A DNA stretch of 64,000 nt from an uncultured virus (IMG/VR IMGVR_UViG_3300044612_003086) (taxonomy: Duplodnaviria > Heunggongvirae > Uroviricota > Caudoviricetes). How positions within the stretch are numbered: the first letter of the stretch is position 1; every line of letters begins with the position of its first letter. The position numbers and the translations under genes are program-made. The stretch is from the IMG/VR virus record IMGVR_UViG_3300044612_003086, positions 62,001-126,000 of that record; one strand, written 5' to 3'. Shown piece by piece: positions 1 through 64,000 of this stretch. Below the pieces are notes generated by a model. That model had not been told where the DNA came from. It was given only the letters and a program-made list of their open reading frames with translations, and did not search any database.

Positions 1-614
1 GGATTTGCCGTTTTTTCGGCAACGTGTGCTCTCACTATTGCTTTTTGTCCGATTCTTTCAACTATCCGATTGATTGCAATAGACGCAAGACTATTAGCCT
101 CTCTTGAAATTAGTTGTCCAGATTTTTTATCAAATCCAATTTTTTGATTATTTTTTATAGAACTAAATACTTCTGAGCGCCTAGCTGAAGATGAGAACAA
201 CCTTGCCTTGAAGTCAACTATGTTGATTTTTTCAATAGGGCTCTTGAATTTATCAATCCCCCTGCTAGACGGGGAACGAAATCCATTGGTTTTTGTCTCT
301 GATGGAAATCTTGAAGCGTTCAGTATTTTCTTCTGTGATGTCACGATTGGGGTAGATGGAACGATTACTTCTGGAGAATCAAAATTTATTCCATCAACTA
401 TTCTCTGTACCGAAGAGTTAATTTCCTTGAAATCAGTTGCAACAAATCCAGCAGGAAGTGATTTTGTTGCGTACGACTCACGCGAAACAACACCATCTAT
501 TAGGCTGTTTCCGAATTCGGTTAGTGATTTAACAATAAACTTTGAATCATCATCAATAGCTATGGCATGCGGCATATTGCGCAGCGCATCTTTTATTATG
601 GAAATACGTTTCAC
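1..614 (-). CDS. Hypothetical protein, partial (runs off left edge); continuation of head-module operon
   Basis: Read manually: GTG at 614-612 overlaps the TGA of the upstream gene (GTGA) with GGAGG upstream; frame MKRISIIKDALRNMPHAI... stays open to the window edge. Confidence 0.8.
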   Translation of the reverse strand, partial: MKRISIIKDALRNMPHAIAIDDDSKFIVKSLTEFGNSLIDGVVSRESYATKSLPAGFVATDFKEINSSVQRIVDGINFDSPEVIVPSTPIVTSQKKILNASRFPSETKTNGFRSPSSRGIDKFKSPIEKINIVDFKARLFSSSARRSEVFSSIKNNQKIGFDKKSGQLISREANSLASIAINRIVERIGQKAIVRAHVAEKTAN

Positions 615-2662
615 TTGCCACCTCCGGAAATGAGACTTCGAAGTACTTGTTTTTGATTTTGTAGTACGTCAAGTCTTGAATTGAACAGTTTAGAAATAAT
701 GTTTAAGTGAATTTTTTCCCCATCAGACATCCCATACCCATTCATGTCGGATACAAATTTTTTTGAGTTAAAACTTCTTGCCCGATTAATCATTTGTGAC
801 AAAAGTTTCATAAAAAGAACTCTTTGCTCTGCTCTTAGTTTTTGATAATAGTCAGAATATGCTGGAGTGAGTTGTGCGCCATAAAAATCATTGAGACGCA
901 TCTTCATTCTTTTTGTTATTTCTATTTTTGAGAGGTCAATCAATCCTGATGTGGTGTTATCTGCCAATACCGCCCTGGTTCCATCAGCTGTATCTATTGG
1001 ATAAATTGAGGATGCTGGTCTTGAGCGCTGGTCTGTCAAGAAGTCGCTTACAAGCATTCTTGCAACATCCGCAATATCAAGGTTTTCAAATTTTTGATTC
1101 GGGTTGAATACGCCACCAGGCACAGCAGACTCCACGTCCTGTCTCAGATACATTCTTTTATCGTTTGGTTTTCCAACAAATATCACATCCGGAGACTCCA
1201 TGCCCAGATGCTGCTGGAGGTCTGACGCAAATCTCTCCGCTAGGTGCTGATAGTTTTTTGGCTTTTCGTAAACGAAATACTTTTGAGCCCCAGACTCAAC
1301 CGCTGATATTGAATTTGATATTTTCTCCTTGCGGACTAATTGTTGATTTGCTAGAAGTTTTGCGAGAACGATAGGTGTAATTCGTGAAAAACTACCTCCG
1401 TCTGCAATGAAACTTATTGCATCATCAAGATTGTTTATTAGCTTTCCTCTCCCGGAAAGTGAAACCGTAGTTCGCGAGGTGCCCTGTTCTTCTTTTGGCA
1501 ATTTCTGTAGTTTTCGCTTACCAAATAGCTTCTTTGCCCAGGCTGTTGTCCCATCAATTATTTCATTAGGATTTTTGATTCCATCAAACGATTCGGAATA
1601 CTGAATACCATCGCCTATTTCGTCGGCAACATTTCTCAGCCTTGCTCCTGGGTCTTTGCTGTTATTTATTTTTTGTGCTGAATTGACTACTCTTCCAAGT
1701 TTTCTTCTCTCGCCAACAGAGAGATTTCTGGCCTTAGACAGGCTTATTGTTGAACCACCAGGTAGAACATAAATCAAACTTTTAATTCCAGTATTGGAAA
1801 GAAGTCCAAGCTCTTCTCCGCCGAGGTCGGATGAAGAAAGAGTCGACATAAGGTAGTAGGCGCCTTCCATGTCCCTGTTATCCGGGATAGCTCTCAGCAC
1901 CTTCGTTGGAACTACTGGTTCCAGAACGAATCCATCACGCCTAACCATTCTCCTGGCTTTAGTGTTGGACGACAGGTTGAATTGACCGATTTCTTTTATG
2001 AGCGCTTTCACCTTGTCTGATGACGCTCTTCTGTTTTCGTTTCCAACGCGGGTAATTTGTGGTTTCCTGCTTGCAATAAGAGAGCTGTCGATTGGTCCGC
2101 CAGTAACAGTGCGACCCTGAACAGTGGATGGAAGTCCTGATGTGCCAGCTCCTCGTATTGCTCTAATTGTTGCTCCGAGAGCGGAAGGAATATCAAAAAG
2201 TTTTGCACCGCACGTAGAAAGTCTGTTGTCAGTGAATCGCCCGCCGTACTGGTACCCTTCCGGACACCTGTAACCACGATTCTGACCCGGCCTTGAGCCA
2301 CCCCTGCTCCCACCAAATCCAGGAGTTATTGTTCTGTATGTTGCAGAACGAATAGGGGAACGAATTGGTCCTGTATCTCCTGGCAGAAATGTGCTGAGCA
2401 ATGTGCTTCCGAGTTGGCGGCCAAATTTTGCCTTAGTGCTCATGATTCCATTTGAATCAATTTTATGCTTTCTCCTGGTATTGCCATTAAGACGCGACAG
2501 GGCCTTATACTCAACAATCTTTTGACTGATTGCTCCACGCCCGCGAATAAAGTCAAACTTTGACTTAGTGTCCAAATCAGAAAGAATAACTCTCGTTACG
2601 ATACGAGAAGTTGACTCCGGACAGCAGTATTCTGTATCGCTATTAACCACAGCACTCCTCAT
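611..2662 (-). CDS. Putative virion-associated protein: N-terminal RCPxG..FTD..C motif, degenerate JAB-like middle region, C-terminal HipA/PI3K-like (pseudo)kinase fold
   Basis: 683-aa ORF; HLAERFASDLQQHLGMESPDV...SDFLTDQRSRPASSI...VLADN resembles the E-x-LA..lG..P / D..N.DR..N / iDN kinase pattern with the catalytic Asp/Asn altered. Confidence 0.55.
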   Translation of the reverse strand: MRSAVVNSDTEYCCPESTSRIVTRVILSDLDTKSKFDFIRGRGAISQKIVEYKALSRLNGNTRRKHKIDSNGIMSTKAKFGRQLGSTLLSTFLPGDTGPIRSPIRSATYRTITPGFGGSRGGSRPGQNRGYRCPEGYQYGGRFTDNRLSTCGAKLFDIPSALGATIRAIRGAGTSGLPSTVQGRTVTGGPIDSSLIASRKPQITRVGNENRRASSDKVKALIKEIGQFNLSSNTKARRMVRRDGFVLEPVVPTKVLRAIPDNRDMEGAYYLMSTLSSSDLGGEELGLLSNTGIKSLIYVLPGGSTISLSKARNLSVGERRKLGRVVNSAQKINNSKDPGARLRNVADEIGDGIQYSESFDGIKNPNEIIDGTTAWAKKLFGKRKLQKLPKEEQGTSRTTVSLSGRGKLINNLDDAISFIADGGSFSRITPIVLAKLLANQQLVRKEKISNSISAVESGAQKYFVYEKPKNYQHLAERFASDLQQHLGMESPDVIFVGKPNDKRMYLRQDVESAVPGGVFNPNQKFENLDIADVARMLVSDFLTDQRSRPASSIYPIDTADGTRAVLADNTTSGLIDLSKIEITKRMKMRLNDFYGAQLTPAYSDYYQKLRAEQRVLFMKLLSQMINRARSFNSKKFVSDMNGYGMSDGEKIHLNIISKLFNSRLDVLQNQKQVLRSLISGGGK

Positions 2663-3287
2663 CGAGTGATTTCTTTTTTACAACACTCTTCGACACTGTG
2701 CTGCCTGTTTCGTCCTCGCCTTCAATCTCCCAGTTTTTATCTTCTCTCAAAAAGTCCATAAACTTTGGCTCCATTTCACAGAAGTCGCGCAAAACAAGAA
2801 ACGCGTGCTTGTAGTCATCTTCAGTTACAACTTCAATTCCTTTTGATTCCTGTTGAACAAAGTCGTGAAAAAACACGTCGTCAAAAATTGCGTCTTTTTT
2901 TGCCCCTCTAACAAGATTTGCTGGCTTTGCGTTGCTTGCCAGCCTTCTGGCAAATTGTGCATCAGTCCAGTTGGTCAGCTTGCGAATCTTCTTTTTGCAG
3001 TTCTTCATTCCTGGATGGTGGCATCCTTCATTTGGCCATAAACCAGTTGTTTCATGATGAAGCCATGCGCAAATATTGTTCAGCGGATACAGTTCTGGGT
3101 GATTCGCTAAAATCACTCTGCATCTCCTGAACCCGCCTGGTTTTTTCATGATTGGACGCCAGTAGCGAAGTAGGCGCTCTAGGTTCCCTCGACGCGGTCC
3201 ATATCCACGAAGAATATCGCCGGTGACAATCTCCTGAGGGAGTAGCCCTCCTAGTGGGTCGGCTTTTATTTCGTCTTCGTTAGACAT
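2643..3287 (-). CDS. Actinophage-type head-associated hypothetical protein (GN.ERL.RYW...F.RC...CA.LH...TG.WP motif)
   Basis: 214-aa ORF coupled to neighbours; Cys/His motif recalled from actinophage head modules. Confidence 0.6.
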   Translation of the reverse strand: MSNEDEIKADPLGGLLPQEIVTGDILRGYGPRRGNLERLLRYWRPIMKKPGGFRRCRVILANHPELYPLNNICAWLHHETTGLWPNEGCHHPGMKNCKKKIRKLTNWTDAQFARRLASNAKPANLVRGAKKDAIFDDVFFHDFVQQESKGIEVVTEDDYKHAFLVLRDFCEMEPKFMDFLREDKNWEIEGEDETGSTVSKSVVKKKSLDEECCG

Positions 3288-3792
3288 CGTTGTTATCCTC
3301 CAATTGGCGCAAAATATTCATTGCGTTCCAGGCGTCGTCGCGCTGTTGCAGCGATTTAAATGAATAAATATCCCTCTCAGACTTTACCATTCCTCCGCAG
3401 CAACTAGTTTGAACTTGAACAACATCAGTCTTTGTGTTTAAAAACTCCTGAATGCGGTCAGATTTTTGTTTAAGCGATTTTTGTTTTTTACCCAATTTTG
3501 AAACAACATTTAGACCGTCAAGCATTTTTTTGTCTATTGGCTTAGTTTTTAAAATAAATGTGTCGTACCATGAACCCTTGGTTGGATTTTGTGGTGAATC
3601 CCAAAGAAATCGTAAAAATCTTGACGAGCGGTTCTTTCTGACGCCGATTGCTTTTGCTGCAAAAGAGAAAAAGTACACGAATACGGCACTTCCGTCCGGA
3701 CGAACAACTGCACCATCTTTGGAATTTTTATTCGCGTCGATTATGTAATAAATACGGTCTTGGCCTACTGAACCAGCCAATACAGCTTTCAT
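3280..3792 (-). CDS. Hypothetical protein
   Basis: 170-aa ORF overlapping both neighbours; GGAG upstream. Confidence 0.75.
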   Translation of the reverse strand: MKAVLAGSVGQDRIYYIIDANKNSKDGAVVRPDGSAVFVYFFSFAAKAIGVRKNRSSRFLRFLWDSPQNPTKGSWYDTFILKTKPIDKKMLDGLNVVSKLGKKQKSLKQKSDRIQEFLNTKTDVVQVQTSCCGGMVKSERDIYSFKSLQQRDDAWNAMNILRQLEDNNDV

Positions 3793-6700
3793 AGCATTGC
3801 TCCGCTTCTAGTCACAAGGCTAGGACTTTTCTCTTTTCTCATCTCTTCAAGAAGCTTTTTGGCGTTTTCTGCAATCTCGCGCATTATTTTTTCCCTAAGG
3901 ACTGTCTCTATGTCGTCGGAGCGCTTTGCTGCTGCACTATAGCTCCTGGCATCAAAAAGATTAATTCCTTCTGGGTGAGCTATCCCTACATTATCAAAAC
4001 CAAGTTTTTTATATTCATCTTGTATTTTTTTTGCAGCTCTATAGTTTCTTAATTTTTGCATGCTTTGCGTATTCATTTTGCTTCCAGAGTTAATTGAGTA
4101 AAAATACTCAATCTCTTCTTGTGAGAATCCTGCCGAACGAAGCCGCTCAGCAATCGAGCGATTATTGACTACGTCAGAAATATCTTCTTTGCCAGAATTT
4201 TCAGATAGTCGGGAGAATGGGTAGTTGATTTTCTCAACTTCATCCTTATCAAAACCGCCAAGAATTTGTGCTTCGAATACATCCCTGTCCACCCCTTGAC
4301 CCAAGCTGCCAGGAGTTGGGAATTTGCCATCTCTATCTCTTCCACTATTTACGGAAGAGAAATCATCCGACATGCCAGCACCGAGAAGATTTAACGTTGA
4401 TACTAGATTTCTGCTTCTCGAACCTGGGCTGCTACCACCGATATAAGCATCAACGATGTCATCACGGTTCATTGAGTTTAATGCAACCGGTCTGTGGCCG
4501 GTGCTTAACGAATCACCCTTACCATATGCAACTCTGTTCGATACATTTGGCTTGAGTACAACTTCTATGTCGCCGAATGCGGTAAGTCCATCACCGACAA
4601 TATCTTCGTCCATGATTTCAAAATTTGCATCCATGTCAATATTGCCTGAATTGTTTTGCAATACTTGATTTTGTTTTGCCTTTTTATATGAATTGTGAAC
4701 AAGATATCCACTTACTGGCCTCAATTCATTTGGAATATCAGAAGATAGACCGATTGATGATTGATAGTCTTTGGCAAAATTAATTGCGGACATTCCGATT
4801 CTCTGCGAGGAAGTGGCGTCAGTATCTCCGTCCGACATTTTCCCTGTTAGGACCTGCCTGCGCGTCCTTGACAAAACCCCACGCGTACGATTGTTATTGC
4901 GTGTTTCTGAAACATTCTTCATAAATGCCCTAAACCCATCGGCAAATGAGTTTTGTAGTTTTTTTCTGTTACTCACTGGTTTTCTTGGTCCTGAGTAATC
5001 GCCAAGTTTTTCCATCGCGCGCATGGCTGTGTTTTTGTCTATCGCTCCACTTCTTTGGAGCTCCCTGACAGCGACAAGAGCCAGGTCTTGATTTCCAGCA
5101 GCAGCAATTTGGTTTGCCACCTTTGCTATATCTTCTGATGTCCCACCGTTTCCAAAGACGCTCATTGCCGCAATCGCCTGGACCATGTCTCCGCGCTCGG
5201 ATTTTTCTACTCCGGCTTTTGTTAGCGCGCTAACTGCTCTTGCATTTGCATTTCTATCGTTTCTAGCTCGGTTCGCGGCACTTGTCATGTCTCTTCCAGA
5301 GCTGAACCATGTCCTTCGCGCAGCTGCCCTACCTGTGATTTCATCAGAATCGTCTGGTAGGACTATTCTGCGATTGGAACGCAACGACTGTCTTGTGGTG
5401 ACTGCTTTTTTGTAGTCCGGACGTGCTGTGTATCCGACGGCACCAACCTTGATGAAGTCACCTCGCTCATAGAGCTCGTCGGCCATGTCTGAAATATTCG
5501 TCTTTAGGTCTTCTGCAACTTTCGCAATTTCCGAGTCGCTGATTTCAGCAATATCTCCCTTTTGCCAAGCATTTTCTGCACCAAGTCTTGCTTCTTTGAT
5601 TCCATATACTTCCTGAAAAGCTCTGCCAAGTGTAAGGCCCTCAACGATGTCGGTTTGCACTTCGTTAACATTTAGTGGAACCTGCAATTCATCACCTAAG
5701 CCAAGATTCGCTACGTTTATTCCTGCCCATCTGTGATGTCCATCCAAAATGTATTTATCCATTGTTGCGAGTATCGGCGAACTGAACCACTGCTTATTGA
5801 TTTCTTCAAGGAAGCGCCGTCTGAACTCATCGGACTTTCTATCAAGACCTTCTTGCTCTAGTTGGTCTGCGATTTCAAGTGCTTTTTTGGTTATTCCATC
5901 TGCCATGCCAGACACCTTTGATGCGACAAGCTGCTGCTGCGACGGAGCATACTCGTTTGCGGGGACTGTTTTTTTACGTACGGATGGACCAGTAGACGGG
6001 TCTTCTGGTGTAAGTGTTTCATTTAGGAATTGAATGAATTCACCCTCAAGATTCACCTCGGTGTTATTCCAATCCGTGTTCGAGTAGAACCAATTAAGTT
6101 CATCCTCTGACATTGGGTTCGATGATGGTTTGTTTTTCATTGGATGACGTTTTTTTAGGGATGCGTATCTTTCACTATCCTCAGTAGACAGTCCAGATGC
6201 AGGTTCCCATTTCCCATCGGCTTTACCATTTTTTAACATCCGTATGGCAATTGTGTTTGCGCCTTTTGTTCTTCCGTTTGTCTGGGGCATCTTTTCTCTA
6301 TCTATGCCGATATGGCCAGAACACAGCAGATTTTGCATTGCATCATAAAGCCCACATAGGTCAGCCTGGTAGCTGTCGACATAGTCTTTTTTCATTTTGT
6401 TTACAAAATCTTTTGATGAGATATCGATGCCTGGATTGTTTGAAAGCACATCAGCTTCGTATGCTTTCTTGAAGTTCAACCATCTTTCGTTATTCTGCTC
6501 AATATGGGTCAAGGCGCTTTTCTGCACTGCCTTCTCTAGCTTTGCCTGAGCGCTAGCGGTAAGTGTTAGGTCTGCATCTTTTACAATCACGTGATGGCCG
6601 AGTGACATAAGCGCCAACGCTGTCGGTACGTCTTCGGCAATGTATGTATTTCTGTGATTTGCGCTAATTGCCTTCCTTGTTGAGCGGACCAGTGATTTAC

Positions 6701-9700
6701 CAAAAACCTTTGATATCTCGTCAGTAGTCATGTCATCGACGTTTTTTCCACCAGCAACAACTTTGTCGAAAATGTCTGCCGCTTTTGCGGCTACCTCATC
6801 TTCCAGTTTCGCCCTACTTTCTAATTCCTCTACCGAGCTGATACGTCCACTAGACAGACGTCCGCGCCTGTCGTTTGGTGCCATTCTTGAAAGTCGTTCT
6901 GTTCTTCTTGAGGTGGATGGAGCACCAGGACGAACTCCGCCAGAACGAACAACCCCATTTTCCGACAACGAACTAATATCTTCGTCACGCATTCTCACTC
7001 GAACTCGTCTGTCGAAAGAACTGTGCATTTTAAATGCAGCATTTTCAATCAACTGTGCTATCTGTTCATCTGAGTACCTTCGAAGAGCTTCTGCAACATT
7101 TGAGTCGAGCATGTCTGATGCAATGTCGTCATACTCTTTTGAACCATTACCATTGAGGATTGAGCGCAGCTCACGCATATCAGACGAAAGCTGCTTTCTC
7201 CGCGAAGACCGTCTTTCCTCTCTGGAGAGAGTTGGTCCAAAATGTGTAGACCCAGAAGAAAGTCGTCTTGATGGGGCTTCGCCGAAGGTTGACCCAAAAT
7301 CTGCAACTGAATCAATTATCTCAGCGCTTGTCTCGTCTATATCTGCAGATTCTCTTTCTGTTGAGTCTGGCCTCGATATGCCGAGTTTGCTTCTTCTTAT
7401 TATTTCTTTATCGGCAACTTCTCTAATTTTCTTAGAGTTTCCCTGTCGCCATATGGCGTCATCGGTTCCAGAGCTGATTCCGTCAACAAGGGCATCAAGT
7501 ACATCAACGGTGTCTTTCTGTCTTACAATTTCAGCTCTTATCGTTCCATCTTTGTCGCGACTAATGATTCTCAGTTTCCCTGGAGGTGCGACGAACTTTT
7601 GCTCATCATCTTTTTCGGCATTTGGAAAGACTCCGCGATTTCCTTCTGCAACACTAATGATTATTTTCCTCTTTACGCGGCCCGTTTCCTTATCTGTCCC
7701 CCGAGGTGATGATGTCGGTTTAGAGCGAGATGTGAGTACACGTCCAGAAATGAAATTATCTACATTTATTTCATCCCCAACCTTTTTCCCCTTTACTTCT
7801 ACTGCTGGGAAGTCGGATACAACCTCAAATTCAAATGGCGAATCTATCGACGACGAATCAATTGCTTCCATTGTTGGGATGAGTATGTTGCGCACCTGTT
7901 CAGACAGCGAACCCTCGTCCTTGCGCCTCGGGTCTACGGCAAGGCCAAGACGGTTGAGGCGAGCATTTCTTGCATTCATCGCCCTACCTACAACAGTTTG
8001 CTTTTCCGGAGTTAACATCTGCGCTATTTCTGGGGCTACGAAATCATCCATCTCTCGGATTGCAGCAGCTTGTTCTTTGGTTATCTTTCGACGCAGGCGC
8101 GCTTTCTCTCGTTTCGCATTGTCTATAGCTTCTTTTTGCGATTTAAATTTCTTTATTTTCTTAGGTTTTGGTTTGAGTAATTCATCTACCTTGCCATTAA
8201 ACTCCCTACCGGCCCTTGCTGTTGCACGCGAATCACCACTCTCTGCAATTCGTGAAATGTATTCAGAACGGAGAATTGAGCGCTCCTCCATTAATTCTTG
8301 AACTTCCGGGTCGTCTTCTAGCCTGTCTTTAACCAGGACGTCAATATCAGCGGCACGGCGAATCAGTTGATTTTCTGATTTTGTTTTTGCTGAAGATGTT
8401 ATGTCATCAATTCTTTTTGCTTTAGCAAATGCTTTTATTTCTTCGTCATCCACCATTCCTGCATCACGTCTTGTTTTTTCGACTACCCTGTCGAATCTCG
8501 ATGCCTCACCCTTTGCTCCAACTCCGAATTTTTTCCTCCACTCAGAACGCGAATCAGAGTACATTTTCTCGTAGTAGTCAAGTATTTTTTGACCTTCTTC
8601 AATTTTCTTGCTGAGGTCAGCCACTTTCTCTGTTCGCTCTGTTATTGATTCCTCTGTTGCATCTTCTGGTAGTTCAGAAAGCCCATTGAGCTCATTCGTA
8701 AAATTATCCAGTTGTGCGCGTATGTCTCTTCTTTGGGCATCAACCAGTGCAGCTTGTTGGAACATCTCTTCTTCATCGAGTTCCGAATAGAATTTTTTAA
8801 ATTCTTTAAGTTTTTCCCGTCTTTCCTCTATTGTTCGTTTTTCAATGTCTCCGGACATTTCATCGATTTCTTCATCGGAAAGGCGGTCTGCAGAAGAGCT
8901 GGAAGTCGGCCTGAATGTAGTACTTTCCAGTATTGCTCGTTCTTCTGCATCAATATCTGCGCGCTCGGCAGAAAGCCTGCTTCGCTCAACGTCATCCATC
9001 CACTCCAATGCTGCGTCTACGTCATCTCCGAAAATAAGTCCCTGTTCGCGTAGTGCATGTAGTTCTGCACCAACCTCAAGACCCCATATTTCGCTGCCTT
9101 CTGTATATTCGGTTGGGTACTTGCCAGCAAGAAATGCAGCCACTTCACTGCGCTTTAATGCATCTGACATATTTTTCAGGTCCAAGCCATCATTGGAATC
9201 CATCATCAAATCCATAACATCACCGCTTGTTAGATTTGTCAACAATCCTCCACGCTCTTCATCGAAATCAACAGTGACAATACGGTTTCCGACAAACGTC
9301 ATCGCACCAGTTCTCTTGTCTTGTTTGTACTGAGGGATTTCAATTTTTCCGCCGTTATCGATAGCTTTGCGAAGAATTTTTTGAATGAATGCCTGGCTTT
9401 GAATTCCGTGTGAAAACTCATGAAAAGCAATATGTTTAGTAAATGACCTCGGCCCGTCTACAAGCCCTGCCATGTGGCGTGCTGCATATTCGGAATTTAT
9501 TAAGAAGTCTGCTACTGCGCTCTTCGCCTCTGAGTCACTGACAACCCCAACAGCAGATACGGCAAGTCGTTCATCTGCACGCATGTCTGGCAGCATCGAT
9601 TCCTGGTTTGTCATGATGCGCTCTAGGTTTACGTGCATTACTCCACGTATTCCACCAGCACCTGGCCTCATGCTTCCGTGAACCGCAGTTCCTGCTTCGT

Positions 9701-11165
9701 CATTAGTGAAGAAATTGTATTCAATTCGGTCGAAAAATTTAGCGGTTCCTGGTTTTGTTTTGTACAGATGCAAAGCTGTTTCAAAATATGCTCGCTCTGT
9801 TTCGTAATATCTCTTAATGTCAGCTTCAATTAAGCGCTCTTGTTCTGGCTTGGTCAGCGCTTTCCAGTTAGCCACCTTCTGCAGGCGGGCTGTTATGTAC
9901 CTGCGAACCTCGTCTGGTCTCATTCTGGACATATCGCCCATTCCAGAAACATTCGATACGTTTAGGTCCCAACCATCTCTGCCGCCCGTTGCGACGAACA
10001 GCTCATTTAGCTTTTCTACTGCCTCGAATACGTCGGCATTTACTGCTCGTGCAGCATCGCTTCTGTCAACACCCAATTCGCTATACAGTTGCGAAACGCT
10101 TTCATCGAACTTGATAGCCGCATCCTGGGCATTTATCAGTCCGTTTCTAAAAAGTCGCTGACCTGGCTCAACGTCAACCGTACGCCAATCTGGGGAATCT
10201 AGTCTTTCTCCAGTTATCTCGTCGTAATACGGGCTTCTTGCCATTCTGACCGGAGCCCACGGAACATTTGAATCCCACTCATTGTTTTTTATAAAGTTAA
10301 GTAGTGTTCTTACTCCGTTTGTAAAACCACCAAGCTCCCCTGATTCCTGCATCTCTTTTGCCTTACGCGCAGCAAAGCGAGAGAATCTCGACGCGCTAAA
10401 ACCAAAACAGTTGGTTCCGAACATGTCCGTAAATTGGTTTGCAGCAGGGGTTCCCGGAGGGCATCTGAATTTGTTTAGCTCGTCACGGACTACGCCGAAT
10501 CGAGCAGCAGCTCGCGCAATGAGATTTCCACCAGGAACACGAGAAGAGAGAGGTCTGCCAGGGAGGCGTTTTTTTTCTAGTCCGTTTTCTTTTTCTGTTA
10601 GTTCACGTAGTTTGGCTCGTCGCTCATCGAATGACATGCCTGCAGTAATAGAGAATCCATCTATTTCTTCTGCCGATTCCTGGATTACATCATCTGTTTT
10701 TGCATTTACTTTAAATTTTGTAAGTTTTATTTGCGGTTTGCGATTAAGCTCAAAAAGCATTTCGTCGAGATTTTTGAAATTCCCAGTTGTCGGCTCAATC
10801 CACCCAATGTTTGGCATGGTGTCCATGCCATTTTTGCTTTCGTATGATGGACTAAGTACAAACCTTTTTCCTGGCTCCCACTTCGCTGCAGTTTCCCATC
10901 TGTGACCAAATTCGTCGGACTGAACGCCAGGTCTAGTGTCTCCAGTGAATTCACGTTTCTTATTGTCGGTATCTTCGTATGTTTGGCGATTTTCGCCAAG
11001 AGCTTTTACTGCGATATCGGCAATAAGTCTTTCCTGTTTGGCTGATTCAATAACTGAAGCCTTGAAAGTAAGAGCCTTTTTATCAACGTCACCAATAGTG
11101 CGCGCAGGCGCCAGCATGCGACGCGATACAACTACTCGTTCCTTGTCGGTGAAATCACCCGTCAT
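3789..11165 (-). CDS. Giant polyvalent protein: zincin HExxH domain, degenerate VIP2-like ADP-ribosyltransferase, ParB/Srx-like domain, DUF3626-like ART domain
   Basis: 2458-aa ORF; FHEFSH...EVGAE; GDEINVDNFIS...SVAEGNRG...DEQKFVAPPG; PSQQQL...ILDGHHRWAG; RPVSGY...FGDIEVVLK...GDSL...FEAQILGG. Confidence 0.75.
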   Translation of the reverse strand: MTGDFTDKERVVVSRRMLAPARTIGDVDKKALTFKASVIESAKQERLIADIAVKALGENRQTYEDTDNKKREFTGDTRPGVQSDEFGHRWETAAKWEPGKRFVLSPSYESKNGMDTMPNIGWIEPTTGNFKNLDEMLFELNRKPQIKLTKFKVNAKTDDVIQESAEEIDGFSITAGMSFDERRAKLRELTEKENGLEKKRLPGRPLSSRVPGGNLIARAAARFGVVRDELNKFRCPPGTPAANQFTDMFGTNCFGFSASRFSRFAARKAKEMQESGELGGFTNGVRTLLNFIKNNEWDSNVPWAPVRMARSPYYDEITGERLDSPDWRTVDVEPGQRLFRNGLINAQDAAIKFDESVSQLYSELGVDRSDAARAVNADVFEAVEKLNELFVATGGRDGWDLNVSNVSGMGDMSRMRPDEVRRYITARLQKVANWKALTKPEQERLIEADIKRYYETERAYFETALHLYKTKPGTAKFFDRIEYNFFTNDEAGTAVHGSMRPGAGGIRGVMHVNLERIMTNQESMLPDMRADERLAVSAVGVVSDSEAKSAVADFLINSEYAARHMAGLVDGPRSFTKHIAFHEFSHGIQSQAFIQKILRKAIDNGGKIEIPQYKQDKRTGAMTFVGNRIVTVDFDEERGGLLTNLTSGDVMDLMMDSNDGLDLKNMSDALKRSEVAAFLAGKYPTEYTEGSEIWGLEVGAELHALREQGLIFGDDVDAALEWMDDVERSRLSAERADIDAEERAILESTTFRPTSSSSADRLSDEEIDEMSGDIEKRTIEERREKLKEFKKFYSELDEEEMFQQAALVDAQRRDIRAQLDNFTNELNGLSELPEDATEESITERTEKVADLSKKIEEGQKILDYYEKMYSDSRSEWRKKFGVGAKGEASRFDRVVEKTRRDAGMVDDEEIKAFAKAKRIDDITSSAKTKSENQLIRRAADIDVLVKDRLEDDPEVQELMEERSILRSEYISRIAESGDSRATARAGREFNGKVDELLKPKPKKIKKFKSQKEAIDNAKREKARLRRKITKEQAAAIREMDDFVAPEIAQMLTPEKQTVVGRAMNARNARLNRLGLAVDPRRKDEGSLSEQVRNILIPTMEAIDSSSIDSPFEFEVVSDFPAVEVKGKKVGDEINVDNFISGRVLTSRSKPTSSPRGTDKETGRVKRKIIISVAEGNRGVFPNAEKDDEQKFVAPPGKLRIISRDKDGTIRAEIVRQKDTVDVLDALVDGISSGTDDAIWRQGNSKKIREVADKEIIRRSKLGISRPDSTERESADIDETSAEIIDSVADFGSTFGEAPSRRLSSGSTHFGPTLSREERRSSRRKQLSSDMRELRSILNGNGSKEYDDIASDMLDSNVAEALRRYSDEQIAQLIENAAFKMHSSFDRRVRVRMRDEDISSLSENGVVRSGGVRPGAPSTSRRTERLSRMAPNDRRGRLSSGRISSVEELESRAKLEDEVAAKAADIFDKVVAGGKNVDDMTTDEISKVFGKSLVRSTRKAISANHRNTYIAEDVPTALALMSLGHHVIVKDADLTLTASAQAKLEKAVQKSALTHIEQNNERWLNFKKAYEADVLSNNPGIDISSKDFVNKMKKDYVDSYQADLCGLYDAMQNLLCSGHIGIDREKMPQTNGRTKGANTIAIRMLKNGKADGKWEPASGLSTEDSERYASLKKRHPMKNKPSSNPMSEDELNWFYSNTDWNNTEVNLEGEFIQFLNETLTPEDPSTGPSVRKKTVPANEYAPSQQQLVASKVSGMADGITKKALEIADQLEQEGLDRKSDEFRRRFLEEINKQWFSSPILATMDKYILDGHHRWAGINVANLGLGDELQVPLNVNEVQTDIVEGLTLGRAFQEVYGIKEARLGAENAWQKGDIAEISDSEIAKVAEDLKTNISDMADELYERGDFIKVGAVGYTARPDYKKAVTTRQSLRSNRRIVLPDDSDEITGRAAARRTWFSSGRDMTSAANRARNDRNANARAVSALTKAGVEKSERGDMVQAIAAMSVFGNGGTSEDIAKVANQIAAAGNQDLALVAVRELQRSGAIDKNTAMRAMEKLGDYSGPRKPVSNRKKLQNSFADGFRAFMKNVSETRNNNRTRGVLSRTRRQVLTGKMSDGDTDATSSQRIGMSAINFAKDYQSSIGLSSDIPNELRPVSGYLVHNSYKKAKQNQVLQNNSGNIDMDANFEIMDEDIVGDGLTAFGDIEVVLKPNVSNRVAYGKGDSLSTGHRPVALNSMNRDDIVDAYIGGSSPGSRSRNLVSTLNLLGAGMSDDFSSVNSGRDRDGKFPTPGSLGQGVDRDVFEAQILGGFDKDEVEKINYPFSRLSENSGKEDISDVVNNRSIAERLRSAGFSQEEIEYFYSINSGSKMNTQSMQKLRNYRAAKKIQDEYKKLGFDNVGIAHPEGINLFDARSYSAAAKRSDDIETVLREKIMREIAENAKKLLEEMRKEKSPSLVTRSGAML

Positions 11166-11182
11166 TGCGGGTTGCCTTTTTG

Positions 11183-12805
11183 TTAGAGATTGTCGATTTG
11201 CTCTTCGAGCAGCTGAAACTCAACCAGTGAGGCGAGGAAGTTTGCATCATTTGGCACCTCATTCTTTTCTGAAGCACCAGCAATCCAGTTTGCTGGAATC
11301 AAGCTTTCGAGCTTCAGAGCCCGCGCCCGCTTCATGATGTGCTTCTTCGCTGCTTCTTTATCCTTGGCGCGACCAAATGCCTGAATTGCATTGCGCAAAT
11401 CAGCTTCGGTAACAATTGGGTATGAACCGTCCGGAAGAGCCATGCCTTCTTTTGCAAGGTCCATTCGTCGTTCTTCGTTGAAAGCACGCTTCAAGGCAAG
11501 CTCTGCTGCTTCTGCTTCAATTGCTTCAGCTTCATCTTGCTCGTATCTGTCGTATCCCAGAACCTCTCCATCGAGGGCAACGAAAACATCGTATGACTTC
11601 CCGTCGAATCCTTCGATTTCAACTGCGTACGAATCAAATCCTTCGAATACGTCTGGCTCAACAGCCACGACATGTCCATCGAATGATTTTACTGCGATTT
11701 CTGCAGCTTCAGTGAAGTCAATCAACTTGTACTCAGACGCCTCTGATTTTTGCTCAAATTCATTTACGTCAAGTTTGTGGAAACCCATAACTTCAGCAGT
11801 TGTTCCGTCAATGAATATTTCCTTGACATCTCCACTCTTTGTTTGCACATCAACCACAAACATGTCCGCATCTGCAGAATAGCCAGAGTCGATAACACGA
11901 CCATTGAACATCTGTTCAGCAAGTCCTTCAACATGAAGGATTCCTGGCATTCCTTTTTCCGCAATGCATCCACCTGGGCAGTCATCGCATACTGGGGCCG
12001 AGCCAGCATAAGCCTTGCGCTCCAGGGAGCAGACGTAACCTGACGCACCAATGTCCGATGGCTTTATGCCCATCGACTTAATACGTGTTTCACGGAGGGC
12101 ATCCCAGTATTCATTACCGGCATCAAAAGACTTTTCCTCAGTATCTTCTTCTTCGTCTTCGTCCATTTCTTCTTCGTCTTCTGCGCCCTCTTCGGCTTCT
12201 TCTTCCATGTCCATGTCTTCTTCTTCCATGTCCATGTCTTCTTCGTCTTCTTCGTCTTCTTCGTCTTCGTCCATTTCGTCTTCTGACATATCCATGTCTT
12301 CAGCCTTGAACTTACGGCGTCCCTTTGGACCCATTCCGTACATTTTTTCGGATTCAGAATCCATCTCTTCCTCGTCTGCGTCAGTGTCGAGGTTTTCGTC
12401 ATCTTCTTCGTCCATGTCGTCCATTTCTGGTTCGACATCTTCTTGCATCTCTGGAACCATGCGCTTTTTGGCCATTGACTCTTCTTCGTCTTCGGCCATT
12501 TCCTCGTCATCCATTTCTGCGTACATTTCTTTCATGGATGGTTTCTTCTTTTTCTTCTTGTTGCGAGAAACCATGTCCTCTGACATTTCTGGCATCATGT
12601 CTTCTGTCATATCTTCCGACATGACGCTTTTCCCATCCAATCCCGAAACTGGAACCATCTTCATTTCAACTGGTACCGCGCCGCATTTGGCGCAAATTTT
12701 TGCGCCCTTGACAAATCCGCACTCGCCAGAAGCAAGTCCTTTCGCGCACTTCAGCACGTCTCCGTCGCTGTCGATGCTGACATTAACCTTCTCGTCGTAG
12801 CTCAT
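11183..12805 (-). CDS. Acidic head-module protein (scaffold-like?) with Cys motifs, D/E/M tract, two PepSY-like repeats and a C-terminal DUF6582-like domain
   Basis: 540-aa ORF; IDFTEAAEIAVKSFDGHVVAVE...YAVEIEGFDGKSYDVFVALDGEVLG (PepSY pattern); ALPDGSYPI....DLRNAIQAFGRAKD....KHI.KRARAL. Confidence 0.7.
   Translation of the reverse strand: MSYDEKVNVSIDSDGDVLKCAKGLASGECGFVKGAKICAKCGAVPVEMKMVPVSGLDGKSVMSEDMTEDMMPEMSEDMVSRNKKKKKKPSMKEMYAEMDDEEMAEDEEESMAKKRMVPEMQEDVEPEMDDMDEEDDENLDTDADEEEMDSESEKMYGMGPKGRRKFKAEDMDMSEDEMDEDEEDEEDEEDMDMEEEDMDMEEEAEEGAEDEEEMDEDEEEDTEEKSFDAGNEYWDALRETRIKSMGIKPSDIGASGYVCSLERKAYAGSAPVCDDCPGGCIAEKGMPGILHVEGLAEQMFNGRVIDSGYSADADMFVVDVQTKSGDVKEIFIDGTTAEVMGFHKLDVNEFEQKSEASEYKLIDFTEAAEIAVKSFDGHVVAVEPDVFEGFDSYAVEIEGFDGKSYDVFVALDGEVLGYDRYEQDEAEAIEAEAAELALKRAFNEERRMDLAKEGMALPDGSYPIVTEADLRNAIQAFGRAKDKEAAKKHIMKRARALKLESLIPANWIAGASEKNEVPNDANFLASLVEFQLLEEQIDNL
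12140..12300 (-). repeat. Low-complexity GAA/GAC/ATG codon repeats encoding a poly-D/E/M tract
   Basis: Tandem tcttcgtct and tccatg units visible on the + strand. Confidence 0.85.
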
Positions 12806-12867
12806 AGAACTCCTGTTTGTGCAGGAAAATGACCGGTCTGGACATTAACCATTAAATTGTGCTCTAA

Positions 12868-12873
12868 ATTATA
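12868..12873 (-). promoter_or_regulatory. Candidate -10 element (TATAAT) upstream of the 540-aa gene
   Basis: Perfect TATAAT on the minus strand in the AT-rich 12806-12947 gap; GGAG RBS before the ATG. Confidence 0.45.
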
Positions 12874-12947
12874 ACGTATCATGTCGCAGCAGCGTGAATT
12901 AGCAACATTAACTAATTTCTGCAAATTTATTTACTACTGCAATATTC

Positions 12948-15900
12948 CTATTCTTTTGTTCCTGATTTGCCGAACATGGTTCGACCTTCTTCTTGAAGTC
13001 TCTTACGTGCGTTTTCTAATTGCTCTTTACTGAAAATGTCCTCAATTGTGTGGCTTGTGCCAAATATTTCATTGAAACGATTGACCACATCCTGAAGCTC
13101 GTTGGATGAGTATCTTGGCTCATCACCCTTAATCTTGCTGAAAGTCTTGCCGCGTGTTTTTGCTGCATTGTTTAGAAGAACGGAAAGATTGCTCGTACCA
13201 AGGATGTATTCCTTATTTCTCTTGGTGTTTCCACCAGAACCCTTCTGGGTGTTTGATATGAACTCAACCATCGCCTCGGCAACATTTGCCTTGCTTGCGC
13301 GAAGTTCACCGTCAAGCTTTTGACCATTTTCTGGCCAAACGCTTTCCGCATTCTCAATCATCCCTGTCCGAATCATCTCCTGGATTGCTGCAACTGGCAC
13401 TCCGTCACTTTCCCATGACTTCCTGTCTTTCGGATTGGTCAAACCGACATCATCCATCCCGAATGACCGCTTCATTCTTTCTCTTAGCTGAGCCATCCAT
13501 TCGTCTCTGTCAAGACCAAGATTTTCGATGAGATTATCCAACTTGAAATCTCTTCTTGATGTCTTTGCGCCAGCTGGGTTTGTTTCATTGACCGTCGGTG
13601 CTGGTGCTTCTGGAACAAAGTCTGGCATTCCCTCGTAAATAAGGTCAGCCTCGGCAGAAGCTTCGCCATCAGCGTCTTCTGGGTTTGGCGTAAATCTTCC
13701 AGTTGCCCTAAATTTTGCCACTGGGTCGACTTCTCCAAGAGTGGAGTATTCATCTGAAGAAATGATTTGATTTTCTTCCCTGTCGGCCCAGAACGGATAT
13801 GCGTCTTTCCCAAATGTTTCAATGATGAATCTGTCGCGCATATTGGCTCTACCGAGATTTTCGGCAAAACGTTGAGCTGACGACATCTTCTCCACGCCCG
13901 GCTCGTCTGAAGTTACTGGCGAGAACAATCTCCATCCACCAAATTCAGGTCTATTGCCGAGTTCTGCAACGAGGAATCTGACGGCATTGTGGGATATTCC
14001 AGAATCATCATCAGAAATCCTCTTTGCATCCTCTGGCGATAAATTTAGCAATCTTGAAAGGTCGGTGTTGGAAATTGGTTCCGACTTGGTCCACTTTACA
14101 TCAGCAATTGTGTTGTCTGGATTTCTGACAACATCAAACTCTGTTGGAATTCTGATTGATTCCTTCAGGCTCTTTACTGGAAGCATCCATGTATCTGCAT
14201 CTGGATTCGAAAGATTTTCATTCCCAGATACGCGACCGATAGTTACTTGTGGTCGACGCTTCATTGCGGCGGCAGCCTTATCCAGGCCCTCATTTATCTG
14301 TCGTCTGCGCTCTTTTACTGTTCCGGACTTACTTGACGTATCTAGCGTTATTCCGCGTTTTCTAAAACCATCCCAGAATCTTCTGGCAAACGCGAATGAC
14401 TCTCCAGTCTTTGAGCCTCTAATTGCAGCAAGATTTGTAGCATTGATATTGTCCGCATAAGTGGACCCGCTACTCATTCTTCGTGCTTTTCTGTCAGCGC
14501 GATTTGAACTGTTTACTGAACGTGGCCCACCAACTGCTGCTGTCCGTTCTGGCGCTTGGACTCCTGGCGTTTCTGGTGCTGAGGTTTCTGTAGTGGCCTG
14601 TCGCTCAACATCTCCGCCACGAAGTCTTGCTCGTCTTGCCGACCTGTTGGTCCCAGTTCCTGGAACTGCTGTTTCAGGTACGCTATTTACGCGACCGCTT
14701 GAAAGTATCTCTCTTGCGCCATCAGGGAATACTTGCTCACCATCTCCAAATGGGTTCCAAAATCCAGAAGGAGCCTGCTGCTCCTCGGTTAGGAACTTTT
14801 CAATATATTCAAAACCCTTTGGATTTTTCTTTGGGTCGATAATCCATGACGTTGCCTCAGACAACTGAATGCGCTTTTTTGCGCGAGTCATCATGACGTA
14901 AATAAGGTTTTCCATTTCACGACTTATGTCATTCCCTGGAAGTATCGAACCATCGTCTTCAAACTTTGGCTGGAAGAAATCGTCTCCGGCAACCACGTTG
15001 TCGAATTCCAAACCTTTGGCTGCGTGTGTTGTTAAGAACGATGCATCAACTTCTGGCTCGTTTGCTGAGTCAGTTATCATTCTTCCAACAAGGCTGAGGA
15101 GCAATCCAGTCTCTTCTGGATTATCTCCCTTTATTCTTACAGCGTCATATGCTGGTGCATTCGATGAGCCAGCCTTACGTGGTACGTACTGCTTTTCTAT
15201 TGTGACTTTTCCTTCCAGATTGAGGTCTTTAATCATTTTCTCAATCCGGCGTCGCATCATAGGCTTTTCGCCGTTCTTGTCACCTGTGTACTGAATTTTT
15301 CCTGCTGCGTCCCTGAACTGGTAGACATCAATTATTCCTTCACCGGAAATAATTACTCCATTCTCCCATTTCCCATCTGCACCAAGACTTTCGGTATCCA
15401 GTTTCCAGAAAACTTCTCTGCTTGGTGTCTGGCCGGTTGGGTTCGGGATGATGTTAAATCGCTTATCACGATTCATCTTGTACGCACCCTTGGCTCCACC
15501 GCCGCCTTTACCTGCTTTTTGTTTTCCGAGAGCAATTAGTTCCTCACCAGAAACCGTCGAAGAACTTCCATCTATATTCTTGAATGGGTCAACATCGAGT
15601 GGTTCTTCTATTTCTCGTATTCTTGCTCTAGTTAAGACCTCGCCAGTTTGTGGGTCCCTTCGACCTAGCAATCTGTTTAGCCAGTCAAGTGGGGAAAGTT
15701 GATTTCCTTCTGCGTCTCGAACCTGCAAAAGCTTGAGCATTGAACCCAGTTGACCATAGGATGATTTTTGACCTGCGCGTTTTCTGATTTCCTCCATTGT
15801 CCACGCATTGCCAATAATCTTTGATTCGCGTGGTCGTGTCCCAACAGGACGGAGGACAAACTGATAGTGGCGTAGGAATTCAACCATGTCTCTGTATTTT

Positions 15901-18900
15901 TCGGCAGGCAATCCAACGATTTTGTCTGGATGCGCTCCGATGAATTCCAAGGCAGCTGTAAGGGTGTTTTTGTTTGAATAAGAAATATATGCCCACGTAC
16001 CATCTGCGCTTGTTGGTATCTGACGGTAGAGGATTCCTTCCGATTCTGGAACGATGTAACCACGAGCCTTGTCCAGTAGCTCATTTCTCTCTTTTTCTGG
16101 CATATCTGCCAGTGACTGTCCGTCTGGACCAGAAATTCCGTATTTCTTTTGTATTGAATCAAGTTTCTTACGCAAATCATTTCCGGTGAGTGTTCCAAGA
16201 TTGAAGTCATGAGAAACCACATCCTGAAGTCGGCCAAACAACTTGTAGTCCGCAGAAACCTCATCAATCCCATTCTGCCTGTCGGTCATGTTTCCACGAC
16301 CAAGCATCAAGTTTCCAAGGAACGCAACTGTCTTTCCGTATCTGAATGAGTCAGTCAACGTCAAGTTGAAATCTGGATTGAGTCGAGCGAATGAGTCAGA
16401 TGAACCACGGAATCCATAAATTGATTGCCGTGGGTCACCGACCATGACTATTGCAAGATTATTATTCGCAATATTGTCTTCAATCACCTTTTGGAGAACT
16501 GGGTTTACGTCCTGAGCTTCGTCAAAGAAGAAAGTCGAAATGGGCTTATCTTCCGTTGCATATCGGCGACGCAATCCGGCGCGTGCTCCACCACCTGTGT
16601 AGACATAATCCACACCATCAACTTGGACTATTGAGCCTGGGTCAAGTTTTTTGTCCTGTGCTCTTGCATCTTTCACTTTTCTTGTGCCGTGACCAACCAT
16701 TCCAGCGTCTGTACGCAGATTTGGTTTTTGCATAGCCCAAATCTTTACTTGCTGGTCGTAGTTGGGCAGCACATTGCTCTTCGGGTCGAGCGTGTCAGAC
16801 CACATTTTGAGTGCTAGGTCAACCCACTCTTGTGGTATCTGGTCGAATGCTGTTTCGGCAGGGTCGATTGGGTCGCCAGACTCGGCAAGTTGCTTATTTC
16901 TTTCAATTTCGTGTGGACGAAGCTTGAAATGTTTTTCACTAAGCGCATCATCATCACTCTGTGAATAACGAGTAAGGGCGTTGATGAGAACAAGACCATA
17001 ATCGTCAGCAGTCAGCTCCACCCCTTCGTGGGTAAGTCCGTCTGGGTATTTCGTGCCGAAATCGTAGTGTCTCGCTACGTCGCGACCACCGCTTTCTGTT
17101 TCAAACGAAACGTATCCCAAAGTTCTGAATCCAGCTTTTTTCAATCCTGTTGTATCGACAGTTTTTCCACCATATCCCTCTGCAGACGTTTGTCTTGTTG
17201 ATTTAGGGTTTGCTGATGAGTAGTACTCGTTGCCGGCGCCAATGCCTATCTTTTTTAGTTTCTCTTTGAACTCTGGAGAAATTCCTGGCCTGTCTTCGAG
17301 CAATAGGGACCAGTATGCCAATTGGTTAATCGAAGAGCTTCCTGTGTTGTCAGGCATTCTACGTGCTGCTTCTGCAGCATTTTTCTTATTGAATGTTATG
17401 TAATAAAACTGTGACTCCGGAGATTCCTTGGCCATACGAATAACAGATTGTTCAACTGTGGTGGTTTTACCTGCTCCGGCTCCTGCGCGAACAGCAGCCA
17501 ATCCACCTTCACCAGTTTTTGTGAAGTGTGCAACTGTATCCATAACGTCTTTTTGTTCATCAGTCGGCTCAAACTTCATTCCAAACATTTCCATGAACGA
17601 ACCCTCAGTTCGCTCAATCTTGCGCTTAGGGTCCTTGGCGCCAACAATTGGTCCGCGGCCAGAAGAAAGACGCTTGTTAATTTGGTTATACGTGTTGCCT
17701 TCTTCGTCCTTGATAACGAATCCGGTTATGCCGCTTGAAAGACGATTATTCTCGTAGTCCTCAAGGATAGTTTTTACTGCAGATGGACCTTGTCCACGAA
17801 CACGCACGCGTTGACGTACTTTGTTTTCTGGTGTTGGTGTGCCGACAACTGGCTTTTTCTTTGGAATTGGGATAGTGATTCGACCAACGATTGGCGCTTC
17901 AATTGTGTAGTCTTCTTTACCCTTGCGTTCGCTGTCTGGAACACCAGCGCGCTTGCGCAGCGTTGCTGACTTATTCATAATGTAGTCAACAGCCTGCTGT
18001 CCGCCTTCAATTGCACGACGGATTGAGCTTGGGTCGTCCTGCAGTGCTTTGCGCCAGAACGCTAGGTACTGAATATGGTCTTCGCGTATTTGAGGCTCTA
18101 CACCGAGGAATCCCATCGCAAATGAAGCACCGATTTCTGCGATGAGTTCTTCAAATGCGTATTTCTTTCTCTGTTCTGGGGTGCCCTTCATTCTGCCGCT
18201 TAGGTCTCTCTTTAGTCGCGATGGATGGGCTGTCCAGTGAATAATTTCATGCAGAACTGTTCCATAGAAAGCAATTGGTTCAATAAAGTTCTCAAATGGA
18301 GGAACATTTATCGTGTCGTCGTTTGGGTCGTAGAATGCGCTGACTCCCTGTTCCTTGTATCTAGGACCAATTTCTTTGATTACATTTTCAATGTCTTCAA
18401 GTCGTTGTGCCGCATCAAGTTTTTCTGTTTCTTTGACTTCGTAGACCCATGCTGGCAGTCCGTCCATTTGGTCGGCGTTGAATACTGTTTCAATTTTGAA
18501 ACCTTTTTCACCAGTACGAATTCCGTCATCATTTTTTATGTCAAACGGAACGAGGATATTGACACCAATTTCTCCTGGTTTTGGTTTTGCTTTCTTATTC
18601 AACTCACGCCACTGCGAACGTCCAGCCCAACGATTTGTTTTGTATTTGCGCTTTGATGCGACCTGGGAAAGAATCAATTGATTCATGCCTTGATAAATAC
18701 GATTTCTTCTTGTTGGATTTCGACCGTACAACTCTGGCGAGCGCCAAGGCACTTGCCACTGGCCAGCTTTGCTTGGGTCCTTTAATATCTCATCAAGCGC
18801 AGCAATAATTGCTTCACCCATTTGCTGGTACATGTCTTTAATACGAGCTGCATCTGCTTCTTGATTTTCATCTTTTCCAGATGACAGTGTCTGGCCATCC

Positions 18901-21812
18901 CTGTATTCCCAGAGTGGTCCTAAGTAGTCTTGCTTTTCACGACGAGTGCGCTTGTTTTCTGGCTTTTTTAGGAAATTCTCAAATCCACTAGAAAGTCTTG
19001 GCGCGCTCTCGGCAGCACGCGATGCACTGCCTCTTCGAATCTCGGACATGTATCTTTGTTCTGCCTGGCGCACCTCCGTTCTTGTTACACCAAGTTTTTT
19101 GGCCATATCCTCAATGGATACGCCATTCATACGCTCTTCGTAAATATCCTGGTCTGTATAGTCTTCTGGGTTCTTTTCTGGTGGAGCGATTTTCCCTCGT
19201 TTTGGACGTGGCATTTCTTCGCCGAGGAAATCTCTAATAATTCTGTCGTATGTATCAGTTCCGCTCTCATCGAATGGAAGGTTGTCGTCGCCGTAGGGAT
19301 TATCTGGGTCGAAATCGTCATCGAGCGCAGGAAGTCTTCCGGATGAGAGTTTTCTATCTGGCTTGTTTGGGCTTGCACCGTCGAACCCATATGAGTTCAT
19401 CCAGCGAGCAAGAGTCTCTTTATCGTTTGGGTCCCATGTTCCAGTTGACGGGCGACGCTCATAGACTTCGCTGCGTAGCGCACTATCAAGTCCTTTAAGA
19501 AACTGGCTCTCGCCGTCTTCGCCAACATAATTTTTATTCTTGTCCTTTTTGTCTTTTCCGGCAAAATACTTATTTGTTGCATCGAGGTATGTGCCTAGTG
19601 TGCGAACAAAATCGTAATACCACTCTTGATACGCCTGTCCGCTCTTTGCTTTTTCGTTGAATTTTGCTGGGCGCTTCTTATCGTCGCCTTGCCATGCTCT
19701 TCTTGCTTGGTTGTACCCAAGCTCGCGCCCTCTTAAGAACTCTGCGGAACGTGTATTGTCTGTTTGGTAGCGAGGCACTTCTTCCCAGCCGAAGCCCTTA
19801 TCAACCCATTCCTGTGCAGTCTTGTCAAATGCTTCTCGTCTTGCCTGTTCATCTGGTGCGACACCAAACTTACTCTCGGTTTCTTTTCCAAGACCGTGAC
19901 GTGAAGTATTAAATCGTGAGCGTTTCTCAGCTCCAGAAGAGAAGGGTTTTGACGGTGTTGCCGGTTTTGCATCTTGCACGCCGACGAAGCGGGGTCGTGT
20001 TGTTCCTTCATCTACCCAGCCATCGTTGTCGGGGTCGAAGTCGCTCCCCGTTGGTCGTCGATTTCCTGGTGTTCCGCCGGTTGGCATGTCAATGTCGCCA
20101 CGGCGATTTCTTCTGTCTCGACGGCCACCGATTGATGGTCTGTCAATGAGTCTGCTGCCAACGTAGCTTCCTAGTCTTCGGCCAATCGCTTTTGACTCAA
20201 ACTCAGAGCTATCTAGAAATTTTTTTTTTATGTTTTCCAGAGCGTTATCGACTGCTTCAATAAAATCTAAACTAACCCCGGATTTGAGAACGATTCCATC
20301 AATATCCACTTCTGCATCAACCATGTAGTAATCGAGAATTGGGTCAATTTCTTGCTTGACACGGAACGCGTCATTTGGGTGAAGCGGAATGCAGTATTGC
20401 TCATCGAATGAGTTGTCATCTTTGCCAAATTCAGAAAGTGATTTAAATTTGCTACGCTTCTTTTTTCTCTTACCTACCGCTCCGCGAAGCATGGCCATGA
20501 CAAACTCGCCAGGGTACTTAACTTCTAGGTCTTCAATAGCTTCATCGAAATTTGCGTCTTCTTCAATTTCGTATTCCTTTTTAGCAATTCCATCGACATT
20601 GACAACGCCTTTTGGAATTACTGCAAAACGACATTTGCCTTCTGGTTCGATGTCCATATCAACAATCTTGCATGACCCATCATTTTGGAAGAACACGCAA
20701 TTTGCACACTTGACCCCGATTGATGCGATGGGATTTTCTGAAGCCGGTTTATATCCAGCCCACACACCATCTTTGTCTTCGTTGAACTTGCCGTGGCGTT
20801 TTACAATTTTTAGCAAAGCGTCACGCAGGTCCGCTTCCTCTTTATCGAGGTTGTTCTTATCTATTGGCTTGTTATTGCCCTCTTCGTACTGAACTGCAGG
20901 GAGCGGAACAACAACAACACCCTCCATGCCTGGCTTGACAGCTATTGGCATTGATGGCATCTGCTGTGGGCGGACCATTCTTCTTGGCTCATTTGGCGGA
21001 ACCATCATTGGTGCTGTTTGTGGTGCGGACGGTCTCTGCATCACTATTTCTTCTGGCGGGCCGAACATCATTCGACCACCCGTTCGACTCCAGCCACACT
21101 TGAATCTCTTAACTGAACCGTCAGCCACACGACGAGCAAATGTCAGATTTTCGTCGTCCATTTCCATGAGCGATATTTTTGCGCCAAGCATTCCTGAGAG
21201 TTGCTTTTCAATTTCCAACTTGTTCGGCTTTTCATCATCCATCATCATTACGGAGCTATCTTCGCCGTATGGGTCATCTGTCTTCACGGAAATTGTGCCA
21301 GTCAGTTGATTGGCTCCATGAAGAACTGGAGACACTTCATAAAGCTCCAACTCGTAGATTACGTTTGCCTGAGACTTTTGGTCATACTGTGCGCGCAGGG
21401 TTTTATATCCAATCGACCATTCTTGTTCTTCTCCAAAGAAAGCAACCATCGTGAAAGCTTCGCGGCCCTTTTCTGACTGAAGATTAAATTGAACTTTTGC
21501 AAATAATCCGCCGATTCCAGCAATCTTCATTTTTAGTGGTAGGCGTGGGTCAGACGGTGGCACCTCGTAAATTTCGAGTACTTTGCCGATTGGGTCATTC
21601 CAGTTATGGCCCCACACAACACGCGGCTTGCGGCGCTGAAGACTCTTCGTAAAAGCACCACTTGCGCAAATATCACCAACAGAGTCTTTATTGCCGATTC
21701 CAGCTACAAAGCACTCAACAATTCCTTGCATCTCATCGAGATTGACGGAGCCGGCTTTCTGTGAAGCGGAGCCAAGGGATGTCGACTTGTATTCAAAGTG
21801 GTCAGTGGTCAT
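12948..21812 (-). CDS. HK97-family prohead protease fused to a polyvalent protein (HiPIP-like Cys domain, sigma70-r4-like HTH, ArdC-N ssDNA-binding + MPTase metallopeptidase, UvrD/SF1 helicase)
   Basis: 2954-aa ORF; DSVGD...GAF..WGHNW.DPIG...WSIGY...LYEVSPV..GAN (protease); W..PW...Y.GMN...VFNADQ (ArdC); AFY...LHEIIHWT...YAFEELIAE (MPTase); AGAGAGKTT, DEAQD, VGDPRQSIYGFRG, HAAKGLEFD, YVMMTRAK (helicase). Confidence 0.9.
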   Translation of the reverse strand: MTTDHFEYKSTSLGSASQKAGSVNLDEMQGIVECFVAGIGNKDSVGDICASGAFTKSLQRRKPRVVWGHNWNDPIGKVLEIYEVPPSDPRLPLKMKIAGIGGLFAKVQFNLQSEKGREAFTMVAFFGEEQEWSIGYKTLRAQYDQKSQANVIYELELYEVSPVLHGANQLTGTISVKTDDPYGEDSSVMMMDDEKPNKLEIEKQLSGMLGAKISLMEMDDENLTFARRVADGSVKRFKCGWSRTGGRMMFGPPEEIVMQRPSAPQTAPMMVPPNEPRRMVRPQQMPSMPIAVKPGMEGVVVVPLPAVQYEEGNNKPIDKNNLDKEEADLRDALLKIVKRHGKFNEDKDGVWAGYKPASENPIASIGVKCANCVFFQNDGSCKIVDMDIEPEGKCRFAVIPKGVVNVDGIAKKEYEIEEDANFDEAIEDLEVKYPGEFVMAMLRGAVGKRKKKRSKFKSLSEFGKDDNSFDEQYCIPLHPNDAFRVKQEIDPILDYYMVDAEVDIDGIVLKSGVSLDFIEAVDNALENIKKKFLDSSEFESKAIGRRLGSYVGSRLIDRPSIGGRRDRRNRRGDIDMPTGGTPGNRRPTGSDFDPDNDGWVDEGTTRPRFVGVQDAKPATPSKPFSSGAEKRSRFNTSRHGLGKETESKFGVAPDEQARREAFDKTAQEWVDKGFGWEEVPRYQTDNTRSAEFLRGRELGYNQARRAWQGDDKKRPAKFNEKAKSGQAYQEWYYDFVRTLGTYLDATNKYFAGKDKKDKNKNYVGEDGESQFLKGLDSALRSEVYERRPSTGTWDPNDKETLARWMNSYGFDGASPNKPDRKLSSGRLPALDDDFDPDNPYGDDNLPFDESGTDTYDRIIRDFLGEEMPRPKRGKIAPPEKNPEDYTDQDIYEERMNGVSIEDMAKKLGVTRTEVRQAEQRYMSEIRRGSASRAAESAPRLSSGFENFLKKPENKRTRREKQDYLGPLWEYRDGQTLSSGKDENQEADAARIKDMYQQMGEAIIAALDEILKDPSKAGQWQVPWRSPELYGRNPTRRNRIYQGMNQLILSQVASKRKYKTNRWAGRSQWRELNKKAKPKPGEIGVNILVPFDIKNDDGIRTGEKGFKIETVFNADQMDGLPAWVYEVKETEKLDAAQRLEDIENVIKEIGPRYKEQGVSAFYDPNDDTINVPPFENFIEPIAFYGTVLHEIIHWTAHPSRLKRDLSGRMKGTPEQRKKYAFEELIAEIGASFAMGFLGVEPQIREDHIQYLAFWRKALQDDPSSIRRAIEGGQQAVDYIMNKSATLRKRAGVPDSERKGKEDYTIEAPIVGRITIPIPKKKPVVGTPTPENKVRQRVRVRGQGPSAVKTILEDYENNRLSSGITGFVIKDEEGNTYNQINKRLSSGRGPIVGAKDPKRKIERTEGSFMEMFGMKFEPTDEQKDVMDTVAHFTKTGEGGLAAVRAGAGAGKTTTVEQSVIRMAKESPESQFYYITFNKKNAAEAARRMPDNTGSSSINQLAYWSLLLEDRPGISPEFKEKLKKIGIGAGNEYYSSANPKSTRQTSAEGYGGKTVDTTGLKKAGFRTLGYVSFETESGGRDVARHYDFGTKYPDGLTHEGVELTADDYGLVLINALTRYSQSDDDALSEKHFKLRPHEIERNKQLAESGDPIDPAETAFDQIPQEWVDLALKMWSDTLDPKSNVLPNYDQQVKIWAMQKPNLRTDAGMVGHGTRKVKDARAQDKKLDPGSIVQVDGVDYVYTGGGARAGLRRRYATEDKPISTFFFDEAQDVNPVLQKVIEDNIANNNLAIVMVGDPRQSIYGFRGSSDSFARLNPDFNLTLTDSFRYGKTVAFLGNLMLGRGNMTDRQNGIDEVSADYKLFGRLQDVVSHDFNLGTLTGNDLRKKLDSIQKKYGISGPDGQSLADMPEKERNELLDKARGYIVPESEGILYRQIPTSADGTWAYISYSNKNTLTAALEFIGAHPDKIVGLPAEKYRDMVEFLRHYQFVLRPVGTRPRESKIIGNAWTMEEIRKRAGQKSSYGQLGSMLKLLQVRDAEGNQLSPLDWLNRLLGRRDPQTGEVLTRARIREIEEPLDVDPFKNIDGSSSTVSGEELIALGKQKAGKGGGGAKGAYKMNRDKRFNIIPNPTGQTPSREVFWKLDTESLGADGKWENGVIISGEGIIDVYQFRDAAGKIQYTGDKNGEKPMMRRRIEKMIKDLNLEGKVTIEKQYVPRKAGSSNAPAYDAVRIKGDNPEETGLLLSLVGRMITDSANEPEVDASFLTTHAAKGLEFDNVVAGDDFFQPKFEDDGSILPGNDISREMENLIYVMMTRAKKRIQLSEATSWIIDPKKNPKGFEYIEKFLTEEQQAPSGFWNPFGDGEQVFPDGAREILSSGRVNSVPETAVPGTGTNRSARRARLRGGDVERQATTETSAPETPGVQAPERTAAVGGPRSVNSSNRADRKARRMSSGSTYADNINATNLAAIRGSKTGESFAFARRFWDGFRKRGITLDTSSKSGTVKERRRQINEGLDKAAAAMKRRPQVTIGRVSGNENLSNPDADTWMLPVKSLKESIRIPTEFDVVRNPDNTIADVKWTKSEPISNTDLSRLLNLSPEDAKRISDDDSGISHNAVRFLVAELGNRPEFGGWRLFSPVTSDEPGVEKMSSAQRFAENLGRANMRDRFIIETFGKDAYPFWADREENQIISSDEYSTLGEVDPVAKFRATGRFTPNPEDADGEASAEADLIYEGMPDFVPEAPAPTVNETNPAGAKTSRRDFKLDNLIENLGLDRDEWMAQLRERMKRSFGMDDVGLTNPKDRKSWESDGVPVAAIQEMIRTGMIENAESVWPENGQKLDGELRASKANVAEAMVEFISNTQKGSGGNTKRNKEYILGTSNLSVLLNNAAKTRGKTFSKIKGDEPRYSSNELQDVVNRFNEIFGTSHTIEDIFSKEQLENARKRLQEEGRTMFGKSGTKE

Positions 21813-21918
21813 TTAATTCGCTTTCACTAAGACTCAATAGATAATAAACGACCAGATAAATCTGCAGTGCAAGTATTGAGAATTGCTTTTCTTTTACAGA
21901 AACTATTTAGTGAAATAG

Positions 21919-23985
21919 TTAGAACTGAGCGAAGTTCCAGGCTCGGCGTGTCTCTTCTTCAGCAATTTCGACATGTTCTTTTGCAAGAAGATTTGCATAC
22001 ATTTCAATTAGCTCTTGTCTGAAGGATGAAAATCTTCGCTCTTCGTCAGAATAAACAAACGATTTAAGCATTATTTCATTGATATTAAAGGCTGTCTGCT
22101 CATTTATTTTTTTGATATTTGCAACGTGTGAATCAACAGCTCTCAAGAAATCTAGAGGCGGTATAGCTCTTGGCGACAAACCCTTTACATGCATTCTTTC
22201 GCGTTTTGATTCATGCGAGTCATTGATAATCGCGGAAACAACTGGCTTTAGGTCATCTTCAAATTGCTTATTCCATGAGTCAATCGAGAGTATTGAATCG
22301 ATGTCAAGCGTTCCAGCCATGAGCCCTTTTCTTGCCTTGCTTCCACCAGACTTTTCCAGTACAACTCGTTGCTGTCTTTCCAGAATTCTCTCAATTCCTC
22401 GTGAAAGTATTTCCGACCAACGCTCAATTGAAGTTTCTGTTCTGTCTTCGACAGCTGGCTCAGCTGATTTGTACTGCATCTCGCCGCTTTCTGCGGTGAG
22501 CGCTCCAGGCGGAGTTGGTGCAGCTCCAGTTTGCAATGCGGCTGCTTCTGGCGGGAGTGTACTTTGAGCAAGCTCGCCTGTTTGTGCAACCTCGGCCATT
22601 GCGCCCTGCATCGTGTTCGGGTCAAGGGGGATGTTTTCCATCGGTGGGGCCTGACCTGGCATTGGCGGCATTCCAGGAATTGGTGGCATACCGGGAGCTC
22701 CAGGCATACCTGGGGCTGCACCAGGGACCATTGCAGCGTTCTCGTCCATCTTCTTCTTTGTATTCGCAATCGGAATTAAGTTTGGATTAGCGAGGAGTGA
22801 GTCAGCAAGGTCGGACTCAACTTCTTTTCTTGAGGAACCAATTCGGTATTCGTTTCCGCTTATCAATCCAGCCTGAAACTCTGTAAGCAAATATCTATCG
22901 CGCTCTTGCTTGTACAACTGAAGAATTGGAACTTCGCTCGTATCGAAGTCGACATAGTTTTTATCGTCCAACTCATCAAGTGCTCGCGCAATCGGTTCTA
23001 GGTGCGGCAACATTGTTTCCATCCAGAAGACACGTATTTCTTCCGCAGCATTGCTGAATGTTCTTCCAGCTGCGTTTCCTATTACTGATTCCGGCACACC
23101 GAATGCAGCAAGAATTTCTTCTTTCGTAACTTGGCGCATCTGGATATACGCGGCATCGCGCGGGCTCGCTGATGTGTCAACAAAATCAACGCCATCGTCT
23201 GCTGCGATTACTGTTGTATGTCCAGTCTTGGATAGGTTGCCACGGAACCTGCTCTTTAATTCTTCTTTATCGTCTTCATCTATTTCTCCACGGACTACAA
23301 GCAAGCCGCCAGGACGGCCGTCATTAAGGAGATAGTTTCTGTTGTAGAGCTTCGCAAGATTTTCAATTTCAATAGCTACACCAGCAGCCTCGAGCGGAGT
23401 AAGTGACAGATATGGGTCAAGTGGGTGTGGACGGCGAATCCAGCAAACATCTTCTGGCTTAAGTATTACCTTTTCTCCGTAGGGCATGGCAACTTCATAG
23501 CCGGAAACAAATGTTTTCGGATGAGGGATTGGCGCCGTTGCCTGTGGTGGTAGAAGATTAAGGGCGATTATTCCGCCGTCTCTTCCGCGTATTTTCTCAA
23601 TAAATGCTCCGCGCGTACCAAGAAGAAGCTGTGCAGAAAGCCTATATCTAAAGATAAAACTATTTTCCCCAACGTTGGCTCTTGTGTTTAGTAGCTCGAG
23701 CAACGTGGAGCGATTTGCTTCTTTACCAACTATTATCTCGCCCTTGTTGGAATTATCTTTTCGAAGAATCACTGGCAGTCGTGCCTGATTACCGGCAATT
23801 GCATCAATACACCTGTTTACCCAGGTGATTTTGGACATGCCCTCGCGATATGCGCGTTCAATGTCCCATGAATCTCGATATGGTTTATGTACAAGACCTG
23901 GGTTTGCCGAAATTGGTGCACCAAAGGCAATCTGCTTTGAGTCAGACGACTTGAGTGATTTATCTTTTGGAGAGTTCCAGCCCAT
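21919..23985 (-). CDS. Phage portal protein (HK97-like) with Pro/Met-rich linker and C-terminal extension
   Basis: 688-aa ORF; WVNRCIDAIA..A.LP, N.GRPGGLL, EEILAAFGVPESVIG, TFSNA, N.YR motifs; directly upstream of the protease. Confidence 0.9.
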   Translation of the reverse strand: MGWNSPKDKSLKSSDSKQIAFGAPISANPGLVHKPYRDSWDIERAYREGMSKITWVNRCIDAIAGNQARLPVILRKDNSNKGEIIVGKEANRSTLLELLNTRANVGENSFIFRYRLSAQLLLGTRGAFIEKIRGRDGGIIALNLLPPQATAPIPHPKTFVSGYEVAMPYGEKVILKPEDVCWIRRPHPLDPYLSLTPLEAAGVAIEIENLAKLYNRNYLLNDGRPGGLLVVRGEIDEDDKEELKSRFRGNLSKTGHTTVIAADDGVDFVDTSASPRDAAYIQMRQVTKEEILAAFGVPESVIGNAAGRTFSNAAEEIRVFWMETMLPHLEPIARALDELDDKNYVDFDTSEVPILQLYKQERDRYLLTEFQAGLISGNEYRIGSSRKEVESDLADSLLANPNLIPIANTKKKMDENAAMVPGAAPGMPGAPGMPPIPGMPPMPGQAPPMENIPLDPNTMQGAMAEVAQTGELAQSTLPPEAAALQTGAAPTPPGALTAESGEMQYKSAEPAVEDRTETSIERWSEILSRGIERILERQQRVVLEKSGGSKARKGLMAGTLDIDSILSIDSWNKQFEDDLKPVVSAIINDSHESKRERMHVKGLSPRAIPPLDFLRAVDSHVANIKKINEQTAFNINEIMLKSFVYSDEERRFSSFRQELIEMYANLLAKEHVEIAEEETRRAWNFAQF

Positions 23986-23992
23986 ATTTTAT

Positions 23993-24193
23993 TTACTCAA
24001 GCCCTAATAGAAATCCGAATATTCCACAACCGATACCAGCAACAATCAAACCGACGGGCATGGCAATGAGACCAGCACCAATACTTGTTAATAGTATAAA
24101 CGAAACCATGAATAAATTAGCGAAAGTACGCCTGTTGTACACTGTCTTTGCCCTGGAACTGACTTTATTAACTACTTCTTTTAATTTGGGCAT
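23993..24193 (-). CDS. Small membrane protein preceding the portal
   Basis: Start revised to MPKLKE (24193); two hydrophobic helices; typical position before HK97-type portals. Confidence 0.7.
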   Translation of the reverse strand: MPKLKEVVNKVSSRAKTVYNRRTFANLFMVSFILLTSIGAGLIAMPVGLIVAGIGCGIFGFLLGLE

Positions 24194-24255
24194 ATAAGAT
24201 ACAGTAGCGCATAATTTACGATTGTCCGTGGACAAGAAGACGCCGAGATATTTAC

Positions 24256-25569
24256 ATGACACAAAAACCGAATTGGGCTGAAGTTCTCGAATATCTGCAA
24301 CCCAAGATGCCTCCCTTCTGCCCAGAAGAGCCATCAATAAACCAAAGAGTTTTTTTAAGAACTAATTCAATAGAAGCCCTATTTGGTGGTGCAGCAGGTG
24401 GTGGAAAGTCAAGCGCTTTGCTAATGGCTGCTCTCCAGTATGTAGATGTGCCTGGGTATTCGGCCATTCTTTTCCGTAGAACTTTCGCTGACCTTTCGCT
24501 TCCCGGAGCCCTGATGGACCGCTTTAAGTCCTGGATGTCCAACTACGATGATGTGCATTGGAATGCAAATAGCTTCATCGCCACTTTCCCATCTGGCGCC
24601 CGCATTTCATTCGGGTATCTAAATAATGCCAATGACTATTTACGCTATAAAGGCTCGGAATTTCAGTTCATTGGAATGGACGAAGTAACCGAAATCCGTG
24701 AATCTGATTATCGATACCTATTCTCCCGTTTGCGTCGCCCTGCGAGCGGACCAATTTCTCAAGTGCCATTAAGAATGCGTTCAGCATCAAACCCTGCTCC
24801 CAACTGGGTTAGACAGAGATTCATTGTTGAGGGTCGTCAGGAAAACCGCATTTTCGTTCCATCTAAGTTGACCGACAACCCAGGAATTGACGCTGAATCG
24901 TACCGACAGGCCCTTGCTGCACTTGACCCCGTGGAAAGACGTCGCCTAGAAATGGGCGACTGGTGGTCGACAACGCTCGGAACTCTTTTTGAAAGAACTT
25001 CATTTATTATTATCGACCCAGAAGAAATCCCTGAAATCAAAAGTTCTGCCCGTGTTGTTAGATTTTGGGACCTTGCTGCCACCGAACCATCCCAGAGCAA
25101 CCCGAATCCAGACTATACGGTCGGAACGTTGATGATGTTTGACGGCGGTGTTGCCTACATTCTGGATGTAAAACGAGCACGAGTAAAAGGTGAAAAAGTA
25201 GAGCAGCTGATTGCCCAGACAGCTCAGGAAGATGGTCTGGGAGTATCAATACGAATGGAACAAGAACCAGGTTCGTCGGGTAAAGCACTTGCCGACCAAT
25301 ATGCCAGGTATGTGGTTCCTGGGTACGATTTTGGGGCAATACGTTCTACTGGAGACAAAGAAACTCGCGCACGGCCATTCGCCGCCGCTGCAGCCAACGG
25401 AAATGTACGTATTATTCGTGCACCTTGGCTGACTGCATGGATGGATGAATTTTCATCTTTCCCCGAAGCCTGCGACCACGACGACCAGGTCGACTCAGCT
25501 GTCGGAGCATTTACGTTTTTAACTGGCCTGGGGTTGCCACAGAGAAAGCGTGTCTCTATACTGATTTAG
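24256..25569 (+). CDS. terL: Terminase large subunit
   Basis: Walker A GGAAGGGKS, Walker B FIGMDE, ASNP coupling motif, nuclease FWDLA...DYTVG...HDDQVDS. Confidence 0.92.
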   Translation: MTQKPNWAEVLEYLQPKMPPFCPEEPSINQRVFLRTNSIEALFGGAAGGGKSSALLMAALQYVDVPGYSAILFRRTFADLSLPGALMDRFKSWMSNYDDVHWNANSFIATFPSGARISFGYLNNANDYLRYKGSEFQFIGMDEVTEIRESDYRYLFSRLRRPASGPISQVPLRMRSASNPAPNWVRQRFIVEGRQENRIFVPSKLTDNPGIDAESYRQALAALDPVERRRLEMGDWWSTTLGTLFERTSFIIIDPEEIPEIKSSARVVRFWDLAATEPSQSNPNPDYTVGTLMMFDGGVAYILDVKRARVKGEKVEQLIAQTAQEDGLGVSIRMEQEPGSSGKALADQYARYVVPGYDFGAIRSTGDKETRARPFAAAAANGNVRIIRAPWLTAWMDEFSSFPEACDHDDQVDSAVGAFTFLTGLGLPQRKRVSILI

Positions 25570-25608
25570 TAATTACTTAAACTACTACTGAATTAAAGGG
25601 GCAATAAA

Positions 25609-26112
25609 ATGAATGCTGTAGAAAAGATAGAGCAGATTCGCGCACTGATTACCGAACTGGATTCAGAACTTCAGTCCATTGCTGACTCTGATGTTGAGAT
25701 TCCAATTGCTTGTGGAATTTTGGCAGACATCAATTTCCTTAAGCGAGACCTAACTTTTGTTTATGACGGGTACGCACACCTTGTTGGCAAAATCATGGGG
25801 TCAACTGAATCAATCAAATTGGACAACGGCGCAGAAATCGAGAAGAAATCTTCATACGACAGAAAGTCGTGGGACCACAAGGCGCTTGCTTCTGCGGTTT
25901 CGGACAAGTTGGTGAAGATGTCCATTGACATGGATACCGGCGAAGTACTGAAGTCACCACGAGAAATAGCCATGGATATGGTTACGTATTGTGCTCCGTC
26001 ATATTGGCGAGTGAAAGAGTTGAACAAGATTGGAATCAATCCAGACAATTATTGCGAAGTTGGCGAACTGAAGACTAGCATTATTGTCCGTAAGCCAAAA
26101 GATTCCGAATAA
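25609..26112 (+). CDS. Hypothetical protein (DMDTGE motif; recombination module)
   Basis: 167-aa ORF with AAGGGG RBS. Confidence 0.75.
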   Translation: MNAVEKIEQIRALITELDSELQSIADSDVEIPIACGILADINFLKRDLTFVYDGYAHLVGKIMGSTESIKLDNGAEIEKKSSYDRKSWDHKALASAVSDKLVKMSIDMDTGEVLKSPREIAMDMVTYCAPSYWRVKELNKIGINPDNYCEVGELKTSIIVRKPKDSE

Positions 26113-26142
26113 ATACACCACCAACAAGGGATACAAAACATC

Positions 26143-26859
26143 ATGGAACAAAATCAAGTAAAAGACGCTTCATCAATCATGAAGGAACTGTATGCGCAGT
26201 TCCCACAAGAATCAGAACGCACAATCGTCAAGAGCGGCGTATCACTTGTTTACTTGCCAATCAGCGAAGTAATCAATCGACTAAACAAGGTTCTCGGCGT
26301 GGAGGGCTGGTCATTTGAAATTATTTCAGTTCGTCGCGACGAAATTGACCAAGACGAATTGGTAGCACACGTTGCGCTTACTGCAGAGATTGGCGACAAG
26401 CGAGTGGTTAAACATGGATTTGGTGGCTCAAACGTAAAGCGCGCTAAGAGCAATCAAAAGCCAGTTGACCTTGGAAATGACTTTAAGGGCGCGGTTTCTG
26501 ATGCGTTAAAGAAGGCTGCCCAACAATTGGGAGTCGGTCTCTATCTTGCTCGCTCGGTTGACGCTATGGACGCCGAAGACGCAATTCTTCTTGATGCATC
26601 AGATGATGGTTTTGCGCGTATTCCAGAACAGGTTCCAACACCTGCGCTTTCTGAGCTTGAGGAAAAATGGAATACTTTCATCGATATCACCAAGGGGCTG
26701 AAGAAAGAACAGAAGGAAGAGTTGAACTCGTTCTGGTCAACCCACTCTGGAGGCCGACCAAAGCCGACGAAGTCAAGTGCCACAATCGAGGACTTGCAAG
26801 CACTCATCACAGAGGCATTGCGAATTCAGTTTGGTGGGCAGTATGTCACTAATTCCTGA
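26143..26859 (+). CDS. Rad52/Rad22-family (Sak-like) ssDNA annealing protein
   Basis: YL...VINRLNKVLG..GWSFE...K.A.SDALKKAA..LGVGLYL. Confidence 0.88.
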   Translation: MEQNQVKDASSIMKELYAQFPQESERTIVKSGVSLVYLPISEVINRLNKVLGVEGWSFEIISVRRDEIDQDELVAHVALTAEIGDKRVVKHGFGGSNVKRAKSNQKPVDLGNDFKGAVSDALKKAAQQLGVGLYLARSVDAMDAEDAILLDASDDGFARIPEQVPTPALSELEEKWNTFIDITKGLKKEQKEELNSFWSTHSGGRPKPTKSSATIEDLQALITEALRIQFGGQYVTNS

Positions 26860-27625
26860 TGGTGGATTTGTCGCTCCAGAGTTTCTATCCCCATCATCAC
26901 TGGGAACGTTCAGGCAGTGTCCGCAAAAATTTAAGTACAGCAAAATAGATGGTCTCCATGACCCAAGTGGCCAAGAAGCAATTCTTGGAAATTTCGTTCA
27001 CGACGTACTTGAAGATTTGTACAAACTTCCGCCAGAACTTAGAACTCTTGAGCAGGCAAAAGACCTTGCTCGCAACCAATGGGCGAATAAATGGTCGGCA
27101 GAAGCTTCGTCGGTAATTCACTCAGAGAAAGAACTCAACAGATTTCGTTGGGCTGCTTGGTGGTGTATTGAGAATCTTTGGCTAATTGAGGACCCGACTA
27201 CCGTTTCTCCTTTTAGTATGGAGTCTTACGTTCGCGGAGATATAGGCGGAGTAAAAATTCATGGATTCATCGACAGGCTAAGCGTTAATGGAAATAGCGC
27301 AAAAGTTAGTGACTACAAAACAGGGAAGACTCCAAAGAAAAATTATCTATCCGACAAATTTTTTCAGTTGATTGTCTACACTCAACTTTTGTCTAGCCTA
27401 GACATAGATGTTGACCAAAAGTCCGTTGAACTCCTCTATTTAAAAGACGGAGTGAAGTTTGAAAAAGATGTTTCACTGGATGACATTAAATCAACCGTTG
27501 AGTCAATTCAATCGACAAAACAGGAAATTGACAAATGTTGTAAGACCGGTGAATTTGTTGCCAATAAATCTATTCTTTGCAATTGGTGTGGCTTCAAGGG
27601 AATCTGCCCTGCGTGGAATAATTAA
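26843..27625 (+). CDS. PD-(D/E)XK RecB/Cas4-like exonuclease with Fe-S Cys motif
   Basis: Start revised to MSLIPDG (26843); LSPSS...CP, G.IDRL, DYKTGK, QL..Y, C..C.....CP. Confidence 0.88.
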   Translation: MSLIPDGGFVAPEFLSPSSLGTFRQCPQKFKYSKIDGLHDPSGQEAILGNFVHDVLEDLYKLPPELRTLEQAKDLARNQWANKWSAEASSVIHSEKELNRFRWAAWWCIENLWLIEDPTTVSPFSMESYVRGDIGGVKIHGFIDRLSVNGNSAKVSDYKTGKTPKKNYLSDKFFQLIVYTQLLSSLDIDVDQKSVELLYLKDGVKFEKDVSLDDIKSTVESIQSTKQEIDKCCKTGEFVANKSILCNWCGFKGICPAWNN

Positions 27626-27643
27626 AAAATCAAGGAGAAGATA

Positions 27644-28156
27644 ATGCAAGTTTTAAACGATGATTCATTTGCAAGAATGGTTGCGGAAGAGGTGAAGAAT
27701 AAGCTCTCCCCAACGCATAAGCAGGTTCTTCTAGAAAAAGAAAACTGGGGAAGATGGAAAGATGCCCTTTTAGCATTGTCCGACAACCTCCAAAATCAAA
27801 TCGACAATATCGAATCAGATGCCGAATCAGACAATCTTCGTTATTCCTCGCTTGGGCCAGCTGGCTCCAAGTTAAGTCGAGAAGCAATATCTTATTACGA
27901 CACGAAAGCAACTCGCGTTAAGCGGTTTAAGTTTCATGTAGACAAGCGTCTTGACGAAGTCATGAACATGATTGAAACCGGCGCAGAAATACAGACCGAT
28001 GGATGGGACCAGGTTGAATTTCTTCGAAGGGCAATCGTCACTCATCGCACCCTTATGCGTTCATTTGACCTTGAAGATACCGCCATCGATAGGGCTCTGT
28101 GGTCTACACTTGACAATAAGTGGCTATTCGATTCCGTCACTAGCGATAATTTGTAA
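27644..28156 (+). CDS. Hypothetical protein
   Basis: 170-aa ORF, strong AGGAG RBS. Confidence 0.8.
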   Translation: MQVLNDDSFARMVAEEVKNKLSPTHKQVLLEKENWGRWKDALLALSDNLQNQIDNIESDAESDNLRYSSLGPAGSKLSREAISYYDTKATRVKRFKFHVDKRLDEVMNMIETGAEIQTDGWDQVEFLRRAIVTHRTLMRSFDLEDTAIDRALWSTLDNKWLFDSVTSDNL

Positions 28157-28220
28157 TAAAGCCACACTTAATGTGCCCAGCAGGGAGATTCACGCTCTAA
28201 ACATGTAATAGGAGATTCGT

Positions 28221-28598
28221 ATGCTTCGTCGTAAAAAGCCATTGAAGCGCACGCCGATAAAGCGTTCAGCAACAAAAGCAAAGCCGCGAAAAGCAATTCG
28301 CAAACGAAGCAAAAAAATGTCTGATACATATGTGGAGCGCCGAAAGCTTGTTGAGAAAGTTCTTCAAGAAAGACCGCTGTGTGAAGCATGCAAAATATTT
28401 GCTACACACGACGGAAAAATAACTTTCAATCACCATCTAAGCAGAGACCTGCATGAAGTTATTCGTCGCTCACAGGGCGGTTCGATTCTGGACGAAGAAA
28501 ATATCCTGGCTGTATGCAGGCCTTGTCACGCAAGAATTAACGCCAACCCGCAGCTTGCATTCGACCTTGGTTTAGCCAAGCATGGATGGGAACGCTAG
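28221..28598 (+). CDS. HNH endonuclease
   Basis: CEAC...DLHE...RSQGG.....N...VCRPCH; AGGAG RBS. Confidence 0.85.
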   Translation: MLRRKKPLKRTPIKRSATKAKPRKAIRKRSKKMSDTYVERRKLVEKVLQERPLCEACKIFATHDGKITFNHHLSRDLHEVIRRSQGGSILDEENILAVCRPCHARINANPQLAFDLGLAKHGWER

Positions 28599-29215
28599 TT
28601 TTCTACAGAACCAATTCTTGGGGCAACCCTTTTGCTTCCTGCCCAGGCATCTCTGAGGGATTCCCCATCATTCGTAGTCACATCTCCGCCATTAAGAAAT
28701 TGTCCGTAACCTCCAGAAACAATAACCAAATCAGCAACACCGAATAGGGCCAGCGTTATTCTCTTGCGACGCCATTTTTCTTCTACGAATATTTGTTGTA
28801 TTTTTGAATCTTGCTTAAACCATTGCAAAAACCCAACACGCTGAGAGCGTCCGAGAAATTTTTTGTTTATTAAGTCACTTTCCATAACTATTGTTCCGGA
28901 TGGGAAATCATCTCCGAATAATGCATAGATAAACATCATTGGTATTGCTGGACCGTTCGGATGTGGACGCGGCGCATCTTTCACTACATACCAAAGAGGA
29001 GGGGTAATCCCGATAATGTCTTCGTCTTTCCAGTTTATGAAAAGATTATTTTCTGAGTCTAGAGACCCATACCAAACCGATTCAGCGCTAGTAGGTTTAT
29101 CTTTAGAAACAACAGTGGAAGGACGCTCAAACTCCTCCGTCGAGAAAGCATGAACTTCCGCCCATCTGTTGTTTAATTTGCCTGATTCCCAAAACCAAAG
29201 TTGCTTAAAAGGCAT
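28595..29215 (-). CDS. Possible GNAT-like acetyltransferase
   Basis: IQQIFVEEKWRRKRITLAL resembles GNAT motif A (V...RR.GIA..L); T.DG downstream. Confidence 0.5.
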   Translation of the reverse strand: MPFKQLWFWESGKLNNRWAEVHAFSTEEFERPSTVVSKDKPTSAESVWYGSLDSENNLFINWKDEDIIGITPPLWYVVKDAPRPHPNGPAIPMMFIYALFGDDFPSGTIVMESDLINKKFLGRSQRVGFLQWFKQDSKIQQIFVEEKWRRKRITLALFGVADLVIVSGGYGQFLNGGDVTTNDGESLRDAWAGSKRVAPRIGSVEN

Positions 29216-29224
29216 TAGGCTAGG

Positions 29225-29917
29225 TTAGTCGTTCCACCAATCAACCCATGGCTTTTGTGTAGCAGAAACAGCATCTTCACCAGACATACCAGTGTATGCA
29301 ATCGAGATGATGACCTTTGCGTCATTCTCGTAGTCGTCCCAGTTGCCATCGACGTTGTAGACGAACATCTGGAGGAATTCGTCGGTATTCATAACCGCAG
29401 CATCTGCGAGGTACGTCCGTTCATTCCACTCTTCTTCGCTCCAATTGGAGTTTGTAGCGCGTGATTTTTCAATAGGTGATGCAGCAGTACTTCTAAGGCT
29501 CATTGCATTTCCTCCGAAACCGCCACCCTCTGTGCAGAATGCACCAATTCTTCCAGCGGCATCGTCTGGATTGCCAAGCCACATTGTTGGCTTAAGTTCT
29601 TCGTTTATGCTCTGGCTGTAGCCAAGGTCTTCAAATGCGTACAATATGTCGTTTGGGTTGTCGTAAATGCTGTGTTGAGTCTTGGAATTCTTTGCTTTAT
29701 AAGCCGCAAGAGCCAAAACTCTGTCAGTTGTCTCAATGTCCAAAGTTGTCTCATCACCCTGCCAGAAACCAGCCGTGTTGCCGTAAATCGCTTGTGTGGT
29801 GAACCAGATTGATACAATCTTGACTCTGAATGGGAATGACACATTCAAAAAAGATGGGTCGCTGATTTTTACGGTCCAATCGTAGTTAACTATGGATGGT
29901 GCGATAATTCCGGACAT
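29225..29917 (-). CDS. Hypothetical protein
   Basis: 230-aa ORF with AGGAG RBS. Confidence 0.75.
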   Translation of the reverse strand: MSGIIAPSIVNYDWTVKISDPSFLNVSFPFRVKIVSIWFTTQAIYGNTAGFWQGDETTLDIETTDRVLALAAYKAKNSKTQHSIYDNPNDILYAFEDLGYSQSINEELKPTMWLGNPDDAAGRIGAFCTEGGGFGGNAMSLRSTAASPIEKSRATNSNWSEEEWNERTYLADAAVMNTDEFLQMFVYNVDGNWDDYENDAKVIISIAYTGMSGEDAVSATQKPWVDWWND

Positions 29918-30017
29918 GTTTTCTCCTTCGAGTAGTTAAACAGCTTACTACAGATATTCTTTTTTAAAAGTTTATTATTAACACTTTCAGTATTTATTAC
30001 GGGTGTAATGTAGTAAT

Positions 30018-30085
30018 CCTTAGGACCGTTATAGGTGCGAGGGCCGGGTGCACAGGGCAACGTGCGGCACCCGGTTCTTGCATGT
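30018..30085 (+). ncRNA. Candidate small structured RNA (16-bp GC-rich stem with three G.U pairs)
   Basis: 30036-30051 pairs with 30067-30082; G.U pairs work only on the + strand; TAATGT -10-like box at 30006-30011. Confidence 0.45.
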
Positions 30086-30154
30086 TCAAAATTAAACAAA
30101 TTAATTTTTAATTGGTTTACTAATCAGTATTTATTTTTAGTGTTACGATTTTTT

Positions 30155-30304
30155 CATCTAGCCAACATCTACTCTTAGCGAGAGAAAGGCAGGTGGTCAA
30201 AGGTCTAGTAGCGCGAGCTACGGCAAAACTACGCCAGACGTAAAACCACCAGCGCCAGTAGCACCCGCCGGACAGGCTAGAAGTTCGGCGGGTCTTTGCT
30301 TTTT
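30155..30304 (+). ncRNA. Candidate ~150-nt multibranch ncRNA
   Basis: Extended -10 TGTTACGAT (30141-30149); nested helices CTACT/AGTAG, GGC/GCC, GGTGGT/ACCACC, GTCT/AGAC, GTAGC-GCGA-GCTAC; ends in a terminator. Confidence 0.6.
30263..30304 (+). terminator. Intrinsic terminator
   Basis: ACCCGCCG(GAC)...(GTT)CGGCGGGT stem followed by CTTTGCTTTTT. Confidence 0.7.
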
Positions 30305-30321
30305 AGGTTAATGTCTACTAA

Positions 30322-30858
30322 GTGAATATTCTTTCGCTCGACTTATCCCTAACGTCCACTGGTTATTGCCACAATGGCGAAACCGGAGTTATATCTGTCG
30401 ACAAAACTGGACCGCATCGTTTGTGGTTGATAAAACGCAAAGTTGAAGACCTAATCATTGAATTCTCGATTGACGTTGTTGCCATGGAGGGGTATTCGTT
30501 TGCTTCCAGGAATTCTCAGGCACATTCAATTGGTGAACTTGGTGGTGTGATTCGTCTCTTGCTTTGGGAATTGGGCAGGCCAGTAGTCGTGATTCCCCCA
30601 ACATGTAGAGCAAAATTTGCAACAGGAAAAGGCAATGCTTCTAAAAATGAAGTAATTTCTTCCATATCTGCAAAAACAGGACTAGTGTGGTCAAACCCTG
30701 GTGCAGATGATAAATGCGACGCTTGGATTATGGAAGAGATGGTTCTGGCTCGCCTTGGGAGTCCTAGATTTGACTGGCCAGCCACGCACGTATCTGGTCT
30801 AGAGAAAGTAGATTGGACGCTACTAAATGCCTACATTGAACAGCTTGGAGAGAAATGA
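30322..30858 (+). CDS. ruvC: RuvC-like Holliday junction resolvase
   Basis: LSLDLSLTSTG, VAMEGY, ELGG, KFATGKGNASK, DD..DA. Confidence 0.88.
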   Translation: MNILSLDLSLTSTGYCHNGETGVISVDKTGPHRLWLIKRKVEDLIIEFSIDVVAMEGYSFASRNSQAHSIGELGGVIRLLLWELGRPVVVIPPTCRAKFATGKGNASKNEVISSISAKTGLVWSNPGADDKCDAWIMEEMVLARLGSPRFDWPATHVSGLEKVDWTLLNAYIEQLGEK

Positions 30859-31190
30859 GAAATAACCCAATAAGCCAAGTCGAGATTGAACAAGAGCTGC
30901 TTCGCTTGATGGACAAGCTCGAGACCGAAACTGAGCAGTTCGAAACGCTCGCAATGGATTGTGCAAAAAAAGAAGCGCTTTATAAGTCAAATTGGGCCAA
31001 GGAATATCTTTCTGCTAAAGGCTCAATCAAAGAGCGTGAAGCATGGGCTGATTACAAAATGGACCAGCAGAATTTCGAGTACAAGTGTGCCGAGGCGCTG
31101 GTGAAGTCAAAGCGTGAGTCGCTTCTGTCTATTCGTGCTTCAATGGATGCAATCCGAACACTCAATGCAAATGTCAGGACACAGGTTTAA
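30855..31190 (+). CDS. Hypothetical coiled-coil protein
   Basis: 111-aa ORF, ATGA overlap with ruvC, GGAG RBS. Confidence 0.75.
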   Translation: MRNNPISQVEIEQELLRLMDKLETETEQFETLAMDCAKKEALYKSNWAKEYLSAKGSIKEREAWADYKMDQQNFEYKCAEALVKSKRESLLSIRASMDAIRTLNANVRTQV

Positions 31191-31193
31191 CTT

Positions 31194-32042
31194 ATGGCTA
31201 ATGGAATACATGAATCGCTTCTTTCGCTTGCGGTAGATATCGACACGCTTTTCCCGCTTGACAACAATCCGCGGCGAGGCAATGTTGAAGCAATCATGTC
31301 GTCGTATGCAGAATTTGGCCAAATCAAACCTATCGTTGTGCGCCCAAACGGAGATGGAACATCAACCGTTATTGCGGGAAATCATCAATTTGAAGCCGCA
31401 AAGCGTCTCGGGTGGGACAAGATTGCAGCAGTTGAATATGATGTGGACGACAAGCGAGCAATTGCATTCGCATTAGCAGACAACAGAACCATGGAGCTCG
31501 GATATACCGAGCCAGAATTGCTTAATGATTTTGTCTTAGAAATTAGTGATTACTACCCAGAGTTAATGGATGGACTTGGCTGGGATGAATTTGATATTGC
31601 TGAAATAGAACAAAAATCGATACGTGAAAACCACCAGGTGGTTGACAGCGGAGAATATAGGCCACCTGTAATCGTCAATCCAAATGCGTCGTTTGATAAT
31701 CCAGATGATTTGGTTGATGATGAAGAAGATTCTCCAGCATCAATCCAGCCAAGACAATCTGTAGACATGAATACAGTAGAGGTAACCAAAACACGAGATG
31801 GTCAGCATCTTTCAGCAAAGGGCGGGGTAGACCAGCGCGATGCTGCTATTCGCGGTTCAACCACTGTTTCACCCTCGTCTGCTCCGCAGGCAGTTGTTCA
31901 GTACACACTTGTTTTTGATTCACCACAACAGCAATCTCGTTGGTATGACTTCATTAGGTGGTTGCGCTCTGACCCAGGTATAGATGGCTCAACAACGGCA
32001 GAAAGACTGATGAACTTCATTGATGAACACTGCGAGATTTGA
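31194..32042 (+). CDS. ParB-like N-terminal domain protein
   Basis: NPRRGNVEAI..S...FGQ.KPIVV...VIAGNH...AAK.LGW...ALADNRT. Confidence 0.88.
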   Translation: MANGIHESLLSLAVDIDTLFPLDNNPRRGNVEAIMSSYAEFGQIKPIVVRPNGDGTSTVIAGNHQFEAAKRLGWDKIAAVEYDVDDKRAIAFALADNRTMELGYTEPELLNDFVLEISDYYPELMDGLGWDEFDIAEIEQKSIRENHQVVDSGEYRPPVIVNPNASFDNPDDLVDDEEDSPASIQPRQSVDMNTVEVTKTRDGQHLSAKGGVDQRDAAIRGSTTVSPSSAPQAVVQYTLVFDSPQQQSRWYDFIRWLRSDPGIDGSTTAERLMNFIDEHCEI

Positions 32043-32051
32043 TAGTTAATA

Positions 32052-33194
32052 ATGACTAGACAGCGACTCTTTTTGGATATGAGCTGTGTTGATGCAGCAC
32101 GTGAACGCATTCGTCACGTATACGACACGTTCGACACCGTTTGTGTGCAGTTCTCCGGAGGAAAAGACTCAACAGCGGTTCTGTATCTTGCAAAAGAAAT
32201 CCACGAAGAGCGCGGGCTTGGTCCAGTGAAGGTGATTTTTCGTGACGAAGAAATGGTTAGTCCTGCAGTAGTCAAATATGTAGAACAAGTTCGAAATTAT
32301 GACTGGGTCGATATGGAGTGGTATTGCTTACCATATCCAGCAGAAGTTTGGGTTCTTGGGCACAGAATAACGACGCTGCTATGGAGTGACCAGAGACGAA
32401 AACAGGACCGTCTTGTCAGGGAGATTCCACCATGGGCAATTACTGGAAAACACTTTGGGTTGAATCACGATGTATCGCTGCCAGAGCAGACCGATTACTA
32501 CACAATGCAGGGAAAGAAGGGAAACGTTGCTTTTCTAACTGGGGTTCGCGCCAGCGAATCAATGGTTCGTTACCGCTCAATTGTCCAAAAGCTTCATGAA
32601 AATTACATCGTTACGCCATACAAACTGAAGCGCGGCATACCACTAAAGTTTGCAAAAATAATTTATGACTGGAACACAAACGATGTATTTAAATTTATAA
32701 TCGAGGAACACGGCGCAGATTACTGTGAATACTATGACCTAGCTGTTGCTACGGGTAGCAACACAAGAATAGGAATACCGCTACACGCCACGGCAATCAG
32801 ACGGATAGGTGATGTGATTGCAACAGAGCCAGAGTTCTACGACCGTCTTTATGAATGCTTCCCATACATTGATGCTCAGCGTAGAGTGTGGCCGGAGTAC
32901 GACGTAGAAAAAGTTATCGCCTCTTATGCCAAAGACGGATTTGCTGGTGCCTCGGCCTTTATTGATAAATACCTAGTTGGCTCACGCAGGCAGATGGAGG
33001 CGCGAGTCTTCGTTTCTAAGTTTCGCAAAAAACACCTAACCGACCCGCATGGTTACCCGGTTGCTTGGCTCATAAGGAACTTGATGCTTAACGAAATTGA
33101 CGTAAACTCACCAACACCAGTCGGGCCAAGAACAAAAGCCCACACCATACGAACAGCGGAGCTAGAACAGGAACTTTACGGCGATGGCTATTAA
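32052..33194 (+). CDS. PAPS-reductase-family PP-loop protein (IbrA/DUF3440-like)
   Basis: AARERI...FD...V.FSGGKDS, F.DEE, GVRASES..R, IYDW...DV. Confidence 0.88.
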   Translation: MTRQRLFLDMSCVDAARERIRHVYDTFDTVCVQFSGGKDSTAVLYLAKEIHEERGLGPVKVIFRDEEMVSPAVVKYVEQVRNYDWVDMEWYCLPYPAEVWVLGHRITTLLWSDQRRKQDRLVREIPPWAITGKHFGLNHDVSLPEQTDYYTMQGKKGNVAFLTGVRASESMVRYRSIVQKLHENYIVTPYKLKRGIPLKFAKIIYDWNTNDVFKFIIEEHGADYCEYYDLAVATGSNTRIGIPLHATAIRRIGDVIATEPEFYDRLYECFPYIDAQRRVWPEYDVEKVIASYAKDGFAGASAFIDKYLVGSRRQMEARVFVSKFRKKHLTDPHGYPVAWLIRNLMLNEIDVNSPTPVGPRTKAHTIRTAELEQELYGDGY

Positions 33195-33741
33195 TATTGA
33201 ATATGTAGATATGGACTTGCTCGTGGTTCCAAGTTGGCGCGCAACATATGTCCTCAGACCAGAACTTCTTATCATTTCTGGCTCACTTATGGAGTTTGGT
33301 TTCATTCAACCAATTCATGTAAGGCGCTCGTCTAATGAAATAATTGATGGTTCTGAAAGATTTCTTCTTGCAAGCAATATTGACGATATATATGAACAAC
33401 TTGACGGAAAGATTCCAGTTGTTTTTCATGACGTTAACCAAATAGATGCAATGATTATGCATTTGCGCCTTAATCGTGGGCGCTCAACTGTTGTGGCTGC
33501 AAAAACATCGGAAATAATTAGAAAAGCAAAACGCTCCGGAGACTACAGAGATAGCGACTTTAATGAGTTACTTTCAATGAGAAACGAAGAGCTTTCATTA
33601 ATGCTTGACGGAAGTGTCCTAAAAGCAAGGAAAATAAAAGAACATAATTACGCCAAAGCATGGGTTCCAATAGAGGCTCCATCGTCTCTTCCGGTATCGG
33701 ACAAGATGGTTATTGAATCTCCGCCAAATCCTGACAGATAA
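33184..33741 (+). CDS. ParB-like protein (IbrB-like)
   Basis: SL.EFGFIQPI.V....EIIDG..R...LNRGR...AWVP; follows the IbrA-like gene. Confidence 0.75.
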   Translation: MAINIEYVDMDLLVVPSWRATYVLRPELLIISGSLMEFGFIQPIHVRRSSNEIIDGSERFLLASNIDDIYEQLDGKIPVVFHDVNQIDAMIMHLRLNRGRSTVVAAKTSEIIRKAKRSGDYRDSDFNELLSMRNEELSLMLDGSVLKARKIKEHNYAKAWVPIEAPSSLPVSDKMVIESPPNPDR

Positions 33742-33755
33742 AGAACATTTTTTTC

Positions 33756-33764
33756 TGCTATATT
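33756..33764 (+). promoter_or_regulatory. Extended -10 promoter (TGCTATATT)
   Basis: TGnTAnnnT in an intergenic gap; the same form occurs at 30141, 35038, 39004 and 51224. Confidence 0.5.
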
Positions 33765-33786
33765 TTTATAGAGCTTAAGGAGCAAC

Positions 33787-34596
33787 ATGCCTGGTGTACG
33801 GTACGGCCCTGACATTTCTGATGACGCCGCATATATTCTGAATCAAATTGTCAGCCTCCAAGATGTCGAGGCTGACCTCAAGCGTCGTGGGCGAAAACTT
33901 AACGACCGTGACTCGAAGACTTTGGCACGAAACGTAAAAGCAGCTCAAACATTTTTTGGTGTAAGTGCTGCAGACATAAAGAAACGAAAATTCGGTGACA
34001 TGGGAACACTGGCTCAGTATTCCATGGAGGGAATCAATCTCTCTCGCCGCAAGAGGGGGGCCAACGGTAAATGGGTTTACACAAAATCGAAGCGTGTAAA
34101 ACTTGCAAAAGACAAAGATGGAATTGCGAAACGTACAGTTGCTGAAGAGCACGTAAAATACAGAGGAGCGAATCCAGGCCGCACGTTTATTAGTGCTAGC
34201 GAGGACAAGGCAATTCGCAAAAAACTTGACCCAGTTGGTGGTGGAACATACCTTGGAAGGACGAGTCCAAGAAAATTTATGGATGCGCAAAAACGCTTCT
34301 ATGACCGGATGTCAAAAAAAGGCGCAGTATCTTACGGTAACCAACCGGCAAGAAAAATACGCGGTCAGGACGACCTGGATAAAGTCAATATAGCCAAGCA
34401 ATATGGCAAAAGCATCCGTCCAAGAATGACAACCTCACGTCCTGGCGGAAGAAGAAAAGCGACCCCAAAGACTCCAGCTCAGTTGAAGCGTGAAAAGACG
34501 ATTGCAAATGCTGGTCGACGTAGTGGGACTATGAGTACGGCCAAGAAAGCACGTGGGGCAAAAAAGCCAACGAAGCCGCGCAAACGGGCTAAGTAA
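33787..34596 (+). CDS. Highly basic K/R-rich protein (possible DNA-binding/core protein)
   Basis: 269-aa ORF, AAGGAG RBS, histone-like basic C-terminus. Confidence 0.75.
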   Translation: MPGVRYGPDISDDAAYILNQIVSLQDVEADLKRRGRKLNDRDSKTLARNVKAAQTFFGVSAADIKKRKFGDMGTLAQYSMEGINLSRRKRGANGKWVYTKSKRVKLAKDKDGIAKRTVAEEHVKYRGANPGRTFISASEDKAIRKKLDPVGGGTYLGRTSPRKFMDAQKRFYDRMSKKGAVSYGNQPARKIRGQDDLDKVNIAKQYGKSIRPRMTTSRPGGRRKATPKTPAQLKREKTIANAGRRSGTMSTAKKARGAKKPTKPRKRAK

Positions 34597-34601
34597 TTTA
34601 C

Positions 34602-34991
34602 CTAGCTAGTAAAAATTGATTCCCAATCGCCAAGGTCTACTTCTGCGCCATCACTCGTTGTTTCGTCAATGTCATCTTCATAATAGGCTTCACCCTCTTC
34701 ACCGATACTTTTCTCCATCAGCATTTGTTTAACGCTTTCAACTGGAGAAATTTCAGCCAGAATTTTTCCATCTTTTGTTTCGCCGACGATTCTCATATTG
34801 AGAGAACCCATGCACAAAACGGCAATATCCCAAACGAAGAGCACGAACTCTTCGAGTTGCTCTTCATTCTCTAGTTCTTCATTTTCCTCGAAAAAATAGT
34901 AAAGAATTTCAGATACATGGTTGATTATGTCAACAACATGTTCTTTTTGTTTTTCCTTAGGAATTCGAACAATTTTTGCTTCCTCGGCCAT
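34602..34991 (-). CDS. Small acidic hypothetical protein
   Basis: 129-aa ORF preceded by TGCTAGCTT + 6 nt (leaderless-type start). Confidence 0.7.
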   Translation of the reverse strand: MAEEAKIVRIPKEKQKEHVVDIINHVSEILYYFFEENEELENEEQLEEFVLFVWDIAVLCMGSLNMRIVGETKDGKILAEISPVESVKQMLMEKSIGEEGEAYYEDDIDETTSDGAEVDLGDWESIFTS

Positions 34992-35037
34992 ACCCAGAAG
35001 CTAGCACATAGTGTTGGCAAGGGGGATACGTGTTTAA

Positions 35038-35046
35038 TGTTAAAAT
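35038..35046 (+). promoter_or_regulatory. Extended -10 promoter (TGTTAAAAT) for the neck/tail operon
   Basis: Near-consensus TGn-TAAAAT upstream of the adaptor gene. Confidence 0.5.
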
Positions 35047-35088
35047 TTAATATCAGCAATTTATTGCATCATTTGACGAGAGGCCGAA

Positions 35089-35733
35089 ATGCTCGCATCT
35101 ATTTTTGACATCAAAACATATATGGACATCTCGCTTACTGCGAGGCAAGAAGACGCCGCGACAATGATTCTTGCCGGACTGCAGAGCGAGCTTGAGGGCT
35201 ATCTAAAAAGACCGATTGAAGTTTCCGAATACACGGAAGAACATCGTCTCACTTCGTCTCACACCGGAATTCCGATGAGCACATTCCTTACAGCAAACGA
35301 TAATACGTATAACTACGGTTTCGAAAGCAGTCCAAAATACGACATGACCACATGGGCTTCTCCACCCCCAGCAATTTATTTTAAAAATACACCAATATCG
35401 TCAATTACGGAAATAAAAGTAAAACCGCTATTTGGTGAAGAGCGAGTTCTTGAAGAAGAGACAGACTATGTAACTCGCCCATATGGGGTTGACTATTATT
35501 ACGGATACGCAGACGATTTGGTCACAGTAACGTACGAAGCGGGATTGGACGGCTCAACAATTCCGGTGTTTAAGTTAATGATTTTGCGTGCCGCCAGCAG
35601 AGAGATGCAAAATATGCACGATGACGTAGTATCCGTTAAAGACCTAAACACGAGGAACACCGGGCCACTGGTTACTGGATTCCTTGATTCTGAACTTATG
35701 GCAGTAAGAAAATACCGCAGAGTAAGGGTTTAA
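35089..35733 (+). CDS. Head-tail adaptor/connector
   Basis: D.KTY...E.YL.R...VTVTYEAG...P...K.MIL...KYRR pattern; synteny. Confidence 0.75.
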   Translation: MLASIFDIKTYMDISLTARQEDAATMILAGLQSELEGYLKRPIEVSEYTEEHRLTSSHTGIPMSTFLTANDNTYNYGFESSPKYDMTTWASPPPAIYFKNTPISSITEIKVKPLFGEERVLEEETDYVTRPYGVDYYYGYADDLVTVTYEAGLDGSTIPVFKLMILRAASREMQNMHDDVVSVKDLNTRNTGPLVTGFLDSELMAVRKYRRVRV

Positions 35734-36230
35734 TGGTGGGCGGAGCTGTCCAATACAAAGTAATCATCAGAATAGATATTGATGAGGCAAAAGACAGGCT
35801 CGACAACATGCTTGACCGCATGAACGATTTCGGTCCAATTCTAAGACACGCTGGAGAAAAGCTCGAGCGCGTTTACTCTGAAAACTTTACGACCATGGGA
35901 GCAATGTCCGCAAAAGCAATGCTTCGCGGTGCCTGGCCACCGCTTGACCCACAGTACGCAGCATGGAAAGCAATGAGATATCCAGGCGCCCCACCATTGG
36001 TGCAGACCGGAGAATTGTTTCGCAGCGTATCCAACTTAACCAAAGGTCCAGTAAATTCAATAAGTGACCACGAAGCAGTATTTGGTGTTGTTGGAAAAAT
36101 TCCAAAGTTCCATCAATACGGAACTGAAAACATGCCAGCTAGAAAAATAATTTTTGTTCCCAAAGATTTTGACAGAGATATGGGTAAAGCTGTCGCTCGC
36201 TATGTCACCGAGGGAAGCAAAATTATATGA
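35733..36230 (+). CDS. Virion morphogenesis / neck protein (Mu gpG-like)
   Basis: W.PL.P.Y..WK...PLVQTG.L..S...FHQYGT..MPAR. Confidence 0.8.
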   Translation: MVGGAVQYKVIIRIDIDEAKDRLDNMLDRMNDFGPILRHAGEKLERVYSENFTTMGAMSAKAMLRGAWPPLDPQYAAWKAMRYPGAPPLVQTGELFRSVSNLTKGPVNSISDHEAVFGVVGKIPKFHQYGTENMPARKIIFVPKDFDRDMGKAVARYVTEGSKII

Positions 36231-36868
36231 GCGATTTAATGAATGGCGTTCACTTTGCAAAAGAATATGTAAATTCATATCTCCAGCAAGACATACCGAT
36301 AAGACTGGTTAGGTACAGAAACGGCTGGAACCTTCACTCCGGACAACTCCCTGACCCAGAGGACTACCTGGCCCATGAGCCATTGGCCATAGACCATTGG
36401 CCTTCGATAATTACCGTCGCTCTATCTACTGGACAAATGGAAAGAATTGGTTTTGCCGGGCCAGACCCCCTGTATCGAGTCTCGTACAACATGAGGACTT
36501 ACGTTTGGGTTAGAACCGAAGGAACTGCAGAGACGACATTAATGCGAGATAGATTAACAACTGTTGTTCGTTCTGCACTTTTGGACTACCCATGCTTAAA
36601 AGCATATGATTCAAGGACTTCTTTCAGGGCACTAATTGACGAATCAACCTTTCGTGAAGAGTTTTCGGACATTACCCTACTCAAGGGTGACCGGTTTATG
36701 GCTGGTGCATATATTGGTTATACATTAGAAATTGATGAAGTTGTGACGAGACTTGACATCGGAACCATGGACGAACTTCGTTTGGTCGTTAAATCTGTCT
36801 CTTCTGATGGCGCACTTCCATCAATGCTGGACGATGAGAATCAATCGGCAAGCGTTTCGCTTGGTTAG
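36227..36868 (+). CDS. Putative tail terminator/completion protein
   Basis: Position between neck and sheath genes; ATGA overlap. Confidence 0.55.
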   Translation: MSDLMNGVHFAKEYVNSYLQQDIPIRLVRYRNGWNLHSGQLPDPEDYLAHEPLAIDHWPSIITVALSTGQMERIGFAGPDPLYRVSYNMRTYVWVRTEGTAETTLMRDRLTTVVRSALLDYPCLKAYDSRTSFRALIDESTFREEFSDITLLKGDRFMAGAYIGYTLEIDEVVTRLDIGTMDELRLVVKSVSSDGALPSMLDDENQSASVSLG

Positions 36869-36998
36869 TATCGCTCCAGTATGTTTGGATTTTTCAATTT
36901 TAAGTTAAATAGATAGTTGCATAAAATAAACACTCCCTATCTGTACAATTGAAATCAACATACGGGATTCAACCCCAATACCGAATTAGGAAGGTCCT

Positions 36999-38453
36999 AT
37001 GCCTGGTGTAGTGATTTCAACTTCAGTAAGAACCGGCCCGTCAACGGCAACGGTTCGGCAGTCTTCGCAGCTCTTCATTGTTGGCCTCGCGGAGCGTGGA
37101 CCATCAACAGAGGCGGTGCTTGTAGAGAGCATCGCAGAATTCGAAGATGTTTTTGGCCCATACAAGTCAGACTCATACCTTCACCCATTGGTCGAGTGCT
37201 TCTTTGAAGAAGGCGGCACGCGCGCATATGTTGCTCGTGCAGTTGGTGCTTCGGCAACAGTTGGTGAATTGACACTTCAGTCTGGCGGCGATGACGCAAT
37301 GACAATCACGGCAAATGGTGCTGGCGATTGGTCATCAGACATTGAAGTTCAAGTAGAACACCCATCGGGTTCAACATTCAAAGTTAACTTGTTCTTTGAA
37401 GATAGTCTTGTCTACACAACTGGAACAGTTTCATCCGTTCCGCAGGCTGTAGGTAGAATCAATTTGAGCGCAGTCGCATCGCGCTACGTTGTTGCTTCAG
37501 TTGATGACGAAACACTTATCCCAGCCGTTCTTGCAGCCACAGCTCTTTCAGCTGGTGATGCAAATCAATCATCAGTAACGGATTCCACATATACAAGTGC
37601 TCTTGAGCTGTTTAATGACGCACTTGGAACAGGTGCTGTTGCATGTGCTGATTCTTACTCGAACACAATTAGCGCAAACCTGGTTACACATGCAAATGCG
37701 TACAGCAGAATCGCTCTTCTGTACCCAGCAGAAAATGCAACTGCCGCAAACGCAAAGACACTTGCAACAACTATCCAAGCAGCAGACCATGCAGAACATG
37801 CAGCCGTTTACCATCCTTGGGTGCAAGTTCCCACAACGGTTGCCGGTGTTACTCGTTTCATTCCGCCAGTTGGATATGTTGCTGGTAAGCGTGCAGCTGC
37901 ACACAACCAAACAGGTCCACATCTACCAGCCGCTGGTTTGATTTCTTCCGCACGATTCGTGAGCGGATTGAAGACAGACATCAACAAGACAGTTGGCGAT
38001 GACCTAGATGAGTACTCAGTAAATGCACTCAGAATTATCCAGAACACGGTTCGTATCTATGGTGCGCGCTCATGTTCATCAGACACAGACAACTTCCGCT
38101 ACATCACGCAGCAAGATGTTGTCAACTCAATCGTGTCAGAGTGCTACAGAAGCCTTGAGGACCTAGTGTTCAGCCCAATTGATGGCAGAAACACAATCTT
38201 CGCAAACGTCGAGGCTCGCCTCGTTGTAATTCTTGCAGCAATGCGCGACCTTGGTGCTCTTTACCCAGCGTTCGACGTAAATGGCAAGCAACTCGACAAC
38301 GGTTACACCGTGAAGTGCGATACATCGATTAACCCAGCGTCACAACTTCAGACAGGTCTCGTCAAGGCGAGAGTCGGTTTGCGAGTAAGCAGCGTTGGTG
38401 ACCAAATCGAAATCGATATCGTCAAGTCCAACCTAACCGCGTCAGTGGTATAA
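36999..38453 (+). CDS. Contractile tail sheath protein
   Basis: MPGV, G.AERGP, FFEEGG.RAYV.R, Y.PWV, PP.GYVAG, IYGARS. Confidence 0.92.
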   Translation: MPGVVISTSVRTGPSTATVRQSSQLFIVGLAERGPSTEAVLVESIAEFEDVFGPYKSDSYLHPLVECFFEEGGTRAYVARAVGASATVGELTLQSGGDDAMTITANGAGDWSSDIEVQVEHPSGSTFKVNLFFEDSLVYTTGTVSSVPQAVGRINLSAVASRYVVASVDDETLIPAVLAATALSAGDANQSSVTDSTYTSALELFNDALGTGAVACADSYSNTISANLVTHANAYSRIALLYPAENATAANAKTLATTIQAADHAEHAAVYHPWVQVPTTVAGVTRFIPPVGYVAGKRAAAHNQTGPHLPAAGLISSARFVSGLKTDINKTVGDDLDEYSVNALRIIQNTVRIYGARSCSSDTDNFRYITQQDVVNSIVSECYRSLEDLVFSPIDGRNTIFANVEARLVVILAAMRDLGALYPAFDVNGKQLDNGYTVKCDTSINPASQLQTGLVKARVGLRVSSVGDQIEIDIVKSNLTASVV

Positions 38454-38467
38454 CGGAGGAATAAACA

Positions 38468-38971
38468 ATGGCCAAAATAGCACAGCGTCAAGTACTTGCG
38501 GAAATTTTCCCAAGCAACTTCGCCAACAACGCCAAGCAGCAGACAAACGTTCAGACGAACCTGCCTAAGTGGACAGGATTCAAGTTTGCTCAGGTGTCGG
38601 GTGGCGAAATCACAGCCTCTGTAGAAAAAATCTACGAGGGTGGAAAGTCTCGCCCAACAGTTCTGTGTGCTCCTTCTGAAATAGGTGACATCACCTTGAC
38701 AGCCCACTACGACGACGATAACGTCGCAGCCGATACGGCTGCAGGTATTGCGGCAAAGATTCAGACGCTGCGCAAGTATGTCGGTGTTGCTTACTACAAC
38801 ATTACGGTATCTACTTACGACTGCGACATCAAGGACCCAACAAACGACCGCTACTACTACGATGCGCTGTTGGTTGGTATTACGGAGCCAGAGGGCGACT
38901 CGTCCTCGGGTGCTCCAGCTACCTTTGCTTTGACTTTCGCAATCTCAGACGTAACGTCAACATCTCGCTAA
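38468..38971 (+). CDS. Tail tube protein
   Basis: Follows sheath; FAQVSGGE....KIYEGG...DITL. Confidence 0.8.
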   Translation: MAKIAQRQVLAEIFPSNFANNAKQQTNVQTNLPKWTGFKFAQVSGGEITASVEKIYEGGKSRPTVLCAPSEIGDITLTAHYDDDNVAADTAAGIAAKIQTLRKYVGVAYYNITVSTYDCDIKDPTNDRYYYDALLVGITEPEGDSSSGAPATFALTFAISDVTSTSR

Positions 38972-39019
38972 ATTTGCTAGTTGCGCCACGAGGCGCACTG
39001 GTGTGATAGTTTCTCATAC

Positions 39020-39571
39020 ATGAGCGACAACACACTTTACACATCAGACGAAAACGAGCCAGCACGCAAGAAGGCAACAAAGGATGCTCAGTCATCCGGC
39101 CTTGTGCAGACCAAGGAAGAGTCACAACTAGAGCGTCTTCGCGCTGTGGTGAAGAAGAAGGTTGAACGTTCCTACGTTCTTATCCCTGTTCCGGAACGAC
39201 CTGGCGTGAGCATCAAAGTGAGCCCAAATATCACGCAAAGCCAAATGAAGAATTGGCGCAAAAATGCAGGTGAAGATTCGCGCAACGGTCTCGATGCAAC
39301 AAAGTTTGCTTGCTTGGTTATCGGTCACACCGCAACCGGAATCTTTATTGACGACGAAGAGGTGTTTGACGAAAATGGCAATTTCTTGAATTTCGCACAT
39401 CCGATAATTCTCGAAATGACAGAGGCAGCACGCCCTGTTCCAGACGCAGTTCGTGCGATGTTTGGCGTTGACCCACACGTGGAGTCTGCAGCACTTGCAA
39501 TTCTTGATGCCGCTGGATATTCGGATACGGTCGCAGCAGTGGACCCTACGAAGGAGTCTTCAGCGAATTAG
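39020..39571 (+). CDS. Tail assembly chaperone (gpG-like)
   Basis: Start revised to MSDNT (39020); lies between tube and tape measure; ends ...VDPTKESSAN. Confidence 0.75.
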   Translation: MSDNTLYTSDENEPARKKATKDAQSSGLVQTKEESQLERLRAVVKKKVERSYVLIPVPERPGVSIKVSPNITQSQMKNWRKNAGEDSRNGLDATKFACLVIGHTATGIFIDDEEVFDENGNFLNFAHPIILEMTEAARPVPDAVRAMFGVDPHVESAALAILDAAGYSDTVAAVDPTKESSAN

Positions 39572-39741
39572 TTGAAGATTCCGCAATAAAGTCAGCAGCT
39601 CGACTCGGTGAGCTGTTCCACACAAATCCGCTAGACCTATTGGCTGTAGAGGATGTTGACTGGTTGATGCTTTTGGCCTGTGCTAAAGTTATATCTAACG
39701 ACCGCGAAGAGCAAGAGCGTAAGTCGAAGACTCAGAGGTAG
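39544..39741 (+). CDS. -1-frame extension of the tail assembly chaperone (gpGT-like), absent from the ORF track
   Basis: Open -1 frame ...ELVEDSAIKSAARLGELFHTNPLDLLAVEDVDWLMLLACAKVISNDREEQERKSKTQR* with no start codon near its 5' end. Confidence 0.7.
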   Translation, partial: PYEGVFSELVEDSAIKSAARLGELFHTNPLDLLAVEDVDWLMLLACAKVISNDREEQERKSKTQR

Positions 39742-39816
39742 TACGGGAAACCCCAGAAACCCCATAGCTCGGCAGTTCCTTACACTCACGTGACTTAAAA
39801 CTCACCTGGAGCAGTA

Positions 39817-42800
39817 ATGGCCGACGAGACAGTCAATATAAAAATAAAGATTGATGCGAAGACTCGTGAACTTCGCAAGGTCATGGCTGAGCTTGGCGCG
39901 CTCAAGAAGATGGAGCGCCGTTTTGCTAGCGGTAGAACCATTGAAAACTACGCCCAATCCACCACCCGAAGTATTTCAGGTATGGCGTCAAAGTGGAAAC
40001 GCAGTTTCGATGAAATAGATGCTGCTACCAAGATGACTGGAAAGTTTCTTGGTGGCTTCTTGAAGCTCGCCATTAAGAGCGTAATTATAGAAATGGCGCT
40101 ACTTTCAGCAACAATGATTGGAGTTCACGCACTCTTCAAGGCTGGTCAATTCTTGGTCAAGGCGTACCAAGGAGCTATGCAGTTTTTAGCTGGTGGGGCT
40201 GCCGCAGCTGCGATGGCAATAGGAACAGTTGCTGCAGCAATACGTGAGCAGCAGGCAGCAATGTTTGCATATAGAGGAAAGGGAGCAAAAGAGTTCGGTT
40301 CATCCATGAATCAAACGAGAATGGCAATGCGAAACCTTCAATCAGATGTTTCGCTTGCAGGACTTGGTGTCGATTCGCTGAACAAGGCATTTGGCGTTAT
40401 GTCTAAGACCATGAATATGGCGCAGATAAATGCGAGCAATAAAACAATCCGAGCTTTGATGGATTTTGGTTCAGCAGGACAGGACCCAGCAAAAGCTGTT
40501 GAACAAGTTGCCGCAGTAGTCGCTGCTCTCTCTGACCAGAAAAAGGGAATCGGCGAGGTAATGGCCGAAGCAAAAAAACTCGGTCCAGAAATGCAAAAAG
40601 CACTGAAAGATGCGAATATTAAAACGAAAGACCAGTTTAAAGAGCTTTTATTTTCTGGAAAGCTTGCTGAAAAAGGAGGTGTTGCTGGACAGTTTGAAGC
40701 AGTAAACAACACACTCATCGGACAACTTAAAGCATATTTCGGAGTAATCCGTAGCGAATTTGCAGACTTCGGCGACCAGTTCCTTGAGCCAACCAAAAAA
40801 GCATTTGAAGAAGTATTTGGGATTATACGAAGAGACCTTGCTCGAGCAAGCGCAGCAATTGCCGGAGGTCCTGGATTCGATTCATTTACCGGTGGTTTTG
40901 TAACGGCAATAGACAAGCTGTCCAACTGGATGGTCACGATGTTGCGGGAGTATTTACCAAAAGCACAAGGAATGTTTGAAAGAATGGGCAATTGGTTTTC
41001 TAACTTCCGCCGTGGTTGGAACTTGCTTCTCGATAAGCTACGACCTCTCATAGATGGCGCTAGAGTTTTGTACAAAGCGTGGGACCCAATCTGGGAAGCC
41101 ATTAAGCGTGGCGCAGACAACCTTACTCTTTTCAGAGAATTGCTTATCAAGAATGAAGACAGTGTTGCCGAATTTGGGCAGCGCATAGGCGACTTGATTG
41201 ACAGCTTGGCTAAATATTTCATGAACATGAAAAAAATGTTTGCTGACATGGCTCCTTTTATAAACGACCTTCTCGCCGGAGTAAAAATGATGTTCGACCT
41301 TTTGTCGAAAATGCAAACTCTCGGTGCTGGAAATGGTCTTGCGTCCGCCCTTGCGCCTCTATTTGGTTTTGCTATAGCGGCACGAGGAATGAAGAGCGTT
41401 AAGGGCATGATGATGCCTGGCGTCGGCGCAATGAGTACCCAGCAAATGAACGTAACAGCAGGAACAGTAAATGTTGGAAGTGCTGCACTTACAGGACCAA
41501 CTGGCCCTTCGGAAATGTCAAGACTCGCCAGCGGAGGAAGGGCTGCAGCTGTCAGTGGTTCGCCGGAAGCAAAAAAGGGTCTCGCCTCAGGACTGGCTAC
41601 TGCTGGTATGGCATCGAAAGCTGGAGGTTCACCGAAAGAATTTCCAGGAGCTGGCTCCATTACTCCATCCACCGGATTCTTTCAGGCCCTTGGCATAGGG
41701 TATCGAGAGCCAACCAATAACGGGATGGCAGCAGCAACAGCCCGAAGGATTGAGGGATACGCACGGCGTCGCGATGCTGCGCTCGGGTTTACAACTGGCC
41801 CTGGCATTGGTTCGCGAATTGGTGCATCAATCATGGCACGCACTAGGGACTATGCATCAGCAGCAGCAATGACCCCGGCAGAAAGGGGTGGTCTCAGCGC
41901 ATCAGAATATGCCGCTGGCGGAGTTGGTGGTGGCGCTACATACGGAGAAGCAATGCGCAACTCAATGACGAGGGCCGGAGCGCATGTTCGTTATGGGGCA
42001 CTTGCAGGAGCCGATAGGGCTCAACTATTTGCGCGAAGAGTTGGTACTGCTGCTTCACGCGGCATGGACTACATGAGACAGGCTGCATATGACCCAAATC
42101 TAAAAAATGCTGACGGACAAACCGTGGGTGGATATGTAAACCTCCAGGAACAAAGAAATGCCATACGAGCAAACCGAGATTCAGCAATCGATGCACGCGG
42201 CGGAAAATTTCTCGCAAGGCAAGCAGAAAATATACGTGCCATGCGACAGAATTTACGCTTAGAAAGAAACATGACAAAATTCGGTGCAGCGCAGCAGAAA
42301 TTCGGTAAGAGCTTCGGTGGTCGAATGGGTACTGCGATGGGGCTTGGAATGGCCAGCCAGTATGCGCCAGAAGAAATGCGTGGAGCAATGGCGCTCGGCG
42401 CAACCGTATCGCAGCTTGACCCGCGACTTGGTATCGCGGTAGCTGGTATAGGTGGCGCCATGACTGCTCGTGGCGGACTCAAAGGCGGCCTTGCTGGAGC
42501 AGCTGGCGGAGCAGCGCTCGGCGCGCAGTTCGGAGGAGCATACGGAGCACTGGCTGGTGCGGTAATCGGAGGAGTATTTGGCGTAATCAAAGGCAGCATA
42601 AATAAAGGTGCTTATGAAATGAAGCAAGCCAGAGAAGTAGCTCGTGAAAGTATCAGGCAAATATTTTCCGGCATTGCAACTGCTGCTGGAACACAATTTG
42701 AAAGAAATAAAAGAACATACGAAGCTGGCGGCATGTTAAGCGGTGGCGGTGCGTTCGGCGATGTCGCCAAAGATTTTGTTTCCAGGAGGATGCGTGCAGC

Positions 42801-44529
42801 CACGGGAATACTCGCAATCTCAAGAACACAAAAACAAAAGGATTTGTATGGGAAGGGTGGCGGTCAAAAAACAATTGAAGAAGTCTTTCAGGAAGTATAT
42901 GCAAATCAAGAGAAGCTAGGAATCAGCATTCCAAAAAGCAAATACGAAGAAATAATGGGCAAGGGCAAATCCGGCAGAGATAAGCGTGCATATGGGTTTT
43001 TGAATGAACTTGGTTTTTCAGGTGTACAAGACGATAATCCATTTTTTCCAGATGACTACAGCAGTATGGAAAATGCAAGCATTGATGCAAAATTTCTTGC
43101 AAAAATGCAAGGATTTAAAGACATAGACAAGCAGGGCGACCTGCGCATGCAGTACCTTACAAAAATCACTGGAAAAAGCGGTGCGGAATTAGAAATTCTT
43201 GCAAAAAATCTTGGTGTAAACATATACGACCCGACGGTTAAATTCAATGAATTGTTAAAAGCGCTTGGCGAGAATGTTGTGAAAACAGCGCAAGAACTCA
43301 AAAATGCATTTGTTGATTTGTTCCTTGCAGCTGGAGATATATTTAGAAAACGTCGTGAAGGAAGAGAGTCCATACTTGCAATAAATTCTTCATCTCGAGG
43401 CCTTCGAGACACGCTTGTTTCAGGAGGCTTGAGTGATACAGAAAAAACTGTTGCCGTAGAAGGTTATTTTGAAAATTATTTCCAGCAGATATTGGCCTCA
43501 ACCGGTGGAGACCCTGTCGAAGCTTATCTTGCCACAGTTGGTTCATTTGGTACAGAAGGACAGGGCGTATATGCGCCTGGTCAGGTATTCGAGGGACAAT
43601 ATGGGGCCATTAATCCAAGCTACCAAACTGGAATACAAGAAGTTAAAAAAGGAATAGGAAATCAATACGGTGGTCAATTGCAGGCCATGCTTGGAGAATT
43701 AGGTTTTAACACTGACGCAAATATGGCTTCTCGACTAATCAGCGGTTTGAGCGACCAGGATATGACGAAGTTCTTGAATCTAACAAATAGGGGTGCGCTA
43801 TTTACTGGAGATAAAGGCGACTATACAGACGAGGACATAAGAAACATTCTATCGACGGTTGGTCTTGGTGGACTAGCGCTTGAACGGACACCAGAAGAAG
43901 CACTTAATGAAATTGCCAACAAGACTGCCGACTTAGCTACGGCATCAGAAGGACTGAAGTCCGCAGTTGAAGAATTCAATGGATACCTAGATGGATTCTT
44001 TGAAAACATGCAGGATAAACCAGAGTGGTGGTCAAAGTCTGCAATGGCTGAAATTATGAACCAGGACACCACAACTCCGCGTGGTGATACAACTTCAAGC
44101 AGGCTTTCGCAGACAATGGCCCGTCACGCAGCAATGGACAGCCAACTAACTGGCAAACGAAACGTAACATCCGCCTACAGAACAGTCGGACTTGGCTCAA
44201 TCAATTCAGACCATGTAACCGGAAGAGCGTATGACCTTACTGGCCAAAACCTTGGCGCATACTCGCGTCTTGTTCACGAAAACGGCGGGTTTGCAGAGTT
44301 CCACGGAACGCAAGCAAATCGACACCTACATGTAGTCCCAGCTAGAGCTGGAGACACTTCATCTCCCATGGCGCCTATGGGGATGTCAACAATGACAGCA
44401 GGTAGTGGTGGAAGCACAAACTACTTCAACATCGAGATTAATGGAGCAACGCAGTCACCAGAGGCAATCGCAAACATGGTGATGGCAAAGATTGCTGAAA
44501 AAGAAAGAAACGCCAGGGAGCGTAGCTAA
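39817..44529 (+). CDS. Tape measure protein with C-terminal M15-like (LAS) peptidase domain
   Basis: 1570-aa Ala/Gly-rich helical ORF after the chaperone; SDHVTGRAYD...HLHV zinc-peptidase motif. Confidence 0.88.
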   Translation: MADETVNIKIKIDAKTRELRKVMAELGALKKMERRFASGRTIENYAQSTTRSISGMASKWKRSFDEIDAATKMTGKFLGGFLKLAIKSVIIEMALLSATMIGVHALFKAGQFLVKAYQGAMQFLAGGAAAAAMAIGTVAAAIREQQAAMFAYRGKGAKEFGSSMNQTRMAMRNLQSDVSLAGLGVDSLNKAFGVMSKTMNMAQINASNKTIRALMDFGSAGQDPAKAVEQVAAVVAALSDQKKGIGEVMAEAKKLGPEMQKALKDANIKTKDQFKELLFSGKLAEKGGVAGQFEAVNNTLIGQLKAYFGVIRSEFADFGDQFLEPTKKAFEEVFGIIRRDLARASAAIAGGPGFDSFTGGFVTAIDKLSNWMVTMLREYLPKAQGMFERMGNWFSNFRRGWNLLLDKLRPLIDGARVLYKAWDPIWEAIKRGADNLTLFRELLIKNEDSVAEFGQRIGDLIDSLAKYFMNMKKMFADMAPFINDLLAGVKMMFDLLSKMQTLGAGNGLASALAPLFGFAIAARGMKSVKGMMMPGVGAMSTQQMNVTAGTVNVGSAALTGPTGPSEMSRLASGGRAAAVSGSPEAKKGLASGLATAGMASKAGGSPKEFPGAGSITPSTGFFQALGIGYREPTNNGMAAATARRIEGYARRRDAALGFTTGPGIGSRIGASIMARTRDYASAAAMTPAERGGLSASEYAAGGVGGGATYGEAMRNSMTRAGAHVRYGALAGADRAQLFARRVGTAASRGMDYMRQAAYDPNLKNADGQTVGGYVNLQEQRNAIRANRDSAIDARGGKFLARQAENIRAMRQNLRLERNMTKFGAAQQKFGKSFGGRMGTAMGLGMASQYAPEEMRGAMALGATVSQLDPRLGIAVAGIGGAMTARGGLKGGLAGAAGGAALGAQFGGAYGALAGAVIGGVFGVIKGSINKGAYEMKQAREVARESIRQIFSGIATAAGTQFERNKRTYEAGGMLSGGGAFGDVAKDFVSRRMRAATGILAISRTQKQKDLYGKGGGQKTIEEVFQEVYANQEKLGISIPKSKYEEIMGKGKSGRDKRAYGFLNELGFSGVQDDNPFFPDDYSSMENASIDAKFLAKMQGFKDIDKQGDLRMQYLTKITGKSGAELEILAKNLGVNIYDPTVKFNELLKALGENVVKTAQELKNAFVDLFLAAGDIFRKRREGRESILAINSSSRGLRDTLVSGGLSDTEKTVAVEGYFENYFQQILASTGGDPVEAYLATVGSFGTEGQGVYAPGQVFEGQYGAINPSYQTGIQEVKKGIGNQYGGQLQAMLGELGFNTDANMASRLISGLSDQDMTKFLNLTNRGALFTGDKGDYTDEDIRNILSTVGLGGLALERTPEEALNEIANKTADLATASEGLKSAVEEFNGYLDGFFENMQDKPEWWSKSAMAEIMNQDTTTPRGDTTSSRLSQTMARHAAMDSQLTGKRNVTSAYRTVGLGSINSDHVTGRAYDLTGQNLGAYSRLVHENGGFAEFHGTQANRHLHVVPARAGDTSSPMAPMGMSTMTAGSGGSTNYFNIEINGATQSPEAIANMVMAKIAEKERNARERS

Positions 44530-46064
44530 TGGCCTCAACCGGAACAATCAGACTCTTTACTATTGGGTATACGGCTTCAGATTCGTTAAGCCTATTTAAG
44601 AACTACCCACTTAAAAGAAAGTATATTCAAGTCGAAAATACGTCAACACCTGTTTTCCCGGAATCGTATTCTCTCGTGTCTGCGCAAAAATACTGGTTTC
44701 CATTTGCTGAAGTAACACCATCTGACGAAGAATACATAACATATACAAACGGGGATGAATATACATTTAGTGAACCAGACTTTCAACGGACCCCAGAGAA
44801 TTCAGCAAATCCGAATAAGAATAAAGTAAATGACTATTCTGTCGGAGCAAGAATAGTTTTTGGAAACGAAGTCTACGAGGCAGTAAATTACAAATTCAAC
44901 TGGTCAGACACTGAGTTTGACTATTCAAAAAATCCATATCTTTCTGATTCCATTTATAAATGGAAAAAACTCAGCGACTCATCTAACACTTGGATACAGT
45001 ATTGGTATCATCCACAGTTAAAAAGATTCTTCCCATTGGCCAACACAAACGCGCTTCAGTCATTGCCGGACGTTGGGGACTTTGACGCATCAAAATGGTC
45101 ATCTTTTATAGGTGACTCAGCAGACTTGAATTTGACGAATTTTACTAATTCGCAGATAAAAGAACTCGTGTCTGGTGGGCTATCTCTTCTTGCAGCTAAA
45201 ACGATAGTACTTGATGCTGATACACGAATTTCTAAAATATATAGCGGAACGATTGCCATGGATACGTTGCGCAAAACCGGAGCAATACAGAACTACGAAA
45301 ATGGATTAAGCACAAGTGGAACAACGGTTGTGGTATCTAAATCAACCGGTGGCTCAGAAGGGGAGGGTGGTGACTACTCATACTCCCTAGACCAGCCCCA
45401 GATGGTGCAGTTTTACAATAATCCAGATGGTTCAACAGCCCCAAGACCAGCACGTTTTGTTTTCGATTATCGCCCAAATAACGTTTCATATTCAAACATT
45501 GGCGCTGAATGGACCGAGATTCCGCGAGTAAATAATACGCCTTTTGTTGACTTCAAGAACTTCAAACTAATGAAGATTAGTTTCGAATTTTTGGTTGGCG
45601 ACAACAACAACATCTTCACCTCATGTGACGAAAAATTACGTGAACTTCGTACTATGGCCATGCGGCCAGAACCTGTCATATTTTTAGGTTTTGACTCAAT
45701 GTTCACCGAGCAACTCACCTACCCAACTTGGACCGGTGGAAGTGGAATCGTTTTTGCAATTGTCGATATGTCAATTACTTCTGTTCAGCGAACAAGGTCA
45801 AGTAATGATTCTGTATTTAGCCAGACACCAACAGGTGAAATAAACAGAGCAACAGTAAATATGTCAATTTTAGAATTGCCTCTAGAAACGCCGCTTATAG
45901 CAGTACTTCCAAAAATTACTCCAAGTACTTCAACTCCCGGAGGAACAACCAACAATCCAGATGACTTATGCACTCAGATATTCACTAAAAATCCAGGAAT
46001 ACCAGCGAATATTCGCGCAAAAATGCTGTCTACTGCTGGATGCCCTGGAATCCCAACTAAATAA
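44529..46064 (+). CDS. Putative tail tube initiator / baseplate protein
   Basis: C-terminal F.YRP..VSY......W.EI.R....P pattern; synteny after the tape measure. Confidence 0.6.
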   Translation: MASTGTIRLFTIGYTASDSLSLFKNYPLKRKYIQVENTSTPVFPESYSLVSAQKYWFPFAEVTPSDEEYITYTNGDEYTFSEPDFQRTPENSANPNKNKVNDYSVGARIVFGNEVYEAVNYKFNWSDTEFDYSKNPYLSDSIYKWKKLSDSSNTWIQYWYHPQLKRFFPLANTNALQSLPDVGDFDASKWSSFIGDSADLNLTNFTNSQIKELVSGGLSLLAAKTIVLDADTRISKIYSGTIAMDTLRKTGAIQNYENGLSTSGTTVVVSKSTGGSEGEGGDYSYSLDQPQMVQFYNNPDGSTAPRPARFVFDYRPNNVSYSNIGAEWTEIPRVNNTPFVDFKNFKLMKISFEFLVGDNNNIFTSCDEKLRELRTMAMRPEPVIFLGFDSMFTEQLTYPTWTGGSGIVFAIVDMSITSVQRTRSSNDSVFSQTPTGEINRATVNMSILELPLETPLIAVLPKITPSTSTPGGTTNNPDDLCTQIFTKNPGIPANIRAKMLSTAGCPGIPTK

Positions 46065-46073
46065 TGAGAACGA

Positions 46074-47813
46074 ATGGCTGCTGACCTAACAACATTTGCT
46101 GGATGGCGCTACTCCCGTCAGTATAGGGGGCCATACCAGGGGAAGATTCTTATTGCCGACCTGTCAAACACGTCATCAAATGGTTATGCGGACATTTCAA
46201 AACTTGTTACAAGTGTGAATGTTAGCTATTCGATGGATATGGCCTCTCAGTTGAGCTTTGAGCTGGTGGACCCAGAGCTACGCATGTCAGGACAAAATTT
46301 TTTCACTCTGGGCAGGGACATAATATATGAAACGCAAACACTTGGACGCATAGATGACGGGTCGGGAAGTGCTGCGCTCGTTAAACAGTTGTTTGAGATT
46401 TCCAAGGTGACAGTATCCCAGGGCCCTGGCAGTAGTCCTACTTTTAGTATTGATTGCTACTCCAAGGCGATACAGCAAATGAAGAGAGATAAACGACCCG
46501 ACACAATCAAAGGGCAAGGAACGGATTTCGTTAGGCGTGCAGCTGCAAAATACGGTTTAAAGTTTTACGGACAAGAAACAACAAAGAAGCAAAATATAAC
46601 AAAAGCTTCTGGAGAAAAACAAGCAGAATCATTGTGGGATGTAATTACCCGTCTTGCTGGAGATGCAAAATTTGTTTGTTTTGAAACTGATGGATATTTA
46701 ATATTTGCATCAGAACAATTTCTTCTTCATAAATGGGGCACCAACGCAAGACAGGTACCGAAGTTTACTGTTGACAAAACAACTGGCCAAAAGAAACAAA
46801 CTGGTAAAAAAACGCAACGATGGATACCCCTTCAGTATCCTAATCAAAGTACGCCTCAATTTCAGTATCTTGGTACACCAGGGTATTTTAAGTTGACACA
46901 ATACCCAAGCATCACGAAGTCTGACAATGACCCGTATGCCGCAGATGGCTCCTGTGTTGTTGAGAGAACCAACGGAACGCAGATTCGACCAGGCATGACG
47001 GCGTATGTTGGCAACGTTCCGAACATGTCGGGTTTTTATATAATCGAATCTGTTTCATTTGACGAGATGTCTTCAGAGCCAGTAAGCGTCTCTTTTAGAA
47101 CGCCGCAGCGTGATGAAGAAAAGAATAAACCAAAACTTCTGCCAATTGGCGTCACGTATCAACAAACATACGTTCCGTTTGCTGGGACACAGACCACTCC
47201 AGTAACTGTGGTCCAATCTGCAAAAAACGCAACAGGGAAAAAGATTACTTCAGAATCACTGGATGCACGCTTACTCCCGATACCTGACCAATCAAACCAA
47301 TTGCGTTACCCAAGAATGCAGTATGCAAACCTGACCATTACCTACCCAATGCTCAAGGGGGCAATAGCACAAGGCGGAGCAGGCCAAGCAAGCACAAATG
47401 ATGCCGATTCAGTTCTATATACAGGCAACATAAATCTTTTCTCGCGTCCAGTTCTTCCATCAGGGTCTGATGCTCTGACAATATTTTCAATTACATACGA
47501 GTTTGAATTCGGAAGTGAATGGAGGGCAGTATTGCTCCCGGCCATATATACACAGGGTGGCGTGGCCGTACTAAAGAGCAGCGCAGAAGTAATAGCTAAA
47601 TATAACGCTGACGGGGGATATCTTGGAACAGCAAAATACCTTGCTGTTGTTCGTGGTGAAACTAAGCAAAAAGCTATCTTGAATGCTCGTGATTATGCAT
47701 ATTTACTATCCAAACAGCAGTCTCTGATACTAGATAAGCGTTTTCCTGAATACTCTGGGTCACGTGGTTCTATTCCAAATACGGCAGGCGATTCGACATC
47801 GCTATGGGTCTAG
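46074..47813 (+). CDS. Baseplate hub protein (gp27/gpD-like)
   Basis: SMDMASQLSFE..DP, ES.WD...RLA......FE..G.L.FAS, RPG.T...G.Y.IE.V. Confidence 0.7.
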   Translation: MAADLTTFAGWRYSRQYRGPYQGKILIADLSNTSSNGYADISKLVTSVNVSYSMDMASQLSFELVDPELRMSGQNFFTLGRDIIYETQTLGRIDDGSGSAALVKQLFEISKVTVSQGPGSSPTFSIDCYSKAIQQMKRDKRPDTIKGQGTDFVRRAAAKYGLKFYGQETTKKQNITKASGEKQAESLWDVITRLAGDAKFVCFETDGYLIFASEQFLLHKWGTNARQVPKFTVDKTTGQKKQTGKKTQRWIPLQYPNQSTPQFQYLGTPGYFKLTQYPSITKSDNDPYAADGSCVVERTNGTQIRPGMTAYVGNVPNMSGFYIIESVSFDEMSSEPVSVSFRTPQRDEEKNKPKLLPIGVTYQQTYVPFAGTQTTPVTVVQSAKNATGKKITSESLDARLLPIPDQSNQLRYPRMQYANLTITYPMLKGAIAQGGAGQASTNDADSVLYTGNINLFSRPVLPSGSDALTIFSITYEFEFGSEWRAVLLPAIYTQGGVAVLKSSAEVIAKYNADGGYLGTAKYLAVVRGETKQKAILNARDYAYLLSKQQSLILDKRFPEYSGSRGSIPNTAGDSTSLWV

Positions 47814-47824
47814 GAGGATAAGCA

Positions 47825-48205
47825 ATGGCTCGTAATAGACCGGACATCGTTGATAATCAAAAAGCATCATCGCACCCGCTTAAGGCTGGTCGGATATTCA
47901 CAGCAAATGTAACGGCAGTCAATAGTTCTGGGCAAATTAGTGTTTCCATTCCTGCTATTGGTTCAACATACGGTCCGATTACTCCAATTGGAACAACAAC
48001 TCTTAACAAATACTCAGTTGGAGATGTAGTGAAATGTTCATTCACGGATGAGTTCTTTAATGAAATAATGGTTTATGGGTCTGCAAAAATAAAAGCCGAC
48101 GTTTATGCCTCAAAAGTTCTTTTTGAGCAATTGCAGGCAACCGTTAGCGCTCTTCAGACGCAAGTGGCAAATCTTCAAAGTCAACTTAATTCGCATAGTC
48201 ATTAG
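47825..48205 (+). CDS. Putative baseplate spike (OB-fold N-terminus, coiled-coil C-terminus)
   Basis: VTAV....V.IP......GP.....VGD.V; synteny; GGAGG RBS. Confidence 0.55.
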   Translation: MARNRPDIVDNQKASSHPLKAGRIFTANVTAVNSSGQISVSIPAIGSTYGPITPIGTTTLNKYSVGDVVKCSFTDEFFNEIMVYGSAKIKADVYASKVLFEQLQATVSALQTQVANLQSQLNSHSH

Positions 48206-48216
48206 GAGGTGAAAAG

Positions 48217-48522
48217 ATGGACATGATTCAATTCCCGGTTCAATTTGATTCGACTGGTTTTAAAAAGCTAAGAGACGGAACAACTGACTATTATGCACAA
48301 TTGCTTTCAATTATTATTCTTACAGAACCAATGACCCATCCATTCACTCCAGCTTTTGGTGCTAACGACCCTGCGTTTAGGACTGTAGATAAAGGGCTAT
48401 TTGTTTTAAATGCGTCGAGGTATGTTCCAGAAATAAGAATAACCAATTTATCAACAACATCAAACGAAGGAAACACTGGTAAAACCAAAGTTTCTTTCGC
48501 TTTTGAAATACAAAGCTCGTAG
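48217..48522 (+). CDS. Baseplate wedge / sheath initiator (gp25-like)
   Basis: LT.P..HP..PAFG..DP...Y.PEIRI; AGGAGG RBS. Confidence 0.65.
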   Translation: MDMIQFPVQFDSTGFKKLRDGTTDYYAQLLSIIILTEPMTHPFTPAFGANDPAFRTVDKGLFVLNASRYVPEIRITNLSTTSNEGNTGKTKVSFAFEIQSS

Positions 48523-48529
48523 GTTTAAA

Positions 48530-49993
48530 ATGCCAGCAGATTTTTCAGAATACGTCAACCTCACAATTTTTGACAAGGAACCAGGCGACATTTATCGCGA
48601 CTCGATTGAGTTGGCTCGACTCAGCTTGCCTGAATTCAATCTCCGTACTGGTTCTCCAGAAGACGCGATTTTTCAGGCAATGGCATATGTAAGTGCGTTG
48701 AATATTGCTGCAATAAACAGACTTCCAAATAGGCTTATGGCAGGAATTGTGGGAATGCTCGGATTTATTCGCCAGGAGGCTATTCCAGCAGAGATTGATG
48801 TCACCATCACGCTCAACACATATGATGGCGGAACAATACCTGCTGGAACGGTTTTCAGCTTTGAAGCGTTGTTTGAAGATGAATTACAGGAATTTCCATT
48901 TCAGACAACATCTGCACTGGAACTGGAACCGACTGATTTGGAGATATCTGTAGATTATCCGAGCGCATCAGCAACCATTGTGTGTTTAACGCCAGGAATT
49001 ATTCCACCAATAGATGATGGAGCTCAGTTAAAAATACTTTCTTCTGGAACACAAATCCAAACAGTAACGGTTAGAACGCCTTCAAATTTTGCAAATGGAA
49101 TTAACTCAGACTCAGATACAGACTACCTATCACGAGCTACAACTTATTTGCGTTCTCTTACTTCGTCCCTCACAAGAGCAACACAAGTCGACTCATATGT
49201 TCTTTCTGAATACCCAGACGTTATAAGTCGTGTCAAAACATATGACTTGACTAATGGCGATGATACAAGCGGCGACATAACTGTAAAAAGACAAGCCGGA
49301 GTCATAAAAACATTCTTGGATAATAACCTGGCAACAATTCAGACAGCAGCACCACACCTATTCATAACTGGTGACACAATTGAATTAGAGGTTTTTGACC
49401 CTTCGGTAAGTGCAACATTTAATGGCTTGCATGAAATAACTGCTACCGGTTCAGATACGGTTAATTTCGTCAAAGTAGCAACAAACTCAGCAAGCACCAC
49501 AGTTACTGCTTCTGCTTACGCTGGTCAGGATGTGTCTGGTTTCGTAACTGTTTTTGGATATGGCCTAAACACTTATTTAACATCAATTGAAAAAACAAAC
49601 GTTGTTGCTGACATTCGCGCAAAATCAGTTGCTGGATTAACTTTTGAAATGTTAGACCCAGAAATTTGCACATTAGAAATTTCTGGAGAAGTTGTGATAA
49701 GTGAATCGTATGATGCTGCATCCGTGGAGGGTGCCGTACTTAATGCGTTGGTCGACTTCATAAGTCCGGCAAAATATCCATACACCCAAGATAGAGTGAG
49801 ACAGACACAGCTAATATCACTTATAAGCAATGTCCCTGGTGTGGTTTTTGTTGAATCACTCACGCTCTCTCCAACTGGTTCCGGTTGGTTGCCACAACTG
49901 GGCAACGACTTGCTATTTCATAAAAAAGGCTCATTGCCAATAATTGCAGTTGAAGACATTGACCTTACGTTTACGGTATTGGAAATAAGTTAA
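48530..49993 (+). CDS. Baseplate J-like protein
   Basis: Start revised to MPADF (48530); IPAGT.F, NG...DSD..YL.R, LI..IS.VPGV..V. Confidence 0.85.
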   Translation: MPADFSEYVNLTIFDKEPGDIYRDSIELARLSLPEFNLRTGSPEDAIFQAMAYVSALNIAAINRLPNRLMAGIVGMLGFIRQEAIPAEIDVTITLNTYDGGTIPAGTVFSFEALFEDELQEFPFQTTSALELEPTDLEISVDYPSASATIVCLTPGIIPPIDDGAQLKILSSGTQIQTVTVRTPSNFANGINSDSDTDYLSRATTYLRSLTSSLTRATQVDSYVLSEYPDVISRVKTYDLTNGDDTSGDITVKRQAGVIKTFLDNNLATIQTAAPHLFITGDTIELEVFDPSVSATFNGLHEITATGSDTVNFVKVATNSASTTVTASAYAGQDVSGFVTVFGYGLNTYLTSIEKTNVVADIRAKSVAGLTFEMLDPEICTLEISGEVVISESYDAASVEGAVLNALVDFISPAKYPYTQDRVRQTQLISLISNVPGVVFVESLTLSPTGSGWLPQLGNDLLFHKKGSLPIIAVEDIDLTFTVLEIS

Positions 49994-49995
49994 CA

Positions 49996-51207
49996 ATGGC
50001 TACAACACGTAACCTTTTGCCATACGATAGTGCGCTGCTTCGAGTAAATGATAGTGGACAAATTGTTGAACTCGGCGCATATTCAAACGATTGGGAATCA
50101 ACTAACTCGGAATTAACAATAGTTTCAACTAACTTTTTGGTTGATACTCGTTACGTTCTGCAATTAAACCCATCATCTACTGGTGAAATATTAGTAACAC
50201 TAGAAGATGTTCCATTATATCTCGAAGACAATGGACGAATTCTTTCCTTTAATATGCGAATCAAAGCGCTGTCTTCTGTCGATTTATCAACAATGATTTA
50301 TCTTGATGGTTCATCAACTGGAATTGAAGGAAATATTCAGTCATTTAGCAGCGGTGAATACAACGCTATTCAGTCAAATAGAATAACCGTTCCGGATGAT
50401 TCAGAGCTTCACACCTTAAGTGTAAGAATATCTATCACTGGACATAATGCGTCAAACATATGGTTGACATGTCCACACCTAATTCACGACCTGGATTTCT
50501 ACTCTAATGATTTCGTATCTGGAATACGAAATTTTCTACCTGATTTTTACTGGGAACTTGACTCATCTCAGTCATATCCGACTTATCCTTTTTTTAGACT
50601 TATTGACGTGCTTACATCTGCTGCTGGTGACACAAAATCTGAATACGAAGAGATGTACGGTCTTGAGGCCGAAGAGCTGGTAACACAGGACGAGGGAATT
50701 CTCAGTTGGGTTCAGAGTTCGCTTGTTTCTCCATCAGCGGCTCGAGACGCGTATTTGAGTTGGCTGGCTCAATTCAATGGGGAAAGAATCCATCGTAACT
50801 TTCAGTTATCTGATGGGACTCTTTATTTCAATAACGCCGGTCTTCAGCGAGACTTTGTGGAGTGGCAGCTCTATGGGAGCCATTATGGAAGAGGTGCTGG
50901 GACAAGACATGCAATGATTGAATCTGCAAAACAGATGACAATCAGGACAAAAGATGGAGAGGCTTCCACACAGTCTGTTTCGTTGACGCCATATTTCGGT
51001 GGAGACCCTTTTGCGATTCGCATTCAGACGCTAACAAACGAAACAATTGATGCAAATGTCGGTGAATCAAGCGATGCCATACTCCAATCAGTGAATATGG
51101 CTAGACCTATGGGATACGTGGTTACTCACCAAACTATTGACGAATTCTTCTTAACACTTGATGACGTCACGTATGGTTTGCTTGATGGAAGCATCTCGTT
51201 CGGGTGA
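49996..51207 (+). CDS. Baseplate/tail protein (P2 gpI-like C-terminus)
   Basis: LP.FY...YL.WLAQFNG...RG.GT...ARPMG; follows baseplate J. Confidence 0.7.
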   Translation: MATTRNLLPYDSALLRVNDSGQIVELGAYSNDWESTNSELTIVSTNFLVDTRYVLQLNPSSTGEILVTLEDVPLYLEDNGRILSFNMRIKALSSVDLSTMIYLDGSSTGIEGNIQSFSSGEYNAIQSNRITVPDDSELHTLSVRISITGHNASNIWLTCPHLIHDLDFYSNDFVSGIRNFLPDFYWELDSSQSYPTYPFFRLIDVLTSAAGDTKSEYEEMYGLEAEELVTQDEGILSWVQSSLVSPSAARDAYLSWLAQFNGERIHRNFQLSDGTLYFNNAGLQRDFVEWQLYGSHYGRGAGTRHAMIESAKQMTIRTKDGEASTQSVSLTPYFGGDPFAIRIQTLTNETIDANVGESSDAILQSVNMARPMGYVVTHQTIDEFFLTLDDVTYGLLDGSISFG

Positions 51208-51223
51208 CCAGTATGAAACATAA

Positions 51224-51232
51224 TGCTAAAAT
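51224..51232 (+). promoter_or_regulatory. Extended -10 promoter (TGCTAAAAT) for fibre genes
   Basis: Near-consensus element followed by an AGGAG RBS. Confidence 0.5.
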
Positions 51233-51260
51233 AAAACACAATAATTTAGGAGATTTCTAA

Positions 51261-52283
51261 ATGGCCGGTACAGGTGTAAGACTATTTCTATCTGGTGATA
51301 CTGCATATGCAGCAGACATAAACACGTATCTCATGGACCAGGTGGTTGCGCGTTTCGCGACCACAGCAGCGCGCGATGCGGCGTTTGGCGACGGAATTCC
51401 CGTATCCCAAGGAGGAAGCGGCAAGCCAGCGCTGTCCGAAGGCCGCATTTGTTATATCGATGAATTGAACTTAATTCAATATTACAACGGCGCTTCGTGG
51501 CAGGACTCAGCGCAATTTACGGTTGGAGATGGTGCAATCACCACGCAAAAGCTAGCTGCCAACTCTGTAACATCTGACAAAATTGCCCCAGGCACGGTAA
51601 TAGCAGCAGATATTGCTGCTGGGACAATTACCGCAACAGAACTAGCAGATGGTGCTGTTACATCAGGAAAGATTCTTGACGGAACGATTGTCAACGCTGA
51701 TATAAACACTTCGGCGGCAATTGCATACAGCAAGTTGAACCTAGCAACATCTATCGTTAATGCTGATATAAATGCTTCTGCTGCGATAGATAAAACCAAA
51801 ATATCTGGAACAGCTGTGACCCTGGCTGACACTGGAGTGATTACCAGTGCGATGATTGAAAACGATTCGATTGTCAATGCCGACATCAAGAGTAACGCAG
51901 CAATTGCTTATAGCAAATTGAGTCTGTCTGGTTCGATTACGACAACAGATTTAGCTACTGGTGCAGCTCGCTCTGGGTTTAGGTCACCGATTGTTGCTCA
52001 GCAAGGTGCGACACACACAATTGCGGCTTCCGATGTTGGTGGTTTAGTGGTGCTTTCGTCTTGTACTTCGGTTGTCATACCAACCTCTGATGCAACATTT
52101 ACAGTTGGGGACAGAATAGATTTTCTTCAAACAGGCACACAAGTAGTTACATTTAGCGCCACATCCCCACAAACCGTTGGCGGGTTTGACGCTCAATTAA
52201 AACTTGGAGGACAGTTCGCAGTTGCAACACTTGTAAAGTATGCAGCAAATACATGGGTTCTAGTTGGAAATATAACGAGTTAA
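51261..52283 (+). CDS. Tail fibre protein with IVNADI / AAIAYSKL repeats
   Basis: N-terminal DQVVARFA..AARD..., decapeptide repeats, C-terminal W.LVG. Confidence 0.8.
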   Translation: MAGTGVRLFLSGDTAYAADINTYLMDQVVARFATTAARDAAFGDGIPVSQGGSGKPALSEGRICYIDELNLIQYYNGASWQDSAQFTVGDGAITTQKLAANSVTSDKIAPGTVIAADIAAGTITATELADGAVTSGKILDGTIVNADINTSAAIAYSKLNLATSIVNADINASAAIDKTKISGTAVTLADTGVITSAMIENDSIVNADIKSNAAIAYSKLSLSGSITTTDLATGAARSGFRSPIVAQQGATHTIAASDVGGLVVLSSCTSVVIPTSDATFTVGDRIDFLQTGTQVVTFSATSPQTVGGFDAQLKLGGQFAVATLVKYAANTWVLVGNITS

Positions 52284-52284
52284 C

Positions 52285-53385
52285 ATGATTCCTGGAATAG
52301 TTGAGGCAGGTGGGGGCAGAATCCTCCCAACAACGTCTGACGATTTTAATCGCGCAAACAGCACAGACATTACTGCTGCTGGAAAAAAATGGACAGAGAC
52401 AAGTGGTGACTGGGCAATCACCAGTAACCAACTGACCACCTCAACCGCCGCAGCTAGCTACCCGATAGCCACATTGCGAACTAATACAAAAAACGCAACA
52501 GTTAAAGTTGACAGAGCAAACGGGGATGGATGGGGTGCTGCATTCTGGGTGGTGGACCAAAACAACTGGTTTGCCGCCAACACGGAGATGACGCAATCAA
52601 GTGTTCAAAACCCTGCTACTAGCGGCAGCTATGAACAGCAAACATTTACCGGAAACACGTGTAGCGGTGGGAAAATATATAACGGCGACAGTTCGTTCCC
52701 CCCGTTTGGTGGAACTTGCTACGACGTAGTTTGTATTAGTTACTCTGGGGGAACACCTGCAACGTATGAATATCGAACACCATCAGGACTGTCTTGCTAT
52801 CAGGATGGAATCCATTGTGGTGGTGGTTATGTTCTCTATGGCTATCAAGCCGGAGACGAATACCTCTGCGGTGGAACGTGTTGCTGCTCACTCGTAATGA
52901 CAGACCCAGGAACGCCAGGGACATGCAATGAATATCAAATTCAAAACTGTTGTATATATCTTGATGCAACTGACCCTGGTTGCCCTGGTGCCTGCAATGG
53001 ACAAAGCCCAAGACCGCAGTACACGACCACGACGGTATACTACACAAATCCTGAAACAAGAACCTGGACATACTCGCAAAAAGCAATAATAAGAAAAGCC
53101 GTTGCTGGAACGGTTTCGATTGTTGCAAATACGAACACAGTCACATCTACCGAGACGGTTGCCGCGGCTGGGGCTGCTGGTAACCCAACAAGACCAACTT
53201 CACTAACCGTAACACTAGTCGGTGAAAGTATATCAATTTCAGCACCAGGGGCAGCAGGCGGAACAATAACAGGAAGCCATACCGCAACGGGGGCCAATAG
53301 AGGCAAAAAACATGGCGTTTCTATTGCTCCAGCGACAGTCTCTCAGTCAAATGCTGTCGACAACTTTGTGTATACTAAACCGTAA
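52285..53385 (+). CDS. Putative fibre tip / receptor-binding protein with Cys-rich insertion
   Basis: DDFNRAN...W...SG.W beta-sandwich-like ends flanking a ~150-aa Cys/Gly/Tyr-rich segment. Confidence 0.65.
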   Translation: MIPGIVEAGGGRILPTTSDDFNRANSTDITAAGKKWTETSGDWAITSNQLTTSTAAASYPIATLRTNTKNATVKVDRANGDGWGAAFWVVDQNNWFAANTEMTQSSVQNPATSGSYEQQTFTGNTCSGGKIYNGDSSFPPFGGTCYDVVCISYSGGTPATYEYRTPSGLSCYQDGIHCGGGYVLYGYQAGDEYLCGGTCCCSLVMTDPGTPGTCNEYQIQNCCIYLDATDPGCPGACNGQSPRPQYTTTTVYYTNPETRTWTYSQKAIIRKAVAGTVSIVANTNTVTSTETVAAAGAAGNPTRPTSLTVTLVGESISISAPGAAGGTITGSHTATGANRGKKHGVSIAPATVSQSNAVDNFVYTKP

Positions 53386-53543
53386 TGAGCGACACAGCAG
53401 TTAATTACGGGGAAGAGCGATTGAAGATATGCTTGGGGTGCCCGCGTTTATTCAGGCCGACAATGACCTGTAAGGAATGTGGTTGCTTCATGAAAGTAAA
53501 AACGAGACTTAAAACGGCAAAGTGCCCAATAGGAAAGTGGTAA
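53385..53543 (+). CDS. 52-aa Cys-rich protein (DUF6171-like), below the ORF-track cutoff
   Basis: TAATG overlap; MSDTAVNYGEERLKICLGCPRLFRPTMTCKECGCFMKVKTRLKTAKCPIGKW. Confidence 0.8.
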   Translation: MSDTAVNYGEERLKICLGCPRLFRPTMTCKECGCFMKVKTRLKTAKCPIGKW

Positions 53544-53547
53544 AAAC

Positions 53548-53880
53548 ATGGCTTTTACAATAATCACAACAACAAATGGTCCAGTGGTTAAGAGTGGTAC
53601 GAATCACTACACGCTCCACGATATTGCTGCATGTATTGATATTGCTGAAACAAACGCAACTTTTGTTGACGAAATGGGCACTCACATTGCCAATGAGTTG
53701 ATGGCCGCAGCCACGGAATGGACGGAAGCATTTGTCGGCGGACTGCAACCATCACAGAACAAAGTTGTTTACTACATGAACTCTGGGGCGCATTTCAAAA
53801 TGTTTGTCCAGCAGTATGATATGTACAAGCGGAACATGGAAAATCCACCGCCTGCGAGCGCCTCGGTTGTCGTTGAGTAA
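53548..53880 (+). CDS. Hypothetical protein
   Basis: 110-aa ORF in operon. Confidence 0.7.
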   Translation: MAFTIITTTNGPVVKSGTNHYTLHDIAACIDIAETNATFVDEMGTHIANELMAAATEWTEAFVGGLQPSQNKVVYYMNSGAHFKMFVQQYDMYKRNMENPPPASASVVVE

Positions 53881-54928
53881 AGCAGTCCAATTTCCTCCAT
53901 TTTTTGGGAGCACGCCAAAAATTGGTAAATCAGAAGTACTAGAAATTGATTCAATTAATGACGTTCATCTTGGCGGCGGTGTTGTCTGTTTCAGAAATGC
54001 ATTTAATCCGAACAAAGAACTCATTATGCCATGGGCTGACAGAAATGCACAGCTGGCGCATGAGCAAAGATGGAAATATCACACCGACAGCTCCGGTCAG
54101 AAATATGCGGTAAACGAGGACGGCAATAAATTCTCAATTGAACAGATAGAGGAAGTTCCAATTCGTGTTCTTCAGCCGGTACAGCAAGGCACCGAGCCGG
54201 AAGTTGTTGAGATATTCCAGAACTGGGAAGACCAAATTTATAAGTGCTTAATTAAGTACATTCACAGATTCCCATTTGCTCTCGGAACAATATGGTGGAG
54301 GAGCAGGGGGCACCTTCTGCGATACGACGAGGGTGATTATTTGGGAATCCATAACGATAATGACTCAAACTATAGGGCCACAAACGGTGAAAGATTTGTC
54401 CCCAAGGGGCAGGTGCAGATGCGTCAAGTTGTTGCCGTAATGGCATACATCAATGACTGCGTATCGAGCACATCCGAATTGGATGGAACAAACTACATAG
54501 GCGGGGAGTTGTTTTTTCCATACCTTGATATTGAGCACCAAGCAAAATCCGGAGATATAGTAATTTTTCCTTGCAACTTTATGGCCACCCATGGCGTCCA
54601 CACTGTTACGCATGGGAAACGATACGGGTATCTAGAGTTCTTTTCACAAGGTTCATCACATGATGACGTCTTAATAAATGTGTCGGAGCCAGATGCTGTT
54701 GATGACTGGTGTCGTCCGCATTGGATTGACTCCCTGTATGACGATTACTCCCTCTATGCAAAACACTCAGATTACGGTCAATCGGATTTTGATGAAGCAA
54801 GAACAAATCCTGTTTATCAGAATCGGGCGCTTGAGGGGGAAAACGGTTTATCTCGGCCGTATTACGCGAGCGATGTAATAAAAGAAACAGAAAACAGGGG
54901 TAAAGTTTACCCCGACCAACTTATATAA
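53873..54928 (+). CDS. 2OG-Fe(II) oxygenase, prolyl-4-hydroxylase-like
   Basis: HND...GGELFF...HGV..VT.G.RY; start likely the TTG at 53873 overlapping the previous stop. Confidence 0.85.
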   Translation: MSKAVQFPPFFGSTPKIGKSEVLEIDSINDVHLGGGVVCFRNAFNPNKELIMPWADRNAQLAHEQRWKYHTDSSGQKYAVNEDGNKFSIEQIEEVPIRVLQPVQQGTEPEVVEIFQNWEDQIYKCLIKYIHRFPFALGTIWWRSRGHLLRYDEGDYLGIHNDNDSNYRATNGERFVPKGQVQMRQVVAVMAYINDCVSSTSELDGTNYIGGELFFPYLDIEHQAKSGDIVIFPCNFMATHGVHTVTHGKRYGYLEFFSQGSSHDDVLINVSEPDAVDDWCRPHWIDSLYDDYSLYAKHSDYGQSDFDEARTNPVYQNRALEGENGLSRPYYASDVIKETENRGKVYPDQLI

Positions 54929-54949
54929 GCAGTCCCTGAAGCACCATAT

Positions 54950-55780
54950 TCATCTCGGTTCCTGCCAAGATGGATAGTCACCTCTTGGCTTATCAAGTGA
55001 ATTGTTCATTGTTAAGTGTTTTCCAAAAGTATTGATTCCATGTATGAATCCCAAATGCTCTGGAAATTTTAAATCGATGCATATGTCTCTCAGTTTTCCG
55101 TCGCGAATCTGTTCCCAAATATAAACCATCGTTTCAGAGCCAGTTCTTCCATCCACGTAGAATTTTTCTGCTATTAGGTTTAGCATTTCATCTTCCCATT
55201 TGGGATTTTTTGGTGTTATTTTGTCTTGAAACAGATGCTCTTTTGGCGGCGACATACTGCCAGACGCAATGAGCCGATTTACGTATTTTGCTGGAGCGGC
55301 AGATACGTGGACATCAAAAAGCCCGCCCGACAACAATGCCGCTGCTTCCCGTGCTGATGGTCCTGAAAGAATCATGAGTCGATGCTTTTTATCAGTTAAA
55401 GCTTCATCTTCAATGGGGTACCCCCTAATTGCTCCCTCACAGTAGTTATCTGTTAGGCCAGAAACGATGGTCCTCCACTGGTGTTCTTCCTCGTCTCCAT
55501 TCAAAGAATTTAAGTCAATATACAAACCTTTGTATTTGTTTATTAATACATTTCTTGGTGTTTCCATGGCTGCATCATTTGTGCCTATGCAGATAATCGC
55601 CCCACACTCATCAGCAAGCTTCTCCAAAGTGAATAAATTATTTATTCCGCAATCCGATGCTCTGTGTATAGTCTCCATTGACCTATCCATCGATGCGAAA
55701 AATACAGAATGTCCTGCTAATTGCAATGACTTTGCGATTGTTGCACCCATTTTCCCGGGAGAATTAATTCCAATTTTCAT
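54950..55780 (-). CDS. NAD(P)-binding oxidoreductase (6PGD/3-hydroxyisobutyrate dehydrogenase-like N-terminal domain)
   Basis: MKIGI.SPG.MGATIA..L..AGH.V; YIDLNS. Confidence 0.7.
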   Translation of the reverse strand: MKIGINSPGKMGATIAKSLQLAGHSVFFASMDRSMETIHRASDCGINNLFTLEKLADECGAIICIGTNDAAMETPRNVLINKYKGLYIDLNSLNGDEEEHQWRTIVSGLTDNYCEGAIRGYPIEDEALTDKKHRLMILSGPSAREAAALLSGGLFDVHVSAAPAKYVNRLIASGSMSPPKEHLFQDKITPKNPKWEDEMLNLIAEKFYVDGRTGSETMVYIWEQIRDGKLRDICIDLKFPEHLGFIHGINTFGKHLTMNNSLDKPRGDYPSWQEPR

Positions 55781-55789
55781 TGATACGCC

Positions 55790-56566
55790 TCACTTTATTG
55801 GACCAACAGGAACAAACTGTTGGACCGAATTTGCTGAATGACTAGTAATAAAATCAAGATGATACGAAAAGTTCTGCAATTCTTGTCTTTTATGTTCTGC
55901 CGGTGGGCTTATATCGAGAACGCCGTGGCAGAACCAGGAAAGATAAGCAAATCTCTCTCCCGTTTCTATTGGTGTTATCTCATGGCAACCAGAAAAGTTA
56001 GAAGGGTACACAACGATTGAACCAAACTTGGGGAATACGGTTATGCCCCATGGGCGGAAACTTAGATTTCCACCTGTGTATTTATCGTTTAGGAAAATGC
56101 TACACGTAAGAGTATTTGCTATTGGTGCCAATGAGATTGGAGTCAAACCATCATCTGCGTATGGGAGATTTGCGTCGGAATGTGGTCCTATCATTTGTCC
56201 CGGAAGATACCTAATTACATGACCCCTGGTCCGCCATTTTACGGCACCTGCGGCAGATGGGAATATCTCCAAGTACTTACTGACACAGTTGGTTCCGGAG
56301 TCCTCCAAATCGCTCAAGGTTTGAAAATCTTTTTTTTCTATTCCCAAATGATTTACATTTAAGTATCTATGTGGGGCAATCTTTGCTTGTTCTAAATTGT
56401 GGTTATACCCACCAGAATTTTTTAAATTCTCATTACCCAAATTTGAGTAACCCTCATGGTTGGTGGACAGGAGGAGGTTTTCAAGATACTTATCGACATC
56501 TTGTTGTGTTGACTTTATTGCATTGTCAAACTGAACAATTCCATTTCCTAGATGCGTTATGTTCAT
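55790..56566 (-). CDS. 2OG-Fe(II) oxygenase, P4H-like
   Basis: HSD...LND.Y.GG...HEI.PI..GER. Confidence 0.87.
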   Translation of the reverse strand: MNITHLGNGIVQFDNAIKSTQQDVDKYLENLLLSTNHEGYSNLGNENLKNSGGYNHNLEQAKIAPHRYLNVNHLGIEKKDFQTLSDLEDSGTNCVSKYLEIFPSAAGAVKWRTRGHVIRYLPGQMIGPHSDANLPYADDGLTPISLAPIANTLTCSIFLNDKYTGGNLSFRPWGITVFPKFGSIVVYPSNFSGCHEITPIETGERFAYLSWFCHGVLDISPPAEHKRQELQNFSYHLDFITSHSANSVQQFVPVGPIK

Positions 56567-57474
56567 TAAAAACCGTCCGAAACCAGAGACATGGCATAGA
56601 AGTGTTTATCTGGCCCACAATTTTGTATGTATTCTCTAAAGTCTTTGCGCAAGTTGGGTAGGTAAACGTTTGTAGAAACCTTTGCAATTTCTGGTTCCTT
56701 AACAGGGTCTGCGATGTGCTCGTGATATTCGCTATTTGGGCTTCCGTGTGAATACCAACCCAAATATGAATATCTCTCCCCCCTGGAAACTGGAAGCACT
56801 TCATGTGATGCTATGTAATTTGATGGGAACATTAGTATGTCCCCCTTTCGTGGTTTGTAATTTATATTTAGTTCGTTAAAGAAATGGTGTCCTCCAGCAA
56901 ATGAATTTACAGCATCATCGCCAGATTCATCGCAATCGTTAATGTAGACAATGCAGGATAGTGTATTTCTTGTTGCTAGCTGGTCGGATGGGTGTTCGTA
57001 TCCATAGACGTAGTCGGCGCTTGTGTCTGAATGGACGCCAAGGTATTGGCGATTACCCACAACTCCAGATGGTGGAGATGAATACCTAACGATATGCCCC
57101 TTAACCTTCCACCAAATATTTTTGTAAGAAAGGGGATATCTGAGCATGTATTTGAGCAAATACCTATCTTTCGAGTCCTCCCAAAACTCAAGCATTTCCC
57201 TAAACTTATCTGAACATTGCTGATGGGCGGACGAACACCTACTTGGCATCGATGCAAATGTGTCGTAATCAAAAATGTAGCCGCTCATATTTACTAGCGC
57301 TTTTTCGCCAGTTTCGGGATGAATTGTTTCGGTGTACATAGCGGAGGCGTCTCTGTCGACAAGCTCCCTACAGGAATTAATAGCAAATTCCCAGTCAAAG
57401 TCGATAGCCGACGGAAACAGACAAACACCAGCACCAAGTTCCATCATTTCTACGTCATTAAACTTATTAACCAT
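56566..57474 (-). CDS. 2OG-Fe(II) oxygenase, P4H-like
   Basis: HSD...FPSNY...HEV.PV..GERY; start revised to MVNKF (57474; alternative 57480) with GGAG upstream. Confidence 0.85.
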   Translation of the reverse strand: MVNKFNDVEMMELGAGVCLFPSAIDFDWEFAINSCRELVDRDASAMYTETIHPETGEKALVNMSGYIFDYDTFASMPSRCSSAHQQCSDKFREMLEFWEDSKDRYLLKYMLRYPLSYKNIWWKVKGHIVRYSSPPSGVVGNRQYLGVHSDTSADYVYGYEHPSDQLATRNTLSCIVYINDCDESGDDAVNSFAGGHHFFNELNINYKPRKGDILMFPSNYIASHEVLPVSRGERYSYLGWYSHGSPNSEYHEHIADPVKEPEIAKVSTNVYLPNLRKDFREYIQNCGPDKHFYAMSLVSDGF

Positions 57475-58300
57475 GGTCATTGCTCCGAGACCTGTGCGCT
57501 GCTGCTCTTGCTGGTGGCATTCCGGAATACTTGCCGTTGATGTATTCATCATAGTCTTCAGTGATTGAGCTCAACCAAACTTGTCCACCTGTGTCTGAAA
57601 TCTCCAACTGTGGGTTTATCCCTTTTTCTTGAGATTCTGAGCCCTGGGCAAACCAGGCAAGGTACGTGAGTCTTTCTCCACTTGTGATAGTGGATATCTC
57701 ATGGGCGGCTACGTAATTAGCCGGAAACAAAAGTATGTTTCCTTTTTGCGGTTTGATTGCAACGTCTGCATACGGAAATAACATTTCACCGCCACAAAAC
57801 GCTCCTGGCGCTGGGGTTTCCGACCAGTCGTTAATGAAAACTATTGCACTCAGAACGTTTCTAGTTGCGTGTTCCTTGCTGGGCATTTTTCCATATCTGT
57901 AGTTCACATCATTATCCGAATGAAGCCCCAGTGAACCACCGGTTGAATAAGAGAGGATATGTCCAGAAGTTCTCCACCACAGGCAGCTAAGGATTGCTGG
58001 AAACATTTCAATGTACTGCAAAAGACAGGAATATATCGCTGGCTCAAATTCGTTGTATATTTCGCTACCCAACCCTTGTAGTCTGAGTGGAGCTTTTGCC
58101 ATGTCCTGCAGGCTATAAATAAAACCGCCCTGATTTAGCGCGTGGATTGGATTTCCGTTTTCATCTAGGACAACGGTAAAATTTTCTTCTATTGCCTTTT
58201 GCTTCAACTTCTCTATCTTGTCTGAAAATTTACTGAATTCGATGTTCGCAGCGGCCACAAACTCGATTATTCCATGACCATGATTTATCACGGAGCTCAT
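57467..58300 (-). CDS. 2OG-Fe(II) oxygenase, P4H-like
   Basis: HSDND...GGEM.F...FPANY..AHEI..ITSGER. Confidence 0.87.
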   Translation of the reverse strand: MSSVINHGHGIIEFVAAANIEFSKFSDKIEKLKQKAIEENFTVVLDENGNPIHALNQGGFIYSLQDMAKAPLRLQGLGSEIYNEFEPAIYSCLLQYIEMFPAILSCLWWRTSGHILSYSTGGSLGLHSDNDVNYRYGKMPSKEHATRNVLSAIVFINDWSETPAPGAFCGGEMLFPYADVAIKPQKGNILLFPANYVAAHEISTITSGERLTYLAWFAQGSESQEKGINPQLEISDTGGQVWLSSITEDYDEYINGKYSGMPPARAAAHRSRSNDHG

Positions 58301-58911
58301 AGCAGGGACCTTATGGCTTGTTTTATTGAATTATCCTCCCCGAATAAAGCCTGCTCCGATATCGGTGATTCCGCCCAATTAAATCGACCAACATAAACGC
58401 CTTCTCGTGATGTTAAGAATTTTTCCCAATTGTTCGGAACCCTCATTGCAACTTCCCCCGCTCTATTTCTTCCAGCAGCCGCAGCGGCACTCAAGTCGGC
58501 CATGCTGTCGTTAAAATTTCTTATTAGCTCTCCATTTAGGAATGAGTAAACGTCATGCCTATTTTGCCCGTTAACGTCTATTTTTTCTGCTATCGGAAAT
58601 GTAACGTAGGGATAATTTTTTTTTATATTTTCAAAAATTTCCAAATTGTCGCCATTCTCCATGTTCCCAAATTGGTTGCATGGGTAACCGACGACGCTAA
58701 AACCGCTATCACAAAATTCTTCATGAAGTTTTTGCAATTCCCAAAAATTTTTAGCTGTTCTTGCATAAGACCATAGACGACTGCACTTTGGCGAGTATCC
58801 GGTCTTTGATACAACGTTTACATGGAGGAGCACTTTACCCCTTAACTGTCCAAGCAAATTTGGACAGCCATCCAAAGAGCTTATTTCTATATCAAAAATC
58901 GATTTACTCAT
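58297..58911 (-). CDS. Glutathione peroxidase-family protein (variant active site)
   Basis: GKVLL.VNV.S..G, GF.VVGYPCNQFG..E, FPI.EKIDVNG, N.EKFL; start revised to MSKSIF (58911). Confidence 0.85.
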   Translation of the reverse strand: MSKSIFDIEISSLDGCPNLLGQLRGKVLLHVNVVSKTGYSPKCSRLWSYARTAKNFWELQKLHEEFCDSGFSVVGYPCNQFGNMENGDNLEIFENIKKNYPYVTFPIAEKIDVNGQNRHDVYSFLNGELIRNFNDSMADLSAAAAAGRNRAGEVAMRVPNNWEKFLTSREGVYVGRFNWAESPISEQALFGEDNSIKQAIRSLL

Positions 58912-59203
58912 CCTCTGACACCGTACATGAGATTTTGGTATTAAGAAATTCACCTATTCTTAGAAAACCGCTTCCAGATTCCGTATCAATATCGATTTGT
59001 ACCGTCGTAATAATTGGTGCCTCTAGTTCAAATCTGCTACTTATACTCTTTCCGTTATTGCCGATGACCACATTTTCTCCAGGCACCACGTGGGTTCCCC
59101 TGCTATGGTTGATTGCAATTGAGCCATCTTCGGAAAGAGTTAATCTGCAAACTTCTTCCCCAAATGGTGTATCAACGGAGATATCCCAAGACCCCAAAAT
59201 CAT
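58904..59203 (-). CDS. Hypothetical beta-rich protein
   Basis: 99-aa ORF, G.W.I.V.TPFG motif; overlaps the Gpx start. Confidence 0.7.
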   Translation of the reverse strand: MILGSWDISVDTPFGEEVCRLTLSEDGSIAINHSRGTHVVPGENVVIGNNGKSISSRFELEAPIITTVQIDIDTESGSGFLRIGEFLNTKISCTVSEDE

Positions 59204-59210
59204 GGCATCG

Positions 59211-59819
59211 TTACTGTGAATTGCGGCCTCTTGCCCAAGGACTCATGTCCGGGTATACCGTTGTATTTGGAATTCTTGGGTGGAGGTTAAAGCTTACGCA
59301 AACTCTAGGTTTGTCTTCATTGTGTCTTTCTGTCTGATGGGGAACAAATGAGTTGAAAAATACAATCTTCCCTGTTTCTGGTTCTATTTTTGTAACCATG
59401 TTGTATGCGTTCATGGCTTCTCCGTAAAGGCAAAGTCGGCATCCTGGACCAACAGCATCGATGTAAATAACACCAGACCAGTACTCGCTTGGAAAAAGAT
59501 GCGCATTCGAACTATGTCTATGGTAAGGAGTTGATTGTCCTTTTTCTAAAATTCCACACCATATGTCTGCAAGGACAACGTCGCCAAGTACTTCGTTGGC
59601 CCTATGCTCAATCATGTCACGCAAACCCTGACACTCTTTTGTGTTTGGCAGAACGTAATCAACCCCACTCTGCACGTCAACAAATTCTTTTGCATCTGGG
59701 AAATCTGGATGTATTCTAGATTCCAAAATTTGAGACGCTATTACCGAATAATCAATTCCTTTAATGAATGATTCATGGGCTCTGATTGGAACTAACCAAA
59801 TCCAGCCATTGTTATTCAT
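59211..59819 (-). CDS. Putative 2OG-Fe(II) oxygenase (TIGR02466-like)
   Basis: W.....GQ..YHRH...SGVIY...P..G..VFF.S...H......R.CVSFN; start at MNNNG after an AGGAG RBS. Confidence 0.8.
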   Translation of the reverse strand: MNNNGWIWLVPIRAHESFIKGIDYSVIASQILESRIHPDFPDAKEFVDVQSGVDYVLPNTKECQGLRDMIEHRANEVLGDVVLADIWCGILEKGQSTPYHRHSSNAHLFPSEYWSGVIYIDAVGPGCRLCLYGEAMNAYNMVTKIEPETGKIVFFNSFVPHQTERHNEDKPRVCVSFNLHPRIPNTTVYPDMSPWARGRNSQ

Positions 59820-60483
59820 GCGCAAAATCTCCTGTTGCTAGCCCCATTGGGGGAACATCTTTTGTCCATACATTAATGACCATTACTTGCCTTAGTCTAG
59901 ACCCTGCTGGTGTCGTGTTATGTACCACATGGCCGGAATCAAATACTACGAGCCTGTTCCCCTTGTACCTAATCCTCTCTCTTTCATTTGGTGGAGAAGA
60001 CGCGTATGCGGCAAGTACAGATGGCTCCAAGGCCAACGTTGAGCCATCCTCCAACCTTGAGTTGTGGATTTCGAGAAAGCCACCGTCATCATTATCGCAT
60101 CCATACCAAACACAGCCAATCCGCGGTCCGTAAAACGTACCTGTCAACAGATATGCAAATGTATCCTCATCTACATGCTCCCCTATGAACTGACCTGGTT
60201 CGAATGTCCTGGTCCAGTATTCGAAACCAATGACCTCTTCAATCGGAAAAGGTAATCTCTTTTTCCAGATTTCTTTTATAACTAAATGCTTGAGGCTTCT
60301 TGGTTGGCTTTTCCCCCATCCATCCCAAAACATATAGGACGATAGCTCCTTGGAATCCCCGTGATACGAGTTGAGACTTGTCGCTATTTGTTGACCATCT
60401 TCATATTTCGACGCGAAAAAAGTTTCATCGCGCAAGACTTGTTCGTACAATTCTGCCGGAACGCAGTTATCTTCAACGAACAT
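59812..60483 (-). CDS. 2OG-Fe(II) oxygenase
   Basis: EYW...HVDED...GG.L...NRLVVFD...H......R....INVW. Confidence 0.82.
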   Translation of the reverse strand: MFVEDNCVPAELYEQVLRDETFFASKYEDGQQIATSLNSYHGDSKELSSYMFWDGWGKSQPRSLKHLVIKEIWKKRLPFPIEEVIGFEYWTRTFEPGQFIGEHVDEDTFAYLLTGTFYGPRIGCVWYGCDNDDGGFLEIHNSRLEDGSTLALEPSVLAAYASSPPNERERIRYKGNRLVVFDSGHVVHNTTPAGSRLRQVMVINVWTKDVPPMGLATGDFAHE

Positions 60484-60486
60484 AAT

Positions 60487-61203
60487 TTATAAAAACTTTT
60501 CATTCGGAAATTTACTTCTGAGGTAAGCAAGGTCAAAGTCGAACATCAAAACAAGACGTCTTGATGTACCATCATGTCTTACCGAGTGCTCAAACGGCGG
60601 GCCATCCTTGAAAGCAAGAATCTTGCCTTCTTCCCAACTTTTTGTTTCGTCGCCTACGGTTATTCTACAGTCCTTATCGTTTATTAGGCACAGGTGACTT
60701 CTCATTAGTTGGTCAGAACCAAAATGCGGATTTACTACCGCCCCAGGATGCATTATGCTGAACATTCCGCCAGAACATTGGTTGCTGTCAGCGAACTCAG
60801 CAACTATCGAGTTAAACGTTTTGAATTGTTTCCTAACGTGCTCTAGGTGTGTTTCTAGATTGGCTTTTGTTTTCCACCTCAGTATTTTTTTTACCATTTC
60901 CGTATTTGCCCACTGCTTGGGGTCACTTGCTGGTGGAGTTCCGGCAACCGCTACGTCCCAGGAGCCTGTATAAAGCTTTCGCCTATCCCCTTCCGGCAAG
61001 TCTGATTGTGGATTTTCGTACCTTGCGTGAGAGAGGGTAACATTTGGGGCAGGCAGAGAAACCTTGTTATCGGAGTATGGGTGTTGAGTGTTTTCGTAAA
61101 CGATGTACTCGTCACGTATCTTTTCCCAGTTTTTCTCAATCTGCACACACACGGGCAAGGACCTGATTAATTCATCCCAGAACCTTGGCTGCAAGTCACT
61201 CAT
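60487..61203 (-). CDS. Aspartyl/asparaginyl beta-hydroxylase-family dioxygenase
   Basis: FS.MHPG..V.PH.G....R.HL.L...I.VG.E...WEEGK..F.D...EH.V......RLVL..D. Confidence 0.88.
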   Translation of the reverse strand: MSDLQPRFWDELIRSLPVCVQIEKNWEKIRDEYIVYENTQHPYSDNKVSLPAPNVTLSHARYENPQSDLPEGDRRKLYTGSWDVAVAGTPPASDPKQWANTEMVKKILRWKTKANLETHLEHVRKQFKTFNSIVAEFADSNQCSGGMFSIMHPGAVVNPHFGSDQLMRSHLCLINDKDCRITVGDETKSWEEGKILAFKDGPPFEHSVRHDGTSRRLVLMFDFDLAYLRSKFPNEKFL

Positions 61204-61239
61204 TTTTTGATACTAACACGTTTCACGTGCTTAAAGATT

Positions 61240-61965
61240 TTAATTTTTAATGAAAACCGTTTGTCCGTATCCGTTGGCCAGGTGGTATGTGTGCCCGTCG
61301 CTGTTTTTAAGAATTTCATGCATGCTTGAATATGGGTGAATATGAAAGTCTTCCCTGTAAAGCTTCGTATTGTGATTGGACATGCCAATCAGTAGAACAC
61401 CACCAGGATTCAGTGATTCAACCAAATCTTTAACAAGTTTGTCATTGCCCACAAGAGACCAACCCCAGCAAATGGCCATGTCAAATGTGTTTTCAGATAT
61501 TTCATTTGGCTCGACGACGCAGTATTCGTTAAGCTCATTGATGCCCGGGCCAGGTAATTCTAGTTCCCCGGCAATATGCTCCAAAAAGAACAATGAGTGA
61601 TTATTCACAAAACACAAGTCTGTGTCTGGAAATTTTGCTTTATACATACTCCAAAGTAGTATTTCTGCATCGACGAATAACAAGGAATTTGGCTTCTTTG
61701 TCATTAGAACTTGTTCTTGAGCGATGTATTCAGCTTCGATTATCGCTGCCCATTCTGGTTCCATTCCCTTAATGAGTTCATAAATCCAGTATGTGTTCAG
61801 TCCTGCTACAGCAACATTTCTCTTGTCAAGATTGATTGATGAAAGCCAGCTTGATACCGCGCTTCCTGCATCGCTCATCAACTGAGCAAAATCAATATTG
61901 TTGCTAAATTGGGTCTTTGATGACTGCTGCGTCACCAGAGCGCTCCTAATTGCAAAATTATCCAT
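61240..61965 (-). CDS. Methyltransferase-like protein (class I fold, motif I degenerate)
   Basis: FDMAI...LVESLNPGGVLLI; no clear GxGxG. Confidence 0.45.
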   Translation of the reverse strand: MDNFAIRSALVTQQSSKTQFSNNIDFAQLMSDAGSAVSSWLSSINLDKRNVAVAGLNTYWIYELIKGMEPEWAAIIEAEYIAQEQVLMTKKPNSLLFVDAEILLWSMYKAKFPDTDLCFVNNHSLFFLEHIAGELELPGPGINELNEYCVVEPNEISENTFDMAICWGWSLVGNDKLVKDLVESLNPGGVLLIGMSNHNTKLYREDFHIHPYSSMHEILKNSDGHTYHLANGYGQTVFIKN

Positions 61966-62266
61966 TTTGGATTACCGCCAATACAACTTGTCTCTGGAAC
62001 CAGAGATGCCTTGCCCTATTTGTTAGTAGAAAATTTCTTTTACGCGTTAAGTCGTAGTATGGTTTTCCCTGTTGGTTAAATGTCGAACTGCTCATGTGAA
62101 ATGACTGTCTCAGACTAAAAAAAATGTCGTCGAACTCGACTTCGGATATTTGATTGAACTCCATACCGGCTATGTACATTATCTTTGCGAGTTCGCGCTC
62201 TATTTCCTGCAAGTGCGAAGCAGCATCGAAGAGAGGCTCTTCACCGTGTTGTCTAGTCTGTTTCAT
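61958..62266 (-). CDS. Hypothetical protein
   Basis: 102-aa ORF overlapping neighbours. Confidence 0.7.
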   Translation of the reverse strand: MKQTRQHGEEPLFDAASHLQEIERELAKIMYIAGMEFNQISEVEFDDIFFSLRQSFHMSSSTFNQQGKPYYDLTRKRNFLLTNRARHLWFQRQVVLAVIQNG

Positions 62267-62561
62267 CTGTAAATTCCTCGGTCCAGTCGTCGTTTATATC
62301 AATCGGGTCTTGTCCAAATTGGGACATTGGGTCATTCCCCTGTAGGCGCTCACAAAATAATGCAGCGCCGTCCGGAAGAACGAAAGAAAAAGTTTTTGGG
62401 TTCCAGTGCAAAACATTTTCTGTTCTATCTGGATTGTCCATTGGGTTGGTTATGTCTGGTTCTGATTTTGACTGCTCAGGACAGATGTTGTATTGCCCTG
62501 TAGCGATGGCAGCGTCCACCAGCGGAACATTCCTTTTGATTGGCGGTAAATTCAGCTCCAC
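62253..62561 (-). CDS. Hypothetical protein
   Basis: 102-aa ORF in operon. Confidence 0.65.
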   Translation of the reverse strand: MELNLPPIKRNVPLVDAAIATGQYNICPEQSKSEPDITNPMDNPDRTENVLHWNPKTFSFVLPDGAALFCERLQGNDPMSQFGQDPIDINDDWTEEFTDETD

Positions 62562-62571
62562 AATGAAACCA

Positions 62572-62787
62572 CTACGAGAGTCGCTGCAGAGACTCTATTT
62601 GTCTAATCAGATTGTTGAAAGACTTGTATCTTGTTGCGTCTGATTCTGGAGTCTCTGGGTTTTCAAAATTCTCATCAAGTGTTTCTGGATTGACGCCAAG
62701 AGAAAGGGCAAGTACGTATATCGAGTATTCAAGATATTGCTTTGCTTCTTGTCGTGCTTGTTGTTTTTGTTCATCCGAAAGCGCCAT
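62572..62787 (-). CDS. Small helical hypothetical protein
   Basis: 71-aa ORF, AGGAG RBS. Confidence 0.75.
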   Translation of the reverse strand: MALSDEQKQQARQEAKQYLEYSIYVLALSLGVNPETLDENFENPETPESDATRYKSFNNLIRQIESLQRLS

Positions 62788-62799
62788 GTTGATTTTCTC

Positions 62800-63045
62800 C
62801 TATTTAAGTGTGTCCATTGTCAGATTCGATGCTTGTCTAAAGTGGCCGACTTGGCGCAATAACTTTTCTTTGCGAGTTGGTCTATCAGAATCACGAACAT
62901 TAAGGTTTTCCATAACTTCATCTTCGGATATCTCAAGAGGGTCTATGGCGCTCAGAAGCAATGTATGAATCTGGGCGTTAATCAGCTGCTGATGCAGTCT
63001 AAACCCAGCAGCAATCTTTGCCTGTTTGCTAATCCCAAATTGCAT
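62800..63045 (-). CDS. Small helical hypothetical protein
   Basis: 81-aa ORF in operon. Confidence 0.7.
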   Translation of the reverse strand: MQFGISKQAKIAAGFRLHQQLINAQIHTLLLSAIDPLEISEDEVMENLNVRDSDRPTRKEKLLRQVGHFRQASNLTMDTLK

Positions 63046-63051
63046 TTTTGC

Positions 63052-63276
63052 CTACGAGTTAAGTTCATTCAGCTTGCGCTTAATCAGTTTTACTGCATTT
63101 ATTGACTCATTGAGGATTGGGACCTCGAAATTGTGCTCAGCCTCAAGAATAAATGTGTCTGGGTCTATTCCGTGCCCAATCAGTCTTTCAAACAACACCT
63201 TTTCGGCGTCCCTAAGGCTGCGCTCAAATATCCCGCGCTTCTCGTTATTTGTCAATTGAGACGAAAATTCCATCAC
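63052..63276 (-). CDS. Small helical hypothetical protein
   Basis: 74-aa ORF, GGAG upstream. Confidence 0.7.
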   Translation of the reverse strand: MMEFSSQLTNNEKRGIFERSLRDAEKVLFERLIGHGIDPDTFILEAEHNFEVPILNESINAVKLIKRKLNELNS

Positions 63277-63316
63277 CTATCTCCGATTGTGTTGTTTGCT
63301 TTGAATCATACCACCA

Positions 63317-64000
63317 TTATACTATGGGCTCCGAAAGTGCTGGCAGCCCAGCAAATGTTGGGCCTATTTGATTTCCGTCCGCGTCAAGACCTGTCTTAAT
63401 GCCCTTTGTCCAAGTCCATGGGCGTTCGATATTGTTCTGCGACTTGAGTTGACCATATTTTGACCTTGCCTCCACCAGCTCCTTATCGTCCCATAGTGTC
63501 ACTACCTCGAATTCTGCGTCTTTAATGATTTGAGGCGAGTAGATGTTAAAAAAACACAAAGGCGAACCGGCTGGGAAAACTACTTCCTGATTTTCTTTTG
63601 TTATCTTCCAGTTCATTTGAACTTCGTCAGGCCACCACCACGAAGGAATCGTTGCTGACAGCCCGACAGCGCCGTCTATAAAGTAATTTGGAGAGCCCGA
63701 AATCCAAGTCTCATACCCTGGCTCGGTGTTTATAATCCATCCCATGTGTAGGGAAATGGTTCCTATTATTGATGATGTGGCTTGCTTTCTGCCGCTTTTA
63801 GTAAATTCGCCTGCAAGTATTTCGGGGGGAGTGTTTCCGCCGGACCATTTAATTACAAGGTCCTCCTCCATCTGCACTTCCCATCCCATTACATTCGCCA
63901 CGGAGACTGGCATGCATTGATAAGCGTGTTTTTTATGTGTCTCGTCCATCCAGTCTCTCTTTAATCTTGACTGAACTATCCGAGGTGGATTTGGGTCTGT
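63317..64000 (-). CDS. DUF6065-like protein, 5'-partial
   Basis: R.WMD.T...AY.C.P...AN..GWE...MNW......V.F..G.P.C; frame is open to the right edge (TDPNPPRIVQSRLKRDWMD...). Confidence 0.72.
   Translation of the reverse strand, partial: TDPNPPRIVQSRLKRDWMDETHKKHAYQCMPVSVANVMGWEVQMEEDLVIKWSGGNTPPEILAGEFTKSGRKQATSSIIGTISLHMGWIINTEPGYETWISGSPNYFIDGAVGLSATIPSWWWPDEVQMNWKITKENQEVVFPAGSPLCFFNIYSPQIIKDAEFEVVTLWDDKELVEARSKYGQLKSQNNIERPWTWTKGIKTGLDADGNQIGPTFAGLPALSEPIV

What the first reader, a model, noticed from the sequence alone, without database searches (positions are those of the whole stretch)
5295..19943. Eleven [LFM]SSG motifs bracket the enzymatic domains of two giant head-module proteins: candidate virion polyprotein-processing system
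Seen: the 2954-aa protein has FSSG (19932-43), LSSG (19338-49, 18984-95, 18876-87, 17730-41, 17658-69, 14694-705) and MSSG (14466-77). The 2458-aa protein has LSSG (7251-62, 6846-57) and FSSG (5295-306). The motif is often preceded by R/K. The codons differ (TTC TCT TCT GGA; CTC TCA TCC GGA; ATG AGT AGC GGG), so conservation is at the protein level. The motifs lie in linkers and enclose the HTH (19338-18995), ArdC+MPTase (18876-17741), UvrD helicase (17658-14705) and ParB (6846-5306) modules. With assumed typical residue frequencies, well under one copy is expected in ~5,400 aa (rough estimate). Inference: these are cleavage sites that release individual effectors from polyproteins loaded into the head and injected with the DNA. 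The protease could be the fused prohead protease or one of the two zincins. I know of no description of this motif.
Basis: partly seen in the sequence, partly recalled or inferred. Interest (0 to 1): 0.9.

Follow-up and report, generated by a model that had tools for sequence, protein, structure and literature searches.

The report
Linker cut-site code in phage polyproteins
Three giant multi-enzyme proteins of an uncultured lake phage are punctuated by a short Leu-Ser-Ser-Gly signal in the flexible joints between their domains, which most likely marks where the phage's own capsid protease cuts them into separate enzymes, although no cut has been measured.

Summary
All 11 [LFM]SSG motifs are at the stated coordinates (8 in the 2954-aa protein, 3 in the 2458-aa protein). 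About 0.3 are expected, and 0 of 20,000 shuffles reached 11.

A third giant protein outside the window carries 7 more. The three giants hold 18 motifs against 0.41 expected. The other 156 ORFs hold 4 against 2.07 expected.

The motif is conserved in position down to about 32% identity. It is nearly absent from folded domains and lies in order-poor flanks. It also marks the ends of swapped cassettes.

Relatives carry other repeated motifs instead (G[FL]AS, G[ML]RS, SSRS, I[ST]GxM). Most share a hydrophobic-x-Ser core.

The best reading is that these are processing sites of head-packaged polyproteins. The most likely enzyme is the S78 prohead protease fused to the front of the largest protein. 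This is inferred, not shown. The zincin domains remain a rival enzyme, and a non-proteolytic docking or modification motif is also possible.

The ParB assignment was not confirmed, and the HTH assignment is weak.

Earlier notes of this scan describe the same theme on other phage DNA, including relatives of this protein.

The parts
12948..21812 (-). Giant protein A (2954 aa, P0001). Order: S78 prohead protease, unknown region with a Cys cluster, shared module, then cargo cassettes (unknown 628-821, HTH-like 826-939, ArdC-N+MPTase, UvrD-like helicase, unknown C-terminal 505 aa).
   Evidence: ORF; translation; Pfam and PHROG hits.
21291..21722 (-). S78 (HK97-type) prohead serine protease domain, residues 31-174 of giant A.
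   Evidence: PF04586 scores 38 bits against a cut-off of 21; phrog_80 E 1e-25. H69, S133 and H165 are invariant in 20 sequences.
20220..20229 (-). Run of ten A's in the coding strand (residues 528-531). The -1 frame stops after 3 codons and the +1 frame after 1 codon. A slip here would give a short form of about 531 aa that ends just before the shared module and the cargo.
   Evidence: The run is kept at the same place in the relative with 80% identity (L012), but is absent in the GFAS- and SSRS-class relatives.
19959..20204 (-). 82-aa module (residues 537-618). It is 72% identical to residues 22-101 of the third giant protein and lies just upstream of the first motif in both. Candidate head-targeting propeptide.
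19932..19943 (-). FSSG, residue 624: first site of giant A, 6 aa after the module.
   Evidence: Most homologues have their first site at residues 557-706.
19338..19349 (-). LSSG, residue 822.
   Evidence: Aligned [LFM]SSG in 59 of 87 homologues.
18984..18995 (-). LSSG, residue 940.
   Evidence: Aligned in 22 of 87 homologues.
18876..18887 (-). LSSG, residue 976, 16 aa upstream of ArdC-N.
   Evidence: Aligned in 64 of 87 homologues. L197, S198 and S199 are nearly invariant in alignment A2.
18012..18839 (-). ArdC-N plus MPTase-PolyVal zincin (HEIIH at residue 1188), residues 992-1267.
   Evidence: PF08401 E 1e-12 and PF18818 E 2e-33; HExxH.
17730..17741 (-). LSSG, residue 1358.
   Evidence: Aligned in 28 of 87 homologues.
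17658..17669 (-). LSSG, residue 1382. Together with site 1358 it delimits a 20-aa spacer.
   Evidence: Aligned in 49 of 87 homologues.
14856..17561 (-). UvrD-like SF1 helicase, residues 1418-2319.
   Evidence: PF00580, PF13245, PF13361 and PF13538.
14694..14705 (-). LSSG, residue 2370.
   Evidence: The region aligns poorly: 2 of 87 homologues.
14466..14477 (-). MSSG, residue 2446.
   Evidence: The region aligns poorly: 0 of 87 at the exact column.
3789..11165 (-). Giant protein B (2458 aa, P0002). It has no Pfam or PHROG family. Its first ~1300 aa carry no conserved motif (the one ISSG at residue 1230 is not conserved) and include an HExxH (HEFSH at residue 582, nt 9408-9422).
   Evidence: 45 homologues were found.
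7251..7262 (-). LSSG, residue 1302 of giant B.
   Evidence: Aligned [LFM]SSG in 31 of 35 non-redundant homologues.
6846..6857 (-). LSSG, residue 1437 of giant B.
   Evidence: Aligned in 29 of 35 homologues.
5295..5306 (-). FSSG, residue 1954 of giant B.
   Evidence: Aligned in 13 of 35 homologues at the exact column. Others lie nearby in a gappy region.
7467..7478 (-). ISSG, residue 1230 of giant B. Probably not a site.
   Evidence: 0 of 35 homologues have a motif there, and the columns are poorly conserved.
21919..23985 (-). Portal protein, directly upstream of giant A. It places the giants in the head module.
   Evidence: phrog_2662 E 7e-67.

Best explanation
The [LFM]SSG motifs are recognition sites for proteolytic processing. 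They sit in the flexible joints of three giant polyvalent proteins that the phage loads into its head.

The most likely enzyme is the phage's own S78 (HK97-type, assemblin-fold) prohead serine protease, which forms the N-terminal domain of giant A.

Proposed course of events:
1. Giant A enters the prohead through its protease and scaffold-like front end.
2. The third giant enters through an N-terminal copy of the same 82-aa module.
3. During head maturation the protease cuts at each hydrophobic-x-Ser site. This releases ArdC/MPTase, the helicase, the exonuclease and the unknown cassettes as separate proteins, plus short spacer peptides.
4. The released proteins leave the head with the DNA.

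Shown here: the motif, its enrichment, its conservation, its linker position, its cassette-boundary position and its clade-specific variants.

Inferred: cleavage itself, the enzyme, the register of the cut (after the second Ser by analogy with other assemblin-fold proteases), packaging and injection.
For: 1. Enrichment. The two window proteins hold 11 copies against 0.30 expected, and 0 of 20,000 shuffles reach 11. The three giants hold 18 against 0.41; the rest of the genome holds 4 against 2.07. The top 16 hits of a site matrix over the whole genome all lie in the three giants.

2. Family-wide presence. P0004-P0090 (87 proteins) carry 2-21 copies each against 0.09-0.27 expected. The logo from 901 sites is [RKS]-[L 0.76/F 0.12]-S-S-G-[RAK], with unconserved polar flanks.

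3. Positional conservation inside diverged linkers.

4. Exclusion from folded domains. There are 0 motifs in 22,448 aa of ArdC-MPTase and 2 in 49,650 aa of helicase, against 3.0 per 1000 aa overall. The median position is 13 aa upstream of ArdC-N. Flanks contain 0.190 order-promoting residues against 0.278 at random positions (962 sites vs 3,720 positions; Mann-Whitney p 8e-201).

5. Cassette boundaries. Of 417 insertions of 120 aa or more, 164 have both ends within 30 aa of a motif, against 19.3 under random placement.

6. Clade-specific variants. Among 181 S78-bearing proteins of 900 aa or more, 137 carry at least 4 copies of one linker motif: LSSG 93, G[LF]AS 20, G[ML]RS 11, [GS]SRS 6, G[LMF]SS 4, and three further types once each (examples). 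Most share hydrophobic-x-Ser. The classes cluster on the protease tree (11 changes against 24.4 in shuffles).

7. Enzyme. 24 of 138 giants with at least 4 motifs have no HExxH at all, and 23 of these 24 carry the S78 domain. So a zincin in cis is not needed.

8. Fit to known specificities. The hydrophobic-variable-small pattern matches the cleavage rules reported for other assemblin-fold proteases. T4 gp21 cuts at I/L-x-E (passage in 10.64898/2026.03.04.709575). Pseudorabies virus assemblin is reported to cut at YLQA-T and VQA-S, within a protease-scaffold fusion (PMC4498786).

9. Capsid protein. The major capsid protein (outside the window) has L-[ST]-S-[RHS] at the end of its variable delta-domain junction in 40 of 52 distinct N-termini.

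10. Precedent. SPN3US gp245 removes propeptides of 20-254 aa from head and ejection proteins (PMC10052503).
Against: - No cleavage product has been observed.
- The capsid junction reads LSSR, not LSSG. Across motif classes it does not clearly follow the giants' motif. All classes share an Arg 4-6 residues before the conserved SIG, which could be the real, class-independent capsid site.
- The S78 domain is 53-92% identical to the query across all motif classes, and few of its columns separate the classes.
- Arg-containing motifs go with Glu/Asp at protease column 56 (12 of 14, against 3 of 118) and with Gln at column 140 (13 of 14, against 0 of 118). However, this rests on about 3 changes on the tree, only 1 on a well-supported branch, so it is not significant.
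- No motif lies between the protease domain and about residue 620, so the protease would stay attached to a 620-aa unit.
- Each of this phage's three giants has its own HExxH, so a zincin remains possible.
- The portal's near-match (FSSF) is not conserved.
Confidence: 0.5

Rival explanations
1. The motifs are cleavage sites, but the enzyme is a zincin: the MPTase-PolyVal domain of giant A or the HExxH domains of giants B and C. It would act in cis or in trans, in the head or only after injection into the host. This is what Iyer et al. proposed for polyvalent proteins.
For: - Each of the three giants has one HExxH: HEIIH at 1188, HEFSH at 582 and HEWGH at 1835.
- The MPTase is a strong Pfam hit (E 2e-33).
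- Iyer et al. 2017 predict autoprocessing by MPTase (PMC5512222, passages).
Against: - 24 of 138 motif-rich giants have no HExxH.
- Motif-rich proteins such as P0081-83 and P0098-P0106 have S78 as their only peptidase family on record.
- A zincin encoded in trans elsewhere in those genomes could not be excluded, because the contigs are partial.
Confidence: 0.15
2. The motif is not cut. It is a short linear motif read by another partner. It could be a docking peptide that pins each joint to the capsid interior, the portal or a chaperone. It could also be a modification site, for example a Ser phosphorylation site in a basic context.
For: - The motif is short, lies in disordered flanks and keeps an invariant Ser. 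In the I[ST]GxM class Ser and Thr interchange.
- A basic residue precedes the motif in 50% of sites.
- Nothing here shows a cut.
Against: - No kinase or other candidate reader was identified in the window.
- The motifs sit exactly at cassette boundaries and come in close pairs that leave 20-72-aa spacers (sites 940/976, 1358/1382 and 2370/2446). This suits processing better than docking.
- The architecture of a protease fused in front of the chain, and the fit to the specificity of assemblin-fold proteases, both point to cleavage.
Confidence: 0.2
3. The motifs are cut by a host protease after injection, and the motif class tracks the host lineage rather than a phage enzyme.
For: - Motif classes switch between phages whose capsid proteins are still 70-75% identical. 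A host change could explain this.
Against: - I know of no host protease with such 5-6-residue specificity (recalled; not tested).
- The classes cluster on the phage protease tree.
- The hosts are unknown, so this was not testable.
Confidence: 0.07
4. The pattern is a compositional or DNA-level repeat artefact with no function.
For: None was found.
Against: - 0 of 20,000 shuffles reach the observed count.
- Codons differ, including the TCN and AGY serine families.
- The motifs are conserved in aligned columns down to about 32% identity.
Confidence: 0.01

Closest known systems
Polyvalent proteins of phages and conjugative elements (Iyer, Burroughs, Anand, de Souza, Aravind 2017, PMC5512222)
   Same: These are giant multi-domain proteins that combine ArdC-N, MPTase, helicase and nuclease domains. 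They are thought to travel with the DNA and are predicted to be processed by embedded peptidases, with an explicit analogy to RNA-virus polyproteins (passages).
   Different: The passages I read name no cleavage motif. [quoted passage not shown] Here the protease is at the N terminus, and explicit, conserved, clade-variable sites are defined. I did not read the paper's supplementary files.
T4 gp21 with capsid-targeted internal proteins, and SPN3US/phiKZ prohead proteases with ejection proteins
   Same: A prohead protease removes targeting propeptides from proteins packed in the head and later ejected. The T4 rule is I/L-x-E. SPN3US gp245 makes 14 cuts in 9 proteins, with propeptides of 20-254 aa (PMC10052503, passages).
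   Different: The protease family differs (S78, not the T4 or phiKZ type). P1 would be Ser rather than Glu. There are many internal sites per chain (up to 21) that would release whole enzymes, rather than the removal of one N-terminal propeptide. The protease is itself part of the substrate chain.
Herpesvirus pUL26 (assemblin-linker-scaffold) with R and M sites
   Same: An N-terminal assemblin-fold serine protease is fused to downstream assembly protein. Cuts occur at hydrophobic-x-small sites (YLQA-T and VQA-S in pseudorabies virus; PMC4498786, passage). A shorter in-frame product sets the stoichiometry.
   Different: In herpesviruses only two sites are cut and the downstream part is scaffold, not enzymes. 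Here the possible short form would arise at an A10 run, not from an internal promoter.
MARTX multi-effector toxins processed by their cysteine protease domain (recalled from my own knowledge, not from a call)
   Same: A giant chain of effector domains is released by cuts after Leu in unstructured inter-domain linkers.
   Different: No C80 cysteine protease domain was found here (Pfam). Delivery is by phage head and tail, not by secretion.

Membership tests
Polyvalent proteins (Iyer et al. 2017) | Two or more unrelated effector-type domains in one polypeptide of a phage or conjugative element, typically including ArdC-N and/or MPTase | tested here: met
   PF08401, PF18818, PF00580, PF13361 and PF04586 all occur in one 2954-aa ORF.
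Polyvalent proteins (Iyer et al. 2017) | Virion-associated genomic context | tested here: met
   The gene lies directly downstream of the portal, in the head module. The capsid protein lies further downstream.
Polyvalent proteins (Iyer et al. 2017) | Transfer into the host together with the DNA | not testable with these tools
   This needs virion proteomics and infection assays.
S78 / HK97-type prohead protease | Profile match above the curated threshold | tested here: met
   PF04586 scores 38.0 bits against a cut-off of 21; phrog_80 E 1e-25.
S78 / HK97-type prohead protease | Conserved catalytic His and Ser | tested here: met
   H69, S133 and H165 are invariant in 20 aligned sequences. Their catalytic roles are assigned from recalled knowledge of the family, not tested.
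S78 / HK97-type prohead protease | The only head protease of the phage, encoded between portal and capsid genes | tested here: inconclusive
   The position is met. I did not search the whole genome for a second protease.
Prohead-protease-processed head cargo (T4 IP/Alt type, SPN3US E proteins) | N-terminal targeting propeptide followed by a protease site | tested here: inconclusive
   An 82-aa module sits at the N terminus of the third giant, 7 aa before its first LSSG. The same module sits 6 aa before the first site of giant A. Giant B lacks the module. Its targeting function is inferred.
Prohead-protease-processed head cargo (T4 IP/Alt type, SPN3US E proteins) | The same motif marks the capsid protein's maturation site | tested here: inconclusive
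   L-[ST]-S-[RHS] occurs at the delta-domain junction in 40 of 52 distinct N-termini. The Gly is replaced, and the other motif classes show no clear match.
Prohead-protease-processed head cargo (T4 IP/Alt type, SPN3US E proteins) | Cleavage products demonstrated | not testable with these tools
   No cultured relative was found. The best S78 match in 50,697 phage records is 45% identical.
MARTX-type autoprocessing toxins | Embedded C80 cysteine protease domain | tested here: not met
   There is no such Pfam hit at E <= 0.01 in either giant.

The most novel reading that the evidence does not exclude
A large group of uncultured freshwater phages uses true polyproteins. An assemblin-fold S78 prohead protease at the front of a giant head-module gene reads a clade-specific hydrophobic-x-Ser 'linker code' (LSSG, GFAS, GLAS, GMRS, SSRS and others). 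It cuts up to about 20 sites per chain, in cis and in trans, and so turns three genes into some twenty injected enzymes and spacer peptides. An 82-aa propeptide targets additional chains to the head. An A10 slip site sets the ratio of protease-scaffold to protease-cargo, much as in Gag/Gag-Pol or herpesvirus UL26/UL26.5.
Probability: 0.35. Interest if true: 0.8.

Novelty: new variant of a known kind. Interest (0 to 1): 0.62.

Why it matters
If the sites are real, they turn a published prediction (that polyvalent phage proteins are processed like viral polyproteins) into something directly testable. They name the residues to mutate and the peptides to look for in proteomes.

They would also give the first extended specificity rule for an HK97-type (S78) prohead protease.

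They would allow the true protein products of hundreds of giant "hypothetical" phage genes to be annotated. Each cassette between two sites would be one product.

They would explain how such genes evolve, by swapping cassettes at a fixed joint.

A short, portable, protease-specific linker together with a head-targeting module would also be useful for loading foreign proteins into phage capsids.

Tried and rejected
- **Structure prediction of residues 780-1420.** Linker location therefore rests on proxies.
- **DNA search against cultured phages.** The megablast of giant A found no match.
- **Protein search against cultured phages.** Only single-domain hits for giant A. The nearest capsid proteins are in Brevibacterium and Gordonia phages at 46-49% identity, and the nearest S78 domains at 45% or less. 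Their head modules have no such giant. I did not analyse their proteins.
- **Capsid-protein covariation across motif classes.** Ambiguous.
- **Portal near-match FSSF.** Not conserved in 5 relatives, so it was dropped.
- **ISSG at residue 1230 of giant B.** Not conserved, so it was dropped.
- **ParB in giant B.** No Pfam, PDB-sequence or PHROG support. The profile-profile probability against the window's own ParB-like proteins is below 1%. Only a conserved DGHHRW stretch is visible.
- **Protease column covariation with Arg-containing motifs.** The raw association is strong, but there are only 1-3 independent events.
- **P0106-type (GGMRS) loci.** None in viral contigs. GLAS-type loci held no capsid gene.
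- **The 540-aa ORF between the giants.** The Atlas look-up gave only a PepSY family in 14-17% of members of neighbouring clusters.
- **Reads laid on the A10 run.** The RNA-library contigs do not cover it, so there is no information on slippage.
- **Literature.** Searches for LSSG with prohead protease, for polyprotein, prohead protease and ejection proteins, for giant protein, ArdC and prohead protease, and for capsid maturation protease and cleavage motif found no description of this motif in the held library.
Full report
**Setting.** The window is part of a 133,891-bp virus record of a contractile-tailed phage. Sheath, tube, portal and large terminase are recognised by PHROGs. On the minus strand the head module runs in this order:
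- portal (21919-23985);
- a 2954-aa protein, giant A (P0001, 12948-21812);
- a 540-aa ORF;
- a 2458-aa protein, giant B (P0002, 3789-11165);
- three smaller ORFs;
- just outside the window, an HK97-type major capsid protein of 449 aa (P0130).

Giant A carries an S78 prohead protease (residues 31-174), ArdC-N (992-1108), MPTase-PolyVal (1140-1267) and a UvrD-like helicase (1418-2319), all by Pfam. Giant B matches no Pfam or PHROG family.

**Observation.**
- Composition predicts 0.30 copies. None of 20,000 shuffles reached 11, and the maximum was 4.
- Every SSG in both proteins follows L, F, M or I (12 of 12). The twelfth is an ISSG at residue 1230 of giant B.
- Codons differ between copies and mix the two serine codon families.
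- In a six-frame scan, 12 of the 26 [LFMIV]SSG hits in the window lie in these two frames.
- A third giant, giant C (P0131, 2205 aa), lies outside the window at genome position 37854-44471. It has an RNase T-type exonuclease, an HExxH and 7 LSSG.
- Genome-wide, the three giants hold 18 motifs against 0.41 expected. The other 156 ORFs hold 4 against 2.07 expected.
- A position matrix built from homologues puts its 16 best genome hits in the three giants.

**Homologues.** A search with giant A returned 116 proteins.
- P0004-P0090 carry 2-21 [LFM]SSG each, against 0.09-0.27 expected.
- The 901 SSG sites in these 87 proteins give the logo [R 0.33/K 0.17/S 0.16]-[L 0.76/F 0.12/M 0.03]-S-S-G-[R 0.24/A 0.19/K 0.18]. 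Beyond that the flanks are unconserved and polar.
- In giant A, aligned motifs occur at site 976 in 64 of 87 homologues, 822 in 59, 1382 in 49, 1358 in 28 and 940 in 22. Sites 624, 2370 and 2446 fall in poorly aligned stretches (7, 2 and 0 of 87). Most homologues nevertheless have a first site at residues 557-706.
- In giant B, among 35 non-redundant homologues down to about 32% identity, site 1302 is aligned in 31, site 1437 in 29 and site 1954 in 13. The motif columns stand out as conservation peaks in weak flanks. ISSG 1230 is not conserved (0 of 35) and is probably not a site.

**Linker position.**
- Motif density in the 87 homologues is 3.0 per 1000 aa (847 motifs in 282,230 aa).
- There are 0 motifs in 22,448 aa aligned to ArdC-MPTase and 2 in 49,650 aa aligned to the helicase.
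- There are 3 in 15,750 aa of protease. These appear to be the VSSG in the conserved DSVGDIVSSGAF stretch near residue 50 (P0014, P0026, P0028).
- The median motif lies 13 aa upstream of ArdC-N.
- The ±15-residue flanks of 962 sites contain 0.190 order-promoting residues, against 0.278 at 3,720 random positions. 68% of sites lie below the background 25th percentile.
- Structure prediction, the direct test, was not available.

**Cassettes.** The pieces between motifs have the size of whole proteins. Residues 980-1357 are a complete ArdC and 1386-2369 a complete helicase. Close pairs of sites leave spacers of 32, 20 and 72 aa.

Between homologues I found 417 insertions of at least 120 aa, after removing near-duplicates. 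In 164 of them both ends lie within 30 aa of a motif, against 19.3 under random placement. In 336 at least one end does, against 154.9. These insertions are not all independent events.

**Motif classes.** More distant protease-fused giants lack LSSG and repeat another motif instead:
- D-G-F-A-S-R-G;
- G-L-A-S-[ST];
- G-G-M-R-S;
- R-G-M-[RA]-S;
- S-S-R-S-[KT].

Giants next to capsid genes that are 70-76% identical to this phage's repeat I-[ST]-G-x-M-[SGA].

An exhaustive search with the protease domain found 4,293 proteins at E <= 0.001. Among the 181 S78-bearing proteins of 900 aa or more that I held, 137 carry at least 4 copies of one class:
- LSSG: 93;
- G[LF]AS: 20;
- G[ML]RS: 11;
- [GS]SRS: 6;
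- G[LMF]SS: 4;
- GMAS, AGM[AS] and [ST]GxM: 1 each;
- no such motif: 44.

Most classes share a hydrophobic residue, a variable residue and a Ser. The classes cluster on the protease tree (a quick tree of 102 rows; 11 changes against 24.4 in shuffles). An SSRS clade is nested inside the LSSG side.

**Which enzyme.**
- Zincin in cis: of 138 giants with at least 4 motifs, 24 have no HExxH, and 23 of those 24 carry S78. A zincin in cis is therefore dispensable. Giants B and C have no protease domain, so whatever acts on them must be able to act in trans.
- Fit to known rules: the hydrophobic-variable-small pattern fits what is reported for other assemblin-fold proteases. T4 gp21 cuts at I/L-x-E (passage). 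Pseudorabies assemblin is reported to cut at YLQA-T and VQA-S, within a protease-scaffold fusion (passage). By that analogy the cut would follow the second Ser. Registers one or two residues earlier are not excluded.
- Weaker support from protease columns: in the first comparison (102 rows), three of the six protease columns that separate the LSSG class from three or more other classes lie within 9 residues of the conserved Ser133. In the larger set of 181, Arg-containing motifs go with Glu/Asp at column 56 (12 of 14, against 3 of 118) and with Gln at column 140 (13 of 14, against 0 of 118). The tree needs only 3 changes for this, 1 on a starred branch, so the association is not significant.
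- Against S78: the domain is 53-92% identical to the query across all classes. The capsid junction gives no clean covariation. It reads Q-L-[ST]-S-[RH]-E in 40 of 52 distinct N-termini. It reads AGYAIPTRQLESIG in the GFAS class, GASAQRTQFKSIG in the SSRS class and AAR[ED][FM]G[FY]KSIG in the I[ST]GxM class. All of these share an Arg that could be the true capsid site.
- Each giant of this phage also has its own HExxH.

**Targeting module and A10 run.**
- Residues 537-618 of giant A are 72% identical to residues 22-101 of giant C. The first motif follows 6 and 7 aa later, respectively.
- This looks like a removable head-targeting propeptide of the kind described for T4 and SPN3US (passages). 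That role is inferred.
- Following a lead from earlier notes of this scan on relatives, I found a run of ten A's at 20220-20229, just before this module. The -1 frame stops after 3 codons and the +1 frame after 1 codon.
- The run is kept in the relative with 80% identity but is absent in the GFAS and SSRS classes.
- One of those earlier notes is marked 'part of it fell' at a later check. I could not see which part.
- Contigs from RNA libraries do not cover the run.

**Comparison with what is known.**
- Giant A meets the definition of a polyvalent protein. Its processing by embedded peptidases was predicted in 2017 with an analogy to RNA-virus polyproteins. The passages I read give no site, and they place the assemblin-like peptidase at the C terminus.
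- Processing of head cargo by prohead proteases is established for T4 and SPN3US.
- What is new here is an explicit, conserved, clade-variable site code for an S78-type system with many internal sites per chain.
- Four literature searches found no description of it. The held library lacks most subscription journals.
- Earlier notes of this scan report the same theme with other motifs in other phages, and 'repeated junction peptides' in relatives of this very protein.

**Verdict.** The polyprotein reading is well supported by sequence statistics and comparative evidence, but it is not demonstrated. I put processing by some protease at about 0.7 and processing by the S78 protease at about 0.5.

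Noticed in passing
window 20220-20229 (minus strand, giant A residues 528-531): A run of ten A's with near-immediate stops in both alternative frames, just upstream of the shared module. It could yield a short protease-scaffold form by slippage. It is conserved in the relative with 80% identity (L012) but absent in the GFAS and SSRS classes.
   Followed up: partly
outside the window: genome C1:37854-44471 (= L014:1854-8471, minus strand): A third giant protein (2205 aa) with 7 LSSG, an RNase T-type exonuclease (residues 632-816), a ParB C-terminal-like PHROG hit and an HExxH at residue 1835. It lies next to a primase/helicase gene, not in the head module.
   Followed up: partly
window 19959-20204 (giant A residues 537-618): The shared module contains FDPDNDGWVDEG, which resembles a DxDxDG calcium-binding loop. 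The resemblance is recalled, not tested.
   Followed up: no
window 54950-60133 (minus strand), plus 53804-54928 (plus strand): A cluster of about six neighbouring ORFs that all hit 2OG-Fe(II) oxygenase PHROGs (phrog_61, phrog_81).
   Followed up: no
window 31194-33741 (plus strand): A ParB-like protein, a PAPS-reductase-like protein and a second ParB-like protein in a row.
   Followed up: no
window 11183-12805 (minus strand): A 540-aa ORF between the two giants with no Pfam or PHROG family. Its nearest Atlas clusters are viral, and 14-17% of their members carry a PepSY domain.
   Followed up: partly
window 39817-44529 (plus strand), residue 36: The 1570-aa tail protein (probable tape measure) has a near-match, RRFASGR, close to its N terminus. 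It ranks 24th in the site-matrix scan.
   Followed up: no
window 19700-20700: Near-identical DNA occurs in contigs of 17 lake or freshwater metagenome runs from many studies. Short pieces also occur in three metatranscriptome libraries. The phage is widespread in lakes.
   Followed up: partly
outside the window: genome C1:58093-59508 (L015:8093-9508, minus strand): A 471-aa protein with DUF6321 next to the capsid gene. The same DUF is fused behind the protease in some distant giants (P0108-P0112).
   Followed up: no

Follow-up and report, generated by a model that had tools for sequence, protein, structure and literature searches.

A protease-led giant protein with putative junction peptides, a shared leader and a conserved A-run in an uncultured freshwater phage: a candidate capsid-loaded cargo polyprotein

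Gene content and domain architecture of the locus

The window analysed here is a stretch of 64,000 nucleotides (positions 62001-126000) from the 133.9-kb record of an uncultured virus (IMG/VR IMGVR_UViG_3300044612_003086), a freshwater myovirus and probably an actinophage. It contains one intact, ATG-started giant ORF (Table 1), located in the head module immediately after the portal gene, with the large terminase gene divergent from it. The gene for the major capsid protein is on the same strand, at a distance of eight called ORFs downstream and just outside the window. A different ORF, orf540, was rejected as the capsid protein, given that BLASTP against the capsid proteins of the phages DalanDe and Cantare revealed no real similarity. 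The head module includes a second giant ORF, of 2458 aa, which had no family match in Pfam or PHROGs.

Near the N-terminus of the giant ORF, PF04586 (Peptidase_S78) scored 38 bits against a cut-off of 21, and 42.9 bits, also above the cut-off, in the genome-wide profile search, while residues 20-222 matched the PHROGs head maturation protease (E 1e-25). Motif reading placed G-H at residues 68-69 and W-S-I-G at 132-135 of this domain, and the corresponding His69 and Ser133, which we take to be the catalytic residues of the S78 family, were invariant in 35 aligned relatives. The HK97-type protease that a sequence-only reading had placed at the N-terminus was thus confirmed by Pfam, PHROGs and motifs. 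Profile searches of the 133.9-kb record found no other S78 match and no ClpP match, and the Peptidase_S77 profile was silent in this genome and in the control genomes alike. As far as profiles can recognise one, the giant ORF is the only head protease of the record.

Farther along the chain, ArdcN (48.5 bits, E 1.2e-12) and MPTase-PolyVal (115 bits, E 2.2e-33) both exceeded the curated Pfam cut-offs, with the zincin HExxH motif present as HEIIH at residue 1188, after the ArdC-N domain. Residues 991-1285 matched the PHROGs anti-restriction protein (E 4e-57), and positions 7-308 of the 324 in the PHROG 7245 profile were covered. The module thus combines ArdC-N with an HExxH zincin metallopeptidase of the anti-restriction type, for which DNA protection is predicted. 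It is followed by a UvrD-like SF1 helicase with UvrD-helicase/AAA_19 at residues 1438-1805 (PF00580, E 2e-16), UvrD_C (PF13361) at residues 2259-2319 (29.7 bits, cut-off 25.6), a PHROGs DNA helicase match (E 9e-48) and the motifs GAGAGKT (Walker A) at 1444, DEAQD at 1764 and GDPRQSIY at 1792. The HMM scan therefore upheld, above the Pfam cut-offs, the ArdC-N, MPTase and UvrD-like motif sets of the earlier reading. Its other two assignments fared less well: for the 'HiPIP-like' segment, residues 225-624 yielded no Pfam family at E <= 1 and offered only a four-Cys motif (invariant C369, C372, C381 and C394, i.e., C-x2-C-x8-C-x12-C, from alignment and motif reading), and the HTH was represented by sub-threshold matches near residues 888-926 (E 0.011-0.06), although relatives are annotated with Sigma70_r4.

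Structure prediction added little to these assignments. The AlphaFold2 model of residues 1-640 had a mean pLDDT of 49.8 and no Foldseek match in the PDB at E <= 0.001, and PDB sequence and profile searches with the N-terminal part gave nothing significant. The C-terminal module was modelled with a pLDDT of 83.3 and had no family or fold match (best Foldseek E 0.35; best VIA-align Z 4.6 over 66 residues; no usable match in the ESM Atlas), an absence that does not establish a new fold for this model.

Table 1. Positions of the giant ORF, its parts and neighbouring genes in the window
Feature	Position	Strand	Residues	Evidence or remark
Whole ORF, protease-led candidate cargo polyprotein	12948..21812	-	1-2954	2954 aa, 330.6 kDa
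Peptidase_S78 (HK97-type prohead protease) domain	21291..21722	-	31-174	Pfam, PHROGs
Conserved extension	20220..21140	-	225-531	Four-Cys motif; in 119/119 giant relatives
A10 run in coding strand (T10 on + strand), candidate slippage site	20220..20229	-	codons 528-531	I-K-K-K
Leader module, propeptide-like	19959..20204	-	537-618	Matches residues 22-101 of the 2205-aa protein
Junction peptide 1	19932..19943	-	624-627	F-S-S-G
Junction peptide 2	19338..19349	-	822-825	L-S-S-G
Junction peptide 3	18984..18995	-	940-943	L-S-S-G
Junction peptide 4	18876..18887	-	976-979	L-S-S-G, just before ArdC module
ArdC-like module	18012..18839	-	992-1108, 1140-1267	ArdcN, MPTase-PolyVal; Pfam, PHROGs
Junction peptide 5	17730..17741	-	1358-1361	L-S-S-G, after ArdC module
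Junction peptide 6	17658..17669	-	1382-1385	L-S-S-G, before helicase
UvrD-like SF1 helicase	14856..17561	-	about 1418-2319	Pfam, PHROGs, motifs
Junction peptide 7	14694..14705	-	2370-2373	L-S-S-G, after helicase
Junction peptide 8	14466..14477	-	2446-2449	M-S-S-G
C-terminal module	12951..14474	-	2447-2954	In 82/119 giants
Portal protein gene, directly upstream	21919..23985	-		Pfam, PHROGs
Second giant ORF of head module	3789..11165	-		2458 aa; four junction peptides

Invariant front part and exchangeable cargo

Residues 1-520 of the giant ORF matched 294 database proteins of 1624-5170 aa; among the 120 of these matches that were listed, PF04586 was found in 118 and ArdcN in 95. In a set of 119 giants, the protease and residues 225-531 were always present, whereas the cargo varied, with the ArdC module in 94, the helicase in 85, the C-terminal module in 82 (ending a median of 18.5 residues before the C-terminus of the giants that carry it) and the leader in 42. 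As judged from these alignments, the architecture is real and conserved, with an invariant front part and exchangeable cargo modules. Eleven loci of the viral collection matched residues 1-620 at 98-100% identity, and all seven of them that reach the gene end carried the full 2954-codon ORF. In 17 DNA runs, at least 94% of the words sampled from the stretch were present.

Close cultured relatives were sought by megablast of 13 kb, with no match, and tblastn of the whole protein gave matches in 155 records, none covering 80% or more of it. The nearest cultured phages, Gordonia phage DalanDe and Brevibacterium phage Cantare, share 40-42% identity in the protease and 45% in the portal with this phage, together with a myovirus head and tail gene order. 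Their protease genes lack both ArdC and helicase: Cantare gp13 (417 aa) comprises only the protease and an acidic tail, whereas DalanDe gp27 (1633 aa) is also oversized. Its S78 domain, preceded by an N-terminal part without annotation, spans residues 1219-1296, and neither an enriched junction motif nor a homopolymer run is present.

Junction peptides as putative cleavage sites

A peptide of the form [RK]-L-S-S-G-[RK] occurs eight times in the giant ORF, L-S-S-G proper being observed six times against 0.07 expected. These peptides flank modules, and they recur in two other giant proteins of the same genome, including the 2458-aa protein (residues 1230, 1302, 1437 and 1954); the three giant proteins hold 19 of the 25 sites of the genome in 18% of its residues (P = 6e-10). 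Across 130 distinct giants, 1324 SSG tripeptides were counted, 78% of them preceded by L. Their placement relative to the modules was analysed in 92 giants, where the nearest upstream site lies a median of 2 residues before the ArdC module and the ArdC core itself has one site in 27,111 residues, against about 107 expected (overall density, 1 per 253). The protease domain has no junction site, and the portal and other head proteins of this genome lack the motif.

The capsid protein carries a related sequence. L-[ST]-S was found at about residues 94-97 in 42 of 55 distinct N-termini, the position at which the scaffolding (delta) domain is expected to be removed, and the cargo junction peptide resembles this predicted cleavage border, the border L-S-S-R having R where the cargo junctions have G. 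In clades with the capsid borders G-L-G-S, S-L-G-S and G-L-D-R, the enriched junctions of the giants were GLRS (8 copies), GLAS (9) and GMAS (9), so that the [LM]-x-S core is kept at the capsid border of each clade while the neighbouring residues do not match one for one.

These patterns bear on a reading in which the cargo is packaged but L-S-S-G is not a site of the S78 protease, being cut instead by the MPTase or a host enzyme, or serving as an uncut linker or docking motif in a giant protein delivered whole, as the N4 virion RNA polymerase is. MPTase autoprocessing of polyvalent proteins has been proposed, and N4 vRNAP and ArdC travel uncut, according to the available part of the source (PMC5512222); the one-position offset at the capsid border (R, not G) also speaks for it. 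We nevertheless regard it as improbable. The relatives P0075, P0084 and P0085, for which no MPTase annotation is listed, still carry 10-13 junction sites, and the clade-wise shift of the motif, with the [LM]-x-S core but not the flanking residues shared with the capsid border, is against it as well. Moreover, that sites are missing from the protease domain and all but missing from the ArdC core speaks for a cleavage code more than for a linker.

A leader shared with an unrelated giant protein

The 82-aa leader is 70-72% identical between the giant ORF and the 2205-aa protein (E 5e-26), beyond which the two proteins show no similarity. In both, the first junction site comes after the leader, and the 2205-aa protein combines leader and junction peptides without any protease. 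The leader is thus a shared, propeptide-like element on otherwise unrelated cargo, followed by a putative protease site. A search among proteins of 203-2000 aa, a range that excludes the giants of more than 2000 aa, returned only three carriers, at 100%, 90% and 75% identity to the query, the last of them with an RNase_T domain.

The gene of the 2205-aa protein adjoins the primase and WhiB genes outside the head module, and cutting at junctions therefore need not occur in capsids. RNA-virus polyprotein proteases, for instance, act in the infected cell. By analogy, the long form could stay unpackaged and be cut in cis or in trans in the infected cell, only a short form going to heads, while the released ArdC, helicase and other modules would act on phage DNA that is being replicated or has just been made. 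The replication genes around the leader-bearing 2205-aa protein agree with such a role, as do the helicase, the RNase_T exonuclease and the ParB-like pieces, which are typical replication-stage activities. However, HK97-type proteases act inside proheads, the giant gene lies on the late strand with the portal gene on one side and the capsid gene on the other, a late-made anti-restriction module would be of little use in the producing cell, and the junction motif is like the predicted border of the capsid protein. In addition, packaged proteins of T4 and SPN3US are recognisable by N-terminal propeptides that the head protease cuts off (PMC7411985, available part). Processing in the cytoplasm is therefore considered unlikely, and processing in the head is preferred in what follows.

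A conserved A-run with closed flanking frames

Apart from the A10 run at the end of the conserved extension, the giant ORF has no run of eight or more A, and at this run the other two frames close after 1 and 2 codons. Of 31 lineages, represented by 82 distinct sequences, 30 have a run of A9-A11 at this site, and in all 72 run-bearing sequences both other frames end within 5 codons, a proximity seen at only 0.5-11% of codon boundaries of the same ORFs. The stops in both frames are kept although the flanking bases vary, the nine-A core forms the one long invariant base stretch among 26 aligned lineages, and the run is all A even in lineages in which only 33% of Lys codons are AAA. The A7-A8 runs elsewhere in the three giants, by comparison, have no nearby stops in both other frames. 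The run, more strongly conserved than the protein sequence would require, is accordingly regarded as a candidate site of slippage or frameshifting. RNAalifold predicted 0 pairs after the run in 26 lineages, and a frameshift-stimulating structure is thus not indicated. Six database protein clusters end just past K-K-K. Contigs from RNA libraries lie on the ORF, none of them spanning 20220-20229.

One lineage (L086-L088, three contigs) differs in having an A9 run, after which frame 0 ends 4 codons on and the -1 frame stays open for >2549 and >3004 codons. No ATG, GTG or TTG was found in this -1 frame before the leader. Two of its strains differ by 531 synonymous and 371 non-synonymous codons among 2486 aligned ones. 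On this reading of the frames, cargo can be made in L086-L088 only if the frame changes at the run. In the lineage of the window, where the long form is the in-frame product, a short form would rest wholly on slippage.

The run might also be unprogrammed, either a contingency locus that switches the cargo at the DNA level or a tolerated homopolymer with sequencing-error variants. Homopolymers are hypermutable in DNA, and a conserved run is compatible with replication slippage (PMC1088944, available part); furthermore, one A separates the contig L057 from its close relatives. We judge this explanation decidedly unlikely, since the A9/-1 state recurs in three contigs, two of which differ at 36% of cargo codons with a synonymous excess, indicating a state that is old and stable and neither an error nor a recent switch. 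Separate translation of the -1 cargo ORF would lack a start codon, and the double stops in 72 of 72 sequences with differing flanks, together with the all-A run where AAA is the minority Lys codon, stand against it too.

That an assembly chimera or a pseudogene joins separate protease and cargo genes can be practically dismissed, because the same architecture is found in the 294 database proteins from several sources and in the near-identical viral loci, seven with the full ORF, and because the independent lake metagenome run X4 covers 12800-22100 without indels or joints, one X4 contig crossing both the A10 run and the protease/cargo border. Separately, it was observed that gene callers split or truncate the protease-cargo gene in several database entries.

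Proposed mechanism of cargo loading

Taking these lines together, we lean, with modest confidence, towards a protease-led, capsid-loaded cargo polyprotein that would exist in slippage-made short and long forms and be cut at its junctions; we infer packaging, cutting, slippage, and the delivery and function of the cargo from sequence. The invariant front part, i.e., the protease and residues 225-531, would enter the procapsid like other head proteases. At the A10 run, slippage of the RNA polymerase (the likeliest case) or perhaps of the ribosome would shift a share of the product to a frame that closes 1-2 codons later, giving a 59-kDa cargo-free short form (protease plus residues 225-531) beside the 331-kDa long form, and the short-to-long ratio could set the number of cargo copies per head, in the manner of Gag/Gag-Pol. 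The long form would bring into the procapsid the leader, an HTH-like piece, ArdC-N/MPTase, the UvrD-like helicase and a 56-kDa C-terminal module. Inside the head, the protease would cut at [RK]-L-S-S-G-[RK] and release, besides small pieces, separate proteins of about 44, 110 and 56 kDa; at the next infection these proteins might then exit together with the DNA and be active ahead of phage gene expression. Loading and cutting would probably proceed likewise for the 2205-aa protein, which shares both leader and junctions, and for the 2458-aa neighbour, which shares the junctions.

The sequence-only reading had proposed that fusion to the maturation protease guarantees encapsidation of the cargo. 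The architecture it described is borne out, the gene lies in the head module and encodes the only recognisable head protease of the record, and the notion that anti-defence cargo reaches the capsid through this fusion accords with the junction peptides and the propeptide-like leader. The guarantee itself is too simple, because the conserved A10 run predicts many protease copies without cargo and because a second cargo protein has the same leader without a protease.

A wider generalisation is offered tentatively and with rather more doubt than belief, namely that tailed phages of lake Actinobacteria may use a retrovirus-like loading system comprising a Gag-like sole protease, a ratio set by slippage at A9-A11, and a portable leader with a clade-specific [LM]-x-S code, by which any enzyme cassette could be packed into the head and released there. 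The cargo form would be unshifted in most lineages and shifted in at least one, and the loadable cassettes would include ArdC, helicases, pentapeptide-repeat proteins, sigma-like HTH pieces and an exonuclease.

Comparison with known systems

In retroviruses, the structural, assembly-competent front part Gag is made in excess, recoding yields a minority of the enzyme-bearing long form Gag-Pol, and the protease cuts in the particle. The phage system would differ in belonging to another virus realm, in having the protease at the front rather than within Pol, and in using the unshifted frame for the long form in most lineages.

The closest described class is that of the polyvalent proteins (Iyer, Burroughs, Anand, de Souza and Aravind 2017; PMC5512222), which, in the available part of that paper, have two to 15 effector-type domains around an MPTase/ArdC-N hub, lie beside portal-terminase packaging genes, are predicted to be packaged and injected, and in a minority include an assemblin-like peptidase. 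The giant ORF has S78, ArdcN, MPTase-PolyVal and UvrD in one chain in a packaging-gene context, and thus shares with them the giant multi-effector chain, the hub, the helicase and the portal-terminase neighbourhood. It differs in that the head protease is N-terminal, invariant and the sole one of the phage; moreover, the same part of that paper describes no repeated junction peptide, shared leader or cargo-free slip site.

In T4, the internal proteins and Alt have a capsid-targeting sequence, and the ejection proteins of SPN3US have propeptides of 111-130 aa that the head protease removes (PMC7411985, available part). Entry by an N-terminal leader, removal at a short motif shared with the capsid protein and ejection with the DNA would be common to these systems and the present one. 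However, the T4 and SPN3US proteases are enzymes of the T4 gp21 type that cleave after a motif with Glu in it, whereas an HK97-type protease is found here, and their cargo proteins, as far as these sources go, come from separate genes with one site each, whereas an eight-site chain of modules is covalently attached to the protease here. P1 DarB (250 kDa, about 40 copies per virion) has an N-terminal packaging signal of 30 residues (PMC9024508, available part) and is likewise a giant anti-restriction protein with helicase-type domains, head-carried there and putatively so here; in that account it is free-standing and loaded via helper Dar proteins, being neither protease-fused nor a polyprotein.

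For the run, the nearest parallel is dnaX (tau/gamma) of Thermus thermophilus, in which transcriptional slippage at an A9 run with stops nearby gives about 50% short product (PMC1088944, available part). The in-frame long product, the conserved run of at least 9 A, the near stops that would give a shorter product and the existence of relatives that arrive at the same outcome through a -1 frameshift are shared. Nonetheless, dnaX is a cellular replication gene, whereas the run described here would set the ratio of cargo-free to cargo-bearing protease.

A literature search found no description of a protease-led ArdC-cargo architecture, and the main text of two freshwater actinophage papers mentions neither protease nor ArdC nor polyvalent proteins (PMC10914622, PMC6802176).

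Implications for freshwater actinophages

Packaged anti-defence proteins precede phage gene expression and so decide whether an infection starts, and the loading route and copy number of packaged proteins are known for few model phages (T4, P1, N4 and SPN3US). If the proposed mechanism is true, loading by targeting peptides or by helper proteins would be joined by a third route, a covalent link to the maturation protease, in which recoding determines the copy number and a repeated cleavage code brings about release. The A-run is also relevant to annotation, in view of the split or truncated gene calls in databases. The junction code and the leader are short and well defined, and they could be used to load foreign proteins into HK97-type capsids. 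Programmable cargo delivery, if true, would extend across uncultured phages represented by several hundred metagenomic contigs and proteins, and since these phages are frequent in lake metagenomes, as indicated by the 17 DNA runs, the mechanism would bear on the arms race between freshwater Actinobacteria and their phages.

Architecture and authenticity of the protease-cargo gene

The 2954-aa protease-cargo ORF opens with an HK97-type head protease, as a sequence-only reading had proposed. Pfam, above curated cut-offs, placed Peptidase_S78 with its G-H and W-S-I-G motifs in front of ArdcN, MPTase-PolyVal (HEIIH) and UvrD-type helicase domains, and PHROGs concurred (head maturation protease, E 1e-25; anti-restriction protein, E 4e-57; DNA helicase, E 9e-48). 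Two further calls of that reading did not hold up: the HTH match fell below threshold, and residues 225-624 gave no Pfam match at E <= 1, so the 'HiPIP-like' label has only a C-x2-C-x8-C-x12-C motif behind it, which is invariant. Foldseek and VIA-align comparison of the predicted model found no recognisable fold for the C-terminal module, and the predicted structure of the N-terminal part was poor in quality.

An assembly artefact was ruled out by relatives, full-length loci and independent contigs. Searching with residues 1-520 returned 294 proteins of 1624-5170 aa (hereafter giants), and among the 120 matches listed, 118 carried an S78 annotation and 95 ArdcN. In the viral collection, 11 loci were 98-100% identical over residues 1-620, and all seven that reach the gene end had the full 2954-codon ORF. 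In addition, 17 DNA runs contained at least 94% of sampled words of the stretch, and contigs of one independent run spanned 12800-22100 with zero indels and zero joints, one of these contigs crossing the protease/cargo border; a chimera was thus not borne out.

When the parts were scored by BLAST in 119 giants, the protease and the extension (residues 225-531) were present in all, the ArdC module in 94, the helicase in 85, the C-terminal 508-aa module in 82 and the leader (residues 537-618) in 42. The C-terminal module, where found, was terminal (median 18.5 residues from the protein end), and precomputed Pfam lists of relatives revealed alternative cargo, namely DEAD/ResIII helicases, pentapeptide repeats, sigma-70 region 4 and other HTH pieces. 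The universal front and varying cargo therefore indicate an invariant front part bearing exchangeable cassettes.

Features of the protease-cargo ORF and its genomic surroundings (window coordinates unless stated; fragments are predicted for cutting behind the second S of each junction)
Feature	Position	Details
Protease-cargo ORF	12948-21812 (-)	ATG start, 2954 codons, no interruption
Peptidase_S78	residues 31-174	G-H 68-69; W-S-I-G 132-135
ArdcN	residues 992-1108	
MPTase-PolyVal	residues 1140-1267	HEIIH 1188
UvrD-type helicase domains	about residues 1418-1805 and 2257-2319	GAGAGKT 1444; DEAQD 1764
A-run	20220-20229	nt 1584-1593, codons 528-531
Junction peptides	residues 624, 822, 940, 976, 1358, 1382, 2370, 2446	
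Fragment	1-626	69.6 kDa; protease, extension, leader
Fragment	627-824	22.9 kDa; without family match
Fragment	825-942	13.4 kDa; includes weak HTH
Fragment	943-978	4.4 kDa
Fragment	979-1360	43.6 kDa; ArdC
Fragment	1361-1384	2.7 kDa
Fragment	1385-2372	109.8 kDa; helicase
Fragment	2373-2448	8.0 kDa
Fragment	2449-2954	56.4 kDa; C-terminal module of no assigned family
540-aa ORF	11183-12805 (-)	between both giant ORFs
2458-aa ORF	3789-11165 (-)	junction peptides at residues 1230, 1302, 1437, 1954
2205-aa ORF	own record (G000) 37854-44471 (-) = L004:854-7471	outside the window
Erf-like, exonuclease, RuvC-like genes	26143-27625 (+) and 30322-30858 (+)	adjoin terminase gene
ParB-like and PAPS-reductase-like genes	31194-33741 (+)	ParB-like on either side
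2OG-Fe(II) oxygenase PHROG matches	53804-59825	five (-) within 55790-59825, one (+) at 53804-54928

Junction peptides and the capsid border

The cargo is punctuated by a repeated junction peptide, [RK]-L-S-S-G-[RK]. All eight S-S-G tripeptides of the ORF follow L, M or F, L-S-S-G occurs six times against 0.07 expected, and sites flank the ArdC module (976, 1358) and the helicase (1382, 2370). Across 130 distinct giants, 1324 S-S-G were counted, preceded by L in 78% and with R, K, G or S preferred on both sides; the first site always lay beyond about residue 520-700, with zero in the protease domain. The 92 giants with an ArdC module had one site in 27,111 core residues versus about 107 predicted from a density of 1 per 253 residues, and the distance from the module back to the closest upstream site had a median of 2 residues. 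In the phage's own genome, 19 of 25 sites fell in three giant proteins making up 18% of residues (binomial P = 6e-10): the protease-cargo ORF, the neighbouring 2458-aa ORF and the 2205-aa ORF. Relatives listed without MPTase (P0075, P0084, P0085) kept 10-13 sites, and the zincin is therefore not required for the motif's existence. S78 matched the record just once, inside the protease-cargo ORF, and no ClpP match was found in the whole 133,891 bp.

The major capsid protein begins with ~95 residues of coiled-coil character, as delta domains do, followed by a conserved Q-L-[ST]-S-R-E-I-K-S-I-G; L-[ST]-S stood at this border in 42 of 55 distinct relatives, with R where cargo junctions have G. Ten records with deviating borders were searched for an S78 protease, which was found in eight, as three giants (2330, 2105 and 2455 aa) and five frames of 568-831 aa, and not in the other two, both fragments. 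Junction and border were G-M-A-S (9 observed, 0.04 expected) and K-G-L-D-R-S in G001, G-L-A-S (9, 0.07) and K-S-L-G-S in G002, and G-L-R-S (8, 0.10) and K-G-L-G-S in G003. Their S78-led giants of 2105-2455 aa (L289, L288 and L287, respectively) were without recognisable cargo domains and carried 9-14 copies each of R-G-M-A-S-R, G-L-A-S and R-G-L-R-S-S, from near residue 545. Junctions and capsid borders share the core [LM]-x-S, their flanks varying by clade in cargo and capsid protein alike; one enzyme reading both would fit these clade-wise shifts, as a correlation and not as proof.

A conserved A-run between protease and cargo

The A10 run in the coding strand is the longest A or T homopolymer in the window, and the other two frames stop after one and two codons. 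Of the window and 193 loci (L006-L198) sampled, 177 contained the protease motif plus 1900 nt of following sequence; clustering at 90% identity grouped their 82 distinct sequences into 31 lineages. An A9-A11 run occupied the homologous place in 30 lineages and was absent from one; within two further lineages it was missing from 6/8 and 3/18 members. Among 72 run-bearing sequences, 67 had a long ORF in frame 0 past the run and all 72 had the other frames closed within five codons of it. Only 0.5-11% of the codon boundaries in these ORFs show such a double closure. The run was retained even where AAA made up only a third of Lys codons, A7-A8 runs elsewhere in the three giant proteins of this phage were without double closure, and the nine-A core was the one long invariant-base stretch across 26 aligned lineages. 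Four relatives of about 50% identity (L075, L083, L085, L081) lacked the usual run and had an A9 further along (codons 990-1318), with other frames stopping within 2-3 codons; the short/long device may have shifted position there, not been lost.

In one lineage of three contigs (L086-L088), frame 0 stops four codons after an A9 (548 aa), and the -1 frame, open for >2549 and >3004 codons, encodes the conserved leader. Of 2486 aligned cargo codons, 902 differed between two of these strains, 531 of the differences being synonymous; the out-of-frame cargo is therefore under purifying selection. Until 11 codons before the run end the -1 frame is closed, and it has no ATG, GTG or TTG upstream of the leader; judged from its reading frames, this lineage must shift frame at the A-run to produce cargo. 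Six protein clusters in the database, 534-548 aa long, terminate right after N-x-K-K-K; some of these may be errors.

No conserved RNA structure was found downstream in the 26 aligned lineages, which, together with the conserved length of at least nine A, favours RNA-polymerase slippage; less probably, the mechanism may be a -1 ribosomal shift on A-AAA-AAG. The RNA-library contigs that matched the ORF lie outside positions 20220-20229. A precedent for slippage is Thermus thermophilus dnaX, where, owing to an A9 run, about 50% of the product is short and terminates at stops close by (PMC1088944).

A leader shared with a probable free-standing cargo protein

Beginning a few residues past the A-run, the leader matches residues 22-101 of the 2205-aa protein with 70-72% identity (E 5e-26); outside this stretch the two proteins show no similarity. 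In both, the leader is followed by the first junction peptide, and the cargo part of the ORF is thus built like the free-standing 2205-aa protein. In the 2205-aa ORF the 82-aa leader is N-terminal; the protein also contains seven L-S-S-G junctions, with an RNase_T exonuclease domain between two of the sites, and a ParB C-terminal-like piece. Its gene adjoins replication genes (primase/helicase, HTH protein, WhiB), not head genes. The leader is reminiscent of the T4 capsid-targeting sequence and of the 111-130-residue propeptides of SPN3US, which in each phage are taken off by the head protease (PMC7411985).

Genomic context

The enclosing viral record (133,891 bp, estimated 89% complete) belongs to a myovirus: genes for sheath, tube and tail chaperone are present. 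The head operon (-) runs portal, protease-cargo ORF, acidic 540-aa ORF, 2458-aa ORF, five smaller ORFs and the HK97-type major capsid gene just beyond the window edge (PF05065, E 2.5e-41), the large terminase gene being divergent. An actinobacterial host is suggested by the WhiB gene and by the closest relatives in culture, which are phages of Gordonia and Brevibacterium (protease 40-45% and portal 42-45% identical). The runs containing this DNA are lake and freshwater metagenomes.

The 2458-aa ORF, with no match in Pfam or PHROG, is probably another head-loaded polyprotein. The 540-aa ORF, with a Cys-rich N-terminus, a lysine run and long acidic stretches, matched no family and did not resemble the capsid proteins of the closest phages in culture; its product could act in the head as an internal or scaffold-like protein. 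Elsewhere, the Erf-like annealing protein, exonuclease and RuvC-like resolvase form a recombination module between packaging and structural genes, the PAPS-reductase-like/ParB-like group is possibly a cassette for DNA modification or anti-defence, and a cluster of six genes matches 2OG-Fe(II) oxygenase PHROGs.

Proposed model and relation to known systems

From the observed sequence features of this family and their conservation, we infer slippage in this phage's own lineage as well as packaging, ejection, function and the identity of the cutting enzyme, as follows. The front 531 residues (59 kDa) would be the working head protease, partly produced cargo-free; the 331-kDa long form would take cargo into the procapsid, where junction cutting would split it into fragments, and the freed cargo would be ejected.

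By the definition of Iyer et al. 2017 the protein is a polyvalent protein. Assemblin-like peptidases are reported there as rare and 'always' at the C-termini (PMC5512222), whereas here S78 is N-terminal; the sections consulted describe no junction peptides, leader or slip site. In the main texts of the literature searched, no published description of a protease-led cargo architecture was found. Among cultured phages, Brevibacterium phage Cantare gp13 has a protease plus an acidic tail. Gordonia phage DalanDe gp27 (gene 27, L002, annotated 'capsid maturation protease') also differs: S78 takes up only residues 1219-1296 of its 1633 aa, neither an enriched motif nor a homopolymer is present, and 1100 residues ahead of S78 are without annotation. 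As a cultured system, DalanDe would allow protease-linked cargo to be studied.

What the first reader, a model, noticed from the sequence alone, without database searches (positions are those of the whole stretch)
30141..30304. Self-contained ~150-nt multibranch ncRNA with possible 5'-end/terminator-loop pairing
Seen: an extended -10 box, then nested helices 30169-73/30257-61, 30188-90/30254-56, 30192-97/30245-50 and 30203-06/30236-39. A GCGA (GNRA) tetraloop hairpin sits at 30208-21 with A-rich junctions, and an intrinsic terminator closes the unit. TCTAGCC (30157-63) is complementary to GGCTAGA (30275-81) in the terminator loop, allowing a pseudoknot or switch. There is no ORF, and I cannot match it to tRNA, tmRNA, SRP, RNase P or a riboswitch I recognise. 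It may be a new phage RNA class or an attenuator for the ruvC-ParB-IbrAB operon.
Basis: partly seen in the sequence, partly recalled or inferred. Interest (0 to 1): 0.7.

Follow-up and report, generated by a model that had tools for sequence, protein, structure and literature searches.

The report
Phage small RNA mimicking a ribosome-binding site
This is a real, conserved and so far unclassified ~150-base phage RNA gene whose unchanging core looks like a very long ribosome-binding site, so it may act on the host ribosome rather than switch the neighbouring ruvC gene on and off.

Summary
Window 30141-30304 carries an extended -10 box, a GCGA-capped hairpin, a strong intrinsic terminator and a 7-bp match between the 5' end and the terminator loop. 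The element has no Rfam match. It occurs once in this 134-kb phage record and in 96 other IMG/VR contigs (about 47 distinct sequences), almost always just upstream of a RuvC-like resolvase gene. Hairpin P2 and the terminator show compensatory changes; the 5'-end/loop pairing is kept in 22 of 35 distinct variants.

Two points are new. First, the invariant core AGAAAGG(C)AGGUGGUC is nearly the exact complement of the 16S rRNA 3' tail. A divergent subfamily has 16 contiguous pairs and a CCUCC-like strand that masks the core. Second, ruvC seems to have its own promoter: TAnnnT lies 5-8 nt before its start codon, a leaderless layout, which argues against a simple attenuator.

A second small unit 120 nt upstream begins with 17 nt perfectly antisense to 23S rRNA 1914-1930.

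Best reading (about 0.4): a stand-alone phage sRNA that pairs with the 16S tail. No expression data were obtained, and the host is unknown.

The parts
30116..30149 (+). Promoter-like region of the RNA gene: TTTAC (30116-20), a 20-nt spacer, then the extended -10 box TGTTACGAT (30141-49; 22 nt from TTTAC to the TACGAT hexamer).
   Evidence: Sequence read. It is the only match to TTTAC-N20-23-TGNTANNNT in the window. TTTAC and TGnTAnnnT are kept at the same spacing in diverged homologues. No transcription start was mapped.
30155..30163 (+). Predicted 5' end of the RNA: CAUCUAGCC. It pairs with the terminator loop; its GCC also closes helix P0.
   Evidence: 7 Watson-Crick pairs in the window. At least 6 contiguous pairs in 22 of 35 distinct 5'-end/loop combinations. 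One double compensatory change (CAUCUAGC/GCUAGAUG against CCUCUAGC/GCUAGAGG), and the other differences are mostly G-U.
30161..30190 (+). Helix P0: GCC 30161-63 with GGC 30188-90, plus inner pairs UCU 30168-70/AGA 30183-85 and CUC 30172-74/GAG 30180-82.
   Evidence: Local folds of 35 distinct 5' segments give this hairpin in nearly all of them. The inner helix differs between groups (UUUCU/AGAAA, UCCUU/AAGGA, UCC/GGA, CUCC/GGAG). The closing pairs are invariant.
30183..30198 (+). Invariant purine-rich core AGAAAGGCAGGUGGUC. It is the complement of the 16S rRNA 3' tail with a one-base bulge.
   Evidence: GG.GGTGGT is invariant in 46 of 46 sequences. The E. coli 16S 3' end was read from the annotated rrsH. 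Among all positions of the 134-kb phage record the core gives the best duplex with a ...CCUCCUUUCU tail, the 3rd best with a 13-nt E. coli tail and the 6th best with a 16-nt E. coli tail. Subfamily B' has 16 contiguous pairs.
30192..30250 (+). Helix P1: GGUGGU 30192-97 with ACCACC 30245-50.
   Evidence: In six groups the 3' strand varies (ACCACC, ACCGCC, GCCACC, GCCGCCG, GCCACCU, GCUGCCU) and still pairs with the invariant 5' strand. It is absent in other groups, where only the terminator 5' arm is complementary.
30203..30239 (+). Helix P1b: GUCU 30203-06 with AGAC 30236-39. It encloses P2 and the GGCAAA bulge (30222-27).
   Evidence: A helix of at least 4 bp next to P2 occurs in 30 of 34 distinct sequences, with variants GGUCU/AGACU, AAUCU/AGGUU, GUCUA/UAGAC and AUUUCU/AGAAAU. 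The mean length of 4.71 is barely above the shuffled 4.20. UC.AG and G.A of GGCAA are invariant.
30208..30221 (+). Hairpin P2: GUAGC-GCGA-GCUAC.
   Evidence: Predicted without guidance by RNAalifold on 46 sequences. 4 of its 5 pairs show changes on both sides.
30263..30304 (+). Intrinsic terminator: 11-bp stem 30263-73/30283-93, loop 30274-82 containing GGCUAGA, and tail CUUUGCUUUUU 30294-304.
   Evidence: MFE fold. It is one of 17 strong hairpin-plus-T-run sites found on both strands of the 134-kb record. 7 of its 10 pairs show changes on both sides, and 96.7% of cells are paired.
30309..30324 (+). Not part of the RNA: -10-like TAATGT (30309-14), 7 nt, then the ruvC start GTG (30322). This is a probable leaderless ruvC promoter.
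   Evidence: TAnnnT ends 5-8 nt before the start codon in 36 of 40 distinct ruvC upstream regions (80 loci), against 21 of 223 ORFs of at least 100 aa in this phage. There is no Shine-Dalgarno sequence before ruvC, although other genes of the phage have one.
30018..30084 (+). Companion unit 'module A'. The 5' segment CCUUAGGACCGUUAUAG (30018-34) is antisense to 23S rRNA 1914-1930. It is followed by hairpin 30044-51/30067-74 and the tail UUCUUGC.
   Evidence: 17 contiguous Watson-Crick pairs with E. coli 23S; shuffles give a mean of 9.5 and a maximum of 13. The motif is invariant in 69 of 80 RuvC loci, and its hairpin has five different stem sequences. There are at least 120 stretches in IMG/VR.

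Best explanation
The element is a self-contained phage gene for a stable structured RNA of about 150 nt, roughly 30155-30304 on the + strand. It is transcribed from its own extended -10 promoter and ended by its own intrinsic terminator.

The 5' end is tucked into the terminator loop. Helices P0, P1/P1b, P2 and a variable region frame three invariant segments: GGUGGU, UCUAG and GGCAA.

The invariant purine-rich core, AGAAAGG(C)AGGUGGUC(C), imitates an over-long Shine-Dalgarno sequence. In the free RNA it is masked by strands that resemble the 16S tail: the 5' strand of P0 and the 3' strand of P1.

Proposed action: the core pairs with the single-stranded 3' tail of host 16S rRNA, which carries the anti-Shine-Dalgarno sequence. 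The RNA would thereby occupy free 30S subunits.

Together with the neighbouring unit A, which is antisense to 23S rRNA 1914-1930 at the subunit-bridge helix 69, this would shift translation away from Shine-Dalgarno-led initiation. The leaderless ruvC message starts right beside both units.

What is shown: the anatomy, the conservation, the covariation and the complementarities.

What is inferred: transcription, the RNA ends, binding to the ribosome, and any effect on translation.
For: It is a real RNA family.
- 96 IMG/VR contigs carry the core plus terminator (38+27+31). There is one copy in the window and one in the whole record.
- P2 and the terminator covary.
- The promoter and terminator are conserved.

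It is a separate unit, not the ruvC leader.
- The ruvC -10-like hexamer sits at leaderless distance in 36 of 40 distinct regions, against 21 of 223 control ORFs.
- In 80 RuvC loci the arrangements are: A then B 50, A only 18, B only 8, B then A 1, neither 2, upstream DNA cut off 1.

The 5' end pairs with the terminator loop on the + strand: at least 6 bp in 22 of 35 distinct variants.

The core is a complement of the 16S tail.
- The E. coli tail GGAUCACCUCCUUA was read from the annotated rrsH.
- The core ranks 1st, 3rd or 6th of all positions on both strands of the phage record, depending on the tail used.
- The divergent subfamily B' is recognised by a covariance model built only from B (E about 1e-6).
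- B' has a different core, UUAGGGAGGGGGUGGUCC. It forms 16 contiguous pairs with the tail, at -25.4 to -27.9 kcal/mol. Its masking strand is AUCUCCUC, which resembles the anti-Shine-Dalgarno sequence.
- No start codon follows at Shine-Dalgarno distance. Insertions of 1 or 2 nt between groups rule out a conserved reading frame.

The companion unit A is perfectly antisense over 17 nt to 23S rRNA.

There is a precedent for acting on these two rRNA regions together. In a review (PMC5408214, passages read), the toxin MazF-mt3 cleaves 23S helix/loop 70 and the 16S anti-Shine-Dalgarno sequence, and this is postulated to favour leaderless mRNA.

There is also a precedent for a non-initiating Shine-Dalgarno-like sequence that binds 30S: STAB-SD (PMC4113751, passage read).
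Against: - In the predicted fold of the window's RNA the whole core is base-paired, in P0 and P1. It would have to open before it could bind 16S.
- All 46 sequences have GGUGGU, where GGUGAU would pair better with the universal GAUCACC. The invariance may therefore serve another partner.
- With E. coli-type tails the core is only the 3rd or 6th best site in the genome. Other sites reach -19 to -21.5 kcal/mol.
- Many of the phage's own genes have ordinary Shine-Dalgarno sequences. Only 21 of 223 ORFs show the leaderless-type layout. General blocking of the anti-Shine-Dalgarno sequence would therefore hurt the phage too.
- Units A and B occur without each other.
- The host, and hence its 16S tail, is unknown.
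- The complementarity was found after the fact, among several ideas that I tried.
Confidence: 0.4

Rival explanations
1. Cis-acting leader or attenuator (riboswitch-like). Transcripts from the element's promoter either stop at the terminator or read into ruvC-ParB-PAPS reductase. The outcome would depend on whether the core GGUGG pairs with its partner or with the 5' arm of the terminator. The trigger could be a ligand, a protein or the 30S subunit.
For: - The element lies 18-40 nt before ruvC in nearly all cases. A RuvC N-terminus follows within 75 nt of the terminator in 92 of 95 loci with enough DNA.
- The invariant junction nucleotides and variable helices look like an aptamer.
- In groups without a separate CCACC partner, the terminator 5' arm is complementary to the core. 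Examples are CAGGUGG/CCGCCUG in L056, L066 and L109, and GGCGGGU/ACCCGCC in L055.
- In subfamily B' the terminator has a quite different sequence, yet it still begins with GCCAC.
- The U-tract is interrupted (CUUUGCUUUUU), so some read-through is plausible.
Against: - ruvC has a conserved -10-like hexamer at leaderless distance and no Shine-Dalgarno sequence. A read-through transcript would therefore be a poor message.
- The truncated transcript folds with the core paired to the terminator arm in only 7 of 45 distinct sequences, and in 0 of the window's group.
- In the window's group P1 has its own partner, so the 11-bp terminator can form regardless.
- In L079, L347 and L356 another unit lies between this element and ruvC.
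Confidence: 0.2
2. A structured phage RNA that works through a folded shape, binding a phage or host protein or another RNA. In this reading the likeness of the core to a Shine-Dalgarno sequence is a by-product of the purine-rich strands of helices P0 and P1.
For: - Conservation is split over three short segments at helix junctions (GGUGGU, UC.AG, G.A of GGCAA), while the helices vary. That is typical of RNAs with a defined fold.
- The core is paired in the predicted structure.
- Changes in the purine stretch are matched by changes in the 5' strand of P0, so internal pairing alone can explain them.
- GGUGGU is invariant although GGUGAU would fit 16S better.
Against: - It does not explain why subfamily B', with a different core sequence, fits the 16S tail even better (16 contiguous pairs), nor why its masking strand is CCUCC-like.
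- It does not explain why the neighbouring unit is perfectly antisense to 23S rRNA.
- No partner protein can be named. Flanking genes differ between loci, except ruvC and, in most, an HNH gene.
Confidence: 0.25
3. A ribosome-loading or stabilising leader, of the STAB-SD or standby-site type. Some transcripts read through the terminator, and the Shine-Dalgarno-like core holds a 30S subunit. That would protect the ruvC message or deliver ribosomes to its start codon, which lacks a Shine-Dalgarno sequence.
For: - The core is complementary to 16S with no start codon behind it.
- ruvC lacks a Shine-Dalgarno sequence.
- STAB-SD and polypurine stabilisers are documented (PMC4113751 passage; PMC2358910 abstract and passages).
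Against: - The core lies about 125 nt and a strong terminator away from the start codon.
- The 5' end/terminator-loop pairing makes sense only for the terminated RNA.
- The -10-like hexamer at leaderless distance points to a separate ruvC transcript.
Confidence: 0.1
4. A DNA-level element. The repeated CTAG-containing motifs (TCTAGCC, GTCTAG, GGCTAGA) would be operator half-sites or another protein-binding array in front of ruvC, and the hairpins incidental.
For: - TCTAGCC and GGCTAGA form an inverted repeat.
- Some variants have palindromic 5' motifs: GGCTAGCC in L094 and GCTAGCGCGC in L066.
- Half-sites for one protein would also change together.
Against: - Differences between the two 'half-sites' are almost all transitions that give G-U pairs on the + strand: 7 G-U against 1 mismatch by my reading.
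- Compensatory changes in P2 and the terminator stems have no DNA-level rationale.
- The promoter and the terminator with its U-tract are conserved in the same orientation.
Confidence: 0.05

Closest known systems
STAB-SD of Bacillus thuringiensis cry3A, and polypurine 5' stabilisers (phage SP82 early RNA, mycobacterial katG)
   Same: A Shine-Dalgarno-like sequence complementary to the 3' end of 16S rRNA that does not start translation and is thought to hold a 30S subunit (PMC4113751 passage; PMC2358910; the SP82 case is recalled, not read).
   Different: Those elements are short stretches in the 5' untranslated region of the message they protect. Here the sequence is 16-17 nt long and extends over the whole 16S tail. 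It is embedded and masked in a multi-helix RNA, and it sits in a unit that ends at its own terminator before any gene.
Ribosome reprogramming by MazF-type toxins (MazF-mt3, MazF-ec)
   Same: The same two rRNA neighbourhoods are involved: the 16S anti-Shine-Dalgarno tail and the 23S helix 69/70 bridge region. There is also the same link to leaderless messages (review PMC5408214, passages read).
   Different: Those are protein endonucleases that cut rRNA. Here two small RNAs are complementary to the sites. Unit A covers 1914-1930, 9 nt before the UUCCU toxin site at 1939-43. The likeness is in what may be achieved, not in ancestry or chemistry. The RNAs could equally well shield the sites from such toxins.
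Stable phage regulatory RNAs with internal complementary boxes (P4 CI RNA, P1/P7 c4 RNA); phi29 packaging RNA
   Same: A small phage-encoded stable RNA with a conserved loop sequence complementary to another conserved box. In phi29 pRNA, loop-loop pairing joins molecules together (all recalled from general knowledge).
   Different: There is no sequence or structure match: the phi29 pRNA family and all other Rfam families were scanned without a hit. The target boxes of CI and c4 lie in phage messages. I found no such box in the window: the only match to the core's complement is the core itself.
Candidate structured RNA 'DNAVirus_908' of Fremin, Bhatt and Kyrpides 2023 (PMC10690425)
   Same: A catalogued candidate RNA of DNA viruses with a RuvC-domain gene within 25 bp downstream in 45 cases (supplement table).
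   Different: It is listed as 104 nt, with no RNIE terminator, flagged palindromic, and with predicted hosts in Betaproteobacteria. Only 17 of 93 sequences come from fresh water, so it is a poor fit. Its alignment files could not be opened. Six of our contig names were not found in the readable tables. Whether the present family is in that catalogue remains open.

Membership tests
Any Rfam 15 family (including T-box, phi29 pRNA, riboswitches, tmRNA, SRP, RNase P, 6S) | Covariance-model score at or above the family's gathering score | tested here: not met
   0 matches in the whole window at gathering score. At E<=10 on 29900-30450 the only match is a chance hit to STnc130 (20 bits against 55 needed) at 29900-29994, outside the element. 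ARAGORN found no tRNA or tmRNA.
Intrinsic (Rho-independent) terminator | G+C-rich stem-loop followed directly by a U-rich tract, on the transcribed strand | tested here: met
   11-bp stem at 30263-93 followed by CTTTGCTTTTT. The stem is kept by compensatory changes in 7 of 10 pairs.
Transcription-attenuating leader or riboswitch | An antiterminator helix that excludes the terminator and is conserved | tested here: inconclusive
   The core can pair with the terminator 5' arm in all groups, over 5-7 bp and often with G-U pairs. It is the predicted fold of the truncated RNA in only 7 of 45 distinct sequences.
Transcription-attenuating leader or riboswitch | The downstream gene depends on read-through and has no promoter of its own after the terminator | tested here: not met
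   TAnnnT lies 5-8 nt before the ruvC start in 36 of 40 distinct regions, against 21 of 223 control ORFs. This is inferred from sequence; no start site was mapped.
STAB-SD or polypurine 5' stabiliser | Shine-Dalgarno-like sequence complementary to the 16S 3' end, with no start codon at initiation distance | tested here: met
   There is no ATG, GTG or TTG 5-12 nt after AGGUGG in the window. The reading frame is not kept between groups.
STAB-SD or polypurine 5' stabiliser | Lies in the 5' untranslated region of the message that it stabilises | tested here: not met
   A strong terminator and a separate ruvC promoter-like site lie between the core and the first gene.
Trans-acting small RNA gene | Own promoter and own terminator, conserved as one unit independent of neighbouring genes | tested here: met
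   Promoter motifs and the terminator are conserved. The unit occurs with or without unit A, and once in the reverse order.
Trans-acting small RNA gene | A discrete transcript of the predicted size exists | not testable with these tools
   No small-RNA library or raw reads of an infected host were on hand.
Anti-rRNA (ribosome-targeting) RNA, proposed here | Conserved segment complementary to an exposed, conserved rRNA segment, beyond chance | tested here: inconclusive
   For this element, the core ranks 1st to 6th in the genome against the 16S tail, and subfamily B' has 16 contiguous pairs. But the core carries a bulge and an invariant G-U pair, and it is masked. For unit A the test is met: 17 contiguous pairs with 23S, against a maximum of 13 in shuffles.

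The most novel reading that the evidence does not exclude
The phage carries two small RNA genes side by side, and both are aimed at the ribosome. Unit B, the finding, imitates a very long Shine-Dalgarno sequence and caps the anti-Shine-Dalgarno tail of 16S rRNA on free 30S subunits. Unit A pairs with the helix 69 loop and 3' strand of 23S rRNA (1914-1930) on free 50S subunits or on nascent rRNA.

Together they would act as an RNA-only counterpart of MazF-mt3-type ribosome reprogramming. They would either shut down Shine-Dalgarno-dependent initiation in favour of leaderless messages such as the adjacent ruvC, or shield these two rRNA sites from host toxins that cut them during abortive infection.
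Probability: 0.3. Interest if true: 0.95.

Novelty: categorically new. Interest (0 to 1): 0.82.

Why it matters
Natural small RNAs that act by pairing with ribosomal RNA are almost unknown in bacteria and phages. My two literature searches for such phage RNAs found none.

If this family does bind the 16S tail, and its neighbour binds 23S helix 69, phages would have an RNA-only way to take over or protect the host's translation machinery. It would aim at sequences so conserved that it would work in almost any bacterium. That would bear on host shut-off, on how leaderless genes get translated, and on counter-defence against rRNA-cutting toxins.

Even on the most cautious reading, this is a well-defined new structured RNA family. 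It has about 47 distinct members, clear covariation, a 5'-end/terminator-loop pseudoknot and a fixed genomic place. It is ready for biochemical study and for entry in RNA family databases.

Tried and rejected
- **Known families.** The Rfam scans and ARAGORN found no known family.
- **GenBank phages.** blastn of 29900-30400 against the phage collection gave no match.
- **Expression.** One search for sequencing runs found five freshwater metatranscriptome runs holding 13-19% of the sampled words. Four were laid on the window. One contig per run lay only on the ruvC coding part (30378-30720, depth 2.5-7.1). Nothing lay on the RNA element. These are contigs, not reads, and small RNAs are poorly represented, so this says nothing either way.
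- **Host.**
  - The terminase's nearest relatives, at 42-44% identity, are Gordonia and Methanobacterium/Methanothermobacter phages.
Only 1 of the 120 loci passed the looser regex for core plus TC[TG]AG, and its flanks did not resemble the element, so I found no convincing homologue.
- **5' region against 23S rRNA 1055-1070.** A 10-nt run, or 13 of 14 with a bulge, looked attractive. Its duplex energies are no better than the best sites of shuffled sequences, and it is not kept in other groups. Rejected.
- **30259-70 against 23S 948-959.** The 12-nt match is within the range of shuffles.
- **Unit A as a repeated phage promoter.** It resembles SP6/K11-type promoters, but there is only one copy in the window. 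Rejected.
- **Resemblances recalled from memory.** These were tRNA D-arm, the T-box sequence, and the Cas12a repeat (UCUACUCUU). No tool supported any of them.
Not conserved.
- **A target for the core within the window.** The only match to its complement is the core itself.
- **Structural aligner.** mafft-xinsi and mafft-qinsi are not usable on the script machine, so the variable middle region was analysed group by group.
- **Catalogue of Fremin et al. 2023.** The alignments could not be read and our contig names were not found.
- **Earlier notes of this scan.** None for this genome or sequence.
Full report
**Setting.** The window is bases 62001-126000 of a 133,891-base IMG/VR virus record, estimated 89% complete.

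The finding lies in a 404-nt gap between two genes that point away from each other:
- a - strand ORF (29225-29917) with no family match;
- a + strand gene (30322-30858) for a RuvC-like Holliday-junction resolvase (Pfam RuvC, E 2.6e-5; phrog_159, E 7.8e-32).

Downstream of the resolvase gene come a small unknown gene, a ParB-like gene and a PAPS-reductase-like gene. Portal, large terminase, Rad52-like, PD-(D/E)XK and HNH genes lie upstream.

**The observation.**
- The + strand folds to -57 kcal/mol, z = -3.5; the - strand folds about as well.
- Rfam gives nothing at gathering score in the window and nothing on the element at E<=10.
- ARAGORN finds no tRNA or tmRNA.

**Relatives.** I collected homologues in three ways.
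- A search for relatives of the resolvase returned 80 viral loci at 61-99% protein identity. The element is present upstream of the gene in 59 of them.
- Pattern scans with the core motif found further contigs.
- In all, 96 IMG/VR contigs carry the core plus a terminator, 38+27+31. This amounts to about 47 distinct sequences in roughly eleven groups.

Further points:
- A RuvC-type N-terminus begins within 75 nt of the terminator in 92 of the 95 loci with enough DNA. Two of the exceptions have another unit in between. The third, L051, is a RuvC locus that my regular expression missed.
- The element occurs once in the window and once in the whole record.

**Anatomy supported by comparison.**
- *Promoter.* TTTAC, 20 to 21 nt, then TGnTAnnnT is kept in diverged members. 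That places the start near 30155.
- *P2 and the terminator.* RNAalifold on 46 sequences predicts, without guidance, only hairpin P2 and the terminator; 11 of its 15 predicted pairs have changes on both sides.
- *Named structure.* Counting on P0 closing pairs, P2 and the terminator gives 93.3% paired cells and 105 double changes. Shuffles give 81.9% and 30. No shuffle out of 500 reaches either observed value, and sliding the partners breaks the pairing.
- *Strand.* The G-U pairs lie on the + strand.
- *P0.* Local folding of the 35 distinct 5' segments shows a hairpin closed by GCC/GGC. Its inner helix changes sequence from group to group.
- *P1.* The invariant GGUGGU pairs with a downstream CCACC-type strand in six groups. 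That strand varies (ACCACC, ACCGCC, GCCACC, GCCGCCG, GCCACCU, GCUGCCU) but keeps the pairing. Other groups lack it, and only the terminator's 5' arm is complementary there.
- *P1b.* The helix next to P2 has only weak statistical support.
- *5' end with terminator loop.* At least 6 contiguous pairs occur in 22 of 35 distinct combinations. There is one fully compensatory change, and the remaining differences are mostly G-U on the + strand. It is absent in 13 combinations from other groups.

**Is it the ruvC leader?** Probably not.
- ruvC has no Shine-Dalgarno sequence, although other genes of the phage do.
- A TAnnnT hexamer ends 5-8 nt before the ruvC start codon in 36 of 40 distinct upstream regions from 80 loci. 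Of the four exceptions, two have an HNH gene overlapping ruvC. Among 223 other ORFs of this phage the figure is 21. This is the layout of a promoter for a leaderless message (general knowledge; no start site was mapped).
- The element is one of two interchangeable units in front of ruvC. Among the 80 loci the order is A then B in 50, A alone in 18, B alone in 8, B then A in 1, neither in 2, and 1 has its upstream DNA cut off.
- The predicted fold of the transcript without the terminator's 3' arm pairs the core with the terminator's 5' arm in only 7 of 45 distinct sequences, and in none of the window's group.

**The core.** The invariant stretch, GG.GGUGGU within AGAAAGGCAGGUGGUC at 30183-98, is the complement of the single-stranded 3' tail of 16S rRNA.
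- The E. coli tail...GGAUCACCUCCUUA, was read from the annotated rrsH gene. The longer ...CCUCCUUUCU form of many other bacteria is textbook knowledge.
- With a one-base bulge, every position of the core pairs with that tail.
- Scanning every position of both strands of the phage record, the core is the best site for the longer tail (-22.5 kcal/mol). It is third for a 13-nt E. coli tail and sixth for a 16-nt one. It is therefore near the top but not an isolated outlier.

The stronger argument is a divergent subfamily, B', found while following unit A (loci L476, L479, L504, L506).
- A covariance model built from B alone recognises B' at E about 1e-6.
- It has the same plan: UCUA, hairpin, GCAA, a flanking helix AUUUCU/AGAAAU, a terminator, then TAGTTT, 7 nt and the GTG of ruvC.
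- Its core is different, UUAGGGAGGGGGUGGUCC. It makes 16 contiguous pairs with the 16S tail, at -25.4 to -27.9 kcal/mol.
- The strand that masks it in P0 is AUCUCCUC, which looks like the anti-Shine-Dalgarno sequence itself.
- No start codon follows at working distance, and 1- and 2-nt insertions between groups exclude a conserved reading frame.

**The neighbour.** Unit A (window 30018-30084) has the same build: promoter, conserved 5' segment, a hairpin with five different stem sequences, and a U-rich tail.
- Its first 17 nt, CCUUAGGACCGUUAUAG, are perfectly antisense to E. coli 23S rRNA 1914-1930. Shuffles give longest runs of mean 9.5 and maximum 13.
- Reading the gene shows that this stretch is the 3' half of the helix 69 loop, its 3' strand and the following linker. 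It ends 9 nt before the UUCCU at 1939-43 (helix numbering recalled).
- The same DNA is the centre of the 26-bp I-CeuI site in rrl genes (PMC7104398, passage read).
Two of these are coding false positives. Seven come from a different phage context in which the complementarity extends by four more bases.

**Mechanism.** I take the element to be a stand-alone, stable small RNA. Its masked core can open and pair with the 16S tail of free 30S subunits.
- A non-initiating Shine-Dalgarno-like sequence that holds a 30S subunit is known from STAB-SD (PMC4113751).
- Joint action on the 16S anti-Shine-Dalgarno tail and the 23S helix 69/70 region, with a postulated shift towards leaderless messages, is known from the toxin MazF-mt3 (review PMC5408214).
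- The two units sit beside a probably leaderless gene.

All of this beyond the complementarities is inference. The points against it:
- the core is fully paired in the window's predicted fold;
- GGUGGU is invariant where GGUGAU would pair better;
- the phage's own genes mostly use Shine-Dalgarno sequences;
- the two units occur without each other;
- the host is unknown;
- I obtained no expression data.

I therefore put this reading at about 0.4. The rivals are a fold-dependent RNA with another partner (0.25), an attenuator (0.2), a stabilising or standby leader (0.1) and a DNA-level element (0.05).

**Novelty.**
- No Rfam family matches.
- Two full-text searches for phage or bacterial RNAs complementary to rRNA found nothing comparable. 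One search for structured RNAs near RuvC led only to large catalogues.
- One catalogue entry, DNAVirus_908 in PMC10690425, lies before RuvC genes. Its listed length, lack of a terminator and Betaproteobacteria hosts fit poorly. Its alignments could not be opened, so prior listing cannot be excluded.

Noticed in passing
window 30018-30084 (+): A second small transcription-unit-like module ('A'). It has a promoter-like region, then the invariant CCTTAGGACCGTTATAGG, then a GC hairpin (30044-51/30067-74) and the tail TTCTTGC. Its first 17 nt are perfectly antisense to 23S rRNA 1914-1930 (helix 69 region), which is also the centre of the I-CeuI homing site in rrl genes. It is present in 69 of 80 RuvC loci and in at least 120 IMG/VR stretches.
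   Followed up: partly
window 30309-30324 (+): TAATGT lies 7 nt before the GTG start of ruvC, and there is no Shine-Dalgarno sequence. The same TAnnnT at 5-8 nt occurs in 36 of 40 distinct ruvC upstream regions, against 21 of 223 other ORFs. This is a probable leaderless promoter.
   Followed up: yes
L479:427-544 (also L476, L504, L506): Divergent subfamily B' of the finding. Its P0 is AUCUCCUC/GGGAGGGG, its core has 16 contiguous pairs with the 16S tail, its terminator has a different sequence, and it is again followed by ruvC.
   Followed up: yes
L419, L428, L438, L440, L442, L474, L482 (module A at about 421-436 of each): Module A in a different phage context, with no RuvC after it. It is preceded by a GCGAAAGC mini-hairpin. 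Its complementarity to 23S rRNA extends by GCUA (23S 1931-34) with a one-base bulge, and it is followed by a different hairpin and a T-run.
   Followed up: no
window 29985-30017 and 30116-30149 (+): The promoter-like regions of modules A and B share CAGTATTTATT and a TT(T/A)AC box 22-23 nt before the -10 hexamer. This suggests that the two units arose by duplication. The spacing is unusual for a sigma-70-type promoter.
   Followed up: no
window 41876-41895 (+), inside ORF 39817-44529: CGGCAGAAAGGGGTGGTCTC is the second-best complement of the long 16S tail in the whole phage record (-21.5 kcal/mol). It lies inside a 1570-aa ORF. Unexplained, and possibly chance.
   Followed up: no
window 10812-10841 (+): Another strong terminator-like hairpin (TGGCATGG-TGT-CCATGCCA) has the tail TTTTTGCTTTC. 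The TTTGC in the U-tract recurs in the terminators of modules A and B.
   Followed up: no
window 28595-29917 (-): Two - strand ORFs (206 and 230 aa) with no Pfam or PHROG match sit between the HNH gene and module A in this phage. In most relatives the HNH gene directly precedes the modules.
   Followed up: no
window 12948-21812 (-): A single ORF of 2954 aa. It was not examined.
   Followed up: no
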